Translations under genes and position numbers: made by a program | Origin: Candidatus Rokuibacteriota bacterium | GTDB taxonomy: Bacteria > Methylomirabilota > Methylomirabilia > Rokubacteriales > DASRDR01 | Length of the DNA: 47,009 nucleotides | Assembly (NCBI GenBank): GCA_044866005.1 | Contig: JBIOTN010000078.1 | Span: 1-47,009 of the forward strand | Direction of reading: 5' to 3' | Shown here: positions 1 through 47,009 of the stretch, one piece after another | Position numbering within the stretch: position 1 is the stretch's first letter | How the letters are laid out: every line of letters starts with the position of its first letter | The notes under the pieces: generated by a model | Seen by the model: the letters and a program-made list of their open reading frames with translations, nothing else | Database searches by the model: none | What the model was told of the DNA's origin: nothing

Positions 1-78
1 GGCGAGGCGGCGCCACTCGGGAACGAGGCGGGTGAGGCCGGCTTCGTCCTCGATGACGAACCAGTCGAGCCCCGCCAT
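1..78 (-). CDS. N-terminal fragment of a CDS running off the window, possibly a CelD/BcsL-like GNAT acetyltransferase
   Basis: ATG at 78 reads MAGLDWFVIEDEAGLTRLVPEWRRLA and is open to the edge. The L..L..EW..L pattern resembles CelD/BcsL-type N-termini. Confidence 0.4.
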   Translation of the reverse strand, partial: MAGLDWFVIEDEAGLTRLVPEWRRLA

Positions 79-314
79 GCCAGCCAACTTTGTCACACGA
101 GCGGGCGGGCCGGATGCACGGCTTGCCGTCGCCTCGCAACTTCTGCCGGCGGGATCCCACCTGGGCCGCCCGCGCCGTCCACGGTTCGGCCGCGGGCGTG
201 GCGCGCGCGGTCAGCAGCCCGGCGGCGCGCCGGTAAGCAGACGCCTTCCGCTGCGAACATCACGGCCTTTACAGTCGCCTCCCGAGGCGGGCGTCTCGCA
301 CAAGCGTCGAGGTC

Positions 315-331
315 TGCAAACGCGATGCCGG
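315..331 (-). promoter_or_regulatory. Possible sigma54 -24/-12 promoter
   Basis: Minus strand CCGGCATCGCGTTTGCA has GG-N10-GC spacing with GGCA and TTGCA, and points toward the CDS at 78. Confidence 0.3.
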
Positions 332-650
332 TGGCGGCGCGGTCGGAGGCAGGCCGGCAGCGGCTCGCGAGCGAGCGAGCCCTGCCGGATTCTGCCGGAT
401 CACCTCCGCGAGCGCCGTTCTGGCTCGAGCCCGACGCGCGCGCGCCGCCGGCCCCGCGTTGCTCCTGCCGGCCGCCGCGCTCACCCCGGCGTGCGCCCTG
501 ACGGCCCTGGCCGCGCGCCCGCCCGCGAGGGTGCTGGCCGACTCGCGGACCGCGGATGCGCCCGTAGTCGGCCTTCGCTCGTGCGCGCGGTCTGGCGCGG
601 CGTCGCGGCCCGAACCCCGGTCGGCGCGGCGCGCGACGGAGCCGCGCGGC

Positions 651-1148
651 TCAGCGCCGGGGCAGCACGAGCTCCGGGGACCCGTCGAGCCGCAGCGCCA
701 GCCCGACGCGCGACTCACCCCTCGCGTCGTAGAGCGAGAGGCTCGGCGCGCCGTTCGGGGCCAGGACGAGCGAGGCCCGATTCTTCTCGTCCCGGTCGAA
801 GAGGGCGAGGGCGGAGGCGCCGTCGAGCGCCACGGTGAGCGAGGCGCGGAGGCGGCCGTCCCGGTCGGCGAGGGCGAGGCCCGACGAGCCGTCGGGCGCC
901 AGCCCGAGCGCGGCGCGGGTCGTGCCCTTCGGGTCCCGCAGCACGACCTTCTCCGCCTCGACGACCTTCGGGACGCCGGGCGGAAGGCCGGGCGGGCCCG
1001 GCGGCGCGGCCTGGCCCATGAGCGCGGCCGCCGCGACGGCGAGGAGCAGCGCGGTCGTACGCCGCTGCCGTCGCCGGTTGTCCGCCTCGAGCCGGATGAC
1101 TCGCTCCAACAGCATGCCGACCATGGCCTCGACGGCGGGCTCTTTCAT
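651..1148 (-). CDS. Hypothetical membrane-anchored repeat protein (paralog of 1180..1689)
   Basis: Short coiled coil, hydrophobic segment ending MGQA, VVEAEKVVLRD, then ~22-aa repeats of type DGxxxLxLxDxxGxxRAxL. Confidence 0.75.
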   Translation of the reverse strand: MKEPAVEAMVGMLLERVIRLEADNRRRQRRTTALLLAVAAAALMGQAAPPGPPGLPPGVPKVVEAEKVVLRDPKGTTRAALGLAPDGSSGLALADRDGRLRASLTVALDGASALALFDRDEKNRASLVLAPNGAPSLSLYDARGESRVGLALRLDGSPELVLPRR

Positions 1149-1179
1149 GGTCCCTGCCCTCGCCTGCGCCGGCGCCGGC

Positions 1180-1689
1180 TCACCGCGCGCCGGGGAAGAG
1201 AAAGATCTGCCCATCCGCCATCACGCCGAGCAACGCGCGCGCCTTCCCCGCCCGGTCGAAGAAGGTCAGCCCGGGGGCGCCGTCGGGGCCGACGTCGAGC
1301 GCGACGCGCTGCTTGCCGTCGCGGTCGACGAGCGCGACGATGGGGACGCCGTCCGCCCGCACGCTGAGGGTGAGGCGCGCCTTCTCGCCGCCGTCGAGGA
1401 AGACGAGGCCGGGCGAGCCGTCCGGCGCCAGGCCGAGGAGCGCGCGGGTCACGCCGTCCTTGCCGAAGAACCCGAGCGTCGGCGAGCCGTCCGGGAGGAC
1501 CGTCAGCTCGGTGCGGGCGACCCCGCTCGCATCCCGGAGCACGAACTTCTCGGCTTCGACGACCCTGGCCGCCTGCGTCGCCTGTCCCATCAGCGCCACC
1601 GCGCCGAGGCCCAGCAGGAGCACCCCCCCCAGCCGCTTGAGGCGCCGATGTTCCCGTTCCAGCCGTTCGAGCCGCTTCCCCGTCTCCAT
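1180..1689 (-). CDS. Hypothetical membrane-anchored repeat protein
   Basis: GGAGG RBS. Same architecture as the downstream gene (MGQA, VVEAEKFVLRD, DGSPxLxFxD repeats). Confidence 0.8.
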   Translation of the reverse strand: METGKRLERLEREHRRLKRLGGVLLLGLGAVALMGQATQAARVVEAEKFVLRDASGVARTELTVLPDGSPTLGFFGKDGVTRALLGLAPDGSPGLVFLDGGEKARLTLSVRADGVPIVALVDRDGKQRVALDVGPDGAPGLTFFDRAGKARALLGVMADGQIFLFPGAR

Positions 1690-1816
1690 GGCGCGCCTCC
1701 CTCGCTCCCCGGCGATCCGCGAACGCCTGCCCTGCCGTCAGACTAAACGAGAACAGCGCCCGCCGCGCCGTTCTTCCTGCGTGCGCGCGCGTCCCGCCGT
1801 CCGCGGGTCGGAGCCG

Positions 1817-1842
1817 GGAATAAGCCGGCTCGCCGCGGTGTT
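1817..1842 (+). promoter_or_regulatory. ECF (SigR/SigH-type) promoter GGAAT-N18-GTT
   Basis: GGAAT at 1817-1821 and GTT at 1840-1842, upstream of the RBS and ATG at 1866. Confidence 0.7.
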
Positions 1843-1865
1843 GCCCTGGTTGCCGGAGGGCGGCG

Positions 1866-2612
1866 ATGCTGGCGGCGCTCGACAGCGGGGTCAGCAGCTT
1901 GCGACGGCGAGCGGCACGAGGGGCGACCGGCGCCTCGCCGGAGAGCGAGGTCGCGTTCCGGACCGGCGTCGCGAGCGAGATCACCGGGATCAGCCAAGAC
2001 CGCCTCCAGGGCTGGCACCAGCGGGGCCTGCTCGCCCCGTCGGTGGCCGGCCCCGAGGTCCGGCCGCCACGCCAGGGCGTCGCCGGCCGGCGACCCGGCT
2101 CCGCCGGCCGGCGGTACAGCCTCGATGACCTGTTCCTCGCCCTGGTGATCCGGGAGCTCCTCGCCTCGAGCGTGCGCGTCGAGCGGGTGCGACTCGCGGT
2201 CGAGGCGCTCAAGGCTGCCTGCCCCGACCGCCCGCTGCGCCAGGCCCTGCGGGGCACGCGGCTGTGGCTCGTCGTGCCGCGAAGCGGCGCAGTCCGGCTG
2301 ATGGCCCGCCCGGGCGCCTCGAACGGGGGCGAGGATCGGCCGCAGGCGGTCGTGGCGCTTTCCCGCACGGCGCGAGCAGGGCGAGAGCTCTGGCTCGAAT
2401 GGCAGCGCCGGCGTCGCACACGGGCCGGCGACCGCGCCGGCCGTCGCCGGCGCGCCCGCGAGTCGGACCTGGAAGCTCAGCGCCTGCCGGCGGAACCCGA
2501 ATGGGCCGGGAACTCGCGCCGCCCTAGGTGCGCACCGAGGCCGCCTGCGTTCCACACTCCCGGTACGGAAACCGCCGGCTCTGCTTCGCCCGCGCCTCGA
2601 CCATCGCCGTGA
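1866..2612 (+). CDS. MerR-family HTH transcriptional regulator-like protein
   Basis: FRTGVASEITGISQDRLQGWHQRGLLAPS...RRYSLDDL matches a MerR HTH. The low-complexity tail overlaps the convergent gene, so the 3' end is uncertain. Confidence 0.65.
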   Translation: MLAALDSGVSSLRRRAARGATGASPESEVAFRTGVASEITGISQDRLQGWHQRGLLAPSVAGPEVRPPRQGVAGRRPGSAGRRYSLDDLFLALVIRELLASSVRVERVRLAVEALKAACPDRPLRQALRGTRLWLVVPRSGAVRLMARPGASNGGEDRPQAVVALSRTARAGRELWLEWQRRRRTRAGDRAGRRRRARESDLEAQRLPAEPEWAGNSRRPRCAPRPPAFHTPGTETAGSASPAPRPSP

Positions 2613-3045
2613 GCTGCCCCGCGTGCTCGCGCATGAAGCGGCGGAGGAACGGCCGCACGAGCAGCATGCCGACCAGCCAGCCGAACGTCCCTCCGCGGAG
2701 GCCGAACGTGCTCTCGTACCGAAAGCGCGTGCACCCGCCAACGTCCTCGAGGAGGAACCGGTCCCGCGCGAGGGCGAGCGGGCTCTCCACCGCCTCGAAG
2801 TCGATGCGCTCCGGCTCGTGGCGCGTGACCCAGTCCACTGACCGGTAGACCTGGCGCCGGCCCGTCACCGACCGGGTCACGGTGTGGAACTCGACGAGCA
2901 TCCGTCCGGCCTCCTCGCGCAGGACGCGGGACGATCCGCCGTCCGGCTGCCTGGCGCCGAAGGCTGTCAGCACCTGAAAGGCGAGGCGACGATCGGCATG
3001 GATGTGAACCTCGACCGGCTCCATGCGGATCGGGATGATCGCCAT
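2524..3045 (-). CDS. SRPBCC/START-like domain protein
   Basis: 173 aa with VHIHADRRLAFQVL, EPERIDF, GCTRFRYES and a C-terminal helix typical of SRPBCC. Directly downstream of the AhpD-like gene. Confidence 0.65.
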   Translation of the reverse strand: MAIIPIRMEPVEVHIHADRRLAFQVLTAFGARQPDGGSSRVLREEAGRMLVEFHTVTRSVTGRRQVYRSVDWVTRHEPERIDFEAVESPLALARDRFLLEDVGGCTRFRYESTFGLRGGTFGWLVGMLLVRPFLRRFMREHAGQLTAMVEARAKQSRRFPYRECGTQAASVRT

Positions 3046-3089
3046 GCGGCCGCGCGGTCAGGCGCCGGGACGTCCGAGACGCTCGCCTG

Positions 3090-3668
3090 TCACTCGGGGA
3101 CGCCGGGGAAGGTGGTTTTTGGCAGGGTCGCGTACTCGGGGTTCAGCTCGACCCCCAGCGCGTCGGCCACCCGCGTGATGAAGTTGAAGTAGCCGATGAT
3201 GCCGACCGCGTCCACGATCGCCTCGTCCGCGAAGCCCGCGGCCCGGAGCGCCCGGATGTCGGCTTCGCGGCACTCCCATTGCTGCGTGGTGAGCTTCCAC
3301 CCGAAATCGAGGAGCGCGCGCGTCCGACCGTCCACCGGCGCCGCCCGGTAGTCCCGCCCGATCGCGTCGGCGAGCGCCGGATCCCCCGTTTCAGCGCGAA
3401 GCCACGCCGAGTGGGCCTCGATTCAGTAGTGGCAGCGGTTGGCCGTCGAGACGACCAGCGCGAGCATCTCCCGCTGCGCGCGACCGAGCTCCGAGGGTCC
3501 GAACATCAGGGTCGTGAAGAGGCTCGTCGCCGACCGCGTCAGCTCGGGCCGGATGGTCGTGCTCTTGATGATGTTCGGGATCCAGCCTCGCTGGTTGAGG
3601 AGTCCCTCGTAGAGGCTCTTGACGTACCCGTCGGCCTGGGACTCTTCGACGGTCCTCACCCACGCCAT
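3090..3668 (-). CDS. AhpD/carboxymuconolactone-decarboxylase-like peroxidase-related protein, putative selenoprotein (CHYU, Sec82)
   Basis: ORFs 3423..3668 and 3090..3335 are in one frame, joined across TGA 3423-3425: REMLALVVSTANRCHY-U-IEAH...FNFITRVADALG. The TGA occupies the second Cys of the family CxYC motif. GGAGG RBS; downstream hairpin. Confidence 0.88.
3391..3410 (-). promoter_or_regulatory. SECIS-like hairpin
   Basis: TCGGCGTG-GCTT-CGCGCTGA: 8 bp including two GU pairs. The loop starts with G, 20 nt after the UGA. Confidence 0.6.
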
Positions 3669-3774
3669 CGAACGCCTCCTCCATCGGCGCGGCCCCGGGG
3701 TCGCCGCCCTCGGCGCCACGCCGTCCGGCGGCGGACTCGCAGCCGGCGGCACGCCGCTCTCGCCCTCAGGCTAC

Positions 3775-3800
3775 AACACGCGGGCGCGCCGCGACATTCC
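3775..3800 (-). promoter_or_regulatory. ECF promoter GGAAT-N18-GTT
   Basis: Minus strand GGAAT at 3800-3796 and GTT at 3777-3775, upstream of the AhpD-like selenoprotein gene. Confidence 0.72.
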
Positions 3801-3818
3801 CCGGCCGCGGCCCGGCGG

Positions 3819-4763
3819 CTACCGGGACGGCTCGGTCGGCGGAGGCCCGCTCGGCGCGGCGGGCGCAGCCTGCAGCTCCCGGCGGAGCCGGGCGATCGTG
3901 TCCTGCTCGAATTCCTGGAGGGATTGACCGAACGCGCGGCGGAAGTTCCCGAACCGGTCGTCGGAGGTCCGGAACATCCCGAAGTATCCGACCAGCGCGG
4001 GAAGCCCGTGGCGGCGGATCAGCTCGGCGGTCATGAGGAACGCCAGCCGGTAGGTCAAGCCGTCCCCCGTCTGCAGGTGGCGCGCCTCCCAGCCGCGGGG
4101 CCGCCCGAGGTCCACGAGGTCCAGCGGGACGGCGTCCAGGCGGCTGAGGTCCTCGCCGACGGCTCGCATCGCCGCCTCACGCTCGTCGCTGAGACGCGTC
4201 TGGCCGAGCCGCTCGAGCACCTGGCAGGCGACCCAGTCGGCCAGGCCCTCGCGCAGCCACTGCTCCGAGCTGCCGCGCCGCCCGGCGGACAGCTCGTACT
4301 GCGCGACGTGGGTCAGCTCGTGGGCCAGCACGACGAGCCAGGCGTGCGGGCGCCCCCGCCGCAAGGCGCCGTCGTTCAGGAACAGATGTCCCGCCTGGCC
4401 CAGACCGACCGAGTAGGCGGCGATCTCCGACGCCCGCCGGGCCGGCATCTGCCCCACTCCACGAAGCCCCGCGGCGTAGGCGGCGCGATCGGGATAGACG
4501 AATACCGTGAACTCGGCCGGCAGCGGAAGCCCGAGGTCGCCGATGATGATGGCCGAGATCGCCTCGATGGCGGCGTCGTAAGTCGTCGGCGGTTCGGCGG
4601 AGCGCGCGGGCGCGACGCTGTCGGGGGCGAGGCGGACGTGCAGGACCAGGCTCCGCCCGGCGCAGCCGGCGAGGAGAACGGCGACGAGCCCGAAAGCAGC
4701 GGCGCGCCCGCCCCGCCGTCCTCGGGGCATCGCCGCGCGGAAGCTCCCGACGTCCGTCCCCAC
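3819..4763 (-). CDS. Putative lipoprotein with zinc-metallopeptidase motif (peptidase MA-like)
   Basis: Lipobox LAGC, LAHELTHV (HExxH) and WLREGLAD. The start could be 4730. Confidence 0.72.
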   Translation of the reverse strand: MGTDVGSFRAAMPRGRRGGRAAAFGLVAVLLAGCAGRSLVLHVRLAPDSVAPARSAEPPTTYDAAIEAISAIIIGDLGLPLPAEFTVFVYPDRAAYAAGLRGVGQMPARRASEIAAYSVGLGQAGHLFLNDGALRRGRPHAWLVVLAHELTHVAQYELSAGRRGSSEQWLREGLADWVACQVLERLGQTRLSDEREAAMRAVGEDLSRLDAVPLDLVDLGRPRGWEARHLQTGDGLTYRLAFLMTAELIRRHGLPALVGYFGMFRTSDDRFGNFRRAFGQSLQEFEQDTIARLRRELQAAPAAPSGPPPTEPSR

Positions 4764-4945
4764 TCGCCCTCCCCCGATTGCCGCGTCGCCCCGAGGTGCC
4801 GCCCTTCAGGCCGTGGGGCGCCGCCGGGACGGCTACGGTTGTACCCGCTCGCCTCGCCGGGGTCCAGAGAAATCTCGGGCGGCGCAGCGCTCGTGAAGAT
4901 CGGCTCGAGCGGTGGGGAGGTCAGGCGCGAGGGGCGACACCGCGG

Positions 4946-5761
4946 TCAGGGCGCGGGCGGTCCGGCGCAGCGGAAGCCGATCAGGACGTGCCGGCTCTCT
5001 GCCGGCCGGCCATGGCGGAACGCGGGCCGGCAGAGGCCGGGCTCGTCGTCCCAGCCGCAGCCCTTGAGGACGCGCCGGCCGTCGGCGAGCGCCGAGGCGG
5101 TCCACTGGAAGACGTTGCCGACGGCGTCGAGGAGGCCGTAGGGGCTCGCGCCGGTCGGGTACCGGGTGACGGGAGTGGTCGCGCTCGGCCCGCGCGCCTC
5201 GCTGTTGAGCCGGTCGGGGTCCCAGCCATTGCCCCAGGGAAAGAGGTGCCCGTCGTCGCCCCGCGCCGCCTTCTCCCACTCGGCCTCCGAGGGCAGGCGC
5301 ACGGTCGGGTGGCGGGCACGGCAGAAGGCTGCCGCATCCGCCGCGCTCACGAGCACGACGGGGTGGTCGCCGAGACCCGCCGGCGGGTGGCCGTCGCGCC
5401 AGAGGTACCGCGTCACGACCCGGTCGTAGTCGTGCACGAGGAAGCCCTGGCGCCGGTAGTCCTCGCGGCTGATCCCCGGGGCGCGGTGGCCCGTCCGGGC
5501 CACGAACCGCTCGTACTCGGCCTGGGTGACCAGGTGACGATCGATGCAGAAAGCCGGCAGGCTCTCCTGCCGGCGGGGCAGCTCGGCGTCGAACCAGCGG
5601 GCCTCGCGCACGGCCGCGCTCGAGAGCGCGGCGGCCATGGCTCGCTCGGCCTGGTCGCTCCCCATCCAGAACGGGCCCGCCGGAACGAGCACCATGCGCT
5701 CCGCGTCGGCACACACCGCGCCGGCGGCGACGAGGGCGCCGAGGAACAGGCTACCGATCAC
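4946..5761 (-). CDS. FGE-sulfatase (SUMF1/EgtB/PvdO-like) domain protein, exported
   Basis: Signal peptide, VPAGPFWMGS, HPVVLVS, RLPSEAEWEKAARG, FPWG, SPYGLLDAVGNVFQW, IGFRC. Confidence 0.88.
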   Translation of the reverse strand: MIGSLFLGALVAAGAVCADAERMVLVPAGPFWMGSDQAERAMAAALSSAAVREARWFDAELPRRQESLPAFCIDRHLVTQAEYERFVARTGHRAPGISREDYRRQGFLVHDYDRVVTRYLWRDGHPPAGLGDHPVVLVSAADAAAFCRARHPTVRLPSEAEWEKAARGDDGHLFPWGNGWDPDRLNSEARGPSATTPVTRYPTGASPYGLLDAVGNVFQWTASALADGRRVLKGCGWDDEPGLCRPAFRHGRPAESRHVLIGFRCAGPPAP

Positions 5762-5767
5762 GGCCCG

Positions 5768-6765
5768 TCATCGTCCCCGGCGCGCCGGCAGCCGCCAGCG
5801 CACGGTCGGGGCTTTGAGCGCGAGCGTCGCGCCGGCGGCCATGGCGGCCGTCGCGACGGCGCTGTTGACGGACAGGATCGAAAGCCCGGTGAGGGCGTTG
5901 CCGACGTTGCAGCCGGCCGCCAGCGTGCCCCCGATGCCCATCAAGAGCCCGCCGGCAGCGCGGCGGCAGAGCTCGGAGGCGGGCGGGACCCGCCACCGAA
6001 CGCCTCCCTGGGGGCGCGCGCTCACGAACGTGCCGAGCGGCACCCGACCAGCATCGCCGTTCCCCAGGAGAGAGGCGCCACGGTGCGTCCCAGCACAGCC
6101 TCGACAAGCGAGCGGCTGGGGCCGGTCATCGACAGCCCCCAGGCCCACCCGGCAGCGGCTCCGGTCAACCAGGCGAGAACCCCGGCGGCGCCGAGGACCA
6201 CGCCCGTGGCCGACCACGGCCAGGCGCCCGGCTCGCGCGGCACAGGCGGCAGGCGCCGGAAGAGGGCAGCGATCGCGAGAATCGCCGCGGCAACGACCAG
6301 CCAGGCCGGCACGTCGAGGAGGGCGTCGAGCGACGGCGCGAGCGGGGGCCGCGACCGGGCCTCGCCGAGCCAGCCGGCGAGCGAGAGGAGCGGCCCCCGG
6401 ACTGTGAACAGGCCACCCAGGCCGAAGGCGAGGGCAGCCACGGTCGCGCCGACGCTTCCGGTCCCGGCCCGGGACCAGACCGACGTGGCTCACCCCTTGG
6501 CGAGGATCATACCCACGCCGAAGACGGCCCCGCCCACCGCCGCGCCGAGCACCGCGACGGGCGGCACGGGGACGCGGAGGAGCCCCCAGGCGGCCAGTCC
6601 ATTGACGGTGCCGAGCTGGAGGGCGAGCGCCAGAAGGTAGGCGCGCCCGGAGGGCCCGGCGTGGCCCGCGAGCGCCTCGCGAAAGGCCGAATGCATGCAG
6701 AAGTCCCCCCGATGCAGGGCAACCCCGAGGCCGAGGCCGACCAAAAGCGCAGCCGCCATCCACAT
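5768..6765 (-). CDS. YeeE/YedE-family sulfur-compound transporter, putative selenoprotein (Sec92), with one frameshift near 6044
   Basis: Motifs: HRGDFC, GGAVFGVGMILAKG-TGA(6490-6492)-ATS, and GGLLMGIGGTLAAGCNVG. Segments 6490..6765 and 6022..6441 share a frame. The C-terminus continues in another frame after GTCGGGTGCCG (one G missing). GAGGAGG RBS. Confidence 0.8.
6457..6479 (-). promoter_or_regulatory. SECIS-like hairpin
   Basis: TCTGGTCCCG-GGC-CGGGACCGGA: 10 bp with one GU pair. The loop starts with G, 20 nt after the UGA. Confidence 0.62.
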
Positions 6766-6776
6766 CTACCTCCTCG

Positions 6777-6802
6777 AACCCGCCGCGTGCCCGCGTCATT
6801 CC
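6777..6802 (-). promoter_or_regulatory. ECF promoter GGAAT-N18-GTT
   Basis: Minus strand GGAAT at 6802-6798 and GTT at 6779-6777, just upstream of the YeeE start. It would give a very short leader. Confidence 0.62.
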
Positions 6803-6819
6803 GCCGAGAAAGACCCACT

Positions 6820-6844
6820 GGAATAAACGGCGCCGGGCCGGGTT
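6820..6844 (+). promoter_or_regulatory. ECF promoter variant GGAAT-N17-GTT
   Basis: GGAATA at 6820 and GGGTT ending at 6844. Divergent from the YeeE promoter, upstream of the Cys-repeat peptide. Confidence 0.58.
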
Positions 6845-6882
6845 CTGGGTAGCAGCGGAGTGTGCTCCGCGGAAAGGGGGTG

Positions 6883-7107
6883 ATGCCCGTGGTGCGACGC
6901 GTGATCGGCACCGTCTCCGCGGCCGCGCTCCTGGCGCTGGGCGGCGGGGTGGCCGCGCAGCAGGCGAACCCGTGCGCCGCCAAGAACCCCTGTGCCGTGA
7001 AGGCCGGGAACCCGTGCGCCGCGAAGAACCCCTGCGCCGCGAAAAACCCCTGTGCGGCCAAGAACCCCTGCGCCGCCAAGAACCCCTGCGCGCCGAAGAC
7101 CCAGTAG
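6883..7107 (+). CDS. Small secreted Cys-rich peptide with seven NPCAAK-type repeats
   Basis: RBS AAAGGGGG; signal peptide ending VAA-QQ. The mature part is almost entirely NPCA(A/V/P)K. The start may be 6883, 6889 or 6892. Confidence 0.85.
   Translation: MPVVRRVIGTVSAAALLALGGGVAAQQANPCAAKNPCAVKAGNPCAAKNPCAAKNPCAAKNPCAAKNPCAPKTQ
6967..7098 (+). repeat. 18-nt coding tandem repeat (7 units, one 6-nt insertion)
   Basis: Units of AACCCSTGYGCSGCSAAR; variation is mostly synonymous third-position changes. Confidence 0.9.
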
Positions 7108-7117
7108 GGTGGGACCC

Positions 7118-7150
7118 CCGGGGCTGTCCCCCACCCCGGGACAGCCCCGG
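7118..7150 (+). terminator. Perfect 13-bp hairpin after the peptide gene (terminator or mRNA stabiliser, no U-tract)
   Basis: CCGGGGCTGTCCC-CCACCCC-GGGACAGCCCCGG. Confidence 0.55.
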
Positions 7151-7231
7151 AGGCGGGCGGCGGGCTGGACGGGGGTACACTCGGAACGACCGGCACGGGA
7201 TCGCGAGGTCCCGCCCCGGAACGCTTCAGGC

Positions 7232-7257
7232 GGAATAACCACGTGCCATTGCGGGTT
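7232..7257 (+). promoter_or_regulatory. ECF autoregulatory promoter GGAAT-N18-GTT
   Basis: GGAAT at 7232-7236 and GTT at 7255-7257, directly upstream of the sigma factor gene. Confidence 0.78.
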
Positions 7258-7280
7258 TACGATCTGAGCATCGCGGAAAG

Positions 7281-7868
7281 GTGCCGGTGATCGGCTGGAT
7301 GGCGGGGGACGACCGGGTCCGGGAGTTCGAGGAGACGGTGCTCGTCCACCTCGATGCCCTCTACCGAGTCGGGCTCCGGTTGACCCAGAACCGGGCCGAA
7401 GCCGAAGATGTGGCGCAGGAGACGTGCCTCCGGGCCTTCCGGAGCTTCCACCGCTTCAACGCGGGGACGAACTGTCGGGCCTGGCTCTTCACGATCCTGC
7501 GTAACGTCTTCCTGAACCGGCTGCGGCGGGCGGGGCGCGAGGCCGTCCCGACCGACCCGGCCGTGTGGGAGTCGGTGGGAGCAGAGAGCGTGACGGCGAT
7601 GACACCGGTCGCGGACAATCCCGAGGAGGAGTTCTTCCAGACGGTGCTCCACGGCGACGTGGATCGGGCCCTGAAGGGGTTGCCGCTCGTCTTCCGCGAG
7701 GCCGTGATCCTGGCCGACCTGGAAGGGCTCAGCTACAAGGAAATGAGCGAGGCCCTGGGCTGCCCGATCGGGACGGTGATGTCGCGGCTGTTCAGGGGAC
7801 GCAACCTCCTTCGTCACGCGCTCGCCCGGTACGCCCGCGAGCACGGATACATCAAGGGACCGGAATGA
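7281..7868 (+). CDS. ECF RNA polymerase sigma factor (SigR/SigH-like)
   Basis: AEDVAQETCLRAFRSFHRFNAGTNCRAWLFTILRN (region 2) and LEGLSYKEMSEALGCPIGTVMSRLFRGR (region 4). Alternative start at 7299. Confidence 0.93.
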   Translation: MPVIGWMAGDDRVREFEETVLVHLDALYRVGLRLTQNRAEAEDVAQETCLRAFRSFHRFNAGTNCRAWLFTILRNVFLNRLRRAGREAVPTDPAVWESVGAESVTAMTPVADNPEEEFFQTVLHGDVDRALKGLPLVFREAVILADLEGLSYKEMSEALGCPIGTVMSRLFRGRNLLRHALARYAREHGYIKGPE

Positions 7869-8647
7869 CCTGCGAAGAGTTTCGGGCGCGCCTGTCCCCG
7901 TACGCCGACGGCGAGGTCGGCGTCGACGAGACCCTCGCCGCGGACGCGCACGCCGCGCGGTGCGGCCGCTGCGAGGCCCTCGTCGCGCGCGAACGGCAGT
8001 TCCGCCAGCTCCTGCGGCGTCAGCCGCGGGAGTCGGCGCGCCCGGAGCTTCGCGCCCGGATCCTCGCGGAGTGCCGCCGGGAGGTGCGTCGGGCGCGGCT
8101 CCGACCCTGGCTCTGGGCCCCGCCCCTCGCGGCCGCGGCGGCCCTGGCGGTCGCGGCGCTCCTGCCGGCGACGCGCCCGGCCCCGCCTGTCGTCGGGCAG
8201 CTCGTGGCCGTTCACCTCGCGTACGCGGAGCTCGAGCGCCCGGCGGAGTTCGCCTCGACCGATCGCGCCGAGGTCGAAGAGTGGTTCCATCAGCGCGCGC
8301 GGCTTCGCGTCATCGTGCCGGACTACTCGTCGGCGGGGATCCGCCTGGTCGGCGGGCGCATCGCCGAGGTCCGCGAGCGGCGCGCCGCGTATCTCCTCTA
8401 CGAGAAGGGGCACACGCTCCTGTCGGTCTTCATGCTGCCCGTCCCGGCCGGTGACCTGCGCCTCACCGGCACGCGCAGGAGCTCCGGGGGGTTTGAGTAC
8501 TACACCGAGGAGCGGAACGGGCTCCGCACCGTCTCCTGGACGGAGGGAGAGTCGCTCTTCGGGCTCGTGTCCATGCTGGACTACGACGCCCTCTTCGAGT
8601 GCGCGGACCGGCTGCGCGCCGAGCGGGCAAGCCAACGTCCACTCTAG
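7865..8647 (+). CDS. Zinc-finger (zf-HC2/ZAS) transmembrane anti-sigma factor
   Basis: ATGA overlap with the sigma gene. MTCEE...HAARCGRC (HxxxCxxC), a TM helix and an extracytoplasmic domain. Confidence 0.9.
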   Translation: MTCEEFRARLSPYADGEVGVDETLAADAHAARCGRCEALVARERQFRQLLRRQPRESARPELRARILAECRREVRRARLRPWLWAPPLAAAAALAVAALLPATRPAPPVVGQLVAVHLAYAELERPAEFASTDRAEVEEWFHQRARLRVIVPDYSSAGIRLVGGRIAEVRERRAAYLLYEKGHTLLSVFMLPVPAGDLRLTGTRRSSGGFEYYTEERNGLRTVSWTEGESLFGLVSMLDYDALFECADRLRAERASQRPL

Positions 8648-8657
8648 GCGCCGCGCC

Positions 8658-9764
8658 GTGCGACTCCGCGTCCCCGCTCTCACGGTGGCGGCCGCCGGGC
8701 TGGCGCTCGGGATCGCCTGGGCCTGGGCCGGGCCGGTCACGCTCCGGACGGACGCGAGCAAGGCGCTCGTCCCGCTGGACGAGATCATCTCGGGCGGCCC
8801 GCCGCCCGACGGCATCCCCGCGATCGACCGGCCGGCCTTCGTGAGCCCGGCGGAGGCCGCGGGCTGGCTCACGCCGCAGGAGCCCGTCCTGGCCGTCGAG
8901 ATCGGCGGGGACGCCCGCGCCTACCCGCTCCAGATCCTGATGTGGCACGAGATCGTCAACGACACGGTGGGCGGGCGGCCCGTCGCGGTCACCTACTGCC
9001 CCCTCTGCAACTCCGGCCTGGCGTTCGATCGCGTCGTGGACGGGACCCCGTTCGACTTCGGGACCTCCGGGAAGCTCTACAAGAGCGACCTCGTCATGTA
9101 CGACCGCCAGACGCACTCCCTCTGGGCGCAGATGGAGGGGCGCGCCATCGTCGGGGAGCGCGCGGGCAGTCGCCTCGCCCGGATCCCCGCGAACACGATC
9201 GCCTTCGCCGAATGGCGGGCCGCCCACCCGCGGGGCAAGGTCCTCTCCCGGGAGACCGGGCACCGCCGGGCCTACGGCGCCAACCCGTACACCTCGTACG
9301 ACCAGCCGACGCTCCAGCCCTTCCTCTTCGACGGCCGGCCGGACCCGCGGCGCCCGCCGAAGGAGCGGGTCGTCGGGCTCACGCTCGGCGGACAGCCGCG
9401 CGCCTACCCGTGGCCCGTCCTGGAGCAGGCGCGCGTCGTCCACGATCAGGTCGGCGGCGAGCGCGTCGTGATCTTCTACCAGCCGGGCACGCTCTCGGCC
9501 CTCGACGGGTCGCGGATCGCGGAGTCGCGGGCCATCGGCGCGACGGCTGCCTTCAGCCCCGTGCTCGACGGCCGGGCGCTGACCTTCGAGCCCGCGCATG
9601 ACGGCTTCCGCGACCGGGAGACGGGGAGCCTCTGGAACCTCCTGGGCCACGCGGCCAAGGGACCGCTCGCCGGCAAGCGCCTGCGTCCCGTGCCCCACGT
9701 CGACGCCTTCTGGTTCGCCTGGGCCGCGTTCAACCCGACCACCACGATCCACGGGACGCCGTGA
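8658..9764 (+). CDS. DUF3179 domain protein, exported
   Basis: SGGPPPDGIPAID, RAYPLQILMWHEIVND, VTYCPLCNSG, FGTSGKLYKSDLVMYDRQT, FWFAW. Confidence 0.88.
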   Translation: MRLRVPALTVAAAGLALGIAWAWAGPVTLRTDASKALVPLDEIISGGPPPDGIPAIDRPAFVSPAEAAGWLTPQEPVLAVEIGGDARAYPLQILMWHEIVNDTVGGRPVAVTYCPLCNSGLAFDRVVDGTPFDFGTSGKLYKSDLVMYDRQTHSLWAQMEGRAIVGERAGSRLARIPANTIAFAEWRAAHPRGKVLSRETGHRRAYGANPYTSYDQPTLQPFLFDGRPDPRRPPKERVVGLTLGGQPRAYPWPVLEQARVVHDQVGGERVVIFYQPGTLSALDGSRIAESRAIGATAAFSPVLDGRALTFEPAHDGFRDRETGSLWNLLGHAAKGPLAGKRLRPVPHVDAFWFAWAAFNPTTTIHGTP

Positions 9765-10363
9765 CGGCCGCCGAGGAGCTCGTCTCCCTGCTCGAAGGGC
9801 TCGAACGCGCCGGCAGCTCGGTGATGGCGCTCGTTCGCGGGGGCCGGCCCGGGGTCCCGTGGACCCTCTACCCGAACGAGTGGGGGATCTTCGACCGCCG
9901 GACGCGCTGCCAGTTCTACTACCACGCCCACGCGGGCGCGGAGCACGAGGACGGCCACTTCCACATGGTCCGCCTCTTCCCGGACCACACCGTCCACGTG
10001 GCCGCGGTCTCGATGGCGCCGAGCGGCTGGCCCCGCGCGCTCTTCACCGTGAACCTCTGGGCGATCGGCGACGCGTACGCGCCTGCGGACGAGCTCAAGC
10101 GGCACGCGCGCCAGTTCCGGCTGTTCCGGGCGCGCGGCGACGCGCGTGTGGTCCGCTTCGTCAACCTCCTCTTCCGCGCCTTCCTCCCCGAGATCGAGTG
10201 GCTCCAGGACGAGAAGGAGCGGACGCTCGCCGCCTACCGCGCCGCGCACCCGGACGCCGACCCGTTCCAGGACCGCTCGCTCGAGGTCCTGAGCCAGATC
10301 GCGCTCGACGTCCGCGAGCGCCGCGAGGCGGGGGTGGCGGCCGTGCCGGGCCTCAGGGCATGA
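9761..10363 (+). CDS. His-motif hypothetical protein (DUF6969-like)
   Basis: GTGA overlap; QFYYHAH...EHEDGHFH...LFTVNLW. Confidence 0.72.
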   Translation: MTAAEELVSLLEGLERAGSSVMALVRGGRPGVPWTLYPNEWGIFDRRTRCQFYYHAHAGAEHEDGHFHMVRLFPDHTVHVAAVSMAPSGWPRALFTVNLWAIGDAYAPADELKRHARQFRLFRARGDARVVRFVNLLFRAFLPEIEWLQDEKERTLAAYRAAHPDADPFQDRSLEVLSQIALDVRERREAGVAAVPGLRA

Positions 10364-10935
10364 GACGCGCCGTCGTCCGGCTCCTGCTCGCCGCTGCCCT
10401 CGCCCTGGGCGGCCTTGCGGCCGCGGGCGCCGGGACGCCGGGGACCGGGCCGGCGCCCGAGCTGTGGCGCGCGGCGGGCGTCACGCGGATGGCCCGGGGC
10501 GTCGCGGCACGACCGTTCGTGCTGCCGGACCTCCGGGGCACGCCCGTTCGCCTCCAGGACTTGCGCGGGCGCGTCGTCCTGCTCTACTTCTGGGCCACCT
10601 GGTGACCGCACTGCGCGAGGGAGTTACCCTCGATCGACGCGCTGGCCCGTGAGCTCGGCGGCCGTGGCCTCACCGTCCTCCTGATCGATCTGTACGAGGA
10701 CAGAGACACCGTCGCGGCGGCCGTGGCCCAGCGGGGCTACACCGTGCCCGTCCTCCTGGACCGCGACGGGCAGGCCGCCGACGCCTTCGGCGTCCACGCC
10801 ACGCCGACGGTCTTCCTGATCGGACGCGACCGCATGATCCTCGGGAGCGCGATCGGACCCCGATCCTGGGACCGTCCGGAAGCGCGCGCGCTGCTCACGG
10901 CGCTCCTCGAGGCCACGCCGGTCCCGGCCCGCTGA
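10360..10935 (+). CDS. TlpA/ResA-like thiol:disulfide redoxin, putative selenoprotein (WUPHC, Sec82)
   Basis: ATGA overlap; signal peptide. FVLPDLRG...GRVVLLYFWATW-TGA(10603-10605)-PHCARELP...FGVHATPTVFLI continues in frame to 10935. Confidence 0.9.
10616..10632 (+). promoter_or_regulatory. SECIS-like hairpin
   Basis: CGAGGG-AGTTA-CCCTCG; loop 16 nt after the UGA. It includes a TTA codon, rare in such GC-rich DNA. Confidence 0.62.
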
Positions 10936-10994
10936 GAGCCGCGGCGGAGCCCGGCGGTCCAGAGAGCCGCTCGCGTGGCGTCCGCCGCCATCCT

Positions 10995-11861
10995 TCAGAC
11001 CGCCAGGAGGATGACGCCGACGACGATCAGGCTCGCGCCGGTCAGGCGCTGCGGCCGGTTCGGCTCGCCGAGGGTCACCACGCCGAGCAATGTCCCGAAG
11101 ACGATCCCGAGCTCCCGAGCGGGCGCCACGTAGCTGACCGGGGCCAGGCGAAGCGCGAACAGCACGAGGACGTAGCCCGACGTCATCAACAGCGCGACCG
11201 CCGGGATCGCCAGGCGGTTCGCGCGCCACTCTGCGGCGATCGCCCCGGGTCGCCGCGCGGCGGCCGGCGTGAGCAGGAGCGCGGCGACCGGGATCGTGAG
11301 GTAGGCGTAGAGGAGCGGGTCGGCCCCGCGCGTCACGTTCCACTTGTCCACGACCGAGTACGTCGCGGTGATGAGGCCCGTGAGCGCGGCGGGGCGGGCG
11401 TGGGGCAGGCGGAGGGCCCGGAACGGCGCGAGGAGGTCGGCGGTGGCGAGGCCCGGCAGGTGCAGGACGTAGACGCCCAGGGCGACGGCGCCGATCCCGA
11501 GCGCGCCCACGGCCGACGGCCGCTCGCCCAGGAGGAGGATCGCGACCGGCGGCACGAGCACCGGCGCCATGCCTCGGGCCAGCGGGTAGACGAGCGAGAG
11601 GTCGCCTCGCGCGTAGGCGGCGCCGAGGGCGCCGAAGTACGCGGCCCGCAGGGTCGCCGCCAGCGCGATCCCCGCCCAGAGCCCGGCCTCGCCGGGCCAG
11701 GCCGGGCGCCACCAGACGAGGGCGGGCAGGAAGAGCAGCGAGCCCGCCAGGCCCGTCCACCAGAGGAAGAGCGGCTTGTCCCGGCTCGCCTTCGTCAGGA
11801 GGTTCCAGACCGCGTGGAAGACGGCGGACGTCGTGACGAGGAGGAGGGCGAGGCCGGTCAC
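10995..11861 (-). CDS. EamA/DMT-family transporter
   Basis: SAVFHAVWNLLTK, GDLSLVYPLARG, VAPARELGIVFG...LGE; about 10 TM segments. Confidence 0.88.
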   Translation of the reverse strand: MTGLALLLVTTSAVFHAVWNLLTKASRDKPLFLWWTGLAGSLLFLPALVWWRPAWPGEAGLWAGIALAATLRAAYFGALGAAYARGDLSLVYPLARGMAPVLVPPVAILLLGERPSAVGALGIGAVALGVYVLHLPGLATADLLAPFRALRLPHARPAALTGLITATYSVVDKWNVTRGADPLLYAYLTIPVAALLLTPAAARRPGAIAAEWRANRLAIPAVALLMTSGYVLVLFALRLAPVSYVAPARELGIVFGTLLGVVTLGEPNRPQRLTGASLIVVGVILLAV

Positions 11862-11918
11862 GGCTCGCCGGCCGGCGGGCGAGCCGCCTCGGCCCCGGCC
11901 GCCGCGCGCCCGCGCGCC

Positions 11919-12443
11919 TCAGTGCTCGAGCTCGGTCCCCAGGGCTTCGTTGACGCGGTTGGTGAAGTTGGCGGCCGCGACGCTCAGCGTGAGCTGCACG
12001 AGGGCCTCCGGTGACAGATGGCGCTGGAGCGCCTCGACCAGCGCGGGATCCACCTGCACCTTCCGCGTCATCTCCTCGGCGTACCGGAGAACGAGCCGCT
12101 CGAGCTCGGAGAAGAGCGGGCTGGTCGCGTAATCCGAGAGCGCGTCGAGCTTCTCTTTGGGGACCCCGACCCTCTGCCCGAGGGCCGCGTTGTGGGTCGC
12201 TCAGTAACGGCAGCCGTTGAGCTGCGAGGCCTTCACGTACGCGAGCTGGCGGAGCTTGATGTCGAGCGCGCCCTCCCGGAGCGTCGGGTACCACTGGAGG
12301 AACGGCGGCAGGGAGCGCGCGTGGTGCGCCATCAGCTTGAAGAAGTTCCCGACGCGCCCCGTGGCCTTCTGCAGGCCGTCGTATGCCGCCTGGACCTCGG
12401 GGGGCGCCTGGTCGCGCTCCACGTAGGGAAGCCTCGCCGCCAT
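11919..12443 (-). CDS. Second AhpD/CMD-family protein, putative selenoprotein (CRYU, Sec81)
   Basis: LRQLAYVKASQLNGCRY-TGA(12201-12203)-ATH...FSELERLVLRYAEEMT...ANFTNRVNEALGTELEH-stop. The C-terminal half is absent from the ORF track. AAGGAG RBS. Confidence 0.88.
12167..12187 (-). promoter_or_regulatory. SECIS-like hairpin
   Basis: CGGCCCTC-GGGCA-GAGGGTCG: 8 bp, G-rich loop 21 nt after the UGA. Confidence 0.62.
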
Positions 12444-12556
12444 CGCTCTCTACTCCTTTGCCGTCGCCGCGGCTCCATCATGCGGCAACAGCCGGGTGAC
12501 CGTCCAGCGCGTCCCGCGGCGCGCCGCCGGCTGCGCACGGCGCCGCGTAGCGTGCG

Positions 12557-13219
12557 CTAGCGGCCGAGGGCCGCGGCGAGCGCGGTCAGGTCCGGCACCG
12601 TGAGGTCCGGCGTCAGCCCGAGCCCGTCGAGCGGCGCCTTCCCGCGGTTGACCCAGACGACCGGGAAGCCGTACGCTTTCGCGCCGATGACGTCCCAGCC
12701 GTTGGACGAGACGAACCCGATCGCCTCCTTGGGGAGGCCGAGTCGCGCGGGCCCCAGCGCGTAGACCTCCGGGGCCGGCTTGAACCGGCGGACCGCGTCC
12801 ACGCTGATGACGGCCGTGAGGAGGCTTCCGAGACCGGCGTGCGCCACGACGGCGTCGAGCATCTTCGGCGCGCCGTTCGAGAGGATGGCGCAGGGGATGC
12901 CCCGGAGGCGCTCCAGCACCGCGCGCACCTCGGGATACGGGTCCAGGCGCAGGTAGGCGTCCATGAGGCGGGCGCGCTGGGCCGCGCCGACCTCGAGTCC
13001 CAGGCGGCGGCACGCGAAGTCGAGCGCCGCCTCGGTGACGGTCCAGAAGTCCTCGTAGCGCCCCATGAGCGTGCGGAGCCACGTGTACTCGAGCTGCTTC
13101 GCGCGCCAGACGTTGGAGAGCGCCGCGGGATCGCTGGTGACCGCGCGGCCGGCCTCGATGACCGAGTGGACGTCGAAGAGCGTGCCGTAGGCGTCGAACA
13201 GGAGCCCCTTGACCTGCAT
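12557..13219 (-). CDS. Haloacid dehalogenase type II
   Basis: FDAYGTLFD, WRAKQLEYTW, LSNG, KPAPEVY, VSSNGWD. AGGAGG RBS before ATG 13219. Confidence 0.92.
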   Translation of the reverse strand: MQVKGLLFDAYGTLFDVHSVIEAGRAVTSDPAALSNVWRAKQLEYTWLRTLMGRYEDFWTVTEAALDFACRRLGLEVGAAQRARLMDAYLRLDPYPEVRAVLERLRGIPCAILSNGAPKMLDAVVAHAGLGSLLTAVISVDAVRRFKPAPEVYALGPARLGLPKEAIGFVSSNGWDVIGAKAYGFPVVWVNRGKAPLDGLGLTPDLTVPDLTALAAALGR

Positions 13220-13249
13220 CGCGCGCACCTCCTGGGGGCCGGCGTCGGC

Positions 13250-13278
13250 TTGCCAGCTCCGGGTCGAACCCGTACAAT
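13250..13278 (+). promoter_or_regulatory. Sigma70-type promoter TTGCCA-N17-TACAAT
   Basis: Near-consensus hexamers with a 17-nt spacer, ending 9 nt before GTG 13288 (near-leaderless). Confidence 0.65.
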
Positions 13279-13287
13279 GAGCGCGCC

Positions 13288-13521
13288 GTGGCGCGGACGG
13301 TCACCTACAAAGGCCACCAGATCCGGGCGCACGCCGTCCTGGTCCCCGACTCCGACGAAGGGGACTGGGCCGCGCAGGCGGTGGTCCGAGTCCCCGTCCC
13401 GGGCGGCGGGCGCGAGCAACGGCTTCCGGACCCCGACGACCGCATCTTCGCCACGCAGGAAGACGCCGAAGGCTACGCCGTCCACCTGGCGATGCGGTGG
13501 GTCGACCGGCACGGCCTGTGA
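13288..13521 (+). CDS. Small hypothetical protein
   Basis: 77 aa, GC3-biased codons, promoter immediately upstream, GTGA coupling to the next gene. Confidence 0.7.
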   Translation: MARTVTYKGHQIRAHAVLVPDSDEGDWAAQAVVRVPVPGGGREQRLPDPDDRIFATQEDAEGYAVHLAMRWVDRHGL

Positions 13522-13856
13522 CGCCGCGCCGGGCGCTCGGCTGCCTCGGGGCGCTCGGGCTCGCCGCCTGCGCGAGCTTCGCGCCCTTGCGCCAGCCCCC
13601 GCTCGCGCCATCGGCGGACCCGACCGCCGGCGTCAGCACGCGCGCCGACGCGATCGCGCGATTCGGTCCCCCGGACGAAGTGCGCGCCTCGGACCTCGGC
13701 GAGGTGCTGGTCTACCGCCGGCGCGTCGTCGTGGACGCCAACCCGAACCGCTTCTACGGCATCGATCGGGGCGCGCGGTTCGACCGGTACGAGCGTCTGT
13801 TCCTCTACCTGGACGCCGACGGCCGCATCGTCCGCTGGACGGCCGAGCCGGAGTAA
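13518..13856 (+). CDS. Hypothetical lipoprotein
   Basis: Lipobox LAAC; TRADAIARFGPPD resembles small SmpA/OmlA-like lipoproteins. Confidence 0.65.
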   Translation: MTPRRALGCLGALGLAACASFAPLRQPPLAPSADPTAGVSTRADAIARFGPPDEVRASDLGEVLVYRRRVVVDANPNRFYGIDRGARFDRYERLFLYLDADGRIVRWTAEPE

Positions 13857-14036
13857 TGTAGCGCGACCGAGCGGTGCGCCGTCAACCGGAATCGCGCTGT
13901 CATCGCGCCCGCCATCCTGGTCGCCGCCGACCCCGGTGATCGCCATCGTGGCGCGGCGGTGACCGCCGCCTCGCGGACGGACGGCACCCACCGCACGGCG
14001 CGAGCTCACCGCTCGTCGCCTCCAGGTGCGAGCCCG

Positions 14037-14062
14037 GGAATATTCCCATCGGGCTCGGGGTT
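14037..14062 (+). promoter_or_regulatory. ECF promoter GGAAT-N18-GTT
   Basis: GGAAT at 14037-14041 and GTT at 14060-14062, in an AT-rich patch upstream of doxX-merF-grx. Confidence 0.72.
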
Positions 14063-14181
14063 TTATCTTTACAAACCCGAGCCGGCGCGGAGCCATCGGA
14101 CGAGGCTCGCCGCGCGCAGCCGCTCGCCGCCCGGGGCGCGGACGGCCGGTGGGGATGTCGGCTCGCGTTGTGGAGGCCCCG

Positions 14182-14700
14182 ATGAGCGGGAATGTCGTTG
14201 GCCTGGACGCGCGCGTTCCGGGGTGGCCGCTGGCCCTGTTCCGGATCGCCTTTGGGATCCTCTACCTCGACATGGCCCTGCAAAAGGCGCCATGGAAGAA
14301 CTACGGCTGGCTCGGCGGGTTCATCGAGCAAGAGATCGCCCATCCCGCCGTTCCGTCGGTCGCGGCCTTCCTCAAGGCGGTCGTGCTCCCGAACCTCGCG
14401 GTGTTCGGGATGGTGACGTTCCTCGTCGAGATCGCTCTGGGCGCGGCGCTCCTGCTCGGCGTCCTGACGCGCCTGGTCGGGATCGCCGGGTTCGCCTGGC
14501 AGCTCAACATCGCCCTCCAAGCCTACGCCGTCCCTGGCGAGTGGTACTGGGTCTGGCCGCTCCTGGCGCTGCCCCAGCTGTGCTTCGCCTTCGGGGATGC
14601 CGGCCAGATCCTCGGAGTCGACCGCTGGCTTCAGCCTTGGCTCCGCGAGCGCGCCCACCAGGGCGCCAGCTGGGCCGGCCTCCTCGCGCGTGCGACCTGA
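14182..14700 (+). CDS. DoxX/DoxD-like membrane protein
   Basis: GGAGG RBS; LALFRIAFGILYL...K, EIALGAALLLGVLTR, LGVDRWL. Confidence 0.82.
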   Translation: MSGNVVGLDARVPGWPLALFRIAFGILYLDMALQKAPWKNYGWLGGFIEQEIAHPAVPSVAAFLKAVVLPNLAVFGMVTFLVEIALGAALLLGVLTRLVGIAGFAWQLNIALQAYAVPGEWYWVWPLLALPQLCFAFGDAGQILGVDRWLQPWLRERAHQGASWAGLLARAT

Positions 14701-14752
14701 CGGCGCCCGCGGCGGCACCGTCTCGGCAGCGCCGCCGATCCATCCCGACCGC

Positions 14753-14995
14753 ATGGACGCATCGAAGTGGTTTCGAATCGGCACCCTGGGAACGATCGTG
14801 GCCGCGATCTGCTGCTCGACCCCCATCCTGGCGCTGGTCCTCGGGGCCCTGGGGCTGAGCGCCTGGTTGAGCTCGGCCGACTACGTGCTGATTCCGACCC
14901 TCCTCGCGTTCGCGGGGCTCACCGGGTATGCCGCCTACCGCATGCGCCGGGAACGCCGGCAACGCCGGCCGGAAGCGTCGGCAGGTGAGCCGTGA
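14753..14995 (+). CDS. merF: MerF-like mercury/heavy-metal transport protein
   Basis: IGTLGTIVAAICCSTPILALVLGALGLSAW...DYVLIP matches the MerF pattern (vicinal CC in TM1). Confidence 0.78.
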   Translation: MDASKWFRIGTLGTIVAAICCSTPILALVLGALGLSAWLSSADYVLIPTLLAFAGLTGYAAYRMRRERRQRRPEASAGEP

Positions 14996-15219
14996 AACAG
15001 GTGGTCGTCTACTCGCAGCCCGGCTGACTCTTCTGCGGCAAGCTGAAAGAGTTTCTTTCAGCCAAGGGCGTGCCGTACGTGGAGCGGGACATCTCGGCCG
15101 ACCCGCAAGCGCTCGCCGAACTGTCGGAACTCGGCTACATGACGACGCCGGTCGCCAAGATCGACGGGGACGTGGTCGTCGGGTTCGACCGGCGGCGACT
15201 GGAGACGCTGCTCGCCTGA
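14992..15219 (+). CDS. Glutaredoxin/NrdH-like protein, putative selenoprotein (ULFC, Sec12); absent from the ORF track
   Basis: GTGA overlap with merF. Sequence: MKQVVVYSQPG-TGA(15025-15027)-LFCGKLKEFLSAKGVPYVERDISADPQALAELSELGYMTTPVAKIDGDVVVGFDRRRLETLLA. Confidence 0.9.
15042..15062 (+). promoter_or_regulatory. SECIS-like hairpin
   Basis: GCTGAAAGA-GTT-TCTTTCAGC: perfect 9 bp, loop 23 nt after the UGA, built from AT-rich codons. Confidence 0.75.
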
Positions 15220-15330
15220 CCGGCGCCTCCTCCCACCCTGCCGCTCGCCGCCTACGGCGGCAGCGAGCGCGCGCGGGAGCAGCCATGGGTCCCGCTGCTC
15301 GCCGCCGGCAAGGCGGCGGTCGATGCCGTC

Positions 15331-16116
15331 CTAATGCCGCCCGCGTGCCCGCTCCTTGACCGGCAGGGATTCCAGACAGGAGGTCCACCATCCGGTGCGG
15401 ATCGTCTCCACGAACTCCGCCGGCAGCCCTTCGCGCTCCATCTCCCGGGCCAGCGTCTCGTGGTCGTAGTGGACGGGGATGAACTCGACGGCGAGGTCGG
15501 GCGTGGCCGTGAGCAGCGTGTACCAGACGGCCGGCGTCCCGTCTTTCTCCGGCCGGCCGATCACGCCGACGTTGACGGCGTGCCGGCCGCTCGGCAGCGG
15601 GCGGTGCCACGTGAGCCCGGTGTGCGTGACGCACAGGACGTCGGCCGCGTGGTCGTCACAGAACCGCTCGAGGAGGCCCGTCGGCGTCGTGGTCTCCCAG
15701 AGGAACTCGTTGATCCGGCGCGGGGAGCCGTGACAGAGCAGGAGCCGCCAGGGCCCGAGCACCAGCCGCGCTGCCGGCGGGAGCGCGCCGAGCCAGCGGC
15801 GGTGCTCGGTCGCCGTCCGCGCGAGCGTGTACCGGTACGAGATCCGGGCGAAGTGGTTGTCGCGCGGATCGGTGTAGCCGCAACCGCAGTCCGGCGCGCC
15901 CGCCGCGATCGCCTGATCGTAGTTCCCCTGCACGCACCTCACGCCGCCTGCGTGCAGCAGGGGGAAGACGCGATCGGGATGCGGACCAAACCCACCCAGG
16001 TCACCCAGACAGTAGACGGCTTCCGCGCCCCGCGCCCGGGCGTCGCCGAGCACGGCCTCGAGCGCGAGGTGGTTACTGTAGACCCCACCGAGGAGGGCCA
16101 CCCGCCGCGCCGTCAA
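15331..16116 (-). CDS. Metallophosphoesterase (calcineurin-like) family protein
   Basis: GGVYSNH, CLGDLGGFGP, QGNYD, CHGSP, THTG, NVGVIGRP. The TTG start overlaps the upstream stop. Confidence 0.85.
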   Translation of the reverse strand: MTARRVALLGGVYSNHLALEAVLGDARARGAEAVYCLGDLGGFGPHPDRVFPLLHAGGVRCVQGNYDQAIAAGAPDCGCGYTDPRDNHFARISYRYTLARTATEHRRWLGALPPAARLVLGPWRLLLCHGSPRRINEFLWETTTPTGLLERFCDDHAADVLCVTHTGLTWHRPLPSGRHAVNVGVIGRPEKDGTPAVWYTLLTATPDLAVEFIPVHYDHETLAREMEREGLPAEFVETIRTGWWTSCLESLPVKERARGRH

Positions 16117-16988
16117 TAATTCCGGCACGTGACCCCCATCCGGCAGCAGGTGGCGCAAATCGGGTGGGCGAGCGGGACCGGCTGCAGGGCGTCGGCCAGC
16201 CGATCGGTCCCCACCCGGGCGGTCGGCAGCCCGGCGAGGATGGGACACGCATAGATGCCGCCGGCAGCGACGGCCCGGCTCTCCGTGCACGGCAGGCGGC
16301 TCCAGTCGAAGCCCTCGAGGTCGGCCGCGGTGAGGCGCTCCGGCTCGGTCCGGCCCGCCGCCCGCCCGAAGGGGAGCAGCGGGAGGATCTTGATCCGCGG
16401 CCGATCCAGGCCGGCGGCGAGGAGCGCCGACCGCAGGCGCTCGTAGAGGCCGCCCTCTCCGGTCACGTCGGTGGCCGTCACGATCGGGTAGAGGCCGCGC
16501 GCGCTGAGCAGCCTGGCGGCCCGGAGCGCCTTGTCGAAGGCGCCCCGGCCGCGAATCCGGTCGTTCGCCTCGGCGGTGGGCGCATCGACGCTGATCCGGA
16601 CCTCCAGCGAATAGGTCGAGGCGGCGGCGAGCCCGGCCAGGCGGTCGGCCATCCGGGCGTCCACGAGGGTGCCATTCGTCAGCACCGTGGTCGGCGCCAC
16701 CGTCAGGCTGGCAGCGAGAAGCGGCACGATCTCGGGATGAAGGAACGGTTCCCCGCCGGTCAAATACACCTCCCGGACGCCGAGCGCGGCGGCCTCGGCC
16801 AGATACCGCCGCACGACGTCGGCGTCGAGCGCCGCGAGCCAGGGATCGCGGGGACCGCTCGTGTTGAAGCAGTGCCGGCAGGCCAGGTTGCAGAGCGTCC
16901 CCGTGATCTGAAACCAGACGGCCTGCAGCTCGCCGAACCGCGCCAGCGGTGGAGACTCGAGCGCGGCGTGCCCAGGGTCGCGCGTCAT
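16113..16988 (-). CDS. Radical SAM protein with Cys-rich C-terminus
   Basis: CNLACRHC, LTGGEPF, LTNGT; C-terminal C..ACP..CATCC..TC. Confidence 0.9.
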   Translation of the reverse strand: MTRDPGHAALESPPLARFGELQAVWFQITGTLCNLACRHCFNTSGPRDPWLAALDADVVRRYLAEAAALGVREVYLTGGEPFLHPEIVPLLAASLTVAPTTVLTNGTLVDARMADRLAGLAAASTYSLEVRISVDAPTAEANDRIRGRGAFDKALRAARLLSARGLYPIVTATDVTGEGGLYERLRSALLAAGLDRPRIKILPLLPFGRAAGRTEPERLTAADLEGFDWSRLPCTESRAVAAGGIYACPILAGLPTARVGTDRLADALQPVPLAHPICATCCRMGVTCRNY

Positions 16989-17083
16989 CCCTGCCACCCG
17001 GATCCCGGGCCCGTGCGAACGATGTGCCGGGTCGGAGAGGACGGCGGGCCCTGGGCGGCGCCTCTACCAGGACCGGCGGTCCC

Positions 17084-17734
17084 ATGACGCGACTCGGCGC
17101 GCTCGCGGTGGCCCTCGCCATGGGGGCCGTCCTGGGACCTCTCGTCGCCGAGCGCCGGCGACCGCTCCGCCCGCGCGTCGAGCCCCCGTGGCCCCACACC
17201 GGGCGGAACCTCGCCGTGGCCGGCCTCGGCGCGCTCGCGAGCGCTCTGACCGAATGGGCGGCGGGGCAACCGATCGCCCGCTGGGGCGCCGGGCGCGGGG
17301 TCGGATTGCTCGCGCGGCTGCCGCTCCCGGGCCGGGTGGCGAGCCTCGTCGGCGTCTTGCTGCTCGATTACACCCTCTGGCTGTGGCACCGCTGGAATCA
17401 CCGGGTCCCCGTCCTCTGGCAGTTTCACGTCGTGCATCACGTCGACCGTGACCTCGACGCCTCGACCGGTCTCCGGTTCCACTTCGGTGAGCTCGTCGTG
17501 AGCACCGCCGTCCGGGCCGGCCAGGTCCTGCTCCTCGGCGTCGACCACGACACCTTCCGCGCCTATCAGAGCGTGCTGCTCCTCTCGGTGCTGTTTCACC
17601 ACAGCAATGTCCGGCTTCCGCTGGACCTCGAGCGCCGGCTGGTCCCGGTCGTCGTGACCCCGCGGATGCATGGCATCCACCATTCCATCGTCGAGCGCGA
17701 GACCGACAGCACCTTCTCGAGCCTGCTCACCTGA
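17084..17734 (+). CDS. Sterol desaturase/fatty acid hydroxylase family protein, apparently C-terminally truncated
   Basis: His boxes HRWNH, HVVHH, FHHSN and HGIHHS. Stops at FSSLLT, before the usual WDxxxGT segment. Confidence 0.8.
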   Translation: MTRLGALAVALAMGAVLGPLVAERRRPLRPRVEPPWPHTGRNLAVAGLGALASALTEWAAGQPIARWGAGRGVGLLARLPLPGRVASLVGVLLLDYTLWLWHRWNHRVPVLWQFHVVHHVDRDLDASTGLRFHFGELVVSTAVRAGQVLLLGVDHDTFRAYQSVLLLSVLFHHSNVRLPLDLERRLVPVVVTPRMHGIHHSIVERETDSTFSSLLT

Positions 17735-17916
17735 GACCTCATCGCCCGGCCCTCGGCCGTCACGCCCTCGACCCCGCGCGGGCCATCCTGAAGAACCGCG
17801 GCGCCGCGCGGGATTGATGCCCTTCGGCATGCGATTTGCTGCGAGAACGCGGCGGCCACTCCTGATCGCCGTTTTTGGCTCCGTGCCCGAGCGGAGCGCG
17901 ACGCGGCTCTCGCGGA

Positions 17917-18963
17917 ATGGCACCGGAGCAGGGCAGGAACCGCTTGAATGCTGAAGTGGTCGTCATCACGGGTGCGTCGGCCGGCGTCGGCCGCGCCACC
18001 GCCCGAGAGTTCGCGCGCCAGGGCGCGCGCCTGGGCCTGATCGCGCGCGGCCGCGACCGCCTGGAGAGCACCCGCCGCGAGGTGGAGCAGCTCGGAGGGG
18101 AAGCGCTGGCGCTGCCCGGTGACGTCGCGGACGCGGCGCGCGTCGAGGAGGCGGCCGGAGAGGTGGAAGCGCGGTTCGGGCCCATCGACGTGTGGGTCAA
18201 CAACGCCATGGCCTCGGTCTTCTCCCCCGTCAAGGAGATGAAGGTCGAGGAGTACCGGCGAGTCACGGACGTGACGTACCTGGGAGTGGTCCACGGAACG
18301 CTCGCCGCGCTGCAGCGCATGCGGCCTCGCGACCGCGGCGTGATCGTCCAGGTCGGCTCCGCCCTCGCCTACCGGGCCATCCCGCTCCAGTCCGCCTACT
18401 GCGCGGCCAAGCACGCGGTCGCGGGCTTCACGGAGTCGTTGCGCACCGAGCTTCTGCACGACGGCAGCCATGTCCGAATCACGATGGTCCAGCTCCCTGC
18501 CCTCAACACCCCCCAGTTCGACTGGGTCAAGAGCCGACTGCCGCGCCGGCCCCAACCGGTGCCTCCGGTCTTCCAGCCCGAGGTGGCCGCGCGCGCGATC
18601 GTGTGGGCAGCCCGTCACCGGCGGCGCGAGCTGTGGGTGGGCTGGCCCACGGTCAAGGCCATTCTGGCCGACAAGGTCGCGGCCGGGTACGCCGATCGGT
18701 ACCTGGCCGAGACGGGCTACGACGCTCAGCAAACGGACGAGCCCGCCGATCCCGATCGCCCGCATAACCTCTGGCATCCGTTGCCCGCCGACTACGGCGC
18801 CCACGGGCGCTTCGATGACCGGGCCCGAGGCGGGAGCATCCAGCTGTGGGTGACCATGTACCGGAGCTGGATGGCCGTGCTGGGCGTCGCTACGGCCGCC
18901 TTCGCCATGGCCGCCCTGGCGCGTAGCGACCGCGGTGGCGGCAAGCCCCGGCATGCGGGCTGA
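17917..18963 (+). CDS. Short-chain dehydrogenase/reductase
   Basis: TGASAGVG, VNNA, S...YCAAK. Confidence 0.92.
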   Translation: MAPEQGRNRLNAEVVVITGASAGVGRATAREFARQGARLGLIARGRDRLESTRREVEQLGGEALALPGDVADAARVEEAAGEVEARFGPIDVWVNNAMASVFSPVKEMKVEEYRRVTDVTYLGVVHGTLAALQRMRPRDRGVIVQVGSALAYRAIPLQSAYCAAKHAVAGFTESLRTELLHDGSHVRITMVQLPALNTPQFDWVKSRLPRRPQPVPPVFQPEVAARAIVWAARHRRRELWVGWPTVKAILADKVAAGYADRYLAETGYDAQQTDEPADPDRPHNLWHPLPADYGAHGRFDDRARGGSIQLWVTMYRSWMAVLGVATAAFAMAALARSDRGGGKPRHAG

Positions 18964-19008
18964 CCTCGGCTGGAGACGGTCCCGGCCCGCAACCGTTCTG
19001 ACCGCTCC

Positions 19009-21327
19009 ATGATCGCGCAGCGCGACGACTACCTCGTCCGCATCCGCCCCCGACCCGACGTCCGCCTGGTCACTCAGGGGCGAACCGTGCTGACGACCGA
19101 TCCCGACGGCTTCTTCGATCGAGGCGCCGAGCGCGGGCTGTTCGTGCACCAGACCCGCATGCTATCCCGCTATCGCTGGCGCATCGATGGAGAACCCCCG
19201 CAGCCGATCGCCCTGTCGAACGTCGCCCAGCACTCGTGGATGGGCTACTACGCCTGCCTGCCTCCGGGCCACAGGCCGGGACGGGCGGATCCGGGGAGCG
19301 GGCACGTGGAGGAGGCCTCGGAGCACACGCTCGAGCTGCGCCTGTCCCGCTACGTCGGCGGTGGCCTGCACGAGGACGTGGACCTGAGCAACTTCAGCCA
19401 GCGACCCACCACGTTCATCCTCCAGCTCGACCTGGACGCCGACTTCGCCGACCTGGAGGAGACGCGGGGCGAGCGACAGCAGCACGGCCGGCTCGAGCGG
19501 GCGTGGCGGGAGGTTGACGGCGACTGGGAGCTATCCTTCGACTACCGGGCCGAGCACCGGCCCGCGGCACCGGGACAGCGCGGCGTGCGGTGCATCGATC
19601 GCGGGCTCCGCATCCACGTCCGCCACGCCGACTCGCCGCCGGCCTACGAGGATGGCCGTATCGCGTTCCGGCTGGAGCTGGCACCGCACGGCACCTGGCA
19701 CGCCTGTCTTGACTACGTGCCCAGAATCGAGGACCGTCCGCTGCTGCCCCTCTACGGCTGCCGCTCCTTTGCCTCCACCGAGAACGCTCACGACCGCTCA
19801 CGCAAGCTCTTCCTGGCCGATTCCACGTCGTTCGCCACACGGGAGAGCGAGACGCTAGCCCCGGTCGTCATCGGAGCCGTCGAGCAGGCGAAGCGGGACC
19901 TGGCGAGCTTGCGTCTGCACGACCTCGACGAGGGCGAGCGCGAGTGGACGATGGCCGCCGGCGTGCCGATGTACGCGGCCCTCTTTGGCCGGGACACGCT
20001 CACGGCCGCCTGGCAGGCCGCGATCCTCGGCCCCGAGATGATGCAAGGGACGCTCGAGGTGCTGGCTCGGTTTCAGGGTCGGCGGGTCGACGACTGGCGG
20101 GATGAACAGCCCGGCCGGATGCTCCACGAGGCGCACACCGGGCCGCTCGCCGCCCTCGATTTCCACCCCCGCCGCCGCTACTACGGCTCGGTCACCACGT
20201 CCGGCTTCTACGCGGTCGTCGTCTCGGAGCTGTGGCACTGGACCGGCGATCCCGGGCTCGTTCGGCCGTTCGTCCGGCCCGCCCTGGATGCCCTCGCCTG
20301 GCTCGACCGGCAATCGGACCGGGACGGCGACGCTTTCTACGACTACCTGACCCGGTCGCCCCAGGGCGTGGCCAACCAGGGCTGGAAGGATTCGGCCGAC
20401 GCCATCGTGGACGAGGACGGGACGCTCGTGAAGCCGCCCATCGCCACCTGCGAGGAGCAGGGCTTCGTGTACGTCGCCAAGCTGCATCTCTCCGAGGTCC
20501 TGTGGTGGCTCGGGGAGAAGGATGAGGCGAAGCGGCTCTATCGCCAGGCGGGCGAGCTCAAGCAGCGGTTCAACGACGTCTTCTGGCTGGAGGACGAGGG
20601 CTTCTTCGCCATGGGGCTGGACCCCGATGGCCGGCCCATCCGGTCAGTCGGCTCGAACCCGGGCCACTGCCTGGCGACGGGGATCGTCGACACGGATCTG
20701 GCCGAGCGGACGGCACGGCGCCTGCTGGCGGAGGACCTCTTCAGCGGGTGGGGCGTGAGGACGCTGTCGGCGCACCACCCGGCCTATAACCCGTACAGCT
20801 ACCACCGCGGCTCCGTCTGGCCGGTCGAGCACGGCAGCTTCGCGCTGGGGTTGCTGCGCTACGGGCTCCACGGGGACCTCGAGCGGCTGTGCCGAGGCAT
20901 GTTCGAGGCCACGCGGCTCTTCGACTTCTACCGGCTGCCGGAGGTGTTCAGCGGACACGCGCGCGACGCCGACCATCCCTTTCCGGCGCTCTACCCGCAG
21001 ACCAACTCGCCGCAGGCGTGGTCGGCCTCCACCGTGTTTGGCCTGCTTCAGGCGATGCTGGGCCTGTACCCTTATGCCCCGCTCAACGTGCTGCTGCTCG
21101 ACCCCCACTTGCCGTCCTGGCTGCCGGAGATCACGCTACGCAGCCTCCGGGTGGGTGGGGCGGTGCTCACGCTCCGGTTTTACCGGGACGGCGAGCGCAG
21201 CGGCTACCAGATACTCGACCAACGGGGACGGCTCCACGTTATCCGGCAGCCCAGCCCCTGGTCTCTGACCGCAAGCTTCGCCGAACGCGCGAAGGATCTC
21301 CTGACCAGCCTGCTACCAGGGAACTGA
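19009..21327 (+). CDS. Amylo-alpha-1,6-glucosidase / glycogen-debranching-like protein
   Basis: AAGVPMYAALFGRDTL, EQPGRMLHE, NQGWKDS, WGVRTLS, YNPYSYHRGSVWP, RLPEVFSG, PQAWS. Confidence 0.9.
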   Translation: MIAQRDDYLVRIRPRPDVRLVTQGRTVLTTDPDGFFDRGAERGLFVHQTRMLSRYRWRIDGEPPQPIALSNVAQHSWMGYYACLPPGHRPGRADPGSGHVEEASEHTLELRLSRYVGGGLHEDVDLSNFSQRPTTFILQLDLDADFADLEETRGERQQHGRLERAWREVDGDWELSFDYRAEHRPAAPGQRGVRCIDRGLRIHVRHADSPPAYEDGRIAFRLELAPHGTWHACLDYVPRIEDRPLLPLYGCRSFASTENAHDRSRKLFLADSTSFATRESETLAPVVIGAVEQAKRDLASLRLHDLDEGEREWTMAAGVPMYAALFGRDTLTAAWQAAILGPEMMQGTLEVLARFQGRRVDDWRDEQPGRMLHEAHTGPLAALDFHPRRRYYGSVTTSGFYAVVVSELWHWTGDPGLVRPFVRPALDALAWLDRQSDRDGDAFYDYLTRSPQGVANQGWKDSADAIVDEDGTLVKPPIATCEEQGFVYVAKLHLSEVLWWLGEKDEAKRLYRQAGELKQRFNDVFWLEDEGFFAMGLDPDGRPIRSVGSNPGHCLATGIVDTDLAERTARRLLAEDLFSGWGVRTLSAHHPAYNPYSYHRGSVWPVEHGSFALGLLRYGLHGDLERLCRGMFEATRLFDFYRLPEVFSGHARDADHPFPALYPQTNSPQAWSASTVFGLLQAMLGLYPYAPLNVLLLDPHLPSWLPEITLRSLRVGGAVLTLRFYRDGERSGYQILDQRGRLHVIRQPSPWSLTASFAERAKDLLTSLLPGN

Positions 21328-21405
21328 GCAGAGCCGGTGCGCAGCCAACCATGACTCTGGGCACGCCGCGGAACCCGGCAGGGCCGACCGTCGGCGGTCC
21401 GCCAG

Positions 21406-22356
21406 CTAGTGCGCGACGCTGCGGCTGGTGGGCCCGCGGGCCCGGAGCCGCTTGTGACGGACGTTCCCCGGCGGCTCGCCGAAGCCGAACTTGAGCAACC
21501 GGCCCGCGTCCAGGAACGAGAGAACCCGGGTGTCGGCCCCGAGGATGATGCAGAGCAGGGCGTGGCCGGCGCGCCCGGCGGCGACCGCCAGGTTGTAGCC
21601 CGCCTCGAGCGTGTAGCCGGTCTTCAACGCCGTCACGCCGCCCGGATCCCGGAAGAGGGGGATCCGCCGCTGGTACACCCGCCCGCCCCAGTGGAACTGT
21701 GTCTGACCGAGGACGTCCCGGCTCTCGGGAAACTCCCGGAGGAGGTGCTGGGCGAGCATCGCCATGTCGCGCGCGGTGGTGTGCTGCCGCGGGTCCGGCA
21801 GCCCGTGCGGGTTCGCGAAGACGGTGTGGGCGAGCCCCATCGCGTCGCCCTCGGCGTTCATCCGCGACACGAACCCTTCCTCGGAGCCGCCGAGGTGCTC
21901 GGCCACGGCGGTCGCCGCGTCGTTGGCCGACGCGACGGCGACCCCCGCCAGGAGGATCTCGAACGGCACCACCTGCCCCGCGCGCAGGCTCATCCGATAC
22001 CGCGCCGTGCGGACGGCGTTCTCGCTGATCGTCACCCGGTCGCTCAGCCGGACCTTGCTCGACCGGAGATCCTCGTAGGCGAGGTACAGGGTCATGAGCT
22101 TGACCAGGCTGGCGGGCGCGCGGTCGCCTTCGGCGTTCTTGGCCCAGAGCACCTCGCCGGTGGCGAGGTCGATCAGGACGCCGGCCTCGGCGGTCACCGC
22201 CGGCGGCACCACGGCCGCGTCCACGCCGGCGGCCGCCACGGCGCCGAGCAGCAGGCAGGCGAGGAGGGCCCCGGCGACGACGAGGCCGCGGGCCCCGCGC
22301 CTCCGCCGAGGCGCCCGAGCGGGAGCGGCGGCGCCGCCCGGGTCAGCGCAGGGCAT
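21406..22356 (-). CDS. D-alanyl-D-alanine carboxypeptidase (peptidase S11)
   Basis: PASLVKLMT (SxxK), SANDAA (SxN), NPHGL, KTGYT. Start uncertain. Confidence 0.9.
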   Translation of the reverse strand: MPCADPGGAAAPARAPRRRRGARGLVVAGALLACLLLGAVAAAGVDAAVVPPAVTAEAGVLIDLATGEVLWAKNAEGDRAPASLVKLMTLYLAYEDLRSSKVRLSDRVTISENAVRTARYRMSLRAGQVVPFEILLAGVAVASANDAATAVAEHLGGSEEGFVSRMNAEGDAMGLAHTVFANPHGLPDPRQHTTARDMAMLAQHLLREFPESRDVLGQTQFHWGGRVYQRRIPLFRDPGGVTALKTGYTLEAGYNLAVAAGRAGHALLCIILGADTRVLSFLDAGRLLKFGFGEPPGNVRHKRLRARGPTSRSVAH

Positions 22357-22615
22357 TCTTGAGGGTGCGCGAGGGGCGGAAGCGCGGGACTTTCATCGCG
22401 GCGATCGTGATGAGCTGGCCGGTCCTCGGGTTCCGGGCCTTGCGCGTCTTGCGGCGGCTCACGACGAACGTCCCGAACCCGACGAGCGTCACCGCCTCGC
22501 CCCGCCGAAGGCTGCCCCGAATGCTCGCGAGACAGCCCTGAAGGGCCTTCTCGGCCGCGGCCTTCGTCACGCCGGACGCGTCGGCCATCTTGGCGACAAG
22601 GTCAGCCTTCGTCAT
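22343..22615 (-). CDS. hup: HU-family DNA-binding protein
   Basis: MTKADLV...VTLVGFGTF...ARNPRTG...PRFRP, 90 aa, GGAGG RBS. Confidence 0.93.
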   Translation of the reverse strand: MTKADLVAKMADASGVTKAAAEKALQGCLASIRGSLRRGEAVTLVGFGTFVVSRRKTRKARNPRTGQLITIAAMKVPRFRPSRTLKNALR

Positions 22616-22753
22616 CGAGGTACATCCTCCCTGGATCCTCCGCTGAGTGGCCGCGAACGGCGGCCGCGCCCGACCAGCCGCGAGGTGGCCGCACTCTAAC
22701 AAAGTCCGCGACGAGGCGTCAAGGATGCGGCGGGCTGTGCTAAGGTGAGGGCC

Positions 22754-23599
22754 ATGTCGCGCTCCCGCCCGCGCGCCCTCGTCGCGCTCGCGCTCGCCGC
22801 CCTCCTGCTCGTCGCCCTCGTCCCGGCGACCGCCCACGCCGACGCCGAAGATCCGCCGGTCCCGATCGTCACGCTCGACGCGCTCCCGCTGGGCGTGGCG
22901 CCCGATGGGCTCCCGCCGGCCGCCCGCGCGCGGGCGGAGTCGGTGCTGGGCCGCAGCATCTTCGCGCAGCGCGTGGCCGGCATCCGCTACCGGAGCCGGG
23001 AAGCGGTCTTCCGCTTCCTCCTCGACCACCCCGACTTCGCCTCGACCGTCGCGCGCGCGCTCCGACTCGGCGAGTACCGCGTCGTCATGCTGGACGAGGG
23101 CGTGTACTGGGGGGACGACGCCCGCGGCGCGACGGGGCTCATCCGCGTCCTGTACGCGGACGATCACCGGCGGCTCTATCATCTCGAGGGGCGCTACGAG
23201 CGGCGGCTCATGCCCACGATCGCCGGACAGATCCTGCTGCTGCTCGAGTTCGACCACGCGCCGGACGAGCTCGGCGGCACCGCCGTCGAGTCGAGCCTCA
23301 CCGGCCACGTTCGCATCGACACCCCCCTCGTCGGCGCGGTCGCCCAGGCGGTCACCGCGCTCTCCCGGTCGCTCGTCGAGCAGGCGGTCGAGCGGAAGGT
23401 CCGGCGCTTCTTCGGCACGGTGGCGCGGCTCAGCCGCTGGGCCCACGACGAGCCCGAGAAGGTGGCCACGGCGCTCGACGGGCATCCCGACATCCCGGCC
23501 GGGCCGGCCCTTCAGGCCTTCCGGGCGCTCCTGCTGGCAGGCCGACCGCCGGTCTGGGTCCAGACGCGGTTCCGACTCTTGCCGGGCACGGAGCCGTGA
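22754..23599 (+). CDS. Exported hypothetical protein
   Basis: Signal peptide ending AHA; GC3-biased codon usage. Confidence 0.72.
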   Translation: MSRSRPRALVALALAALLLVALVPATAHADAEDPPVPIVTLDALPLGVAPDGLPPAARARAESVLGRSIFAQRVAGIRYRSREAVFRFLLDHPDFASTVARALRLGEYRVVMLDEGVYWGDDARGATGLIRVLYADDHRRLYHLEGRYERRLMPTIAGQILLLLEFDHAPDELGGTAVESSLTGHVRIDTPLVGAVAQAVTALSRSLVEQAVERKVRRFFGTVARLSRWAHDEPEKVATALDGHPDIPAGPALQAFRALLLAGRPPVWVQTRFRLLPGTEP

Positions 23600-23602
23600 G
23601 CC

Positions 23603-23803
23603 GTGTCGCCGGCGATCGTGATCGGCGCCGTGCTGATCGCGGCCGCGGTGGCGGTGGGCGCGACGCTCTGGTACGCCTGGCGGCGATGGCTACAGCTCTG
23701 TCCCCACTGCAGCTGGATCGTCCGGCGCGTCCAGCGCGGCTGGCTCCGGTGCCCCCGGTGCCACCGGCAATACGCGCGCCGGGCCCGCCTCCGCCCCCAC
23801 TGA
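23603..23803 (+). CDS. Small membrane-anchored zinc-ribbon protein
   Basis: TM helix followed by CPHC and CPRC. Confidence 0.62.
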   Translation: MSPAIVIGAVLIAAAVAVGATLWYAWRRWLQLCPHCSWIVRRVQRGWLRCPRCHRQYARRARLRPH

Positions 23804-23810
23804 CAGTTTC

Positions 23811-23980
23811 TTCGGGGGGGTCTCGGAAGCCCCCCCGAGGCCCCCCCTCGGTTGCGGCGGCGAAAGCCGCCGCTCGGAAGGCTCCATAGCCCGGCCAAGC
23901 CTGAGAGACTTCGGAGAGGCCTCGAGGGCCCCTCCGATTCCTCCCCCTCGGTGGCGCCGGCGAAGCCGGCGCTCGGAGCG
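23811..23980 (+). repeat. Two tandem copies of a REP-like palindromic element
   Basis: TTCGGRGRGG...CCCCYCCGA...CCCCCTCGGTKGCGSCGGCGAA(A)GCCGSCGCTCGGA occurs twice between convergent genes. Confidence 0.75.
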
Positions 23981-24037
23981 CGTCGACCCTGGCGTGCGAC
24001 GCGGCTGCGTGGAGGGCGTCGTCGTGCCGGCGAGCGA

Positions 24038-24568
24038 CTAGAACCCGAGCGCGCCGCGGGCCTCGTCCATCACGGCGTCCGTGACCGTGGCGTAGCCCCG
24101 GTCGCGCGCGAAGCGCTCGATCGCCTCCCGCGCCACGGGCCGGATGAACGCGGGGATACGCTCCACGCGCGCCGCGGCCTCCGGCGTCCATGCCGGGCCC
24201 CCCGGGCCGGGCGCGTCCCCGTAGCCCGGGATCATCGCGGCGAAGGGGCAGCCGGGCCCCTCCCGCGCCTCCCCGACGCGCGCGGCGGTGGCCGCCGCGC
24301 CGGCCTCGCGCCCCGGCTCCTCGAACGCCGACTCGCGCTGGTGGGCGAGGTTGGCCCGCACCTCGGCGTAGGGGGGCGGCTCGGCCGCGCGCCCGCCGAC
24401 CTTCACGCCGAGCGTGCGGACGAGCTGGGTCTCCCAGGGGTTCGTCAGCATGGCGACCCGATGGCCGCAGCTCGGACAGCCGAAGGTGACGGTGAGCGAG
24501 CCCTCGTCGGGGCCCGCCGTCCCGGTGAGCCTCATCGCCGTGTCACACGCGATGCAGAGGAACTTCAT
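24038..24568 (-). CDS. Protein with N-terminal CxxC...CxxC module and C-terminal PCP_red-like domain
   Basis: CIAC, CPSC, GCPF, and WTPEAAARVERIPAFIRPVAREAIERFARDRG..VT..VMDEAR. Confidence 0.8.
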   Translation of the reverse strand: MKFLCIACDTAMRLTGTAGPDEGSLTVTFGCPSCGHRVAMLTNPWETQLVRTLGVKVGGRAAEPPPYAEVRANLAHQRESAFEEPGREAGAAATAARVGEAREGPGCPFAAMIPGYGDAPGPGGPAWTPEAAARVERIPAFIRPVAREAIERFARDRGYATVTDAVMDEARGALGF

Positions 24569-24609
24569 CGGGCGCGCTCCTTCCGGGGAGTGTCTGGCCT
24601 CATTCTAGC

Positions 24610-25245
24610 TCACTTCGCGCCGCCGTCGTCCGGGCCGGCGCCGGGCGGGCCCCCGATCCGGCGCGGGCTGGCGGTGCCGCCCGAGAGGATGACGCGGATT
24701 CCCTCCTCGATGGACAGCCCGGTCGGGAAGACCGCGGCGGCCGGGACCAGCACGATGTCGCCGAGGTAGAGGTGGTTGGTCGGCACGTAGACCGTCACCA
24801 GCGCCTCCGGCTTGACGCCCGGCAGCCGCACGTCGCGGGTCCGGAAGCCGTACGCATAGAAGCCCTCGCGCGGGTGCTCCACGATGACGAACTCGCGGAA
24901 GCCGCTGCGGCGCTGCGGCGAGAAGGCCTCCACCAGCTCCTTGACCGCGGGATAGACCCGGCGGAAGACCGGCAGGAGGAGCAACAGGCGCTCGCCCCAC
25001 ATGAGGACGCGGCGCCCGACCACGTTGGTGGCGATGAGCCCGACCAGGAAGATGATGACGAAGGCGGTGAAGAAGCCGAGGCCCGGCACCTGGCGGCCCA
25101 GAATCCGCTCGTAGACCGGCGAGAGAACGCCGTCGACCTCCCGGTAAAAAATCCAGAGGACGTATGCGGTCAGGACCACCGGGACGGTGACGAAGAAGCC
25201 GGCGATGAATCGGACCTTGAACCAGGACTGGACCTTGCCCGCCAT
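24610..25245 (-). CDS. DUF502 family membrane protein
   Basis: FIAGFFVTVP, PGLG, PVFRRVY..VKELVE, VEHPREG, VYVPT, SIEEGIRVILSGG. Confidence 0.88.
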   Translation of the reverse strand: MAGKVQSWFKVRFIAGFFVTVPVVLTAYVLWIFYREVDGVLSPVYERILGRQVPGLGFFTAFVIIFLVGLIATNVVGRRVLMWGERLLLLLPVFRRVYPAVKELVEAFSPQRRSGFREFVIVEHPREGFYAYGFRTRDVRLPGVKPEALVTVYVPTNHLYLGDIVLVPAAAVFPTGLSIEEGIRVILSGGTASPRRIGGPPGAGPDDGGAK

Positions 25246-25399
25246 CGGCGCGCCTCCCGTGGCTACGGATGAGACCACAGGGGCGAGGTCGCGTCAAGGC
25301 AAGGCAGGCGTTCCGCACCGGGAGTCTCGCGGCGTTCGTGTGGCCCGCAACCGGTACTGGGTTTGCACGAGGCCTCCGGCGGTGGAAAGGAGAGATCCC

Positions 25400-25906
25400 A
25401 TGTGGAGACGCGTGATCCAAACGTGGGAGGACCGCGCGATGCTGGTGCTGCGCCTCGCGCTGGGCGTCGTGATGTTCGCCCACGGAGCGCAGAAGGGCCT
25501 CGGGTGGTTCGGCGGGGAAGGGCTCGCCGCGACCGTCACGGGCATGGAGCAGCAAGGGCTGCCGGTCCCGGTCGCGCTCCTGGTCGTCGCCGCCGAGCTG
25601 CTCGGCTCTCTGGGGCTGATTCTCGGGCTCCTCGGCCGCCTCGCGGCCGCCGGCATCGGGCTCGTGATGCTCGGCGCCATCTTCCTGGTCCACCTGCCGA
25701 ACGGGCTGTTCATGAACTGGACCGGGCAGCAGCCGGGCGAGGGGTTCGAGTACCACGTCCTGGCCCTGGCCATGGTGGTCGCCGTCATGGTTCGCGGCAG
25801 CGGCGCCCTGTCCGTGGACCTCGCCCTCTCGCGGAGCGCCGATGCGACGCCGCCGCTCGACGCCCGGGCGCGGCTCTCGCGGGTGAAGGGGCAGCGGGCC
25901 GCGTAG
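25400..25906 (+). CDS. DoxX family protein
   Basis: AAAGGAG RBS; LRLALGVVMFAHGAQK, GLFMNW...GEGFEYH, GSGALSVD. Confidence 0.9.
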   Translation: MWRRVIQTWEDRAMLVLRLALGVVMFAHGAQKGLGWFGGEGLAATVTGMEQQGLPVPVALLVVAAELLGSLGLILGLLGRLAAAGIGLVMLGAIFLVHLPNGLFMNWTGQQPGEGFEYHVLALAMVVAVMVRGSGALSVDLALSRSADATPPLDARARLSRVKGQRAA

Positions 25907-26020
25907 CGCCCTGAGCGGATCCGGGCACGCGGCGGCTTGAGGCGCCTCCCCGCCGCGTGCTAGGCTCGCCATGATGCGCGCGCGCGGGCCCGGGCGCGCG
26001 CGGACCCGGAGGTGCCTCCC

Positions 26021-26926
26021 ATGCGTCCGCTGCCCGCGCCGCTCGTCGTCCTCGGCCTCGCCGGCCTCGTCCTCGCGCTCGTGGCCTCCACGGGCGCCCA
26101 GTCCCCGGCGCTCCACACGGAGGTGGTCCGGCTCCGGACACCGGACGGCCTCGACACCACCGGCCTCCTCTACGCGCCCGCGGGACGGGCGCCCCGCGCG
26201 GGCGTCGCCCTGGTCCACGGGTACGGCTCGAACTTCTACTCCGGCCCCACCGGCCATCTCTCGCGCGGGCTCGCCACGCGCGGCTTCCTGACGATCGCCG
26301 TGAACATGCGGGACCACGACGCGGGGCCGAAGACGACGCTCTTCGAGGAGAACCGCTGGGACGAGCAGGCCGCGGTGGACGAGCTGGCCCGGCGGGGCGT
26401 GGCGCCGCTCGCGCTCCTGGGCGCGAGCCTCGGCACGAACCGCGTGCTCTTCTACGTCGCGGAGACGCAGGACCCCCGCGTCCGCGCTGTGATCCTCCTC
26501 GCGGGGCCCGGGAACGCGTTCGAGTGGAACGTGTGGCAGCTCGGCCGCGAGCGCGCGACGAAGACCCTGGAGGAGGCCCAGCGCCTCCAGCGCGAGGGGC
26601 GCGGCCGCGAGCTCATGCTGATCGACCTCGGCGTGCTCGGGCGGGCGCTCTACTCGGCCGACCACCTGGTCAGCCTGCGCGGCCCGCAGACCCGCTCCGA
26701 CCCCTACCAGAACATCGCGCGGGTCACGGCGCCCGTCCTGCTCGTCTACGGCACGGCCGACCGGCTCGTCCAGCCCGAGGTCGCGCGGCAGCTGAAGGCC
26801 GCCGCGACGAAGGCGCCGCGGGTGGACCTCGTCGAGATCCCCGACGCCGACCACGGCTTCTCGCGCCACCAGGACGAGCTCGCCTCGGTCGTGGAGCGCT
26901 GGCTCGGCGAAGTCCTCCCCCGCTGA
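26021..26926 (+). CDS. Exported alpha/beta hydrolase
   Basis: Signal peptide, VHGYG, GASLG nucleophile elbow, GTAD, ADHGF. Confidence 0.88.
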   Translation: MRPLPAPLVVLGLAGLVLALVASTGAQSPALHTEVVRLRTPDGLDTTGLLYAPAGRAPRAGVALVHGYGSNFYSGPTGHLSRGLATRGFLTIAVNMRDHDAGPKTTLFEENRWDEQAAVDELARRGVAPLALLGASLGTNRVLFYVAETQDPRVRAVILLAGPGNAFEWNVWQLGRERATKTLEEAQRLQREGRGRELMLIDLGVLGRALYSADHLVSLRGPQTRSDPYQNIARVTAPVLLVYGTADRLVQPEVARQLKAAATKAPRVDLVEIPDADHGFSRHQDELASVVERWLGEVLPR

Positions 26927-26931
26927 TTGAA

Positions 26932-26961
26932 TTCGGAGGGGGCCTCGACGGCCTCCTCCGA
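26932..26961 (+). repeat. REP-like palindrome
   Basis: TTCGGAGGGGGCC-TCGAC-GGCCTCCTCCGA, immediately after a stop codon. Confidence 0.7.
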
Positions 26962-26989
26962 TGCCGGAGAGTGCCGAGGCCGAGAACCC

Positions 26990-27511
26990 CTACCTCACGT
27001 GGCGGTCGCGGGCCAGCGGCGGGCGCACCTCGCTGCCGGAGAAGAGCACCGTCAGGATCACCTCCACCGAGCTGTCGAGGGCGAGTCCCTGGCAGCCGAT
27101 GGCCGCGCGCGTCGGCTTCCCGCGCTCGCCGTAGAGCTCGACCAGCAGGTCCGCGGCGCCGTTCACCACCCGGGGCTGATCGGCGAAGCCGGGCGCCGAG
27201 TTGACGAAGCCGACCATCTGGACCACCTGCTGGACCCGGTCGAGGTCGCCCAGCGCGTACTTGATGGCGGCGAGGCTCGTCAGCACGGCATAGCGCGCGG
27301 CCTCGTAGCCCTGCTCCACGGTGAGGTCCCTGCCGAGCACGCCGGGCCGGAAGGGCCGACCGTCCCTGAGCGGCACCGTCCCCGACAGGTAGAGCAGGTT
27401 CCCGACCGCGAAGTGCGAGACGAAGTGCGCGCCGGCCGGATTCTGACGATACTCCTGCTCGAGATCCGGCACGGCAAACCCGAGGGCCCGGAGCCGGTCC
27501 TCGACGCCCAT
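26990..27511 (-). CDS. RidA/YjgF-family protein
   Basis: GNLLYLSG, GFVNSAPGFADQPRVVNGAADL, TRAAIG...SVEV. Confidence 0.9.
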   Translation of the reverse strand: MGVEDRLRALGFAVPDLEQEYRQNPAGAHFVSHFAVGNLLYLSGTVPLRDGRPFRPGVLGRDLTVEQGYEAARYAVLTSLAAIKYALGDLDRVQQVVQMVGFVNSAPGFADQPRVVNGAADLLVELYGERGKPTRAAIGCQGLALDSSVEVILTVLFSGSEVRPPLARDRHVR

Positions 27512-27516
27512 GAGCC

Positions 27517-28218
27517 CTAGGGCAGGACGATGCGCCCGCCGCCCATGGCGCGGAGGAAGTCGCCGAGCCCGAAGCGCATGAACGGGTTCTGGCGCTTCTC
27601 GTCGCCGATCGTGGAGGCGGGGCCACCGTAGTTGTGCCCGGGGAAGAGCACCGTCTCGTCGGGAAGCGCCGCCAGCCGCTGGGTCAGGCTCCGGTGCATT
27701 TCCTCGGGATCGCCGCCGGGCAGGTCGGTCCGGCCGCACGCGCCGATGAAGAGCGTGTCGCCCGAGATCAGCCGGCCGTCCACGTAGAAGCACTGCGAGC
27801 CCGGGGTGTGGCCCGGCGTGTGGATGAACGTGATGGTGAGCCCGCCGACCGGCAGCTCGGTGCCCGCCTCGACCTTGGAGAGGTCCGAGCCGAACCCGCG
27901 GAGGAACTCGCGTTCGGCCTGGTGGACGTAGACCTTGCCCCGCACGCGCTCGAGCAGATCCTCGACGCCCGGGATGTCCAGGCCGAAGAGGTGGCCGCCG
28001 ACGTGGTCCGGATGCGTGTGGGTCACCAGGGCGCCCCGGATCGTCATCCCGTCGGCCTCGGCCGTCCGGACGATCGTGTCGATCTCCCACGCCGGGTCGA
28101 CGACCACGCACTCGCCTGCCTCGCGGTCGCCCACCAGGTACACGAAGTTCTGCATCGGCCCGAGCTCCAGCTGCTTGAGATACAGCCGCGGGGCGATTCG
28201 TCCTCCAGCCGACTGCAA
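27517..28218 (-). CDS. MBL-fold metallo-hydrolase (glyoxalase II-like)
   Basis: THTHPDH, HTPGHTPGS, SGDTLF, PGHNY. TTG start after GGAGG is assumed. Confidence 0.88.
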   Translation of the reverse strand: MQSAGGRIAPRLYLKQLELGPMQNFVYLVGDREAGECVVVDPAWEIDTIVRTAEADGMTIRGALVTHTHPDHVGGHLFGLDIPGVEDLLERVRGKVYVHQAEREFLRGFGSDLSKVEAGTELPVGGLTITFIHTPGHTPGSQCFYVDGRLISGDTLFIGACGRTDLPGGDPEEMHRSLTQRLAALPDETVLFPGHNYGGPASTIGDEKRQNPFMRFGLGDFLRAMGGGRIVLP

Positions 28219-28246
28219 TGCTGAACCTCCTCTCGAACGCCTCCCG

Positions 28247-28337
28247 CGGGGGAGGCAGGCCCGAACCGGTCGCTCCCGAGCGAACGGCGCGGCTTCGCCG
28301 GGAGGGCCACTCGGAGGGGGCACCGCCCCCTCCGAGA
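28247..28337 (-). repeat. ~90-bp palindromic repeat element (copy at ~37594-37686)
   Basis: Shared blocks GGGGGAGGCAGGCCCGA, CGAACGSCGCGGCTTYGCCGSGAGGGCC and TCGGAGGGGG..CCCTCCGA. Confidence 0.72.
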
Positions 28338-28339
28338 AT

Positions 28340-29125
28340 TCAGTGGCCGGTGAAGCGGGGCTCGCGCCGCTCGCGCGCCGCGGCCAGCCCCTCCCGGAGG
28401 TCGGCCGTCGTGTAGCTGACCGCCTGACAGAACGCCTCGTACTCGAGCGCGGTGGCGAGCGACCCCTCGAGCGCCTGGTAGACCGCGCGCTTCAGCGCCC
28501 GCACGACGAGCGGGGCGTTCCGGGCGATCGCGCCCGCCACCCCGAGGACGGTCGGCATGAGCTCGGCCTGCGGGACCGCGCGGTTCACGAGCCCCATCGC
28601 CTCGGCCTCGCGGCCGGTCACGAGGCGGCCGGTATAGAAGAGCTCGAGCGCCCGCGCGAGCCCGACGGCTCGCGGCAGCGTCAGGGTCGAGGCCATCCCG
28701 GGGTGGATCCCGAGCCGGGCGAAGTTGACGCCCATCCGCGCGTCCTCGGCGGCGTACCGGAGATCGCAGGCCAGGGCCAGCGCGAGCCCGCCGCCGATCG
28801 CATAGCCGTGGATCGCCGCGACGGTCGGGATCGGCAGGCGCATGAGGGCGAGGTACCGGTCGTAGTAGTCGAGCATCACCTGGCGGCTGTCCGGGACCGA
28901 TCGCGCCGTGTTCGCCTCGATCAGCGCCAGGTCGCCGCCCGCGCAGAAGGCCTCGCCGGCGCCGGCGATCACGAGGACCCGCGCCGCCTCGCCCGTCTCC
29001 AGCTCCTCGAGCGCGTCCGCGATCTCCTCCCCCATGCGGACGCTCATGGGGTTCCGCTTCTCCGGCTGGTCGAGGGTCAGCGTGGCGATCCCATCGGCGA
29101 CCTGGAGCGTGATCGTCTGGGACAT
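28340..29125 (-). CDS. Enoyl-CoA hydratase/isomerase family protein
   Basis: AFCAGGDL, PTVAAIHGYAIGGG, ACDLR, LGIHPGM, REPRFTG. Confidence 0.92.
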   Translation of the reverse strand: MSQTITLQVADGIATLTLDQPEKRNPMSVRMGEEIADALEELETGEAARVLVIAGAGEAFCAGGDLALIEANTARSVPDSRQVMLDYYDRYLALMRLPIPTVAAIHGYAIGGGLALALACDLRYAAEDARMGVNFARLGIHPGMASTLTLPRAVGLARALELFYTGRLVTGREAEAMGLVNRAVPQAELMPTVLGVAGAIARNAPLVVRALKRAVYQALEGSLATALEYEAFCQAVSYTTADLREGLAAARERREPRFTGH

Positions 29126-29159
29126 CGGTGGTGCGCCCTCCGCCGGAGAGGAGGAGGAA

Positions 29160-30932
29160 CTAGAGCAGGAGGTCTTCCGGCGCCGCCGGCAGGTCGCCGA
29201 GACTCTTCGACTCGATCGCGTAGAGGGCCGGCTGTCCCGGCACGCGGACGTAGGCGTCGCCCTTCTCCCGCGTCCCGATCGCCAGCGCCGCCACCGTCTT
29301 CCCGTCCTTGTCGGCGAGCGTCACCGTCGTGGTCGGCGAGTCGAGGCCGTAGCGGCCGGGCTCCCATCCCTGCTCGGCGACGAGGTCGCGCCACTTGAGG
29401 CTGCGCAGCGTCCAGATCAGGTCGCTCACCCGGCTCCCCCGGGCCTTCCCCTGCCGCGGCGCCACCAGCTGCCAGTCCTCCTCGCCCCGCCGCTCGAGCA
29501 CGAGCGTCTGGTCGCGCCGCTGGATCTGGACACGCGCGACGTCGCGGGTATCGAAGGTCCCGAAGAGCGAGTGGTCGCGGAGCTCCTGCGGCGAGCGGCT
29601 GAGGTCCTGGAGCGCGGCGGCGTCGACCAGCAAGACCGGCCCGGGGCCCGTCCCCGTGGCCGCGGCGTACGCGGCGTCCTTCTCCCTGGCCGGCGCGAGG
29701 AGGAGACTCTTCGGCTCCTTCGCGTCCTTCTCCCAGACGCTGAGCCGGAGCTGCGGCCGGTCGAGGCCGAACCGGGCGAGCTGCCGCGCGTCCTCGTCGA
29801 CGAAGTCCCTGGCGCGGAGATCGCGCACCTTCCACAGGAGCTCGTTGACCGCGGTCTCGTCCGCCCGGAAAGCCGCCGGCGCCGTGATCCGCCAGGTCCC
29901 GGCTTCCATCGCCAGGCTCACGGTCCCCTTGGGGCTCTGGAGCTCGATCCGCTCGAGCTTCCCGCGATCGTAGGCGAAGACCGTCTTGTCCCGGAGCGCC
30001 GTGACCGAGGTCGGGATCGCCTTCGCGAGCTCGTCCTCCACGGTGAACACGGTCGGGTCGCCCTCGCGCTGGGCGTACACGGCCTTCTTGTCGGGGACCG
30101 CCCGGCCGAGGCGCAGGGTCTTGGCGACGCGGTCCTTCTCCTCGCCGAGCCAGAGCGTCAGCCGGACCGGGCGCTCGAGCCCGTAGGGGTCGGGGCCCTT
30201 CGGCGGCGCCGAGGCGAACTCCTTGATCTTCGCCGCCTTGAGCCGGTCGAGCAGGCCCGAGAGCTGCTCGCGGTCGGCGGGCACGGCGACCGGGGCCGTC
30301 ACCTGCCACTCCTCGGTGCCCTTGAGCTTCACCGCGAGCGCCGGCCCGCCCCGGGGCTGGATCTGGAGCTCCTTCACGTCCTTCCGCTCGAAGGCGAGCA
30401 CCGTGCGGTCGCGGAAGTCGGCGACGGGCTTCTGCGCGTCCCGCAGGAGCGAGTCCGAGATGAGCAGGACCGCGGGCTTGTCCTCGGCCTGCGCGTAGAC
30501 CCAGATCCCGGTCGGGTTCTTGCCCCCCAGGCGCACGCGGTGGGTCTGGCCCTTCGCCGTGAAGCTGATCTCCGCGGCCGGGGGCGCGAGCCCGAAGTCG
30601 GCGGGCTTCGCCGGGTTCGCGTCGATCTCGCGCTCGACGCGGAGGGAGGCGAGCGAGGAGGCGAGATCCTGGACCGGCTGGGGCTCCGCGCGCCCCTGGA
30701 CCGGCGTGACCAGCGTCCACGTGTCGCCGGACTTCCGGAGCTCGATCGTCTCGGCGCCGCGCGTCAGCACCACCGCCTCGACGTCCTTGGCCTCGAGGTC
30801 CTTCCACAGGCGGTCCTTGTCCGTCGCGGCCTTCTCGCGCGCCGGCCCCTGCCGGACCTCGTAGACGTAGAAAAAGATGCCCAGGGCCACCAACGCCAGG
30901 GCGAGCACGGCCGTCGTCTTCCACCGCATCAT
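29160..30932 (-). CDS. DUF4340 repeat-domain membrane-anchored protein
   Basis: N-terminal TM followed by four repeats with (F/Y)GLxxP and LRD motifs; lies downstream of the Gld-like ABC genes. Confidence 0.85.
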   Translation of the reverse strand: MMRWKTTAVLALALVALGIFFYVYEVRQGPAREKAATDKDRLWKDLEAKDVEAVVLTRGAETIELRKSGDTWTLVTPVQGRAEPQPVQDLASSLASLRVEREIDANPAKPADFGLAPPAAEISFTAKGQTHRVRLGGKNPTGIWVYAQAEDKPAVLLISDSLLRDAQKPVADFRDRTVLAFERKDVKELQIQPRGGPALAVKLKGTEEWQVTAPVAVPADREQLSGLLDRLKAAKIKEFASAPPKGPDPYGLERPVRLTLWLGEEKDRVAKTLRLGRAVPDKKAVYAQREGDPTVFTVEDELAKAIPTSVTALRDKTVFAYDRGKLERIELQSPKGTVSLAMEAGTWRITAPAAFRADETAVNELLWKVRDLRARDFVDEDARQLARFGLDRPQLRLSVWEKDAKEPKSLLLAPAREKDAAYAAATGTGPGPVLLVDAAALQDLSRSPQELRDHSLFGTFDTRDVARVQIQRRDQTLVLERRGEEDWQLVAPRQGKARGSRVSDLIWTLRSLKWRDLVAEQGWEPGRYGLDSPTTTVTLADKDGKTVAALAIGTREKGDAYVRVPGQPALYAIESKSLGDLPAAPEDLLL

Positions 30933-31134
30933 CGGGCCTGCCCTTTGCCGGGCCGAGACGCGAGCAGCCCCAGGGCGCAGGGAGGAGGCGGGCCGAGGGC
31001 CTGCCGCCCCCCAGGGCAAGATTCGCTTCGGAGGCCCGCCGACGACCCCAGAGGCCGGGGCGGCCGCAAGGCCGGCGGCCGAGCGCGGCCCGGCCGTGAT
31101 GCCAGAGGCCGGGATGCGATGCTTATCGGCACGG

Positions 31135-32697
31135 TCACCGGCCACGCTTGCGGACGACGACCACCACGCCGGCCACGATCATCGCGAGCGGCAGGAGCAC
31201 CACCGGCACGTAGAAGAGGACCTGGCCCTGCGCCGCCGTCAGGAAGATCGGCGTGCTGCGCGACTCCTTGGGCCGGATGGCGATCAGGTTCTCCTCCTCT
31301 GCGAGCCAGGACAGCGTGTTGAGGAACAGGTCCTTGTTCCCCGACAGGTTCACGAACGCGTTGGTGGCGAAGTCGGAGTCTCCCACGACGACGATCCGCG
31401 CCTTGGCCCCCTTGCGCTCCTCGGAGACGCCCTGGGCGTCCACGGTGGCCACCGCGGCGACGGTGAGCGGTCCCTGCGCCTCGTCCGCGTCGCGCTTGAC
31501 CTGGCCCGTCCGGATCTCCTCCTGGTTCGTCTCCGCCCAGCTCTCGGGGCTGGTCCGGGCGAGCGGCTGCGCGGTCACGCCCTCCGGGGGCTTGTCCTTG
31601 ACGGAGACCGTCCGGGCGACGGGGAAGAAGGTCGCGTACCGGAAGCCCTGCGTGATCGGGTGGTTCTGGTAGTCGCCGACGACCGGGATCTCGGGCCCGG
31701 CGCCGAGCAGCCGGCCCTGCGGGTTGACGTCGATGATGACGTCCTTGCCCAGGCCGAGCCCGTAGCGCTCGAGGAGCGAGCCGAGCCCCGGCGCCTGGAA
31801 GGGATCCGCCATGAGGAAGACCTTCCCCGCGCGGGCGACGTAGCCGGCGAGCGCGTCCACCTCGTTCGGCAGGAGGTCCTTCTGGGGTCCCGCCACGATG
31901 ACGATCGCCGCATCGTCCGGGATCTGGGTCTCGCGCGCCAGCAGGAGATCCTTGACCTCGTAGTTGAGCTTCTCCACCGAGCCCTTGATCTCGCTGAGCC
32001 CCGTCTTCTCGCTGTTCGCCGGGTCCTTCTCGCCGTGCCCCTTGAGGAAGTAGACGATCCGCTTCCCCTCGCGCGTGACGCGGATCAGCCCGTTGGTGAG
32101 CTTCTCCTCCTCCGCGTCGAGGATCTTCTCCTCCTTGACCTGGCCCGCCTTGACCGCCGCCTCCAGGACGACCGTCCCGTAGGTCTCGATCCCGTAGCGC
32201 TTGGCCAGGAGCGGGTTCCGGTCGGCGTCCACGGTCTCCCAGGTGAACTTCCCGTCCGACCGGGCGGCGTACTGCTTGAGGAGGTCCTCCGCCGTCCGCT
32301 TGCCCGGCTGGTCCGGGCGGAAGAAGGCGGTGGCCTTCACCGGCCCCGTGAGCCCCTGCAGCACCTTGACGGTCTGGGGCGAGAGGCTGTGGCGCTTGTT
32401 CTCGGTGAGATCGACGCGCCAGTTGTGGCGGTACGACACCGCCTCGACCAGCGCGATGACGCCCAGGATCAGGACGACCATCACGAGCGCGTTCAGGCCG
32501 TACTTCGTCGTGCGCCGCCGCCAGAGCTCGCGCGGGTCGGAGAAGCTCGCGGCGAGGCCCACGAGCACCAGGAGGCCCCCGACGATGAGCGCGGCGGGCC
32601 AGGCGGCGGTCCAGGACGGGCGGTACGTGCGGAGCACCCCGCCGCCGACGAGCGCGACGAGGCCGATGACGACCGCAGGGGTCGCGAAGCGTCGCAT
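31135..32697 (-). CDS. GldG-like ABC transporter auxiliary component
   Basis: DLTENKRHSLSPQT, YFLKGHGE, IVAGPQKD, VVVGDSDF, GNKDLFLNTLSWL; C-terminal TM. Confidence 0.88.
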   Translation of the reverse strand: MRRFATPAVVIGLVALVGGGVLRTYRPSWTAAWPAALIVGGLLVLVGLAASFSDPRELWRRRTTKYGLNALVMVVLILGVIALVEAVSYRHNWRVDLTENKRHSLSPQTVKVLQGLTGPVKATAFFRPDQPGKRTAEDLLKQYAARSDGKFTWETVDADRNPLLAKRYGIETYGTVVLEAAVKAGQVKEEKILDAEEEKLTNGLIRVTREGKRIVYFLKGHGEKDPANSEKTGLSEIKGSVEKLNYEVKDLLLARETQIPDDAAIVIVAGPQKDLLPNEVDALAGYVARAGKVFLMADPFQAPGLGSLLERYGLGLGKDVIIDVNPQGRLLGAGPEIPVVGDYQNHPITQGFRYATFFPVARTVSVKDKPPEGVTAQPLARTSPESWAETNQEEIRTGQVKRDADEAQGPLTVAAVATVDAQGVSEERKGAKARIVVVGDSDFATNAFVNLSGNKDLFLNTLSWLAEEENLIAIRPKESRSTPIFLTAAQGQVLFYVPVVLLPLAMIVAGVVVVVRKRGR

Positions 32698-32700
32698 GGC

Positions 32701-33468
32701 TCAGCCCCTCCAGCGCTTGGCGTCGAGCGAGCGGAGCGTCAGGAACAGGCTCAGGATCGTGAAGTTCAGATAGTAGATCACGTCCTTCGTGTCGATGACC
32801 CCCTTGGCGAAGGAGTCGAAGTGCTCGGTGAGCGAGAGGTGCGAGAGGACGCGGCCCCAGATCGGCCCGGACGAATCCGCCGCCCAGGAGATCACCCAGA
32901 AGATGAGGAGCGTGCCGAAGGTGGACACCGCCGCCACGATCTGGTTCTCCGTGAGCGAGGAGATCAGGATGCCGACAGCGATGAAGGCCGCGCCCTGGAG
33001 GAGGAGCCCGAGGTAGCCCGTCAGGAGCGGCCCCCACTCGAGCTGGGCCGTCCAGGCGACGAGCACGGGGTAGATCAGCGTCAGGGCGAGCATGCCGAGG
33101 AAGACGACCACCGCCGCCAGGTACTTGCCGAAGAGCACCTCGCCGTCGCGCACCGGGTAGGTGAGGAGCAGCTCGATCGTCCCGCTCTTCTTCTCCTCGG
33201 CGAAGAGCCGCATCGTCAGGATGGGCATCATGAGGAGCATGATGACGCTGATGTTCTGGAAGAGCGGGCGGAGGACCCCTTCCGTGACCGAGAGATCGCG
33301 GGCCATCGTCGGGTTCATCGCCGCCTGCATGCTGACGAGGGTGAAGAAGGCGAAGACGTTGTAGAAGAACCAGCCGGCGACGAGGGCGAAGATGAACAAG
33401 ACCACGTACGCGATCGGGGAGACGAAGTAGAGCTGCATCTCCTTCTTGAAGACCGCCCAGACCCTCAT
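32701..33468 (-). CDS. ABC-2 type permease (GldF-like)
   Basis: KKEMQLYFVSPIAY, TMRLFAEEKKSGTIELLLT, SSLTENQIVAA. Confidence 0.9.
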   Translation of the reverse strand: MRVWAVFKKEMQLYFVSPIAYVVLFIFALVAGWFFYNVFAFFTLVSMQAAMNPTMARDLSVTEGVLRPLFQNISVIMLLMMPILTMRLFAEEKKSGTIELLLTYPVRDGEVLFGKYLAAVVVFLGMLALTLIYPVLVAWTAQLEWGPLLTGYLGLLLQGAAFIAVGILISSLTENQIVAAVSTFGTLLIFWVISWAADSSGPIWGRVLSHLSLTEHFDSFAKGVIDTKDVIYYLNFTILSLFLTLRSLDAKRWRG

Positions 33469-34478
33469 TCCGCCGACACCTCCTCCCGATCCGCTTCCCG
33501 CGGGCCGCCCCCGTCGGACCCCCGCGCGTCGGGGGTCGCCTCGTGCTCCTCCCCCGCGACGACGCGGATGAACAGGTCCTCCAGCGAGAGCCCGAGCGCG
33601 CGCAGCTCGAGCAGCCCCCACCGCTGCTGGGTCACGAGCTGGACCACGTCGCGCCGGACGTCGTGGTCGCGCTGGGCCTCCAGGACGAAGGTGGCGATGC
33701 CGTCCGCGACGCCGCGCGGCTCGACCCGCGTCACGCCGCGGAGCGCCCGGAGCGAGGCGCCCACCAGCTCCGCCGGCCCCTCGACCTGGACCTGCACCCG
33801 CGCCACCGGGGAGAGCTCGTCCATGAGCCGGTCGAGCGGACCGGAGGCGACGATGCGCCCCCGGTTGATGATGACCACGCCCTCGCAGACCATGGAGACC
33901 TCGGGCAGGATGTGGGTCGACAGGATGACGGTGTGCTCGCCCGCCAGCGACTTGATGAGCGATCGGATCTCGATGATCTGCTTGGGGTCCAGGCCGATGG
34001 TGGGCTCGTCCAGGATCAACACGTCCGGGTCCGCGACCAGCGCCTGGGCGAGCCCGACCCGCTGCCGGTATCCCTTGGAGAGGCGCCCGATCAGCCGGCC
34101 CTGCACGTCCTCGATCAGGCAGCGGCCCATGACCTCGCCCACCCGCCGGCGCCGCTCGGCGCGGCCGAGGCCCTTCACGTCGGCGACGAAGTCGAGGTAC
34201 GCCGCCACGGTCAGGTCGCCGTAGAGCGGGACGTTCTCGGGCAGGTAGCCGATCCGGCGCCGCACGTCCAGCGACTGCTCGAACACGTCGTAGCCGGCGA
34301 CGCGGGCCGTCCCGCTCGAGGCGGGCATGAAGCAGGCCAGGATGCGCATCGTCGTGGTCTTCCCCGCGCCGTTGGGGCCGAGGAAGCCGACGATGGCGCC
34401 CTTCTCGACCGAGAAGGAGACGTCCTGGATGGCGGCGATGGGGCCGTAGTACTTCGTGAGGCGGTCCACCTCGATCAT
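33465..34478 (-). CDS. ABC transporter ATP-binding protein (GldA-like)
   Basis: GPNGAGKTT, LSKGYRQR, ILDEPT, STH. Confidence 0.93.
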   Translation of the reverse strand: MIEVDRLTKYYGPIAAIQDVSFSVEKGAIVGFLGPNGAGKTTTMRILACFMPASSGTARVAGYDVFEQSLDVRRRIGYLPENVPLYGDLTVAAYLDFVADVKGLGRAERRRRVGEVMGRCLIEDVQGRLIGRLSKGYRQRVGLAQALVADPDVLILDEPTIGLDPKQIIEIRSLIKSLAGEHTVILSTHILPEVSMVCEGVVIINRGRIVASGPLDRLMDELSPVARVQVQVEGPAELVGASLRALRGVTRVEPRGVADGIATFVLEAQRDHDVRRDVVQLVTQQRWGLLELRALGLSLEDLFIRVVAGEEHEATPDARGSDGGGPREADREEVSAE

Positions 34479-34586
34479 GACCTTCCGGCTCCTGTCAGGC
34501 TCGGGATCGCGCTCGATTCACCGACGTGGCGTAGTGCGAGGCTCTGCGTGGCTCCCTGGAGAGACGACGACGTCCTTCGGCCCGAG

Positions 34587-34595
34587 ATTATAGCA
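34587..34595 (-). promoter_or_regulatory. Extended -10 promoter TGnTATAAT
   Basis: TGCTATAAT on the minus strand, about 110 nt upstream of the ABC ATPase start. Confidence 0.6.
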
Positions 34596-34775
34596 GATTC
34601 CGGACGCGGCCCGCGCCCCGGCGGCCAGGGCGGGGACTGGGCCCCCCGGCAGAGCGGAAGAGGCGCCCGCCGACCGCTGGACCCGCCGGGGGCGACATCC
34701 GACGCGCTTCGAGCGCCGGCTTGGCCGGCGCAGCGCCCGGGGGCGGCCCGCAGGGGGCCGGAGCCCCCTTCGAAG

Positions 34776-36410
34776 TCAGTCGAGGCCGGTGATCCGCCCC
34801 TCGGCGTCGACGTCGATCCGCTCGGCGTTCGGCGAGCGCGGCAACCCCGGCATCGTCATGATGTCGCCGGTGAGCGGCACGAGGAACCCCGCGCCCGCCG
34901 AGATGCGGAGCTCGCTGACCGTAACGGTGAAATCCCGCGGGCGACCGAGGAGGGCCGGGTCGTCGGACAGCGAGCGCTGGGTCTTGGCCATGCAGATCGG
35001 CAGGGCGGCGTACCCCAGCGCCTCGGCCTGCGCGATCTGGGCGTCCGCGCGCTTGGCGTAGACCACCCGATCGGCCCCGTACATGCGCGTGACGATCGTC
35101 TCGATCTTCGCCTTGACCGGGGCCGACCAGTCGTAGAGCGGGCGGAAGCGCGTCGGCTCGCGCGCCAGCAGCTCGTCGAGCGCCCGGCCGAGGTCCTCGC
35201 CGCCGGCGCCGCCGCGCTGGAAGACGTCGGCGACGACGGCCCGCACGTCGAGCGCCGCGCAGTGGCCGACGATCGCGGCGAGCTCCCGGTCGGTGTCCGA
35301 GGGGAAGCGGTTCAGGGCCACCACGAGCGGAACACCGAAGAGCCGGATGTCCTCCACGTGCTTTTCCAGGTTGGCCATCCCCGCCTTGATCGCCAGGAGG
35401 TCCTCGCGGTCCACGTCCGCCATGGGCACGCCGCCGTGATACTTCAGCGCCCGCGCCGTCGCCACCAGCACGACCGCGTCCGGGACCAGCCCCGCGTACC
35501 CGCACTTGATGTCGAAGAACTTCTCCGCGCCCAGGTCGAAGCCGAAGCCGGCCTCGGTGACGCAGACCTCGCCGAGCTTCAGCGCGAGCTTGGTCGCCAG
35601 GACGGAGTTGCAGCCGTGGGCGATGTTGGCGAAGGGGCCGCCGTGGACGAGGGCCGGGGAGCCCTCCAGCGTCTGCACGAGGTTCGGGTGGATCGCGTCG
35701 CGCAGGAGGGCGGCCATCGCGCCCGTCACGCGGAGGTCCTGGGCGAAGACGGGGCGCCCGTCGAAGGTGAAGGCGATGAGGATGCGCCCCAGGCGCGTCT
35801 TCAGGTCCATCAGGTCCTCCGCGAGGCAGAGGAGCGCCATGACCTCCGAGGCCGCGGTGATGAGGAAGCCCTCCTCCCGCGGGTAGCCCTGGAAGCGCCC
35901 GCCGAGCCCGAGGACGAGCTCGCGCAAGGCGCGGTCGTTCATGTCCACCGTGCGGCAGATGAGGATCTGCCGCGGATCGATGCGCAAGGCGTTGTCGTGG
36001 TAGAGGTGGTTGTCGAGGCACGCCGCGAGGAGGTTGTGGGCGCTCGCCACCGCGTGGAGGTCGCCGGTGAAGTGCAGGTTGATCTCGTCTGCCGGCACGA
36101 TCTGGGCACGCCCCCCGCCCGTCCCGCCGCCCTTCACGCCGAGGCACGGGCCGATCGACGGCTCCCGGAGCGCGACGACCGCGCGGCGGCCGAGGCGCGA
36201 GAGCGCCTGCCCGAGCCCGATCGTGACCGTGGTCTTGCCGTCGCCGGGCGGCGTGGGCGTGATGGAGGAGACGACCACCAGCTTGCCGTTCGGCATCCCG
36301 CGGCGCGTTTCCAGCGCGCGGACATGGACCTTCGCCTTGTGGCGGCCGAAGGGGATGAGCTCGGCCTCGTCGAGCCCCAGCGCGGCGGCGACCTCGGTGA
36401 TCGGCTTCAC
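34776..36410 (-). CDS. fhs: Formate--tetrahydrofolate ligase
   Basis: GDGKTT, LREPSIGP, GVKGGGTGGG, INLHFTGD, HGGPFANIAHGCNS, TEAGFG, EKFFDIKC, CMAKTQ, MTMPGL. Confidence 0.96.
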   Translation of the reverse strand: MKPITEVAAALGLDEAELIPFGRHKAKVHVRALETRRGMPNGKLVVVSSITPTPPGDGKTTVTIGLGQALSRLGRRAVVALREPSIGPCLGVKGGGTGGGRAQIVPADEINLHFTGDLHAVASAHNLLAACLDNHLYHDNALRIDPRQILICRTVDMNDRALRELVLGLGGRFQGYPREEGFLITAASEVMALLCLAEDLMDLKTRLGRILIAFTFDGRPVFAQDLRVTGAMAALLRDAIHPNLVQTLEGSPALVHGGPFANIAHGCNSVLATKLALKLGEVCVTEAGFGFDLGAEKFFDIKCGYAGLVPDAVVLVATARALKYHGGVPMADVDREDLLAIKAGMANLEKHVEDIRLFGVPLVVALNRFPSDTDRELAAIVGHCAALDVRAVVADVFQRGGAGGEDLGRALDELLAREPTRFRPLYDWSAPVKAKIETIVTRMYGADRVVYAKRADAQIAQAEALGYAALPICMAKTQRSLSDDPALLGRPRDFTVTVSELRISAGAGFLVPLTGDIMTMPGLPRSPNAERIDVDAEGRITGLD

Positions 36411-36414
36411 GGCG

Positions 36415-36693
36415 CTAGTCGCGGTCCTCGATCAACTCCAGGACCGTCGTGGCCACGGCGTTCATGTACTTCGTGGCGTTTTCCGGCGACGAGCCGTCGA
36501 ACGACAGGAGCGCGTAGATGATGACCGCGTCCGTGTGCGTGCAGAGCAGCACGCGGTCGGCCGACGAGAGGCGGTCGTCGTGGGTGACCCGCTTGAAGTA
36601 GGCCATCCGGAGCTGCGAGAGCCGCTCCAGGACCGGGGAGAGATCCGAGTCGAACGTGCTGCGGTACTCCTCCATCGCGGCGTCGTCGATCAT
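36415..36693 (-). CDS. Small hypothetical protein
   Basis: 92 aa from MIDDAAMEEY; ATGA overlap with the upstream gene, 4 nt from the fhs start. Confidence 0.72.
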   Translation of the reverse strand: MIDDAAMEEYRSTFDSDLSPVLERLSQLRMAYFKRVTHDDRLSSADRVLLCTHTDAVIIYALLSFDGSSPENATKYMNAVATTVLELIEDRD

Positions 36694-37043
36694 GCCTCGC
36701 GTCTCCCCCCGAGCGCCTGGGCGTAGAGCGACTCGGTGTAGCCGCGGACCAGGAGCGGCCCGTCCACCAGGATGGGCACGCGCATCCATCCGTCCTCGTG
36801 GATGAGGTAATCGGCCATCTCCCGTACGCTCATGGGCCGCTCGTCCGCGCGGAAATGCAGGATCTCCTTGCCCACCTTCACCCAGAGCTCCCGTGCGCCG
36901 CGCGCCAGCGCGAGCGTCTCCTCCCGGCCGACCGGCCGGTCGTCCACGTAGCGGTTCTCGTGGACGATGCCCCGGGTCGAGAGAAACTCTCTCGCGCCGA
37001 TGCAGGTGGGTCAGTCGCGGCGGTTGTACAGGATCATGCTCAT
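36690..37043 (-). CDS. ArsC/Spx-like thioredoxin-fold protein, putative selenoprotein (UPTC, Sec11)
   Basis: ATGA overlap with the thioesterase gene. MSMILYNRRD-TGA(37011-37013)-PTCIGAREFL...DGWMRVPILV...VRGY is in frame with ORF 36690..36947. Confidence 0.85.
36978..36994 (-). promoter_or_regulatory. SECIS-like hairpin
   Basis: CGAGAGA-GTT-TCTCTCG: perfect 7 bp, loop 23 nt after the UGA. Same loop and spacing as in the glutaredoxin gene. Confidence 0.72.
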
Positions 37044-37468
37044 GGGCGCCCGCCGGACGGCGCCGCCGCGGGCTCGGGCACGAGCAGCGCCGCGAGCCAG
37101 TCCGGGATGGCGATCATCCGCTGGGTCTCCGGCTCCCAGCAGGCGTGCCGGGTCTCCCCGGTGGCGACCACCTGCCCCGCGGCCTCGTGTCGGATCTCGT
37201 AGCGGAAGAGGAACGAGGCGCGCTTGCGTTCGGCGATCCACGTGCGGACCCGGAGAAGGTCGTCGAGCCGCGCCGGCTTGACGTACCGGACGGTCGCCTC
37301 GACGACGGGCATGTGGACCTTCTGGTCCACCTCCGCCATCGCCAACCCGCTCTGGCGGAGGAACTCGACCCGGCCGACCTCGAAGTAGGTCAGGTAGTGG
37401 GCGTAGTAGACGATGCCCATGGTGTCGGTCTCGGCATACCGCACCCGGATGGTCGTCTCGCTGATCAC
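37040..37468 (-). CDS. Acyl-CoA thioesterase (YbgC/4HBT family)
   Basis: RVRYAETDTMGIVYYAHYLTYFEVGR, PARLDD. Confidence 0.92.
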   Translation of the reverse strand: MISETTIRVRYAETDTMGIVYYAHYLTYFEVGRVEFLRQSGLAMAEVDQKVHMPVVEATVRYVKPARLDDLLRVRTWIAERKRASFLFRYEIRHEAAGQVVATGETRHACWEPETQRMIAIPDWLAALLVPEPAAAPSGGRP

Positions 37469-37593
37469 GGCCTCCCTCGTACGGTCGCCGCGTCGCGTTG
37501 GCCGCCTCCCGCCCGCCGCGGGTCCTGTCGCCGGCTCGCGCTCGCGGCGGCCGCTGCGGGTGGCGCCGGCTCCGCTCGGACCGCGCCGCCCCT

Positions 37594-37686
37594 CGGGGGG
37601 AGGCAGGCCCGATGCGTTCGGCGAAGGGCGAACGCCGCGGCTTTGCCGCGAGGGCCGTCGGAGGGGGGCACAAGCCTCCCTCCGAA
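37594..37686 (-). repeat. ~90-bp palindromic repeat element (copy at ~28247-28337)
   Basis: Similar to the element at 28247; begins directly after the AAA ATPase stop codon. Confidence 0.72.
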
Positions 37687-37687
37687 G

Positions 37688-38650
37688 TCAAAGATACTGG
37701 CCGTAGCGGATCTTGACCACGACGTCGCGGACGCCCCGGAAGTCGTCCACCGCCCGCAACACGTCCGTGGTCGTCACGAGGCCCGGCTCCGCGCCAGACC
37801 CGGCGAGCTGGACCTTCGCCTCCAGCGCGCGCCGGATGACCTCGGAGACCTCGCCCCCGCTCATGCCGGCCAGCCGCGGCACCACGGCCTCGTAGTCGAG
37901 CGTCTCGAAGAGCGCCCGCTGCGCGGTCCGCTCCGCCTTCTGCCGGTGGATCTCGACGATTTCCCGGAGCGCGGCCCCGTCGGGCAGCGGGACCTCGATG
38001 AGGTGGTCGAGGCGTCCCGGGGCGATCAGCGGGGAATCGATGCCGTCGGGCCGGCTCGTGGAGGCCAGCACGAGGAGGGCCGGGAAGGCCGAGAGCGTGT
38101 CGAAGAGCTCGCAGAGCCCGCTGATCAGCGGCGCGGCGGCCTCGCGGGCCCGGTCCGGCGGGAGCAGGTGCTCGAGCGACAGCGCGTCGGCGTCTTCGAA
38201 GAAGACCACGCCCTTTCCCTCGGAGCCGGCGAGCTGGAAGACTTCCTTGATCACCTCCGCGGCGTTCGGCCCGACCTTGGAGGTGAGCGTGGTGAGGCGA
38301 AGGTGGTAGAAGAGCGCGTCCGAGGCGCTGGCCAGCGCCTTGGCGAGAAGCGTCTTTCCGTTGCCGGGGGGTCCGTAGAGGAGGCCCCCGCGGGGCGGCG
38401 TGATGCCCCAGCTCCGGTAGAGCTCGGGCATCCGCAGAGCGTAGGACAGGCCGCTCAGCGCCCGCTTCGCCGGCTCGACCCCGCCGATCATGTCGAAGGT
38501 CACGCCCGGACGCGGGACGACCTCCACCCGCCCCCGGAGGTCGCCGTACTTGCCCTCCAGCTTGCCGATGAGGTCGTCGAGCCGCCGCTGGACGGCCCAC
38601 TCCACGGTCGGCGCGGAGAGGCTGGGGACGGATCCGTCGGGCGGCGTCAC
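37688..38650 (-). CDS. AAA+ ATPase (CDC48/ARC-like single module) with atypical motifs
   Basis: VTFDMIGG, PPRGGLLYGPPGNGKTLLAKA, VVFFEDAD, PGRLD, GMSGGE. Confidence 0.87.
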   Translation of the reverse strand: MTPPDGSVPSLSAPTVEWAVQRRLDDLIGKLEGKYGDLRGRVEVVPRPGVTFDMIGGVEPAKRALSGLSYALRMPELYRSWGITPPRGGLLYGPPGNGKTLLAKALASASDALFYHLRLTTLTSKVGPNAAEVIKEVFQLAGSEGKGVVFFEDADALSLEHLLPPDRAREAAAPLISGLCELFDTLSAFPALLVLASTSRPDGIDSPLIAPGRLDHLIEVPLPDGAALREIVEIHRQKAERTAQRALFETLDYEAVVPRLAGMSGGEVSEVIRRALEAKVQLAGSGAEPGLVTTTDVLRAVDDFRGVRDVVVKIRYGQYL

Positions 38651-38669
38651 CGCTGGAAGGATCGGAGGG

Positions 38670-39200
38670 CTAGAAGTGGGGCGTGGGGGCGAGTCGCGGC
38701 ATGACCCGCTCGGCCTTCTCGAACACCCGCGCCTCCACCAGGATCGGCACCTTGGCGCGCAGAGCCAGGGCGATCGCGTCCGATGGCCGCGAGTCGACGG
38801 TGCGGACCGTTCCCTGCACGTCCAGATAGAGGAGCGCGTAGTAGACGTCGTCCTTCAGGTCCGTGATCACGATCCGCTGGAGCGACGCCTTCAGGTCGCC
38901 GAGGAGATTCAGGATGAGGTCGTGGGTGAGCGGCCGGGGCGGCGTGACGCCCTGCAGCGGGATGGCGATGCCGTTCGCCTCGAAGTGGCCGATGGTCATC
39001 ACCAGGCTCCGCTTGTCACGCTTGCCCTGGAGCACGACCACCGGCTGGCGCGACTGCGGCTCGATCGCGACGCCACTGACCTCGACCTCCTGCAGGCCGC
39101 CGAGCGGGGGCGGGACCTTCTCGCCGCTCTCCTTCGCCCCGATGGTCACGAGCCCGAACACCAGCAGCAGTCCGACCCTGCCAGCTCGGCCGATCCTCAT
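38670..39200 (-). CDS. Bifunctional nuclease family protein (DUF151)
   Basis: IGHFEANGI, RPLTHDL, DSRPSDAIALALR; GGAGAGGAG RBS. Confidence 0.9.
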   Translation of the reverse strand: MRIGRAGRVGLLLVFGLVTIGAKESGEKVPPPLGGLQEVEVSGVAIEPQSRQPVVVLQGKRDKRSLVMTIGHFEANGIAIPLQGVTPPRPLTHDLILNLLGDLKASLQRIVITDLKDDVYYALLYLDVQGTVRTVDSRPSDAIALALRAKVPILVEARVFEKAERVMPRLAPTPHF

Positions 39201-39340
39201 GGGTGGCTCCTCTCCGCCGGGTCCTCCGCACGGCGAGCGCGACGATTGCAGGCCAGTATAGCTCATCGGCGGGGGCCTGGACGGCTCCCCTCCGACCCTC
39301 AAGGGGCCGGGGGGTCGGGCCTGGGAGAGGGGGCGGCGCC

Positions 39341-40510
39341 TCACTCCAGGCGGAGCGCCACGACAGCCGCCGCGGCGAGACACAGGGCGAGGATCCCGAA
39401 CATGGGGGCGTAGCCCAGCCCGTGCGCCAGGTAGCCGAAGGACATCGCGCCCGCGGCCTGGCCCGTGAGGATGAAGGCGCTGAAGACGCCGAACGCCCAG
39501 CCCCGCCGCTCCGCCGGCGTCACGTCCATCACCAGCGCGCTGAGCGCCGGGTAGAGGAAGCCGTGCGCGCCGCCGGCGAGGAGGCCCGTGACGACGAGGA
39601 ACGGGACGGGCGAGAGGCCGGCCGACGCCACCAGCGGGCCCATGGCGGCGAGCATCGCGGCCCCGACGGCCTGGCCCGCGAGCGCGGGGATGATGACGGG
39701 CCGCCGCCCCAGCGTGTCGATGAGCCGGCCGCCGGCGGTCCGCACGGCGAGCGCGCCGGCCGAGTAAGCGATGGCGAAGAGCCCGACCCACTCGACGCCG
39801 ACCGTCGCGGCGTACGTCGGCAAGAAGGTGAAGACCACGCCCACGCCGAGCCCGAAGCCGAAGGCGAGCGTCATCAGCAGCCGGGGCGCCGTCAGGACGC
39901 CCCGGACCAGGCCGGCGAGCCCCTCGCGCGGGCCGGTTCGTCGGCCGAGCGGCTCCGCGACCCGCGCCGTGACGACGAGCGCCGCGAAGGCCAGCCCGGC
40001 CACGGCAAGGAAGAACACGCGGAAGCCGAAGGCCTTCGCCACGACCTCGCCGAGGGCCGGGCCCACCGCGGTCGAGGTGAGGCCGGAGATCCCGAAGATC
40101 CCCAGGGCCTGCCCCCGCCGCTCCGCCGGCACGAGGTCCACGACCATCGCGAAGCTCGCCACCCAGTACATGGACTGGGCGAGGCCCTGGAGCACGCGCA
40201 GGACCGGGAAGAGCCCGAGGAGCTCGGGCGCGGCGGCGAAGAGCAGGGCGACGAGCCCCGCCAGGGCGGCGCCCGCCAGCATGAACTGGCGGCGGCCCGC
40301 CCGGTCCACCCAGGCGCCGACGACGGGCTGGCAGAAGATCGCGCTCCCGCTGTAGAGGCCCATGACGAGCCCGATCTCGGCCTCCGTCGTCCCGAGCTGC
40401 TTGAGGTGTAGCGGCAGCAGGAAGAACGCGGAGAGGGTCGTGGAGAAGAGGAAGTTCCCGGCCGCCGCCGTCACGAACGGCGGGGTCAGGATCGAGGGGG
40501 GGCCCGCCAT
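39341..40510 (-). CDS. MFS transporter
   Basis: GAWVDRAGRR, DLVPAERRGQALG, GRLIDTLGRR; about 12 TM segments. Confidence 0.9.
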   Translation of the reverse strand: MAGPPSILTPPFVTAAAGNFLFSTTLSAFFLLPLHLKQLGTTEAEIGLVMGLYSGSAIFCQPVVGAWVDRAGRRQFMLAGAALAGLVALLFAAAPELLGLFPVLRVLQGLAQSMYWVASFAMVVDLVPAERRGQALGIFGISGLTSTAVGPALGEVVAKAFGFRVFFLAVAGLAFAALVVTARVAEPLGRRTGPREGLAGLVRGVLTAPRLLMTLAFGFGLGVGVVFTFLPTYAATVGVEWVGLFAIAYSAGALAVRTAGGRLIDTLGRRPVIIPALAGQAVGAAMLAAMGPLVASAGLSPVPFLVVTGLLAGGAHGFLYPALSALVMDVTPAERRGWAFGVFSAFILTGQAAGAMSFGYLAHGLGYAPMFGILALCLAAAAVVALRLE

Positions 40511-41711
40511 GCGAAGAGGCTCTCTACGCGGTTCTCCACCGACACGACGCCGTCCTTGATCACCACGAGGCGCTCGGGGATGGCGGCCACGGCGGCCTCG
40601 GGCTCGGTGCAGTCGAGGAGGATCAGGTCGGCCCGCGCGCCCTCGACGAGCCCGTAGTCCGGCCGGCGCAGCGCGCGCGCGGCGTGCTCGGTCGCCATCC
40701 GGAGGACCAGCCGCAGGTCGTCCGGGGTCCCCAGGTGGGCGGCCGTGGCGAGGAGGTTCGCGACGCGCAGGAGGTCTCCGTCGCCGAACGGGGTGAAGGG
40801 GTTCTGGAGATTGTTGGTCGCGACCGCCACGTTGACGCCCGCGGCCACCAGTCGCCGGACCGGGGCGAGCCCGCGGCGGACGTTCTTCTCGTCGCGCCGG
40901 CCCATCAGGTAGAGATCCGTCGCCGGCAGCACGAGGACGGAGATGCCGGCGTCCCGGATGCGCGCGGCGAGGGGGGCGAGCGCGTCCGGGGGAAGCGCGC
41001 CGAGCTCGGTCGCGTGGCCCACGCACACCCGCCCCTCGAAGCCACGGACCGCGGCCAGCTCCGCGACCCACCGGATGTGCAGGTGCTCGGGCTCGTCCGC
41101 GAAGTCGAGGTGGAAGTCGACGTCCCGGTCGAACTCACGGGCCAGGTCGAAGACGAGCTCGACGTGGGCGCGCGCGTCCGTGTCGTTGTAGGGCACGCCG
41201 CCGACCGCCTCGCCGCCCATCCGGAGCGCCTGCCGCATGAGCGTCTCGGTCCCCGGCGCCTTGAAGATGCCTTCCTGGGGGAAGACGCAGAGCTGGAGAT
41301 CGATCGCCGCGGCGTACTCCCGGCGAACGGCCAGCATCGCCTCCATCCCCTTGAGGCCCACGATGGGGTCCACCTCGACGTGGGTCCGCATGGCGGTGGT
41401 GCCGTGGCGGATCGCCATGTCGAGCGCCCGCCGGGCCCGCGCCGCGATGTCCTCGACGGTGAACGCGCGCTTGGCTTCGGCCGTCCGGCTGATGGCCTCC
41501 GAGACGGTCGCCGCCCCCGGGACCCGGGCGAGGAGCGCCTTGTCGAGGTGGAAGTGCGCCTCCACGAGCCCCGGGATCACGAGCCGGCCCTGGGCCGCGA
41601 TCTCCCGAGCGTCCCCGACCGGGAGTCGCGGCTCGAGCCGCCGGATCCGCCCTCCCGCGATCCCGATGTCGACGAGCCCCTCGCGGTCCGGGAGCCGCGC
41701 GCCCCGGACGA

Positions 41712-41721
<10 letters not shown>
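40486..41721 (-). CDS. Amidohydrolase, cytosine/creatinine deaminase-like
   Basis: PGLVEAHFHLDKA, GTTAMRTH, FPQEG, DFHLD, GHAT, NNLQNPFTPFG. Confidence 0.9.
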
Positions 41722-42496
<775 letters not shown>

Positions 42497-42500
<4 letters not shown>

Positions 42501-44245
42501 GCCGCCGCCACGCCGAGGAACGCCTCCACCACCGCGGGATCGCGCTGGACCTCCGCGGGCGGACCCTCGGCGATCTTCCGTCCGTGGTTGAGGACGGTCA
42601 CGCGGTCGGAGACCCCCATGACGAGCCCCATGTGGTGACCGACCAGCAGCACGGCGATTCCGGCGGCGCGGATCCGGCCGATGAGCTCGGCCAGCGCGTC
42701 GATCTCGGGGTGGGCCAGGCCCGCCGCCGGCTCGTCGAGGAGCAGCACGGCCGGCCGCGTCGCCAGGGCCCGGGCGATCTCGACGAGGCGCTTTCTGCCG
42801 AAGGGCAGGTTCCGCGCCGGCTCCTCGGGGTCGCCCGGATAGCCGACGAAGGCGAGCAGGCCGAGCGCCTCGGCGCGGAGACGCCGCTCGCGCGCGGCCA
42901 CCGACGGGGCGCCCGCGAGCGCGGGCCCCAGCCTGCCGAGCCGGGCGCCGACCAGGCCCACCGCGACGTTCTCGAGGACCGTCATCGCCTCGAAGAGCTG
43001 GGTCGTCTGGAAGGTCCGCCCGATCCCCGCCCGGGCGATCCGATGGGGCGGCCGGCCCTCCAGGGGCTCCGCGCCGAAGCGGATCGCGCCGGCGCCGGGC
43101 CGGTAGAAGCCGCTCAGGAGGTTCAGGAGCGTCGTCTTGCCGGCGCCGTTCGGGCCGATGAGCCCGTGCACCGCCCCCGGGACGAGGGTGAGGTCGGCGT
43201 CCGCCAGCGCCACGATCCCCCCGAAGCGCATGGCCAGGCCCCTCGCCTCGAGCGCCGCCGTCGCGGGCGAGGCGGCGGCGCGCCACGGCTCGGCGACGAC
43301 CGACGGGCTGGCCGCCGGGCCGCGGCGCCGGCGCCGGGCCACGGCGCCGGCCACGCCGTCGGGGAGGAAGTAGATGCTGCCGAGGAGGAGCACGCCGTAG
43401 AGGGTGAGCCGGTAGTCGGCCACCCCGTGCAGGAGCTCGGGGAGGACGATCAGGACGACCGCGCCGACGACGGGGCCGGCCACGCGACCGAGCCCGCCGA
43501 AGAGGACGACGAGCAGGAAGAGGATCGACGTCTGGAGTGTGAAGCTGTCGGGGCTGACGAAGCCGGCCAGGAAGGCGTAGAGGCATCCGGCGGCGCCGGC
43601 GAACGCCGCGCTGAGGGTGAACGCGATGGTCCGGACCAGGTAGGGGTTCAGGCCGACCGATTCCGCGGCGATCTCGCTCTCCCGGACCGCGACGAGCGCG
43701 CGCCCCCACGGGGACCGCTTCAGGTTCCGCGCGAGCACGAGGCTCAGCAGGACGGCGAGGCCGACGACGTAGTAGTAGCGCGGAAGCGTGAGCGAGACGG
43801 CGGCGAGCCGCGGTCGCGGGATGTCGGCGATGCCGCCGAATCCCCGGGTGAGCGCGTCCCACTCGATCAGGGCATGCTCGACGATGATGCCGAAGGCGAT
43901 GGTGACCATCGCCAGGTAGGGACCGCTCACGCGCAGGGAGGCGACGGCGAGGACGGCGCCGACGGCCGCGCCGAGCGCCGTGGCGATCGGCAGCGCGACC
44001 CAGAAGCCGAGCCCGGCGCGCGTCGCGAGGATCGCCCCCGCGTAGGCGCCGATGGCGTAGAGGCCGGCGTGGCCCAGCGACACCTGCCCGGAGAGCCCGG
44101 CGAGGACGTTGAGCCCGGTGGCGACGACGATGGTGATCCCGATCAGCATCGCGATGAACAGGTAGTAGGTGTTGGCGGTCAGGAGCGGGACGAGCGCGGC
44201 GGCGAGGACCCCGGCGCCGGTCGCGGCGAGCCCCAGGCGATCCAC
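42497..44245 (-). CDS. Fused LivM-like permease / LivG-like ATPase
   Basis: GQVSLGHAG, GPYLAMVTIAFG, then GPNGAGKTT, RTFQ, LDEPAAG. Confidence 0.92.
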
Positions 44246-44247
44246 GC

Positions 44248-45117
44248 CTACACCCGGCGGAGCGCGGGCGTGCCGAACAGGCCCCAGGGCCGCGCCAGGA
44301 GGACCACGACCACCAGCCCGAAGCCCAGGATCTCCCGGACGCCGGTCCCGAGGTAGCCCGCGACGATCGCCTCGAAGACCCCGTAGAGGATCCCCGCCAC
44401 GAGGATGCCGCGGGCGCTCTCGATCCCGCCGATGATGGCGACGGCGAAGGCCTTGAGGCCGATCGTGGTCCCCATGGTGGCCGAGACGTTGAGCAGCGGC
44501 GCCAGGAGGATCCCCGCCGCCCCGGCCAGCATCGAGCTGAGGGCGTACGCGGCGGCGATCGTGCGGTTCACGTCGATGCCCATGAGGGCGGCGGCGTCGT
44601 GGCTGAAGGCGACCGCGCGGAGCGCCTTGCCATGGAGCGTGCGACGGAACGCGAGCTCGACGCCCCCCATGAGGGCGAGCCCGGCCAGCGGCACGAGCAG
44701 CTCCTGCGGATAGACGCCCGCCCCCAGGACCGTCCACGGCCGGACCGTCAGGCGTGACGGGAACGCACGCGCGTCCTTCCCGAAGGTGAGCATGGCGACG
44801 TTTTCCGCGATGATCCCCAGGGCGATCGTGCTCAGGAGCCAGGCCAGCGAGGAGGCACGGAGGAAGGGGCGCACGGCCAGGCGCTCCACGACGAGACCGA
44901 GGGCGGCGAGCGCCAGCAGGCTCACGAGGACGGCGGGCAGGAGCGGCCAGCCCGCGCCGACGTGGAGGACGTAGGCGGCGACCGCGCCGACCATCACGGA
45001 CTGGCCCTGGGAGAAGTTGACGGTGCGGCTCGTCGCGTAGGTGATGTTGTAGCCGAGCGCGACGAGGCTGTACATGCTGCCGAGGGCGAGGCCGCTCAGG
45101 AGGAGCTGGGCCAGCAT
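44248..45117 (-). CDS. LivH-like ABC permease
   Basis: GLALGSMYSLVALG, NFSQG, GKALRAVA, KAFAVAIIGG, PWGLFG. Confidence 0.92.
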   Translation of the reverse strand: MLAQLLLSGLALGSMYSLVALGYNITYATSRTVNFSQGQSVMVGAVAAYVLHVGAGWPLLPAVLVSLLALAALGLVVERLAVRPFLRASSLAWLLSTIALGIIAENVAMLTFGKDARAFPSRLTVRPWTVLGAGVYPQELLVPLAGLALMGGVELAFRRTLHGKALRAVAFSHDAAALMGIDVNRTIAAAYALSSMLAGAAGILLAPLLNVSATMGTTIGLKAFAVAIIGGIESARGILVAGILYGVFEAIVAGYLGTGVREILGFGLVVVVLLARPWGLFGTPALRRV

Positions 45118-45190
45118 GCGGGCTCGCGGTCCACGCCGGAGGGGGCCCGCGCGGCCCGGCGCCGGTGGACCGCCGTGGTCGTCCGCGCGC

Positions 45191-46369
45191 CTACTTCGCG
45201 CTCACGGGGACGATGCGGGCCTGCCGCCAGGTCACCAGGATGTAGTCGTTCTCGGTGAGGGCGTCGTGCTCCTCGGACGTGAACGGCCGCCGGTAGGTCT
45301 TGATGAGCCCGCGGTGCTCGCCCAGGTTCTCGAGGGCGTCCCGCACTTCCCGGCCGTCCGTCGTCCCCGCCTTCTCGATGGCCAGGGCGAGGAGGTGCAT
45401 CGCGTCGTAGGCGTTCGCCGTGCCGACGGGCGCCAGGATCTCCTCGGGGCCCTTGAGGCCGTACTTGGCCCGGAGCGCGGCGATCACGCGCTCGCCGACC
45501 TCGCTCTGCTTCCCGAAGAAGCTGTAGGTCTGGACGAAGACCACGGACTCGGCGAGCTCCCCCGTCAGCTCGGGGAAGCGCCCGCCGCTGATGCCCCAGT
45601 GGGAGACCGTGGGCACCTCCCAGCCGATCTTCGCCTTGCTCCTCACCACCTGCGCGCCCTCCGGCGCGTTGGCGATCATGACGAGCGCGTCCGCGCCGGC
45701 CTGGCGCAAGCGGAGGAGCTGGGGGCTCATGTCCGGATCGTTCCAGTTGAACTTCTCGAAGCCCGCCGGCTGGACGCCGGCCTTGGCGAACCACTTCGTC
45801 AGCCCCTCCTGGTTGCTCGCGCCCCAGGGGGTGTTCTCCAGGATCACCCCGGGCTTCTGCTTCCGGAGCGCCTCGATGACGTGGCGCGCCAGGAACTTGT
45901 CCACGAGATCGTCGTTCGCGGAGACCCGGAACATGTAGTTCGGCTGCCGGCCGTTCCGCGTGATCGCCGTGGCGGCCGCCCACGTGCCGACGTAGGGGAC
46001 CCGGAGCTCGTGGAAGACCGGCAGCATGGCGAGGCCGACCGGCGAGTGGAGACCGCCGAAGACGGCCACGGCCTTCTCCCGCTCGATCACGTCGCGGGCG
46101 GCCGTGACGCCCTTCGAGGGGTTTCCCTCCTCGTCGCGGATGACCAGCTGGACGTGGCGTCCCCCCAGGAGGCCGCCCCTGGCGTTGAGCTCGTCGATCG
46201 CGACCGTGAGCCCGCGCTTGATCGCCTCGCCGGACAGGGCCGAGCCGCCCGACATCGCCGCGACGAGCGCGACCGTGATGGGAGCCTTGGCCTGCGCCCC
46301 GGCGACGGGCGGCATCGAGACGGCCACGGTCAGGGCGAGGACGGTGCCGAGGAGAGCGCGGCGACGCAT
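45191..46369 (-). CDS. Periplasmic substrate-binding protein (Leu/Ile/Val-binding fold)
   Basis: Signal peptide, AIDELNARGGLLG, RDEEGNP, YMFRVS, ANAYDA; GGAGG RBS. Confidence 0.92.
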   Translation of the reverse strand: MRRRALLGTVLALTVAVSMPPVAGAQAKAPITVALVAAMSGGSALSGEAIKRGLTVAIDELNARGGLLGGRHVQLVIRDEEGNPSKGVTAARDVIEREKAVAVFGGLHSPVGLAMLPVFHELRVPYVGTWAAATAITRNGRQPNYMFRVSANDDLVDKFLARHVIEALRKQKPGVILENTPWGASNQEGLTKWFAKAGVQPAGFEKFNWNDPDMSPQLLRLRQAGADALVMIANAPEGAQVVRSKAKIGWEVPTVSHWGISGGRFPELTGELAESVVFVQTYSFFGKQSEVGERVIAALRAKYGLKGPEEILAPVGTANAYDAMHLLALAIEKAGTTDGREVRDALENLGEHRGLIKTYRRPFTSEEHDALTENDYILVTWRQARIVPVSAK

Positions 46370-46439
46370 GGGGCCTCCTTCCGGGGTGGGCCACGCGATG
46401 AGCCGACCGGCCCATCGGCGGCAGGCGGAATCTGGCCGG

Positions 46440-46468
46440 ATTCTACAGGCGCGCCGTCACGTGGACAA
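46440..46468 (-). promoter_or_regulatory. Sigma70-type promoter TTGTCC-N17-TAGAAT
   Basis: Hexamers with a 17-nt spacer, upstream of the ABC operon. Confidence 0.6.
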
Positions 46469-46494
46469 GCACCCTTCCGAGACCCCCCGAAGGG

Positions 46495-47007
46495 TTATCG
46501 GCCCGGAGGCGTGATCAGGAGCGTCCAGGCGCGCCTGCGTCCCCAGCTACGGTCGAACTCGGCGTAGGAGACCACGCGGTAGGGGGTCGGCCCCGAGTGC
46601 AGGACGACGGCCCCGGCCTGGTCGTCGTAGCCGATGAGCACGGCGAAGTGCGGGACCCGGTAGGCGCCGAGGCCCAGCTCCTGGAAGACGATCAGCGGGT
46701 GACCGCGCCGCAGCTCCGCCCTGGCCTGGTCCAGCGTGCCGGCGAACGAGCGGGCCTGGAAGCCGCGGCGGCGCGCGTAGAACTCGAGGTCGAGGTTCAG
46801 GGTCCCCCGGACCGATGGCAGGTAGATGGCGCGCGCGATCTCGTCCTGCCCGACGGCAGTCCCGTAGTGCTGGAGAACCATGGCCAGCGCCGCTGGCCCG
46901 CACTGATACTCCTCCTGCGCGATGAACGGCACGGTCGCGATGAGGTGGCCGTGGCCGCCGGCCACGTCGGCGCGGATCGTGTCGAGGGCGGGGCGCGCGC
47001 AGCCGAG
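46495..47007 (-). CDS. Peptidase C39-like protein (5' end outside window)
   Basis: VPFIAQEEYQCGPAALAMVL, HFAVLIGYD. The frame stays open to the edge (LGCARP, possible lipobox). Confidence 0.85.
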   Translation of the reverse strand, partial: LGCARPALDTIRADVAGGHGHLIATVPFIAQEEYQCGPAALAMVLQHYGTAVGQDEIARAIYLPSVRGTLNLDLEFYARRRGFQARSFAGTLDQARAELRRGHPLIVFQELGLGAYRVPHFAVLIGYDDQAGAVVLHSGPTPYRVVSYAEFDRSWGRRRAWTLLITPPGR

Positions 47008-47009
47008 CG

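Follow-up and report, generated by a model that had tools for sequence, protein, structure and literature searches.

Five genes with an in-frame TGA codon lie around an ECF sigma factor and its anti-sigma within 13 kb of DNA from an uncultured soil bacterium of the Rokubacteria (phylum Methylomirabilota; 73% G+C), which raises the question of whether these genes encode selenoproteins and whether they are controlled together. The window analysed here is the whole stretch of 47,009 nucleotides, in which the island occupies positions 1817 to 15219. No RNA run contains this stretch. The island, which has five selenocysteine (Sec) genes, is probably a compact regulon, confined to this locus for the most part, of a single ECF sigma factor of the SigH/SigR type, and this stress-type factor seems to activate it as one unit. 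Gene identities, Sec recoding, motif enrichment and the conservation of all these were established computationally. All checkable details observed in a previous sequence-only reading hold, and the families it named were confirmed by Pfam (CMD twice, Sulf_transp, AhpC-TSA/Redoxin, Glutaredoxin, Sigma70_r2/r4, zf-HC2, DUF3179 with CPLC, DoxD/DoxX, MerF and FGE-sulfatase), the MerR match being weak.

Selenocysteine recoding

The five in-frame TGAs reported from the letters alone were confirmed at Cys-equivalent active-site positions. Two belong to AhpD-like proteins on the reverse strand: the peroxidase-related selenoprotein CMD-A (3090..3668; TIGR01926, 147 bits, above cut-off) has a CxxU motif and reads NRCHY-U at TGA 3423-3425, where the aligned residue of 2pfx is the second Cys of CFYC (CxxC), and the AhpD/YciW-like CMD-B (11919..12443) reads NGCRY-U at TGA 12201-12203. 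The YeeE/TsuA-family transporter (5768..6765, reverse strand) reads ILAKG-U at TGA 6490-6492. On the forward strand, an exported TlpA/ResA-like redoxin with U-P-H-C (10360..10935) reads WATW-U-PHC at TGA 10603-10605, followed by a SECIS-like hairpin at 10616-10632, and a glutaredoxin-like selenoprotein with U-L-F-C (14992..15219) reads PG-U-LFC at TGA 15025-15027.

These codons could instead be ordinary stops within truncated genes or pseudogenes, a reading that we consider barely credible. It draws on the hairpin energies of single sequences, which are unexceptional in DNA of 73% G+C, and on a real frameshift in yeeE, whereas relatives have retained the TGA at that very codon, with coding sequence on either side and conserved protein sequence following it, and more distant homologues have Cys in its place. 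Among 15 aligned TlpA-like matches in 29 related loci, 10 have TGA and five Cys at the site, and the TGA is likewise conserved for YeeE (2/2), CMD-B (2/2), CMD-A-like (1/1) and glutaredoxin (1/1) genes. The hairpin 3′ of the TlpA TGA co-varies across 12 sequences, three of its six pairs showing compensatory changes and none being broken. The genome also encodes the complete Sec machinery (selA, selB, selC and selD), with tRNA-Sec at 3620-3717 of contig C79, SelA and SelB adjoining it, and a SelD gene that has an in-frame TGA of its own. Conserved TGAs, the co-varying hairpin and this machinery together support the Sec reading.

The case of yeeE is mixed: its TGA stands at a Cys site, but the frame is additionally broken near 6040, where a run of G is one base short. 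This frameshift recurs in contigs of four other runs, and the gene is intact, with its TGA, in two relatives (L043 and L044); the YeeE part of the island may therefore be decaying in this organism.

A shared promoter motif

The window contains six copies of the motif GGAAT-N17/18-GTT, where 0.46 would be expected; none of 100 shuffles reaches six. All six sites fall within 1817-14062, are intergenic, and lie upstream of and co-oriented with a unit. Promoter-like sites GGAAT-N18-GTTG precede the MerR-like gene (1817..1842, forward) and CMD-A (3775..3800, reverse). The site before yeeE (6777..6802, reverse) ends 11 nt from the ATG in a leaderless-like arrangement, and an N17 site (6820..6844, forward) precedes the Cys-repeat peptide gene. 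The remaining two, both on the forward strand, precede the sigma gene (7232..7257, putatively autoregulatory) and the DoxX-MerF-glutaredoxin unit (14037..14062). As had been proposed, four of the five Sec candidates belong to motif-headed units, the exception being CMD-B, which has no motif upstream here. SigR promoters are described as GGAAT/GTTG (PMC5005934).

Across the genome the motif is found 31 times at N17 plus N18, six of these in the 13 kb of the island and three at contig C175, compared with 4 to 16 sites at each other spacing from N12 to N25; N17 alone accounts for 12 sites, inside this background range. Because the motif is short and the background considerable, any single site could be due to chance, that of the MerR-like gene most of all. 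In Rokubacteria/Methylomirabilota MAGs, 24 of 26 orthologous sigma genes have the motif no more than 40 nt away. In other genomes it also precedes orthologues of YeeE (3/3), the FGE-like protein (2/3), the peptide (4/16 matches) and CMD-B (1/2). Related loci carry 1 to 10 sites each.

These distributions bear on the possibility that the genes simply adjoin one another and are not controlled together, with the motif read by another sigma factor or partly occurring by chance and only the sigma operon being autoregulated. Such an arrangement would fit the genome-wide background, the two other genome matches, which stand upstream of genes with no relation to the island (an M6 peptidase; phospholipid synthesis), and the differences in accessory genes among relatives. 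We nevertheless regard it as improbable, given the density, intergenic position and correct orientation of the six matches (within 13 kb, against the 0.46 expected in 47 kb), the recurrence of the motif at YeeE, FGE and some peptide genes elsewhere, and a 6.2-Mb relative in which a divergent pair at the sigma locus makes up two of four strict sites. Control of the island by one sigma factor, as proposed earlier, is thus the reading that the motif favours at the orthologous sigma genes and at several accessory units in relatives, and a sigma-dependent regulon with genuine Sec genes is, as a joint claim, very likely real.

The sigma operon and its conservation

The sigma factor (7281..7868, forward) matches Sigma70_r2/r4 in Pfam and is SigH/SigR-like. 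Its closest solved relative is SigH of M. tuberculosis (8e-37), and its top NCBIfam model is SigH_actino, with a score of 155 below the curated cut-off of 251.6. The anti-sigma (7865..8647, forward; 260 aa) has an N-terminal zinc domain formed by C3, H29, C33 and C36, which are invariant among eight orthologues and show the RsrA-like spacing C-x25-H-x3-C-x2-C; RsrA is its top NCBIfam model, again below cut-off (39 versus 62.5). One membrane helix leads to a periplasmic domain with an invariant C246, for which the best structural match is a weak one to the RseB/MucB fold (Foldseek E 4e-4, approximately 100-120 columns). The proposed likeness to SigR/SigH therefore stands for the sigma factor, the ligand spacing and the GGAAT/GTT promoter type, but not for a soluble RsrA: since this anti-sigma crosses the membrane and carries a domain in the periplasm, the pair represents a variant of the actinobacterial system and does not belong to it.

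Downstream on the same strand are genes for an exported, CPLC-bearing DUF3179 protein whose model shows two Rieske-like domains (8658..9764; Pfam), a His-rich DUF6969 protein without signal peptide (9761..10363; Pfam) and the Sec-TlpA. Sec forms of DUF3179 (WUPLC) occur in two relatives (L072 and L039). The 29 related loci, labelled mostly Rokubacteria/Methylomirabilota, contain sigma 26 times, anti-sigma 27, DUF3179 19, DUF6969 and TlpA 11 each, the peptide eight and YeeE two. Of 201 genomes from this phylum, 54 have the anti-sigma. The synteny in relatives thus bears out a conserved, co-occurring core of sigma, anti-sigma, DUF3179, DUF6969 and TlpA(Sec), around which accessory genes change. 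Because of this variable accessory content, and because one near-complete relative has only four strict motif sites genome-wide, the regulon is small and fluid across relatives.

Accessory genes

Downstream of CMD-A lies a gene for an SRPBCC/polyketide-cyclase-like protein (2524..3045, reverse), whose 26.7 bits fall just below the Pfam cut-off of 27.4. The MerR-like gene (1866..2612, forward) has a weak match, confined to the HTH (MerR_1, 27.3 bits versus a cut-off of 21.6), so that the regulator named earlier is retained as an HTH protein; its frame plot gives a clear coding signal only to about 2300, followed by an Arg/Pro-rich tail, and none of the 29 related loci has a counterpart. The reverse strand further encodes an exported HExxH protein (3819..4763), a putative metallopeptidase with sub-threshold Pfam matches to BSP and M48 and a homologue in two relatives (L038/L039), and an FGE-sulfatase-domain protein with a signal-like N-terminus (4946..5761; Pfam, 144 bits), for which EgtB/SenA models score below cut-off. 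The secreted Cys-repeat peptide (6883..7107, forward) consists of seven NPC(A/x)AK units behind a signal-like N-terminus; it matched no Pfam or NCBIfam family, and the NPCAAK repeat also occurs as the tail of a protein. In the last unit, the position of the promoter-like site places the start of the DoxX/DoxD-family membrane protein (14155..14700, forward; Pfam) at 14155, correcting the earlier description. It is followed by a MerF-like protein of two helices and a single CC pair (14753..14995, forward; NF033565, 84 bits, above cut-off), whose stop overlaps the glutaredoxin start (GTGA). A Pfam survey of the island revealed neither a thioredoxin reductase nor any of the classical genes for metal resistance (MerA, CopA, Cus).

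A second motif-bearing locus, on contig C175, encodes a porin, c-type cytochromes and another Sec-TlpA. In relatives, SoxA/TsdA-like cytochromes c, multihaem cytochromes and porins lie behind the same motif, as does, in one relative, a bufferin-type DUF2282-MbnB-DUF2063 operon divergent from the sigma gene.

Proposed mechanism and trigger

From these features we infer the promoter specificity of the sigma factor, the trigger and every biochemical role as follows. At rest, the membrane-spanning anti-sigma would hold the sigma factor, with its RsrA-like zinc-thiolate domain in the cytoplasm and its RseB/LolA-like domain in the periplasm. A thiol-reactive insult, such as a soft metal (Cu or Hg), a thiol oxidant or reactive sulfur/selenium species, might release the sigma factor, which would then transcribe from GGAAT-N17/18-GTT promoters its own operon (sigma, anti-sigma, exported DUF3179, DUF6969 and exported Sec-TlpA) and the units for Sec-YeeE with the FGE-like protein, the secreted NPCAAK peptide, Sec-CMD-A with SRPBCC, DoxX with the MerF-like protein and Sec-glutaredoxin, the MerR-like gene and the C175 locus. 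The products would mostly be envelope proteins. The peptide and MerF/glutaredoxin could bind or buffer the thiophilic agent, Sec-TlpA could maintain exported cysteines and the CXXCH sites of cytochromes in the reduced state, and the CMD proteins and glutaredoxin could repair cytoplasmic damage; selenocysteine would serve as a faster nucleophile that resists over-oxidation. If the regulon is real and its Sec genes genuine, a soft metal may well be the trigger, oxidant or disulfide stress is a possible one with a somewhat smaller chance, and sulfur/selenium species are unlikely. A link to metals is given by the bufferin-type operon of one relative. The names YeeE/TsuA, SoxA/TsdA-like cytochrome and DoxD, all related to thiosulfate, suggest sulfur chemistry no less strongly than metals.

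The same names would suit a metabolic module, in which the sigma factor is a nutrient or substrate switch for thiosulfate uptake and oxidation, or for selenium acquisition serving a very large selenoproteome. YeeE belongs to the TsuA thiosulfate-transporter family and has Sec in the substrate path, DoxD/DoxX is the name of a thiosulfate:quinone oxidoreductase subunit, the cytochromes and porins stand behind the motif in relatives, and one MAG of this selenoprotein-rich phylum has 63 predicted selenoprotein genes (PMC13188914). However, Pfam detected no YeeD/TusA, rhodanese, Sox, persulfide dioxygenase or SelD in the island, the genome-wide scan placed no motif near selA, selB or selD, the DoxD and TsdA matches are weak, YeeE is broken here and rare among the related loci, and the SigH/RsrA type is a stress design. 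We judge a metabolic module quite unlikely and favour a stress response.

Comparison with known systems

The sigma-factor regulon, the membrane-spanning RsrA-type anti-sigma and the NPCAAK cysteine-repeat peptide look new. The suggestion that the island is undescribed fits the regulon, since no description of sigma-factor control of such a selenoprotein island was found in the searchable literature, but not the five selenoprotein families: the current catalogue lists every one of them (AhpD-like TIGR01926, CMD-like, YeeE/YedE, thiol:disulfide interchange/TlpA-like and glutaredoxin), with matching motif types CxxU, UxxC, or G-U for YeeE (PMC13188914). Clustering of selenoprotein genes is already known (PMC13188914, section 9). 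The known clusters (Prx-like with AhpD-like; SAO and Tso operons) are described as single-pathway operons, whereas the link here is a shared, putatively sigma-dependent promoter over several units; in that review, "sigma", "promoter" and "regulon" do not occur and "transcription" occurs once, in a reference title.

The YeeE (TsuA) of Spirochaeta thermophila (PDB 6LEO) matches YeeE here with 79 bits over residues 5-234, its C22 and C91 aligning with C23 and U92. Different from that protein, YeeE here has Sec for the central Cys, no adjoining YeeD/TsuB gene and a frameshift. Bufferins, Cys peptides that chelate copper, are under ECF control and share their operon with DoxX; in Caulobacter vibrioides (SigF-NrsF/bufABCD), an ECF sigma factor drives secreted Cys peptides and DoxX under metal stress (PMC11626156). 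The bufferin-type operon behind the island-type motif in one relative adds to this likeness, but the island's peptide consists of a plain NPCAAK repeat and lacks a DUF2282 domain, its neighbours in the window include neither MNIO nor DUF2063 genes, and the sigma/anti-sigma pair is of a different type.

SigR-RsrA of S. coelicolor and SigH-RshA of M. tuberculosis share with the island the sigma type, GGAAT...GTT(G) promoters, the RsrA ligand spacing and model match at the anti-sigma N-terminus, autoregulation (motif-based here) and a regulon mainly of thiol-redox proteins. In contrast to them, the anti-sigma here is 260 aa long and combines a membrane helix with a folded domain in the periplasm. 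The regulon is local, of small size and made up mostly of exported proteins, its redox enzymes are selenoproteins, trxBA and mycothiol genes were not seen here, and the host belongs to the Methylomirabilota rather than the Actinobacteria. RpoE-RseA-RseB of E. coli and AlgU-MucA-MucB of Pseudomonas likewise have an anti-sigma in the membrane whose sensing side faces the periplasm, whereas here the RseB-like fold is fused into the anti-sigma itself, together with a zinc-binding RsrA-type domain.

Gene Content and Promoters of the Island

The genome that carries the window (4.67 Mb, 247 contigs, 94% complete) has a G+C content of 73%, at which lists of open reading frames (ORFs) are noisy, and genes were therefore called by codon-position G+C with TGA codons read through. 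The gene list proposed from the sequence alone for positions 1817–15219 was borne out, and Pfam and NCBIfam models confirm its members. The island encodes a MerR-like HTH protein (weak Pfam match), an SRPBCC-like protein (Pfam, just under the cut-off), the AhpD-like protein CMD-A (Pfam/NCBIfam), an exported HExxH protein, an FGE-sulfatase-domain protein (Pfam/NCBIfam), YeeE (Pfam Sulf_transp), a secreted peptide of 74 amino acids with seven NPC(A)AK units, an ECF sigma factor (Pfam/NCBIfam), a zf-HC2 anti-sigma factor (Pfam, 31 bits), a DUF3179 protein with a CPLC motif, a DUF6969 protein, a TlpA/ResA-like redoxin and an EamA transporter (all four Pfam), the AhpD/YciW-like protein CMD-B (Pfam/NCBIfam), a HAD hydrolase (Pfam), DoxX/DoxD (Pfam/NCBIfam), MerF (NCBIfam NF033565), and a glutaredoxin, Grx (Pfam). 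The sigma operon is tightly packed, with 4-nt overlaps at sigma/anti-sigma, DUF3179/DUF6969, and DUF6969/TlpA, and the MerF and Grx reading frames overlap in GTGA. An Rfam search of the window gave no match at the gathering threshold.

Several minor features lie within or beside the island. Two overlapping tandem paralogues at 651–1220 (-) and 1180–1737 (-) encode proteins with a membrane anchor and a beta-like unit, "DG-P-L", that recurs along the chain; neither is matched by any Pfam family. A small ORF at 13288–13521 (+), flanked by the HAD gene and the promoter of DoxX, has a sub-threshold CV_2116-domain match, and its counterpart is absent from 29 related loci. Directly after the TAG stop of the peptide gene and ahead of the sigma promoter, a G+C-rich inverted repeat (~7117–7151) may be a terminator, one that lacks a T run.

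Six copies of the promoter-like motif GGAAT-N17/18-GTT are present in the window against 0.46 expected, a number that none of 100 shuffles reached. All six sites are intergenic and face the MerR-like gene (1817, +), CMD-A with the SRPBCC gene (3800, -), YeeE with the FGE gene (6802, -), the peptide gene (6820, +), the sigma operon that ends with TlpA (7232, +), and DoxX-MerF-Grx (14037, +). Four of the five selenocysteine (Sec) genes thus belong to units faced by a site, just as the sequence-only reading had claimed. The available text of one study gives GGAAT and GTTG as the elements of SigR promoters (PMC5005934). Genome-wide, 19 matches were found at N18 and 12 at N17. Each of the other spacings counted between N12 and N25 has 4 to 16 matches, a background above which N18 rises but N17 taken alone does not. 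A -35/-10 spacing of about 18 nt is typical of SigR-type promoters. Six of the 31 genome-wide N17/N18 matches fall in this 13 kb region.

Three more matches cluster on another contig of the same genome (C175; L075:4971, 11655, and 11900). On one side they face a porin gene, and on the other a string of genes for a CarboxypepD_reg protein, a dihaem cytochrome c, another Sec-containing TlpA (W-U-P-H-C), and a multihaem cytochrome. Matches on contigs C73 and C150 precede M6 peptidase and phospholipid genes and were left out as regulon members.

Predicted Selenocysteine Recoding

Each of the five genes read as selenoprotein genes proved to contain one in-frame TGA, located at 3423–3425 (CMD-A), 6490–6492 (YeeE), 10603–10605 (TlpA), 12201–12203 (CMD-B), and 15025–15027 (Grx). 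The recoded residue (U) forms a CxxU motif in both CMD proteins, a G-U motif in YeeE, and a UxxC motif in TlpA and Grx. A check for the Sec machinery located the complete set in the genome: tRNA-Sec, SelA, and SelB adjoining one another on contig C79, and SelD, whose gene itself holds a TGA.

The protein sequence on both sides of the TGA is kept in related loci. Among aligned matches across the TlpA-like site in the 29 loci, 10 of 15 have TGA and 5 of 15 have a Cys codon; the nearer orthologues read W-U-P-H-C and the remoter ones W-C-P-P-C. TGA is found at the same codon in the relatives of YeeE (2/2), CMD-B (2/2), the CMD-A-like gene (1/1), and Grx (1/1). The CMD-A selenocysteine aligns with the second Cys of the CxxC motif in the solved homologue 2pfx, and for Grx and CMD-B, reading U as C brings the sequence into line with the CxxC positions of the respective Pfam families. 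Single-sequence folds downstream of each TGA, with inputs that for YeeE and CMD-B begin 3 nt after it, were unexceptional (z between -2.0 and +1.3); for the hairpins, alignments were used instead. The TlpA hairpin, with a stem of 6 bp beginning 10 nt after the TGA, has three co-varying pairs and none broken across 12 sequences. Hairpins of YeeE, CMD-B, and Grx are also conserved, in only three to four sequences each, and that of CMD-A comes from a single-sequence fold only. A stringent genome scan required coding signal to either side of a TGA and a Cys no more than three residues away; it returned 21 such sites, of which three are in the window, and it misses Grx and YeeE.

The Sigma Factor and Its Anti-Sigma Factor

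In a PDB sequence search, the closest solved relative of the sigma factor is M. tuberculosis SigH (8e-37), ahead of SigE, and fragments of S. coelicolor SigR are also matched. The top NCBIfam model is TIGR02947 SigH_actino, at 155 bits against a cut-off of 251.6. The N-terminus of the anti-sigma factor is matched best by the RsrA model, at a score below its cut-off. Eight orthologues all keep residues C3, H29, C33, and C36, and C246 is invariant as well. The AlphaFold model of this 260-residue protein (mean pLDDT 84) has a hydrophobic helix at 85–99 and a folded C-terminal beta domain at 160–257, the nearest structures to which are those of two periplasmic sensors, RseB and MucB (E of 4e-4 to 1e-2 by Foldseek over ~100–120 columns). 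A PDB sequence search with the anti-sigma factor gave no match.

Conservation and Distribution

Twenty-nine loci were gathered from public genomes by anti-sigma alignment. Most are labelled Candidatus Rokubacteria/Rokuibacteriota or Methylomirabilota, and a few Binatia or Gemmatimonadales. Because many of these contigs are short, gene counts per locus are lower bounds. The sigma gene is present in at least 26 of the 29 loci, anti-sigma in at least 27, DUF3179 in at least 19, and DUF6969 and TlpA in at least 11 each. These five genes make up a conserved core, which is also carried by a locus labelled Binatia (L059). At least eight loci have the Cys-repeat peptide, at least three FGE, and at least two each YeeE, CMD-B, and HAD; Grx, MerF, DoxX, SRPBCC, M48-like, and CMD-A-like genes were each found in at least one. 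In the remotest orthologous loci (L070 and L071), the operon consists of sigma, anti-sigma, and a Cys-form TlpA, and in L071 a CcdA/DsbD_TM gene comes next (5985–6716, +), which likely supplies reductant to the redoxin.

For 26 sigma genes, 100 nt or more of upstream sequence is available, and in 24 of these cases the motif is no farther than 40 nt upstream of the gene. The motif also precedes the orthologues of YeeE (3/3), FGE (2/3), and CMD-B (1/2). Related loci contain 1 to 10 motif sites each, a count that includes one unpublished genome (G038). Motif-led genes in relatives encode multihaem cytochromes followed by DUF302, SoxA/TsdA-like cytochromes, porins, DUF547 proteins, BNR propellers, Sec-containing AhpC/TSA proteins, and CMD selenoproteins. 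In a 6.2-Mb genome (G041), a motif-led operon of DUF2282, MbnB/TglH/ChrH, and DUF2063 (L053:7285–9243, -) is divergent from the sigma gene; the stricter pattern GGAATA-N16/17-GTT has four matches in this whole genome, two of which are the divergent pair at the sigma locus.

The anti-sigma factor was detected (E ≤ 1e-30) in 54 of 201 sampled genomes of the phylum and in 37 of the 104 high-quality ones; the survey includes the unpublished G038 and G164, and no result depends on either. Its distribution is patchy, with 3 of 15 genomes positive within the family of the window. A DDE_3 transposase gene is located within one related island, right behind a motif site (L044:13517–14608, -), which hints that islands are rearranged by mobile elements.

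A Frame Break in YeeE

The YeeE gene (5768–6765, -) has a Sulf_transp domain (Pfam, 121 bits) and the expected pathway cysteines, namely C23, U92, and a GGTLAAGC motif in the C-terminal part; U92 aligns with C91 and C23 with C22 of the solved Spirochaeta YeeE (6LEO). The frame shifts near 6040, where a G run is one base short; beyond this point the C-terminal part, which holds the third pathway Cys, is read in a different frame. The orthologues in L043 and L044 are unbroken, at ~345 amino acids with one TGA. Contigs of four other sequencing runs from two studies cover the break without insertion or deletion, three of them spanning the whole 1.2 kb, so that it is real in this population and no error of one assembly. 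The gene may then be decaying, or it may be made as two pieces. A separate C-terminal piece could start from a GTG that lies at the break in the new frame. The promoter-like site of YeeE (6777–6802) ends 7–13 nt ahead of the start codon in the window and in three of three orthologues, a distance that suggests a leaderless mRNA.

The NPCAAK Peptide and DUF3179

The peptide matches no Pfam or NCBIfam family, and the string "NPCAAK" was not found in the literature searched. In the window and 31 related loci (L044–L074), the repeat occurs in 19 distinct frames, both as a free secreted peptide and as a C-terminal tail. Tails are carried by SoxA/TsdA-like cytochromes c and by two other kinds of exported protein (L044, L047, L049, L054, L056, L058, L060, L061, L065, L068, and L069).

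DUF3179 (8658–9764) is modelled as two tandem Rieske-like domains (pLDDT 81), in which H83 and C100-P-L-C103 are predicted to occupy the positions of a would-be Rieske cluster. VIA-align gave Z of 8.0–8.4 for each half, a level that counts as common, but Rieske proteins fill nearly all of the top 42 rows. Foldseek gave no match at E ≤ 0.001, and the PDB sequence search returned one row at E 0.05 for DUF3179 and nothing for DUF6969. A homologue search yielded only close orthologues among the 120 listed and thus added no depth to the fold alignment. The first Cys is replaced by Sec (W-U-P-L-C) in a second DUF3179 copy (L039:376–1212, -) and in L072 (8130–9092, -); a table in the available portion of the current selenoprotein catalogue lists DUF3179 as a selenoprotein family (PMC13188914).

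Possible Function and Significance

Judged from sequence, the core is a putatively autoregulated sigma/anti-sigma pair with a predicted exported CPLC protein (DUF3179), DUF6969, and a predicted exported Sec redoxin, and the accessory genes encode chiefly envelope proteins rich in cysteine, selenocysteine, or haem. A precedent is provided by the bufferins. In the available text of PMC11626156, these are Cys peptides that chelate copper; DoxX is part of their operon, which the ECF pair SigF/NrsF controls. On this core, this accessory content, and this precedent, we read the island as probably a thiol-reactive stress response of envelope and cytoplasm. Among candidate triggers we rank a soft metal first, followed by an oxidant and by sulfur or selenium species.

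A more specific reading takes the NPCAAK units, both those of the free secreted peptide and those in the C-terminal tails of cytochromes and other exported products of the regulon, as a new, unmodified periplasmic thiolate buffer for soft metals or chalcogens. Reduction of the units, and their loading or unloading, would fall to the Sec-TlpA and the CPLC/UPLC double-Rieske-like DUF3179. Through its RseB-like periplasmic domain the anti-sigma factor would sense the state of the buffer, and through its RsrA-like zinc site it would simultaneously sense cytoplasmic thiol stress. The outcome would be a two-compartment sensor that drives a selenoprotein regulon. That all of these parts hold jointly is rather improbable, and we prefer the broader reading of a thiol-reactive stress response.

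The system is SigR/SigH-like with a two-sided membrane anti-sigma factor, and it probably governs a regulon that is small, rich in selenoproteins, and mobile-looking. Catalogues of bacterial selenoproteins deal mainly with gene families, and coordination of their expression was not found in the literature searched. The words "sigma," "promoter," and "regulon" are absent from the available text of the catalogue, where "transcription" is matched solely in a reference title (PMC13188914). Among freely accessible papers, judged by title or abstract, nothing relevant was found for selenoproteins with ECF sigma factors or for Rokubacteria with selenocysteine. In the phylum with the largest predicted bacterial selenoproteome, the island offers a unit open to testing, made up of one defined sigma factor, one defined promoter, and several selenoprotein genes. 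It raises the question of whether Sec can serve as a stress tool that is induced on demand, as opposed to a constitutive catalyst. DUF3179, DUF6969, and the new cysteine-repeat motif also gain a functional context from it.

Comparison With Known Systems

The five Sec genes resemble known bacterial selenoprotein genes in having TGA at a Cys position, conservation of that TGA, a SECIS-type hairpin, and selA/selB/selC/selD in the genome. All five families are already in the catalogue as far as its available text goes, which also records a Methylomirabilota MAG with 63 predicted selenoprotein genes (PMC13188914).

Compared with the YeeE/TsuA thiosulfate transporter, the YeeE of the window has the domain and the pathway cysteines but lacks a single frame and a YeeD/TsuB neighbor; it scores below the cut-off of the TsuA equivalog models, and no YeeD/TsuB (TusA-like) domain was found among the island ORFs scanned. 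MerF is shared with the mer operon; the protein scores 84 bits on NF033565 (cut-off 50) and has a single CC pair. MerA reductase and MerP are missing among the island ORFs, and the neighbor is instead a Sec glutaredoxin. Neither a DUF2282 or BUF_6/12Cys precursor nor an MNIO (MbnB/DUF692) gene was found in the island of the window; the DUF2282/MNIO/DUF2063 set of the bufferin system is instead located behind the motif in L053.

The closest comparison is with SigR/SigH-RsrA (ECF12-type), and here the earlier proposal of a SigR/SigH-like system holds in part. The regulon of SigR/SigH comprises thioredoxin, thioredoxin reductase, and low-molecular-weight-thiol genes, none of which was identified in the island by Pfam scan, the ORFs behind the other 22 genome-wide motif matches being annotated in part only. 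The GGAAT/GTT promoter type and the zinc-ligand motif H-x3-C-x2-C with an N-terminal Cys are in common. RsrA-type anti-sigma factors are small, soluble cytoplasmic proteins of ~100 amino acids, whereas the one encoded here is neither small nor soluble, with 260 residues, a membrane helix, and a folded domain, and it is on this soluble form that the likeness fails. The island carries the SigR/SigH-RsrA design over to a membrane-spanning, two-sided anti-sigma factor.

Follow-up and report, generated by a model that had tools for sequence, protein, structure and literature searches.

A clustered two-box motif in the window

The locus raises the question of which factor reads a two-box motif that recurs in the window (the whole stretch of 47,009 nt analysed here), and what response the genes behind it make up. 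A pattern search for GGAAT-N{17,19}-GTT on both strands gave exactly six matches, at the positions and on the strands that a sequence-only reading had listed by eye, and none past 14,062 within the window, where that reading had noticed none either. A degenerate seventh candidate is added below:

1817-1842 (+): N18, 23.0 bits, 23 nt to the same-strand start codon
3775-3800 (-): N18, 19.1 bits, 106 nt to the same-strand start codon
6777-6802 (-): N18, 11 nt to the YeeE ATG (9 nt in relative L020)
6820-6844 (+): N17, 22.4 bits, back to back with 6802(-), 38 nt to the start codon
7232-7257 (+): N18, putatively autoregulatory, 25.2 bits, 29 nt to the sigma start codon
14037-14062 (+): N18, 27.8 bits (the genome's best score), 119 nt to the start codon
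1752-1777 (-): candidate GGAAGA-N16-TGTT, 17.3 bits, 62 nt ahead of the 1689(-) gene, paired back to back with 1817(+)

All six matches score non-coding and lie 11-119 nt ahead of same-strand genes, which bears out the intergenic, sense-oriented placement claimed earlier; with just 11 nt between the 6802 site and its start codon, the mRNA there would have to be leaderless or almost so. Dinucleotide shuffles gave a mean of 0.61 matches (sd 0.69, maximum 2) and reached the observed six in 0/100 cases; the earlier rough estimate had been well under one chance match per window. The genome's own background is a mean of 11.2 matches per control spacing over 4.67 Mb; against it, the Poisson probability of five N18 sites within 12.2 kb is ~2e-10, and the genome-wide excess of N18 is small (19 vs ~11 at control spacings). 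In a coding/non-coding test, 2/18 scored N18 sites of this genome are coding-like vs 99/166 controls; the test separates less well in relative loci (3/95 sites vs 10/57 controls).

In a genome-wide scan with a matrix trained only on relatives, the nine best sites were the six of the window and three further, equally good ones on another contig (C175), and the next distinct site was 1752-1777(-). The six copies had been said to define the regulon, which these additional sites contradict. The core match in such tests is circular, because both matrix and strict pattern were built from sites picked by the same core, and their independent evidence is limited to flanks, spacing and position.

Co-occurrence with a sigma/anti-sigma pair

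In 28 relative loci (430 kb), N18 occurred 95 times vs 1-10 times for each other spacing from 12 to 24. GGAAT is followed by A in 73/95 of these sites, the next two positions are not conserved, and GTT is preceded by G/T in 87/95; the consensus from these loci is GGAATA-N16-[G/T]GTT. The relative loci contain 24 back-to-back site pairs, and start codons form no sharp peak behind GTT. A site stands ahead of the sigma gene in 26/28 loci and ahead of 16/16 sigma orthologues, all of at least 47% identity, which agrees with the autoregulation proposed from the first reading; in the same comparison, no site was found before three more distant sigmas or the paralogue on C2. Same-order genomes with an anti-sigma orthologue carry a mean of 4.97 strict sites (at least three in 31/37) vs 0.80 in those without (at least three in 11/145), and the reversed-pattern control gives 0.30 vs 0.28; these counts include kin, which are not independent, and some orthologues may count as absent because only 10 candidates per genome were scored.

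From the fixed spacing, the non-coding upstream position, the autoregulatory copy, the tight clustering around the sigma gene, and the way the sites accompany the sigma/anti-sigma pair in Methylomirabilota, the repeated motifs are, with high probability, promoters used by the ECF sigma encoded in their midst at 7287-7868. It is highly improbable that a different sigma of this genome reads them, or that they serve some other regulator as operators rather than as promoters. The genome does encode six other ECF-like sigmas, one of them 44% identical with a related anti-sigma, and an inverted repeat overlaps the site at 14037. But the motif follows the 7865 orthologue from genome to genome, every orthologous sigma tested has a site upstream, the paralogous sigma has none, and two boxes at a fixed spacing and with a direction form the layout typical of ECF promoters.

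The sigma factor compared with ECF12 and ECF26

The two regulatory genes are as follows:

7287-7868 (+): ECF sigma, SigH/SigR-like in sequence, 193 aa; PF04542, PF08281 and TIGR02937 over cut-off
7865-8647 (+): anti-sigma, 260 aa; HxxxCxxC zinc domain (zf-HC2), one predicted membrane helix, ECF26-type outer domain

The sigma comprises regions 2 and 4 only. In regions 2.4 and 4.2 it is closely alignable with M. tuberculosis SigH, a sigma with the consensus GGAAYR-N17-GTT. The stop codon of the sigma gene overlaps the start of the anti-sigma gene. The N-terminal fold of the anti-sigma resembles the MucA/RslA/RsiW anti-sigma domains (Z 6.8-6.9), a hydrophobic helix follows at about residues 85-103, and H117 and C246 are conserved in the outer domain. 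Residues 121-251 match an S. meliloti anti-sigma in L160 (hhalign 98.5%, E 1.8e-15), which is taken to be EcfR1, judged from its neighbours.

As the sequence-only reading had stated, GGAAT-N18-GTT equals the published SigR consensus (Paget et al., as cited in the available part of PMC2375139), and this core is common to SigR-RsrA (Streptomyces coelicolor) and SigH-RshA (mycobacteria), both ECF12. The sigma sequence is closest to this group, and the locus shares with it an HxxxCxxC zinc anti-sigma in +1, autoregulation and thiol-redox targets. SigH_actino (TIGR02947) is the best family match of the sigma, SigH is its best solved relative, identity to SigR/SigH is 43-45%, and the zinc domain resembles that of RsrA (92%), with C3, H29, C33 and C36 invariant. 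In the tree the sigma sits at an open fork, where the AU test does not reject a clade with SigR/SigH (p-AU 0.22), and subgroup ECF12s19 has membrane anti-sigmas. An ECF12-type regulon against cytoplasmic disulfide stress, triggered by oxidation of the zinc anti-sigma inside the cytoplasm and restoring the thiols there, nevertheless seems unlikely: the sigma scores 155.1 bits, below the SigH_actino cut-off of 251.55, and the anti-sigma is anchored by a membrane helix and carries an outer domain, both missing from RsrA (96% of ECF12 anti-sigmas are soluble). Furthermore, no site was found within 600 nt of trxB, two trxA genes or clpP, where the matrix reaches at most -2.7 to 4.1 bits vs 18-28 for real sites; the targets are largely exported, and about ten units are clustered near the sigma gene.

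The ECF26 consensus, GGAATAAA / GTT (available part of PMC7826278), also fits here. Like the ECF26 systems (S. meliloti RpoE1/RpoE4-EcfR, Starkeya SigE, Pseudomonas PrtI), the locus combines a one-helix zinc-finger anti-sigma bearing a homologous C-terminal periplasmic domain with a small local regulon, autoregulation and sulfur-related neighbours. Unlike them, its host is outside Proteobacteria, to which 99.87% of ECF26 are described as belonging, and its sigma shares only 29-32% identity with four ECF26-like references. Grouping with ECF26 sigmas has p-AU 0.099, or 0.48 once two paralogues are included. GGAATA-N16-[G/T]GTT fits ECF26 as well as SigR, and the label 'SigR' misleads. The earlier interpretation is partly supported: the consensus stood, and the SigR-type system that it implied is not supported.

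Genes behind the motif

Other genes of the window are listed here:

651-1148 (-) and 1180-1689 (-): two paralogous proteins, ~40% identical to each other, no Pfam/NCBIfam match
1866-2612 (+): MerR-HTH-like ORF, weakly supported (PF13411, MerR_1, E 4e-6)
2524-3045 (-): SRPBCC/polyketide-cyclase-like, probably co-transcribed (PF10604, E 7e-6, below cut-off)
3090-3668 (-): AhpD-like peroxidase-related protein, CxxU, in-frame TGA at codon 82 (TIGR01926, 147 bits, over cut-off)
3819-4763 (-): putative lipoprotein with HExxH, no family; in 3/28 relative loci
4946-5761 (-): FGE-sulfatase-domain protein (PF03781, E 8e-42)
5768-6765 (-): YeeE/YedE sulfur-transport protein (PF04143 in pieces), in-frame TGA (G-U-A-T-S)
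6883-7107 (+): predicted secreted peptide, signal-peptide-like N-terminus and seven NPC(AAK) units, no Pfam/NCBIfam family
8658-9764 (+): DUF3179 exported protein (CPLC); in 20/28 relative loci
9761-10363 (+): DUF6969 protein; in 11/28 relative loci
10360-10935 (+): TlpA/ResA-like exported redoxin, UxxC (profile match and TGA)
11919-12443 (-): second AhpD/CMD-like protein, CxxU (profile match and TGA)
14182-14700 (+): DoxX/DoxD membrane protein (PF04173, PF07681)
14753-14995 (+): MerF metal transporter (NF033565, 84 bits, over cut-off)
14992-15219 (+): glutaredoxin-like protein, UxxC (profile match)

Three more copies of the 651-1689 paralogues occur elsewhere in the genome. The 1866-2612 ORF has no homologue in the 28 relative loci or the rest of the genome, and its codon bias fades toward the 3' end. 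The YeeE gene is frameshifted near 6043-6046, and a strong hairpin (7108-7160) directly follows the peptide gene.

Five window genes have TGA at a conserved Cys position with homology on both sides, and selB, selA, tRNA-Sec and selD are present in the genome over cut-off. The YeeE TGA is kept in 3/3 relative copies, and folding of the native sequence alone (73% GC) predicts candidate SECIS hairpins after 5/5 TGAs. All five belong to catalogued selenoprotein families, namely AhpD-like, CMD-like, Grx, redoxin UxxC and YeeE GUxSG (PMC13188914 Table 1); a mono-haem cytochrome with TGA on C175 is absent from the cytochrome entries there. Regulon targets are not specially enriched in selenoproteins over the genome, and the matrix scan found no motif before the 11919-12443(-) gene. 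The literature searched yielded no case of such selenoproteins being jointly controlled by a single ECF sigma.

Exported proteins and thiol-redox proteins make up most of the targets, and by a crude test 46/71 motif-led non-sigma genes start with a hydrophobic stretch. DUF302 proteins and multihaem and SoxA/TsdA-like cytochromes appear beside YeeE, DoxD-like and FGE-sulfatase proteins. This content, together with the outer domain homologous to the presumed EcfR1, is what would be expected if the same sigma and promoters served periplasmic sulfur oxidation rather than metal defence, answering sulfite/thiosulfate as S. meliloti RpoE1/RpoE4 do (response to sulfite: available part of PMC3511301). 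We regard such a sulfur response as possible but clearly the less likely case: no sulfite-oxidising enzyme was found among motif-led first genes or recurrent clusters, sulfite-enzyme promoters have a -10 of CGTC (PMC6527743) and not KGTT, RpoE3 and RpoE6 are not sulfite-induced according to the same part of PMC3511301, and the MerF and bufferin targets point toward metals.

NPCAAK peptides and bufferins

Stand-alone NPCAAK genes in loci of the phylum have a site within 200 nt in 13/21 cases, and an NPCAAK match occurs in 28/37 genomes with the anti-sigma orthologue vs 12/145 without. In metagenome loci outside the phylum searches, only 7/25 stand-alone genes carry a site, so this control does not extend to every NPCAAK peptide gene. 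A complete bufferin cluster (DUF2282-MNIO-DUF2063-DoxX) stands directly behind the motif in two relatives (G165 and G149), a linkage that rests on 2/28 relative loci, and neither genome has an NPCAAK match.

Caulobacter bufferins are copper-induced through SigF (available part of PMC11626156). The present arrangement appears similar to SigF-NrsF (ECF16), in that an ECF sigma with a membrane anti-sigma would drive secreted cysteine-rich peptides, with full bufferin clusters behind the motif in the two relatives. In contrast to that system, the anti-sigma belongs to another family (no NrsF match in the profile search) and the peptide in this genome is NPCAAK, which matches no bufferin/oxazolin precursor family in Pfam/NCBIfam and has no linked MNIO gene; none lies in the window or the C175 block, and one distant MNIO lies on C21.

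Proposed model

We consider it likely that the motifs are promoters of the 7287-7868 sigma within an envelope thiol-stress regulon gated by the zinc anti-sigma. In this model, GGAATA would be the -35 and [G/T]GTT the -10, both read by this sigma. By analogy with ECF biology, the co-translated anti-sigma would hold the sigma at the membrane at rest, and would release it upon extracytoplasmic stress on the outer domain (candidates H117 and C246) or oxidation of the zinc site. Free sigma would then amplify itself and activate two blocks, one in the window and one on C175, that together hold about ten transcription units. Judged from target content, the response would protect envelope thiols: selenium-armed redoxins and AhpD-type enzymes may re-reduce or detoxify, secreted poly-cysteine NPCAAK peptides are putative thiol or metal sinks, and transport of sulfur species, metal or electrons may fall to YeeE, DoxX, MerF and c-type cytochromes. 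As for the inducer, by our own apportioning a thiophilic metal (Cu/Hg) takes rather less than half of the weight, reactive sulfur species somewhat under a third and general oxidation about a quarter.

The motif alone is unsurprising because the control logic is textbook. The motifs, very probably real promoters, appear to mark a conserved compact gene set against thiol-reactive envelope stress in an uncultured group; its control type is already known, and some of the target genes are unstudied. More speculatively, and with considerable doubt on our part, an ECF group not yet classified, lying between ECF12 and ECF26, might form a Methylomirabilota envelope metal/thiol-stress switch, with sensing by the conserved periplasmic Cys/His pair; its default effectors might be unmodified NPCAAK poly-cysteine peptides that do the bufferin job without a modifying enzyme and are replaced by true bufferins in some lineages, and the regulon might include a mono-haem cytochrome c with selenocysteine as second haem ligand.

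The sensing mechanism of ECF26-type outer domains has been called hypothetical (PMC6180224), and the natural promoters, sigma and anti-sigma are a ready set for learning what such domains sense. Regulatory context is supplied for widespread, unnamed NPCAAK peptides, with bufferins as an apparent alternative payload. As a handle, the motif gathers into a single response genes that are so far unstudied, from a lineage that is abundant and uncultured, and the C175 block shares a contig with the sigma in 4/12 relatives having its cytochrome.

Motif copies in the window and in the genome

The sequence-only reading had listed six copies of GGAAT-N17/18-GTT in the window, all intergenic and sense-oriented upstream of a gene, with well under one expected by chance. 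A pattern search for GGAAT-N{17,19}-GTT returned the same six sites, at 1817(+), 3800(-), 6802(-), 6820(+), 7232(+) and 14037(+), whereas shuffled sequences gave 0.61 matches on average and never more than two. All six sites scored as non-coding, and a start codon on the same strand follows each of them at a distance of 11-119 nt, in agreement with that reading. Across the genome (4.67 Mb, 72.6% GC), the N18 form was found 19 times, whereas 15 control spacings averaged 11.2. Five of these N18 sites fall inside 12.2 kb of the window (P ~2e-10), and three others are on a second contig, C175. Over the genome, 2 of 18 scored N18 sites were coding-like compared with 99 of 166 control-spacing sites; sites at contig ends (one N18, two controls) had been excluded.

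Sites as probable promoters of the local sigma factor

The 28 loci of relatives carrying an orthologue of the anti-sigma gene (430 kb) contain 95 N18 sites, compared with 1-10 for other spacings, and the flanks of these sites refined the consensus to GGAATA-N16-[G/T]GTT. The sigma gene has a site before it in 26 of the 28 loci, as have all 16 orthologues examined one by one; no site was found before three more distant sigma genes or before the closest sigma paralogue of the genome. Among 182 genomes of the same order, strict sites averaged 4.97 per genome where the anti-sigma match was better than 1e-40 (37 genomes) and 0.80 in the remaining 145, while a reversed pattern gave 0.30 and 0.28, respectively; related genomes do not count as independent, and the strict pattern was picked after some of the loci had been seen. 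A further 68 genomes from other orders were excluded because control counts were higher there. With a matrix built from relatives only, whose core is circular and whose penalty of 3.2 bits for N17 or N19 was our choice, the nine best sites in the genome were the six of the window and the three of C175, and the next distinct site was a degenerate copy in the window, at 1777(-). The coding test in the relative loci gave a weaker result (3 of 95 sites and 10 of 57 controls coding-like), and start-codon offsets behind GTT, used as a proxy for transcription start, showed no peak. On four comparative tests, we consider it very probable that the sites are promoters of the local sigma factor.

Type of the sigma factor and its anti-sigma factor

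The motif had been equated with the SigR consensus, and in the accessible parts of the sources it does match SigR (PMC2375139) and SigH (PMC4803200). It matches the ECF26 consensus equally (PMC7826278 supplement and PMC6180224, likewise in part), so the SigR label needs correction. The sigma sequence itself (7287-7868(+)) is nearest to SigH/SigR: it scored 155 bits against TIGR02947, under the cut-off, matched SigH among PDB sequences (E 8e-37), and is 43-45% identical to actinobacterial sigmas compared with 29-32% for four ECF26-like sigmas. In trees of 34 and 21 rows, Methylomirabilota sigmas group together (support 91/87 and 93/87), and neither their union with SigR/SigH (p-AU 0.22) nor that with ECF26 (p-AU 0.099) was rejected.

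By sequence comparison, the anti-sigma factor (7865-8647(+)) is of mixed type. It has a zinc domain like that of RsrA, whose residues C3, H29, C33 and C36 are shared by all 32 of the 32 sequences compared. A hydrophobic helix follows, and then an outer domain in which H117 is invariant and C246 nearly so, and which is homologous to that of an S. meliloti anti-sigma factor (hhalign, 98.5%). We identify the S. meliloti pair as RpoE1-EcfR1 from gene neighbours only. The anti-sigma factor had no match at E 1 among sequences of solved structures. Fold comparison of the outer domain returned the MucB/RseB C-domain (Z 9.5, rmsd 3.4, 104 aligned) and TM1622 (Z 9.2), which are slightly above the usual chance range and do not point to a function. 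The clusters retrieved from an atlas bore no names; for the outer domain, DUF3379 came seventh.

Thioredoxin and Clp genes are typical of SigR regulons according to the accessible part of PMC7826278, whereas those of this genome have no site within 600 nt. The system functions like an envelope sensor of ECF26 type whose promoter specificity resembles that of SigR, and is at most a candidate member of either group. Autoregulation of ECF sigmas through this consensus is familiar; what is new is the lineage, the mixed type of the sigma/anti-sigma pair and the set of targets. Our literature search, covering few subscription papers, returned no report on this sigma system.

Units led by the sites

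Limits of transcription units were deduced from gene overlaps and short gaps (U marks a putative selenocysteine position).

Units led by sites in the window and on contig C175
Window: MerR-like ORF, weak
Window: AhpD-like(U)-SRPBCC
Window: YeeE(U, frameshifted)-FGE-sulfatase-HExxH lipoprotein
Window: NPCAAK peptide (secreted Cys-repeat peptide), 6883-7107(+)
Window: sigma-anti-sigma-DUF3179-DUF6969-TlpA(U)
Window: DoxX-MerF-glutaredoxin(U)
C175: second NPCAAK peptide
C175: DcaP-like porin
C175, gene run, first part: carboxypeptidase-regulatory-domain protein, BNR-repeat protein, mono-haem cytochrome with TGA
C175, gene run, continued: two-domain cytochrome c, TlpA(U), NPC-armed protein, multihaem cytochrome, DUF302

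Close homologues carry the labels Candidatus Methylomirabilota and Candidatus Rokubacteria. With three more sites on C175, the claim that the six window copies define the regulon needs correction. Because the C175-type cytochrome and the anti-sigma gene lie on one contig, <14 kb apart, in 4 of the 12 relatives with the cytochrome (G231, G194, G242 and G073), the two blocks probably form one regulon.

The YeeE frameshift (6043-6046) is either an assembly error or a recent inactivation. The lipoprotein-like HExxH ORF (3819-4763(-)), which has no family match and occurs in 3 of 28 relative loci, could be a periplasmic peptidase that belongs to the system. At 14030-14090, a perfect palindrome of 12 bp contains the -35 box, and an inverted repeat of 11 bp has the -10 box in one of its arms; these elements before DoxX-MerF-glutaredoxin could be the operator of a second regulator. 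Just beyond the motif span lies a radical SAM and metallophosphoesterase pair (15331-16997(-)); five of the 28 relative loci have homologues, and in L066 a homologous radical SAM gene is led by the motif. On C175, a relaxed site at 68936(-) (GGAATAAA..TGTC, 15.7 bits) stands back to back with the NPCAAK promoter, and a flavoprotein disulfide reductase with CxxxxU (L001:7336-8673(-)), ~240 nt behind it, may belong to the regulon.

NPCAAK peptides and bufferins

After the sigma gene, the commonest first genes behind a site encode NPCAAK-type small secreted proteins, multihaem cytochrome, YeeE and DUF302. Of the NPCAAK genes that stand alone in loci of the phylum, 13 of 21 have a site within 200 nt; among stand-alone copies from metagenome loci, only 7 of 25 have one. 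NPCAAK matches were present in 28 of 37 genomes with an anti-sigma orthologue compared with 12 of 145 without. The family extends much further: 278 homologues were found, among them proteins of Nitrosomonas, Pseudomonas and cyanobacteria, and fusions with SoxA/TsdA-like or P460 cytochromes are frequent. NPCAAK was not found in our literature search, which covered few subscription papers; PMC12452194 contains neither ‘NPC’ nor ‘CAAK’ in its main text, and ‘NPC’ is likewise missing from the accessible part of PMC11626156.

In two of the 28 loci, a site directly precedes a full bufferin cluster (MNIO-linked secreted Cys-rich peptide) that is divergent from the sigma gene and contains MNIO_BufB (356 bits, over the cut-off), DUF2282, DUF2063 and DoxX:

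L069:11289-13729, bufferin cluster of genome G165
L070:7606-9569, bufferin cluster of genome G149

Neither genome has an NPCAAK match. The only MNIO (PF05114) match in the genome studied here (C21:24947-25435) is distant from BufB (30%) and not motif-linked.

A secreted protein at L001:11176-11748(-) has NPCAAK arms flanking a small domain without Pfam match, with similar proteins in L114, L117 and L129. Small proteins (58-106 aa) with a hydrophobic N-terminus and a C-terminal Cys also occur behind the motif (L021:18673-18903 and L020:1290-1568, with similar ORFs in L017, L056, L061, L066 and L019); two that were tested had no Pfam or NCBIfam match. Where printed (L017, L020, L021), their stop codon is TGA, and they possibly end in C-U.

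Proposed mechanism and possible inducing signal

Sequence analysis directly shows the motif with its spacing and position, the copy before the sigma gene, the co-occurrence across genomes, the architecture of the anti-sigma factor and what the targets are. In the proposed mechanism, the sigma factor would be sequestered and then released by the anti-sigma factor, whose outer domain would act as sensor, and NPCAAK peptides may serve as thiol or metal sinks. We infer the nature of the signal from the targets. Caulobacter bufferins are induced by copper under SigF control (PMC11626156, in part), and the bufferin targets together with MerF favour a thiophilic metal. Reactive sulfur is the signal of RpoE1/E4 (accessible parts of PMC3511301 and PMC6527743), and is favoured by the presence of YeeE, DoxD-like, FGE and cytochrome genes among the targets.

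Selenoproteins among the targets

The genome has selA, selB, selD and tRNA-Sec. Five window genes carry TGA at a catalytic Cys position, conserved in relatives, and all five belong to families catalogued in the accessible part of PMC13188914, which also reports, for one Methylomirabilota genome, 63 selenoprotein genes. Units containing such a gene stand behind four of the six window promoters. A selenoprotein-specific regulon was rejected because TGA is common genome-wide in the families concerned, being found in 5 of 6 CMD proteins (3 of 4 outside the window) and 12 of 28 AhpC-TSA proteins (10 of 26 outside the two blocks). No ECF-controlled selenoprotein regulon was found in the literature search, with few subscription papers covered. 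A codon-model selenoprotein scan of the genome gave 85 candidates but recovered only one of the five window genes, and was left unused as too noisy.

One further TGA gene lies on C175:

L001:13184-13687 (G000:C175:73183-73686), (-), exported mono-haem cytochrome c with in-frame TGA

Three mentions of ‘cytochrome’ in the accessible part of PMC13188914 refer to multihaem proteins, and the source of the 63-selenoprotein genome may list the mono-haem form. The structure model is poor (pLDDT 53), and comparison with PDB sequences gave nothing significant. The TGA (residue 116) is kept in 13 of 13 full-length matches from 13 genomes and is followed by a conserved hairpin on its 3′ side. Its column corresponds to the invariant Cys of NPC-armed SoxA/TsdA-like cytochromes, which we take to be a haem ligand. 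Judged from the alignment, this cytochrome is a candidate uncatalogued selenoprotein, in which selenocysteine possibly ligates the haem.

Follow-up and report, generated by a model that had tools for sequence, protein, structure and literature searches.

Does an in-frame TGA at a conserved cysteine of a YeeE/YedE transporter gene specify selenocysteine (Sec), or does it mark a gene in decay? The question is raised by a locus in a 47,009-nucleotide stretch of DNA from a Candidatus Rokuibacteriota bacterium (GCA_044866005.1, JBIOTN010000078.1:1-47009; the whole stretch analysed is called the window below), in which a sequence-only reading had proposed a selenocysteine-containing transporter. The features to which we refer are collected in Table 1.

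Table 1 Features of the window and of homologous loci. Positions are those of the window unless a locus is named.
Feature	Position	Strand	Remarks
YeeE/YedE gene, whole	6765-5768	minus	One gene split over two frames by one missing base
YeeE/YedE first-frame part, codons 1-241	6043-6765	minus	PF04143 profile 1-236; 6LEO residues 4-247, E 1.6e-21
Predicted UGA Sec codon, codon 92	6490-6492	minus	GMILAKG-U-ATSVWSR; column of Cys91 of S. thermophila YeeE
SECIS-like recoding hairpin	6448-6489	minus	Core stem-loop 6457-6479; apical loop begins GG, 20 nt past UGA
Frameshift site	6043-6045	minus	GGG without one G
YeeE C-terminal 91 codons, shifted frame, with third pore Cys (LAAGCNVGN)	5768-6043	minus	Stop TGA 5768-5770; PF04143 profile 239-309
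Secreted FGE-sulfatase-domain protein, directly downstream of YeeE	4946-5761	minus	PF03781, E 7.9e-42
Divergent partner gene: signal peptide and about seven NPCAAK repeats	6862-7107	plus	True start perhaps a few codons past 6862
NPCAAK homologs	L053 5639-5908; L059 5610-5840; L057 274-489; L027 1140-1367; L069 3-113		Divergent to Sec-YeeE
ECF-type promoter motif GGAAT-N18-GTT	6777-6802	minus	Ends 11 nt ahead of YeeE start codon
ECF-type promoter motif GGAAT-N17-GTT	6820-6844	plus	Faces NPCAAK gene
Third motif GGAAT-N18-GTT	7232-7257	plus	Immediately ahead of ECF sigma gene
ECF sigma gene	7281-7868	plus	Best NCBIfam match SigH_actino, 155 bits, under cut-off 251.55
zf-HC2 anti-sigma gene	~7868-8647	plus	Best NCBIfam match antisig_RsrA, 39 bits, under cut-off 62.5
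Further motifs GGAAT-N17-19-GTT	1817-1842; 3775-3800; 14037-14062	plus; minus; plus	Precede MerR-like gene, small gene at ~3753, DoxD-like/MerF pair

The gene starts with an ATG at 6765 that is preceded by GAGGAGG, and its first frame reads MWMAAALLVG...RGDFCMHSA...FGVGMILAKG-TGA(6490-6492)-ATSVWSRAGTGS.... When the TGA is read through, residues 19-241 match positions 1-236 of the PF04143 (Sulf_transp) profile (E 1.4e-34, 120.5 bits), and the frame at 5768-6043 matches positions 239-309 (E 5.6e-19, 69.2 bits). Both frames exceed the gathering cut-off of 27 bits and jointly cover positions 1-309 of 310, which bears out the assignment of 5768-6765 to a YeeE/YedE transporter. More specific NCBIfam models scored below their cut-offs: the TsuA/YeeE models NF052577 and NF041049 reached 104.5 (cut-off 400) and 75.7 (cut-off 645) with a 241-residue partial query, which lowers the score, and the YedE/FdhT models (NF033796, TIGR04112) gave 34.3 and 38.5 bits versus 350, and 18.4 versus 200. 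No Sec-specific NCBIfam model matched the window gene, and no TusA/YeeD-like partner (PF01206) was found on the window's contig (C78), the matches in the genome lying only on contigs C162, C74 and C3.

The TGA had been read as following GMILAKG at a conserved Cys of the family, and the YeeE structure had been named as a check. Residues 5-241 of the window protein align to S. thermophila YeeE (StYeeE; 6LEO) with an E value of 1.6e-21, and U92 falls opposite C91; in the mutant chain 6LEP (C91A), Ala stands at the column aligned to U92. According to the available text of PMC7449682, the protein is thinnest where C22, C91 and C293 of StYeeE cross it in a row with a spacing of ~7 A, the crystal shows a C22-C91 disulfide, the C91A and C293A variants do not complement, and Ser cannot substitute for the equivalent pore Cys of E. 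coli YeeE. The three pore positions are accounted for in the window gene by Cys23, UGA codon 92 and the Cys of AAGCN, and selenium would therefore sit on the middle relay residue, U92 being opposite C91. The retention of the two other Cys had also been claimed; this holds in frame for DFC (RGDFCMHSA, Cys23), while AAGCN (LAAGCNVGN) is present, but only in the shifted frame.

A Sec column that alternates with Cys among close relatives is the classical mark of a true selenoprotein. At E<=1e-10, 30 of 61 related genomes gave a match, with 35 match rows in all, eight of which carried one TGA (the seven best-scoring rows and one weak row); the other 27 were without TGA. Each of the seven top-scoring rows (identities 100, 62, 54, 50, 53, 55 and 38%) has exactly one TGA, and the seven translated loci place it in one column, GM[IV][LMA][AG][KR]G-TGA-ATS[VI]WSR, the most distant locus reading GMALAGG-TGA-TTGLSYR. 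Every ortholog of 50-62% identity found in the related genomes thus has TGA at the Sec column. The sequence-only reading had named the finding that would speak against it, namely close homologs that all have Cys and a TGA private to this sequence; the comparison came out for Sec, with the seven best rows among the 61 genomes sharing both the TGA column and the hairpin described below. A phylum-wide comparison over 251 genomes gave 40 rows at E<=1e-25, of which 24 contain one TGA and the other 16 are free of it. TGA at the C91 column was confirmed in 15 of the 24 TGA rows, two (G079 and G068) have it at another pore Cys and seven are without a locus; one of the 24 rows (G104) is marked unpublished.

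Cys forms occur in the window's own clade as well, both as proteins (P0004 and P0005; GMV[VL]AKG-C-ATS[VI]WSR) and at the locus L054/L133, which has TGC at the Sec column. In a quick tree, the window clade (seven Sec forms and one Cys form) makes up a long, fully supported branch separate from the Methylomirabilis groups, and the Sec label requires at least 3-4 changes. Elsewhere in the phylum, loci L135-L154 of a single genus carry the same YeeE ortholog (FSGG-x-ASGSTYRSGE) with Sec in some species and Cys in others; the codon that forms or closes the stem in this genus is ACU in Sec forms and ACG or ACC in Cys forms, with AGU for Ser in one. In a further Methylomirabilota YeeE group, L147 (G079) and L153 (G068) have TGA at the C22 column (SERGRF-TGA-MLSAF), ~20 codons into the YeeE match, together with a Cys kept at the C91 column and a hairpin of their own ~10 nt past the UGA. 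Different pore Cys therefore appear to have turned to Sec in different clades.

The public entries closest to the window protein (P0002, P0007 and most of P0003-P0027) are fragmentary, with 194-273 residues and starts at varied codons past the UGA. Such calls, which hold for most close relatives, would suit a gene that a true stop naturally divides in two, with 91 residues before the stop and a second piece after it, in the manner of two-gene YeeE/YedE systems. However, the called starts vary among entries (MGTGS..., MWSRVG...), fall within the stretch of conserved peptide and hairpin and have no start codon in common, the Cys orthologs are continuous over 340-345 residues, and the stop would fall exactly on an essential Cys. 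We regard a natural split as highly improbable; the window clade is systematically mis-annotated in public entries as truncated proteins.

Sec recoding in bacteria usually follows the rule of a stem-loop shortly after the UGA with a G in its apical loop (bSECIS). The 10-bp hairpin that had been noticed after the TGA was found, UCUGGUCCCG-GGC-CGGGACCGGA forming 10 pairs that begin 10 nt downstream of the UGA. The 45 nt from the UGA gave -26 kcal/mol (z = -2.58), and 3 of 200 shuffles were equally good. By itself, the window hairpin is only modestly unusual for 77% G+C, and the weight rests on the comparative evidence. A hairpin of 9-10 bp in the same register is present in 18 of 18 distinct Sec forms; over these sequences, which belong to three motif groups, 92% of the cells of the 9-pair stem are paired, versus 37-65% in controls in which the partner was slid by 1-3 columns. 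Three stem pairs are altered on both sides (G-C to C-G, G-C to U-A and C-G to A-U), although these two-sided changes divide the Rokubacteria-type from the Methylomirabilis-type groups and represent about one split, hence few independent events.

The Cys forms give the corresponding contrast: Sec forms keep 7-9 of the nine pairs (mean 8.28), while 78 distinct Cys forms keep a mean of 4.74. The Cys ortholog at L054 has the same WSRVGT peptide as the Sec forms, but its stem is broken by CGC and GGA in place of their CGG and GGG. As a counterweight, the residues that follow Sec are themselves conserved, and this in turn constrains the RNA. The homolog search that had been suggested, for TGA versus TGC together with the hairpin, thus recovered both forms, the hairpin being kept in Sec forms and degraded in Cys forms. 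The selD gene of the same genome has a hairpin whose GG-initiated loop lies at the identical distance, 20 nt past its UGA.

The source genome (94% complete, 247 contigs) encodes tRNA-Sec (76.2 bits; ARAGORN anticodon tca), selA (595 bits), selB (382 bits) and selD, all over cut-off, with selA and selB both adjoining tRNA-Sec on contig C79. In two other genomes with Sec forms, G032 (93% complete) and G024 (89% complete), selA was not found, which is a point against the Sec reading. The selD gene (L018; C1:1101-2021, minus strand) is itself a selenoprotein gene with one in-frame TGA (HGAG-TGA-ACKLG). A reassigned TGA (code 4 or 25) was ruled out because TGA also serves as an ordinary stop, ending the window YeeE gene (5768-5770) and three of the four intact orthologs. 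On comparative grounds, it is very well supported at the level of the gene lineage that the TGA is a genuine, conserved Sec codon at the central pore Cys.

The window gene itself has no continuous full-length frame. Its first frame meets a premature TGA at 6022-6024, for a product of 247 codons, and the PF04143 matches of the two frames abut at ...WGTAMLVG / VPLGTF.... Exactly one base is missing, because the intact orthologs read ...MLVGVPLG... in a single frame; these (L025, L026, L027 and L028) have frames of 324-329 codons that are uninterrupted but for the Sec TGA. The frameshift that had been flagged near the TGA is therefore real, with one G missing at 6043-6045, and it recurs in independent assemblies. 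In Logan contigs from four soil metagenome runs of two studies, 5996-6083 is covered with 0 gaps, and three of them span 5600-6900 in one piece, although such contigs drop rare variants and a minority intact allele may be hidden. Three SNPs (6289 G>A, 6580 G>C and 6712 A>G), each a synonymous third-position change in the YeeE frame, set the contigs of two of the four runs apart from the window.

The break falls within a short run of G where the DNA has ~70% G+C, and the evidence comes from assembled contigs, not raw reads, both of which would fit an assembly error or consensus artefact in a window gene that is in fact intact. The four runs from two studies nevertheless agree with 0 gaps, and the contigs that carry their own SNPs are not copies of one assembly, which makes this explanation very unlikely. 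The deletion is in the population and is no one-off assembly error, because gap-free contigs recur and two of them have SNPs of their own.

With the deletion accepted, the TGA could in turn be viewed as a nonsense mutation in a decaying pseudogene, the frameshift being a second lesion. A genuine frameshift 150 codons downstream of the TGA would agree with this, as would the second YeeE paralog of the genome, of the Cys type (C136:21174-21893), which could take over the function. Against it, at least seven other genomes have orthologs that carry TGA in this very column and are intact elsewhere, the hairpin is confined to the TGA forms and all three inter-strain SNPs are synonymous third-position changes, so that a nonsense origin of the TGA is extremely improbable. 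The Sec codon would thus be ancestral, though the window copy may be decaying.

What the deletion does to this copy is a separate matter. The 247-codon product is without the last helices and without the C293-equivalent Cys, which is essential in characterised homologs, and on balance the window copy has probably been inactivated recently. The broken gene might still work if the 91-codon tail were re-initiated at the GTG at 6043-6041, or reached by a -1 slip, and joined the 247-residue Sec part. The GTG lies exactly at the junction, the tail is 54-69% identical to same-clade orthologs with all motif residues kept, the break persists in two strain variants and the strain SNPs are all synonymous; three SNPs are, however, not enough to demonstrate selection, open frames arise easily where G+C is high, and there is neither a Shine-Dalgarno-like sequence at the proper distance nor a slippery heptamer. 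We consider a functional two-piece protein unlikely, and recent inactivation remains our preferred reading for the window copy. A programmed -1 frameshift at the G run was likewise judged unlikely, no X XXY YYZ heptamer being present.

The surroundings of the gene set the clade apart. Divergently oriented, ~100 bp upstream of Sec-YeeE, lies the gene for an NPCAAK-repeat peptide, both in the window and in five of five other Sec-clade loci with upstream flank (L056 has no such flank and is outside this count). The peptide gene had no match to a Pfam or NCBIfam family, and neither the Cys ortholog L054 nor the Methylomirabilis-type Sec-YeeE loci have it as a neighbour. The FGE-like gene downstream also adjoins the YeeE ortholog in L059, with 77% identity. 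Weak EgtB/SenA-like matches of the FGE-like protein (4946-5761) are far under cut-off. Further downstream of YeeE, 3819-4763 (minus strand) encodes a 314-residue protein with a HELTH motif and no family. In L053, a cytochrome P460-domain protein with N-terminal NPC repeats (4685-5542, minus strand) is encoded two genes from the Sec-YeeE ortholog, and more NPC-repeat ORFs occur nearby, with spurious 'Cementoin' Pfam matches. The window also contains a MerF-family mercury transport gene (14597-14992, plus strand; 82.3 bits, cut-off 50) that overlaps the end of a DoxD-like ORF.

Two back-to-back GGAAT-N17-19-GTT motifs, one per gene, lie between YeeE and the NPCAAK gene in the window and in L053, L059, L057, L027 and L069. 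The available text of PMC5005934 gives GGAAT at -35 and GTTG at -10 for Streptomyces SigR promoters. Six such motifs were counted in the window, all within 12 kb, against 0.61 expected, and 0 of 100 shuffles scored as high. Genome-wide, the strict motif gave 9 matches versus 8-14 in mononucleotide shuffles, i.e. no enrichment, with six of the nine in this 12-kb stretch; only the local cluster of six motifs is meaningful, not a genome-wide regulon. The six look like a compact SigR-like regulon island. The arrangement shares with SigR-RsrA of Streptomyces the promoter words, their spacing and an autoregulated sigma gene with a zf-HC2 anti-sigma gene behind it. It differs in that the window sigma and anti-sigma proteins score under the respective cut-offs, the anti-sigma protein has 259 residues with an extra C-terminal part and the host is not an actinobacterium.

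Taken jointly, these observations make it highly probable that the locus represents a Rokubacteria/Methylomirabilota YeeE/TsuA-like clade with Sec at the central pore Cys, encoded by a hairpin-aided UGA and putatively placed under SigR-type control, of which the window copy has since been frameshifted.

Sec in an integral-membrane transporter had been considered much more unusual than Sec in a redoxin. The Sec site stands, but it is less novel than had been assumed, as a Sec-containing YeeE/YedE family (PF04143, motif GUxSG) is already listed as a predicted selenoprotein family in the available portions of two publications (PMC13188914, 2026; PMC9312934, 2022), the first of which names YeeE/YedE among transporter subunits 'predicted to contain Sec'. 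The terms YeeE, YedE and COG2391 are absent from the main text of PMC2398784 and PMC5029168, which the 2026 review cites for its YeeE/YedE row. The window gene shares with the catalogued family the Pfam family, a single Sec at the Cys of G-C-x-S-G (GGCASG of StYeeE) and an in-frame UGA with Cys homologs, and both are predictions. The Sec site is the catalogued one, because GUxSG corresponds to GCASG around C91; the window motif KG-U-ATS[VI]WSR (GUATS) is, however, not GUxSG, and the clade occupies its own long, well-supported branch in the quick tree. What is new is the unannotated Rokubacteria-type clade; the kind itself is already catalogued as a prediction.

Compared to S. thermophila and E. 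coli YeeE (TsuA; 6LEO, 6LEP, 8J4C; PMC7449682, PMC11073785), the clade has the same three pore Cys positions and, in its intact orthologs, the same length, but it has Sec for C91 and an ECF-type promoter and poly-Cys peptide partner instead of a Cys-assimilation context. YedE/FdhT (NF033796, TIGR04112) belongs to the same superfamily and also has a selenium link, but one that stems from the genes around it and not from Sec in the protein itself. A further comparison is with the Methylomirabilis/NC10-type Sec-YeeE proteins (SGG-U-TTG..., FSGG-U-ASGSTYR), which share the phylum, the Sec column and the hairpin distance, with compensatory stem changes. They differ in their 33-38% identity to the window protein, in having no NPCAAK gene and in having no GGAAT-N17-19-GTT beside the gene start, one such motif being found at -543 in L131. 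One of them, L112 (3241-10619), lies in a sulfur-assimilation cluster with an Rrf2 regulator, a PALP enzyme (cysteine synthase), a ThiS-ThiF fusion, Sec-YeeE, a two-domain rhodanese and a ThiS-PALP fusion. Unlike in that setting, the Rokubacteria-type gene has a SigR-type promoter and a poly-Cys peptide partner; from neighbourhood and motif matches only, we infer that this clade may act in stress by thiols, sulfur or soft metals rather than in the housekeeping assimilation of thiosulfate.

A mechanism can be proposed on this basis. A SigR-type (GGAAT/GTT) ECF promoter would drive the clade gene, which stands back to back with the gene for the secreted poly-Cys peptide, and UGA 6490-6492 would be decoded by SelB and tRNA-Sec, aided by the G+C-rich hairpin 10 nt downstream with its GG-initiated apical loop. 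The predicted product is a nine-helix channel whose loop LB would be the site of the central pore Cys (Cys91 of S. thermophila YeeE). Thiosulfate is handed along three Cys across the thin middle of the solved homolog; in the clade protein, the second of these relay positions would be held by a selenolate, which is the stronger nucleophile at neutral pH. At the pore, it might bind sulfane sulfur through a transient Se-S link or pair with Cys23 as a selenenylsulfide. In the window copy, one G has since been lost at codon 241/242, so that the first frame stops after 247 codons.

More tentatively, the Sec-YeeE channel, the NPCAAK peptide and the FGE-like enzyme could constitute one envelope module under a SigR/RsrA-like switch, in which the floppy peptide would capture a periplasmic thiophilic cargo (sulfane sulfur, selenium or a soft metal, e.g. 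Hg or Cu) and hand it to the pore selenolate in a stress-induced thiol/selenol relay. We regard this scheme as doubtful; if true, it would amount to an envelope relay distinct from housekeeping thiosulfate uptake.

The window copy itself is probably dead, and the peptide partner and the SigR-type control are the parts worth following: the NPCAAK pairing and the SigR-type promoters provide a first regulatory handle on an undescribed peptide family. Sec on the middle relay Cys of a solved channel would allow a sharp test of H-bonding versus covalent chemistry, for which comparison sets are at hand in the natural Sec/Cys pairs within one genus and in a sister clade with predicted Sec at the first pore Cys. 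For the family as a whole, so far known as selenoproteins by prediction only, the locus contributes a clade that is well supported and mis-annotated in public entries.

Follow-up and report, generated by a model that had tools for sequence, protein, structure and literature searches.

The window analysed here, a 47,009-nucleotide stretch of DNA from a Candidatus Rokuibacteriota bacterium, carries on its forward strand a short ORF (6883-7107, stop codon included) that opens with an ATG at 6883, closes with a stop codon at 7105-7107, and is preceded by a purine-rich ribosome-binding site, AAGGGGG (6874-6880, forward strand), ending 3 nt 5' of the ATG. The 74-residue product consists of MPVVRRVIGTVSAAALLALGGGVAAQQ, followed by A-(NPCAAK, NPCAVKAG, NPCAAK x4, NPCAPK)-TQ. 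Its first 27 residues (6883-6963) form a predicted Sec signal peptide; with cleavage after AAQQ, a site placed from n-region, h-region and AxA-like features, the mature chain would comprise 47 residues. Translation, repeat finding and codon comparison delimit seven NPC-x-x-K units bearing seven cysteines (residues 29-72; 6967-7098), the second of which is extended to eight residues (NPCAVKAG); at the DNA level Tandem Repeats Finder reports a period of 18 with 6.7 copies at 6966-7091 (score 128). Pfam and NCBIfam scans of the peptide returned 0 families at E<=0.01. The initial annotation had described a secreted peptide of seven cysteine-containing repeats, a description that this analysis upholds.

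Among 126 pairwise comparisons of repeat codons, 42 differences were synonymous and 11 non-synonymous, so that the earlier statement that variation is mostly synonymous, and points to selection on the protein, was correct. Because relatives across phyla keep the same leader-plus-repeat layout (best E-value 1.5e-19), the ORF lies beyond chance, and, to judge from its sequence and theirs, it encodes a real, exported cysteine-repeat peptide under purifying selection. DNA of the locus is also present in soil sequencing runs of two studies, in which assemblies break within the repeat.

An inverted repeat with a perfect 13-bp stem and a 7-nt loop in the centroid fold follows the gene (7115-7153, forward strand; arms 7115-7130 and 7138-7153). 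The initial annotation had recognized this stem and had taken it as a sign of an abundant, stable transcript; the stem is there, but the transcript claim lacks support, and the element is a real inverted repeat rather than a demonstrated terminator or stabiliser, because its folding energy is unexceptional for G+C-rich sequence (z -0.83; 41 of 200 shuffles fold equally well) and no U-tract lies 3' of it. Nor do these energy statistics support a strong terminator.

Upstream of the peptide gene, motif searching identified an extracytoplasmic function (ECF) promoter motif of SigH/SigR-like type, GGAATAAAC-N-GGGTT, in which GGAAT-N17-GTT spans 6820-6844 of the forward strand, matching the SigH/SigR-type consensus, GGAAT-N17/18-GTT. 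Five further copies occur in the window: a divergent one (6777-6802, reverse strand) predicted to drive a YeeE transporter gene, an arrangement repeated in a relative locus (L009); one 5' of the sigma operon (7232-7257, forward); one before an AhpD-like gene (3775-3800, reverse); one before a MerR-family regulator gene (1866-2612; motif 1817-1842, forward); and one before a DoxD/DoxX-like gene (14149-14700) and merF (motif 14037-14062, forward). The six sites compare with 0.46 expected and were reached in 0 of 100 shuffles, an enrichment that is partly circular, since the six sites counted are also those that defined the extended motif. Genome-wide, the pattern occurs 31 times in 4.67 Mb, with six sites on this 47-kb contig and three near paralogues of the peptide gene on contig C175, one of them approximately 45 nt before the third paralogue. 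The same motif lies 35-60 nt 5' of NPC-repeat genes in five relatives (L010, L011, L014, L070 and L081).

The sigma operon begins with an ECF sigma factor gene (7281-7868, forward strand; best NCBIfam match SigH_actino, below cut-off) and continues with a gene identified by Pfam and NCBIfam scans as encoding a membrane anti-sigma factor with a zf-HC2 domain and an HxxxCxxC motif, HAARCGRC (7865-8647, forward). The peptide gene is one of six units in the window with a common ECF promoter motif and shares that motif with the autoregulated sigma gene, as is characteristic of SigH/SigR-type ECF regulons; we infer that it depends on this particular sigma factor. Both its assignment to an ECF-type promoter of its own and its position just before the sigma gene had been noted initially, and both are confirmed.

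The units carrying the motif lie in what may be called a thiol/selenol island. Domain scans identify the divergent gene (6022-6765, reverse strand) as a YeeE/Sulf_transp transporter with an in-frame TGA at codon 92 (GKG-U-ATS), found likewise in the YeeE of L009; from about residue 240 onward its frame seems to be shifted. Downstream of it lies the gene of an exported FGE-sulfatase-like protein (4946-5761, reverse; Pfam and NCBIfam scans). The AhpD-like/CMD peroxidase-related protein (3090-3752, reverse; TIGR01926, 146.7 bits against a cut-off of 81.8) also has an in-frame TGA (RCHY-U). The sigma operon further encodes a DUF3179 protein with a CPLC motif (8451-9764, forward; true start probably later than 8451), from a family listed among UxxC/T selenoprotein families (PMC9312934); a DUF6969 protein (9761-10363, forward); and a TlpA/redoxin (10360-10935, forward) which, when translated through a TGA, has this codon at the first CxxC position (WATW-U-PHC). 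In the TlpA, YeeE and AhpD-like proteins alike, the TGA occupies a catalytic cysteine position. DoxX and a MerF-family cysteine-pair transporter (14770-14995, forward, in an ORF open from 14597; NF033565, 82.3 bits against a cut-off of 50) complete the set. Rfam gave no match at E<=1 in positions 1-16000, and therefore no curated SECIS element or leader RNA was found there. The thiol/selenol redox neighbours described initially, including the TGA-containing TlpA, are therefore present, and, as also stated at that time, the window contains no MNIO gene (PF05114), the single genomic copy residing on another contig (C21).

A search for NPC-repeat proteins and their gene neighbourhoods, the course suggested with the initial annotation, retrieved 345 relatives at E<=0.01 among 1002 candidates, from many phyla and all unannotated; their commonest tie is to DUF6969. 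Carriers include soil Methylomirabilota, Beta-, Gamma- and Alphaproteobacteria, Nitrospinota and Myxococcota. Nearly all of the 23 relatives whose sequences were read show a leader and NPC repeats, which are kept across phyla while spacer residues and DNA vary; in some, a lipobox replaces the ordinary leader. The repeat can stand by itself or form a disordered tail on a periplasmic haem protein. Among the precomputed Pfam labels of relatives, some (Cornifin, Extensin) are artefacts of low complexity; an ESM Atlas search with the middle domain of a C175 paralogue gave nothing at 0.9 or above; and a search of the main texts of open papers on NPCAAK repeats, DUF6969, PF22308 and cysteine-rich cytochrome P460 found nothing relevant. 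On these comparisons the peptide is a stand-alone member of a widespread, uncurated and undescribed class of cysteine-repeat modules, a class linked to DUF6969 that we propose here and that corresponds to no curated family. Its members would be defined by an export leader with tandem one-cysteine units, usually x-Pro-Cys, and by DUF6969 in the same locus; the peptide has the former, and DUF6969 lies 2.65 kb downstream of it in the same regulon (9761-10363).

DUF6969, which domain scan and neighbourhood counts mark as the partner conserved with the repeat family, accompanies 43 of 77 NPC loci, mostly directly downstream and on the same strand. The neighbours singled out initially are much less constant: DUF3179, the FGE-like protein and TlpA adjoin 14/77, 7/77 and 1/77 loci, respectively (tblastn), and across bacteria it is DUF6969, given no prominence in the initial annotation, that is conserved. 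In an independent sample drawn through DUF6969 only (30 loci; 36 of 401 genomes of one class), 16 of 29 DUF6969 genes followed a same-strand ORF whose product has a hydrophobic leader and four or more Cys per 30 residues (approximately 25 of 29 when judged by eye), compared with 0 of 29 in the opposite-strand control. In a phylum sample, NPC proteins occurred in 13 of 15 genomes with DUF6969 versus 23 of 186 in which it was not found; two further genomes (G204 and G205) likewise have NPC proteins and no detected DUF6969. The peptides beside DUF6969 are hypervariable (NPCAAK, NPCAPSARGG, HPCMPEEAKG..., CSGC/GCC runs, xPC[GS]LDx), cysteine being their sole constant, and peptide type follows tiers of DUF6969 similarity.

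The His-rich DUF6969 protein, which lacks a signal peptide and is predicted to be cytoplasmic, has the invariant motif Q-x-YYH-x-H ... E-x-GHFH ... H, whose residues H55, H57, E63, H66, H68 and H79, on adjacent strands, look like a metal site. The family comprises 1,294 cluster representatives at 50% identity. Two of these have DUF6969 N-terminal to a transmembrane segment and an outer SH3 domain; the fusions found (coiled-coil, transmembrane and SH3; tandem DUF6969) inform on topology only and give no enzymatic clue. Fold searches returned nothing significant (Foldseek against PDB, best E 0.22; VIA-align wide, best Z 3.9), the PDB sequence profile matched at chance level only, and the ESM Atlas had no usable match. 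A predicted complex of DUF6969 with the peptide scored 0.02 against a mark of 0.32, which speaks neither for nor against binding.

Fusions and neighbours of the relatives point toward both sulfur/selenium and soft-metal chemistry. A monohaem domain is joined to the repeats in 31 NPC proteins; SoxA/TsdA is its best Pfam match (E 4e-10), and its top 11 Foldseek matches are all TsdA or SoxA, with E-values of only 3e-3 to 7e-2; an invariant cysteine lies 38-40 residues after the haem His. Another 15 relatives form a class with a cytochrome P460-like domain, confirmed by Pfam in the two scanned, one of them above cut-off. In a relative the NPC stretches are predicted to be disordered (pLDDT 40-50), while the adjoining haem core exceeds 90. 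YeeE occurs in 16/77 NPC loci and 8/30 DUF6969 loci, DUF302 adjoins NPC genes in 19/77 loci, and an ArsR-rhodanese regulator is present in one relative locus (L042); truncated sox clusters have DUF302 between their soxA and soxB genes (PMC5037610). As to metals, some relatives adjoin mer operons, complete or partial. The order in one locus (L058) is NPC, DUF6969, MerR, MerT-MerP-MerA, with MerT, MerP and MerA all above cut-offs (MerP 102.4 versus 92.55), and MerT and MerR adjoin 4 of 77 NPC loci, possibly by clustering of resistance islands; further neighbours include HMA, a P-type ATPase and MerA-like FAD reductases. Histidine kinases near relatives were set aside as evidence, being generic BaeS/heavy-metal-like proteins that all score below cut-offs. 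The metallothionein-like chelator proposed initially gains from MerF in the same promoter set and from mer genes beside relatives, but the tails on catalytic c-type cytochromes are not predicted by a simple metallothionein analogy.

Comparison with known systems places the peptide near several and within none. Bacterial metallothioneins of the SmtA/BmtA type are cytosolic proteins without a signal peptide and with CxC/CxxC clusters; the peptide resembles them as a small, Cys-rich, probable metal ligand, but has a signal peptide, one cysteine per six residues in a strict NPC context and no Pfam match. In the mercury relay of MerP, MerT, MerF and MerA, MerP has an HMA fold with GMTCxxC and MerA has flexible cysteine tails. 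Similar here are a putative periplasmic thiol ligand next to cysteine-pair membrane transporters, with MerF in the promoter set, and, in fused relatives, flexible cysteine arms toward a redox centre; unlike MerP, the peptide matches no HMA/MerP model and has neither HMA fold nor GMTCxxC, the source genome encodes no MerA above cut-off, and mer genes adjoin only 4/77 loci. SoxY carries a C-terminal cysteine in a GGCGG-type arm, pairs with SoxZ and has SoxAX as partner, and TsdA is a thiosulfate dehydrogenase. The peptide shares with this system cysteines on a flexible chain beside or fused to a SoxA/TsdA-like haem domain with a conserved cysteine, and DUF302 and YeeE as neighbours; it differs in having no SoxY/SoxZ fold or family match, many cysteines rather than one, a C-terminus ...NPCAPKTQ instead of GGCGG, no Sox cluster among its commonest neighbours, and a genome without the haem domain. 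In bufferins and other MNIO-modified RiPPs, cysteine is converted to 5-thiooxazole and copper is bound. The peptide has the Sec signal and conserved cysteines (seven) of such precursors, a combination too generic to suffice alone; like them it is encoded with a cytoplasmic protein bearing a metal-type motif, has a DoxX-family gene in its regulon, and would be periplasmic and linked to metal stress. Bufferin operons combine BufA precursors with the MNIO BufB, the DUF2063 protein BufC and the DoxX protein BufD (PMC11626156). In contrast, neither MNIO (DUF692, PF05114) nor DUF2063 lies near the peptide gene, the peptide matches neither DUF2282 nor a BUF_6/12Cys family, it is a disordered tandem repeat rather than a small folded protein, and in its partner DUF6969 no similarity to MNIO was detected.

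Building on the gene and its export signal, the conserved repeats, the shared promoter, the neighbourhood counts and the domain fusions, we favour, with about an even chance of being right, a reading in which the peptide acts in the periplasm as a polythiol that traps or carries thiophilic species. The ECF sigma factor, governed by a ZAS-type membrane anti-sigma factor, would switch on the peptide gene together with the local regulon: the TGA-containing YeeE, the AhpD-like protein, DoxX-MerF, the MerR-like regulator, and the operon of sigma, anti-sigma, DUF3179, DUF6969 and the TGA-containing TlpA. Exported by Sec and intrinsically disordered, the polycysteine chain of seven Asn-Pro-Cys units would present seven periplasmic thiolates, a multivalent arm that captures and hands over a soft metal (Hg(II) or Cu(I), for instance) or a sulfane/thiosulfate or selenium species. 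The recipients would be the membrane proteins MerF and YeeE, acting as Cys/Sec relays, or, in fused relatives, the haem centre; TlpA(U) and DUF3179, with its CPLC motif, may maintain the cysteines in reduced form or re-reduce them. Several observations weigh against this trap: metal and sulfur/selenium contexts both occur, leaving the ligand ambiguous; an oxidising periplasm would favour disulfides over free cysteines; and TlpA adjoins only one of 77 loci. Moreover, because the most constant partner, DUF6969, is predicted to be cytoplasmic, a purely periplasmic trap is an incomplete model, and the constancy of DUF6969 may mean that the cysteines are chemically modified before export.

The main rival, possible though held only tentatively, builds on that point: in a RiPP-like system, resembling bufferins in logic with an unrelated enzyme, a cytoplasmic DUF6969 metalloenzyme would modify the repeat cysteines of peptides and cytochrome tails before Sec export, and the modified peptide, probably a metallophore, would be the active form in the periplasm rather than the free thiol. 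The same-strand adjacency at 43 loci, the leader-plus-Cys ORFs upstream of DUF6969 in the independent sample, the co-occurrence in the phylum sample, the hypervariable peptides that track DUF6969 tiers, the metal-site-like residues in a protein without signal peptide and the DUF6969-transmembrane-SH3 topology all argue for such a role, and bufferin operons likewise pair a Sec-signal Cys peptide with a cytoplasmic metalloenzyme and DoxX (PMC11626156). Set against these are a DUF6969 assignable to no enzymatic fold or family, NPC proteins in genomes where it was not found, a source genome with three NPC genes (including the C175 paralogues) and one DUF6969, the 2.65 kb that separate the pair here, with DUF6969 inside the sigma operon, and three loci (L157, L159 and L161) in which it lies beside YeeE with no peptide detected, so that DUF6969 might serve as a holdase or work on an imported substrate instead. 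The specific proposal that DUF6969 is a new metal-dependent peptide-modifying enzyme, of new fold and with an HxH/HxH/E site, acting on the cysteines of hypervariable, Sec-exported repeat peptides and of the repeat tails on periplasmic cytochromes, we regard as somewhat doubtful.

It is unlikely, in our judgement, that the peptide is a covalent sulfur/selenium carrier comparable to the swinging arm of SoxY but multivalent, its cysteines bearing thiosulfonate, persulfide or selenotrisulfide adducts that SoxA/TsdA-like haem domains form and that feed YeeE-type transporters. The 31 haem fusions with their invariant cysteine would fit such a carrier, as would the divergent transcription of YeeE here from a back-to-back promoter pair, the recurrence of YeeE at other loci, the DUF302 neighbours with their place between soxA and soxB (PMC5037610), the ArsR-rhodanese regulator, and the Pfam naming of DoxD-type proteins as part of thiosulfate:quinone oxidoreductase. 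However, the source genome has no close homologue of the haem domain (best E 0.005), no SoxY, SoxZ or SoxB cluster appears among the 30 commonest neighbour clusters, the structural matches of the haem domain are weak by E-value, 15 relatives carry a P460-like domain instead, and mer operons adjoin four loci. Very improbable is the reading with no functional product, in which repetitive, G+C-rich DNA would hold an ORF by chance or the protein would be a low-complexity linker or spacer that does no chemistry itself. In its favour, every one of the six frames stays open across the repeat, no Pfam or NCBIfam family covers it, and some labels on relatives are artefactual; against it speak the ribosome-binding site, the enriched promoter, the mostly synonymous codon changes, the synteny with DUF6969 and the retention of leader and repeats across phyla while spacers and DNA vary, and conservation has largely refuted it already.

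If the trap or carrier reading is true, many phyla carry an unrecognised two-gene module of an exported cysteine-repeat peptide and DUF6969, which would have the periplasmic task of dealing with soft metals or reactive sulfur/selenium and which some TsdA/SoxA-like or P460 haem enzymes incorporate directly. The locus is a compact ECF regulon in which the DNA shows promoter, sensor and outputs alike, and the module would give DUF6969, with its 1,294 cluster representatives, a testable function in cultivable carriers such as Marinobacter, Thalassospira, Aromatoleum and Pseudomonas shahriarae. A new peptide-modification chemistry parallel to that of bufferins is possible; if DUF6969 does modify cysteine, the peptide described here would be one precursor in a class of ribosomal metallophores or chalcogen carriers that act in the periplasm and are made without MNIO.

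The NPC peptide is encoded by an ORF of 74 codons (window 6883-7107, + strand), with AAGGGGG lying upstream of the ATG at a 3-nt gap. Its leader, MPVVRRVIGTVSAAALLALGGGVAAQQ, combines basic, hydrophobic and small residues, and is followed by A, seven units each beginning Asn-Pro-Cys (in order NPCAAK, NPCAVKAG, four of NPCAAK, and NPCAPK) and a terminal TQ; Sec routing and the cleavage site are predicted from these features and from relatives. Tandem Repeats Finder reports a period of 18 in 6.7 copies at 6966-7091, and the mostly synonymous variation described in the initial annotation is borne out by 42 synonymous versus 11 non-synonymous codon differences in 126 pairwise comparisons among the seven units. 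The inverted repeat 3' of the stop codon (7115-7130 and 7138-7153) likewise forms a perfect 13-bp stem in the centroid fold, but the stable, abundant transcript deduced from it does not follow, the hairpin energy being ordinary for its composition (z -0.83; 41 of 200 shuffles equally good) and no U-run being present 3' of it. In soil sequencing runs, assemblies break at the window repeat, over which summed contig depth reached 79-149 versus about 13 in its flanks.

Scans against Pfam and NCBIfam assigned the peptide to no family. A protein homology search with it retrieved 345 relatives at E ≤ 0.01 (best 1.5e-19) out of 1002 candidates, labelled "hypothetical protein" throughout, and the peptide is thus a member of a large unannotated family. 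In the majority of 23 relatives inspected, NPC-type repeats come after a leader, which in some carries a lipobox; two sequences are C-terminal cytochrome fragments ending in such repeats. Organisms represented include Nitrosomonas, Pseudomonas shahriarae, Motiliproteus, Tectimicrobiota, Binatia, Planctomycetes and Nostocaceae. Scanning a single genome per species defined 77 distinct NPC loci, the nearest in Rokubacteria/Methylomirabilota and the remainder in Beta-, Gamma- and Alphaproteobacteria, Nitrospinota, Myxococcota and Thermoanaerobaculia. Two more NPC genes occur in the same genome, both on contig C175, one encoding a peptide and the other two NPC blocks flanking a domain of about 90 aa. 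This second locus (L130, C175:62000-79260) carries on one strand genes for a dihaem cytochrome c, TlpA(U), the NPC-domain-NPC protein, DUF302 and a multihaem cytochrome that resembles ExtKL below cut-off, and divergently a Sec-containing FAD disulfide reductase and NPC peptide 3, whose promoter is again GGAATAAA...TGTT; in a relative (L009) both loci are united on one contig. Members of a single 90%-identity cluster of Terasakiella NPC-P460 proteins (P0125) range from 225 to 299 aa, which suggests quick gain and loss of NPC units among close strains.

Clustering assembled 96 NPC-cluster ORFs, from 72 of the 77 loci together with the window and the C175 locus. Stand-alone ORFs number 45, and 31 are fusions to a monohaem domain (28 plus L021, L029 and L079). 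Fifteen belong to a cytochrome P460-like class, including one ORF devoid of NPC units (L075:8808-9518); Pfam confirms the assignment for L011 (64.3 bits, cut-off 27) and matches L072 weakly (23.3 bits). Two are fused to another class of cytochrome c (L024, L035), which occurs without repeats in three more. The monohaem domain matches Pfam SoxA-TsdA_cyt-c above cut-off (E 4e-10 and 6e-10), with invariant C-x-x-C-H, P-H, M and a Cys in EMVQxC[ML] located 38-40 residues beyond the haem His. In TsdA and SoxA, S-S bonds are made by a Cys-ligated haem. The best 11 Foldseek matches of the modelled domain are TsdA or SoxA only (probability 0.99-1.00), at E values of only 3e-3 to 7e-2 and about 21% identity over 95-135 columns. 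By sequence profile, its likeness to CCP/MauG is confined to the haem-binding N-terminus, and the longest alignment is to SoxA 1h31 (E 0.006). The window's genome holds no close copy of this domain (best E 0.005). AlphaFold2 modelled the haem core of a monohaem fusion at pLDDT above 90 and its NPC stretches at 40-50. We therefore regard the NPC repeat as a portable Cys-bearing module, disordered in structure, which is found in periplasmic redox proteins and also free-standing.

The conserved partner of this family is DUF6969, represented in the window by a gene of the sigma operon (9761-10363). Neighbours singled out by the initial annotation did recur among the 77 loci in tblastn searches (DUF3179 in 14, FGE-like in seven, TlpA in one), but the commonest partner proved to be DUF6969, found in 42; sigma was found in 14, and anti-sigma and YeeE in one each. 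De novo clustering placed DUF6969 in 43 loci, DUF302 in 19, ECF sigma in 18, full-length YeeE in 16, DUF3179 in 14, multihaem cytochrome and histidine kinases in 13 each, VTT+FAD-disulfide reductase in nine, thioredoxin in eight, and MerR-family and DsbD_TM in six each; some counts hang on clustering thresholds, and since ORFs of other loci were called mechanically as longest ORFs, some starts are over-extended. In the majority of loci the NPC gene lies immediately 5' of DUF6969 on the same strand.

An unbiased converse test selected loci through DUF6969, present in 36 of 401 genomes from the class around Marinobacter. Of 30 loci of ±1.5 kb, 29 had upstream sequence; 16/29 carried an ORF on the same strand that combined a hydrophobic leader with four or more Cys per 30 aa, against 0/29 on the opposite strand. 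Translations inspected by eye add L137, L141 (downstream), L142, L148 (weak), L149 and L153-L156, bringing the count to about 25/29; none was seen at L145, L157, L159 or L161. The linked peptides are highly diverse (NPCAAK, NPCAPSARGG, GGNPCAPGNPCAPGGGYGG, HPCMPEEAKGKMMDA, CSGC/GCC runs, and xPC[GS]LDx after a membrane anchor), and their type tracks the similarity tier of the DUF6969 protein, which may reflect co-evolution or merely phylogeny. Among 201 sampled genomes of the window's phylum, DUF6969 occurs in 15 and NPC (E ≤ 1e-6) in 36, a tally that counts the unpublished genome G101. NPC is present in 13 of the 15 DUF6969 genomes versus 23 of the 186 others, counts that are descriptive only because related genomes are not independent; in 11 of the 13 both genes lie within 8 kb on one contig, and in G166, one of the two apparent misses, an NPC-type ORF adjoins DUF6969 after all (L087).

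DUF6969 is single-copy in the window's genome. The protein spans about 200-290 aa without a signal peptide, and 33 aligned sequences share invariant P38, D45, Q51, Y53, Y54, H55, H57, E63, G65, H66, F67, H68, H79, G89, F95, N98 and W100. A confident AlphaFold2 model (pLDDT 87.6, pTM 0.86) places HxH and HxH on adjacent strands, which, from their resemblance to other HxH/H sites, probably form a metal site. No solved fold matched it, and a search of the ESM Atlas returned nothing; a profile search recovered 1,294 representatives at E ≤ 0.001, 434 of them at E ≤ 1e-30. In two long forms an N-terminal DUF6969 precedes a coiled coil, a TM segment and an SH3 domain, a predicted topology that fits a cytoplasmic DUF6969. 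The literature searched contained no mention of DUF6969 or PF22308.

The motif GGAAT-N17/18-GTT, which we take to be the SigR/SigH-type consensus, occurs six times in the window (0.46 expected; 0/100 shuffles reach six). The 4.67-Mb genome contains 31 sites, six on the window contig and three on C175, one of these about 45 nt 5' of NPC paralogue 3. A tighter form, GGAAT-N15/16-G[GT]GTT, is absent from the genome beyond the six window sites, a result that is partly circular because the form was derived from them. The sites precede a MerR-family gene (site 1817-1842, +; gene 1866-2612), the AhpD-like gene (3775-3800, -), YeeE (6777-6802, -), the NPC peptide (6820-6844, +), which thus has the ECF-type promoter of its own already ascribed to it, the operon of sigma, anti-sigma (zf-HC2 with HAARCGRC, plus a TM segment), DUF3179, DUF6969 and TlpA (7232-7257, +), and a DoxD/DoxX-like gene followed by MerF (14037-14062, +; MerF 82.3 bits, cut-off 50). 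All six would presumably depend on the window's sigma factor. The motif also lies 5' of NPC genes in L010, L011, L014, L070 and L081. A Vreelandella utahensis locus encodes a fusion of an anti-sigma zf-HC2 with an AhpD-like CMD domain (L068:4928-5767, +), neighboured by an ECF sigma gene and an NPC-cytochrome/DUF6969 pair; in the window's regulon the CMD protein has its own gene. Between the AhpD-like and FGE-like genes, window 3819-4763 (-) encodes a 314-aa exported protein with weak HExxH metallopeptidase-like matches below cut-offs, and no relatives were found in the 77 loci.

Five genes around NPC loci carry an in-frame TGA exactly at the catalytic Cys position: TlpA (WATW-U-PHC; window 10360-10935, +), YeeE (GKG-U-ATS; 6765-6022, -), in which the TGA is conserved in L009, the AhpD-like gene (RCHY-U; 3752-3090, -), the FAD disulfide reductase (C-LGTG-U; C175:67356-68666, -) and a second TlpA (FWATW*; L004 2135-2692, -). 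Rfam identified no SECIS; the islands around NPC loci are likely to be unusually rich in selenoproteins. A tabulation in PMC9312934 includes DUF3179 and YeeE/YedE among selenoprotein families. The window's YeeE frame (-) ends at a TGA near 6030, after about residue 240, with the conserved C-terminal part (…GGTLAAGCNVGN…) in another frame; that of L009 is in frame across the same region. Because contigs from four soil runs (two studies) carry identical YeeE DNA without indels, the interruption reflects either a genuine frameshift or gene split, or a feature that assemblies or populations share.

Gene neighbours point to two kinds of ligand. Soft metals are indicated by HMA, a heavy-metal P-type ATPase and MerA-like reductases near NPC loci, by MerF in the window, by MerR with MerT in four of the 77 loci (L016, L029, L033, L058; MerR above the Hg-MerR cut-off in the last three) and by the order NPC, DUF6969, MerR, MerT, MerP, MerA in L058, all above curated cut-offs. 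A sulfur/selenium theme recurs in YeeE, DUF302, an ArsR-rhodanese regulator and the SoxA/TsdA-like fusions; L028 adds a neighbouring SelD fusion protein. DUF302 is described in PMC5037610 within truncated sox clusters. A further context is seen in Aromatoleum anaerobium (L083:3388-6845), where two SAM methyltransferases and a radical-SAM/DUF3641 protein, presumably arsenosugar-type ArsS, lie just 5' of an NPC/DUF6969 pair accompanied by a VTT+FAD-reductase gene; this may represent metalloid handling.

Since sequence alone does not separate soft metals from sulfur/selenium, we adopt a mechanism common to both, and consider alongside it the main rival, a tentative and less probable reading in which the NPC cysteines are modified in a DUF6969-dependent way. 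Its closest precedent is the bufferin system, for which PMC11626156 describes cytoplasmic modification of Sec-signal precursors and an operon that includes DoxX; the MNIO that defines bufferins is absent at the NPC locus, as the initial annotation had observed for the window. Such modification would be compatible with a metal-binding end function. Under the shared mechanism, to which we give an even chance, the NPC peptide would be a flexible periplasmic polythiol that catches thiophilic species and passes them on.
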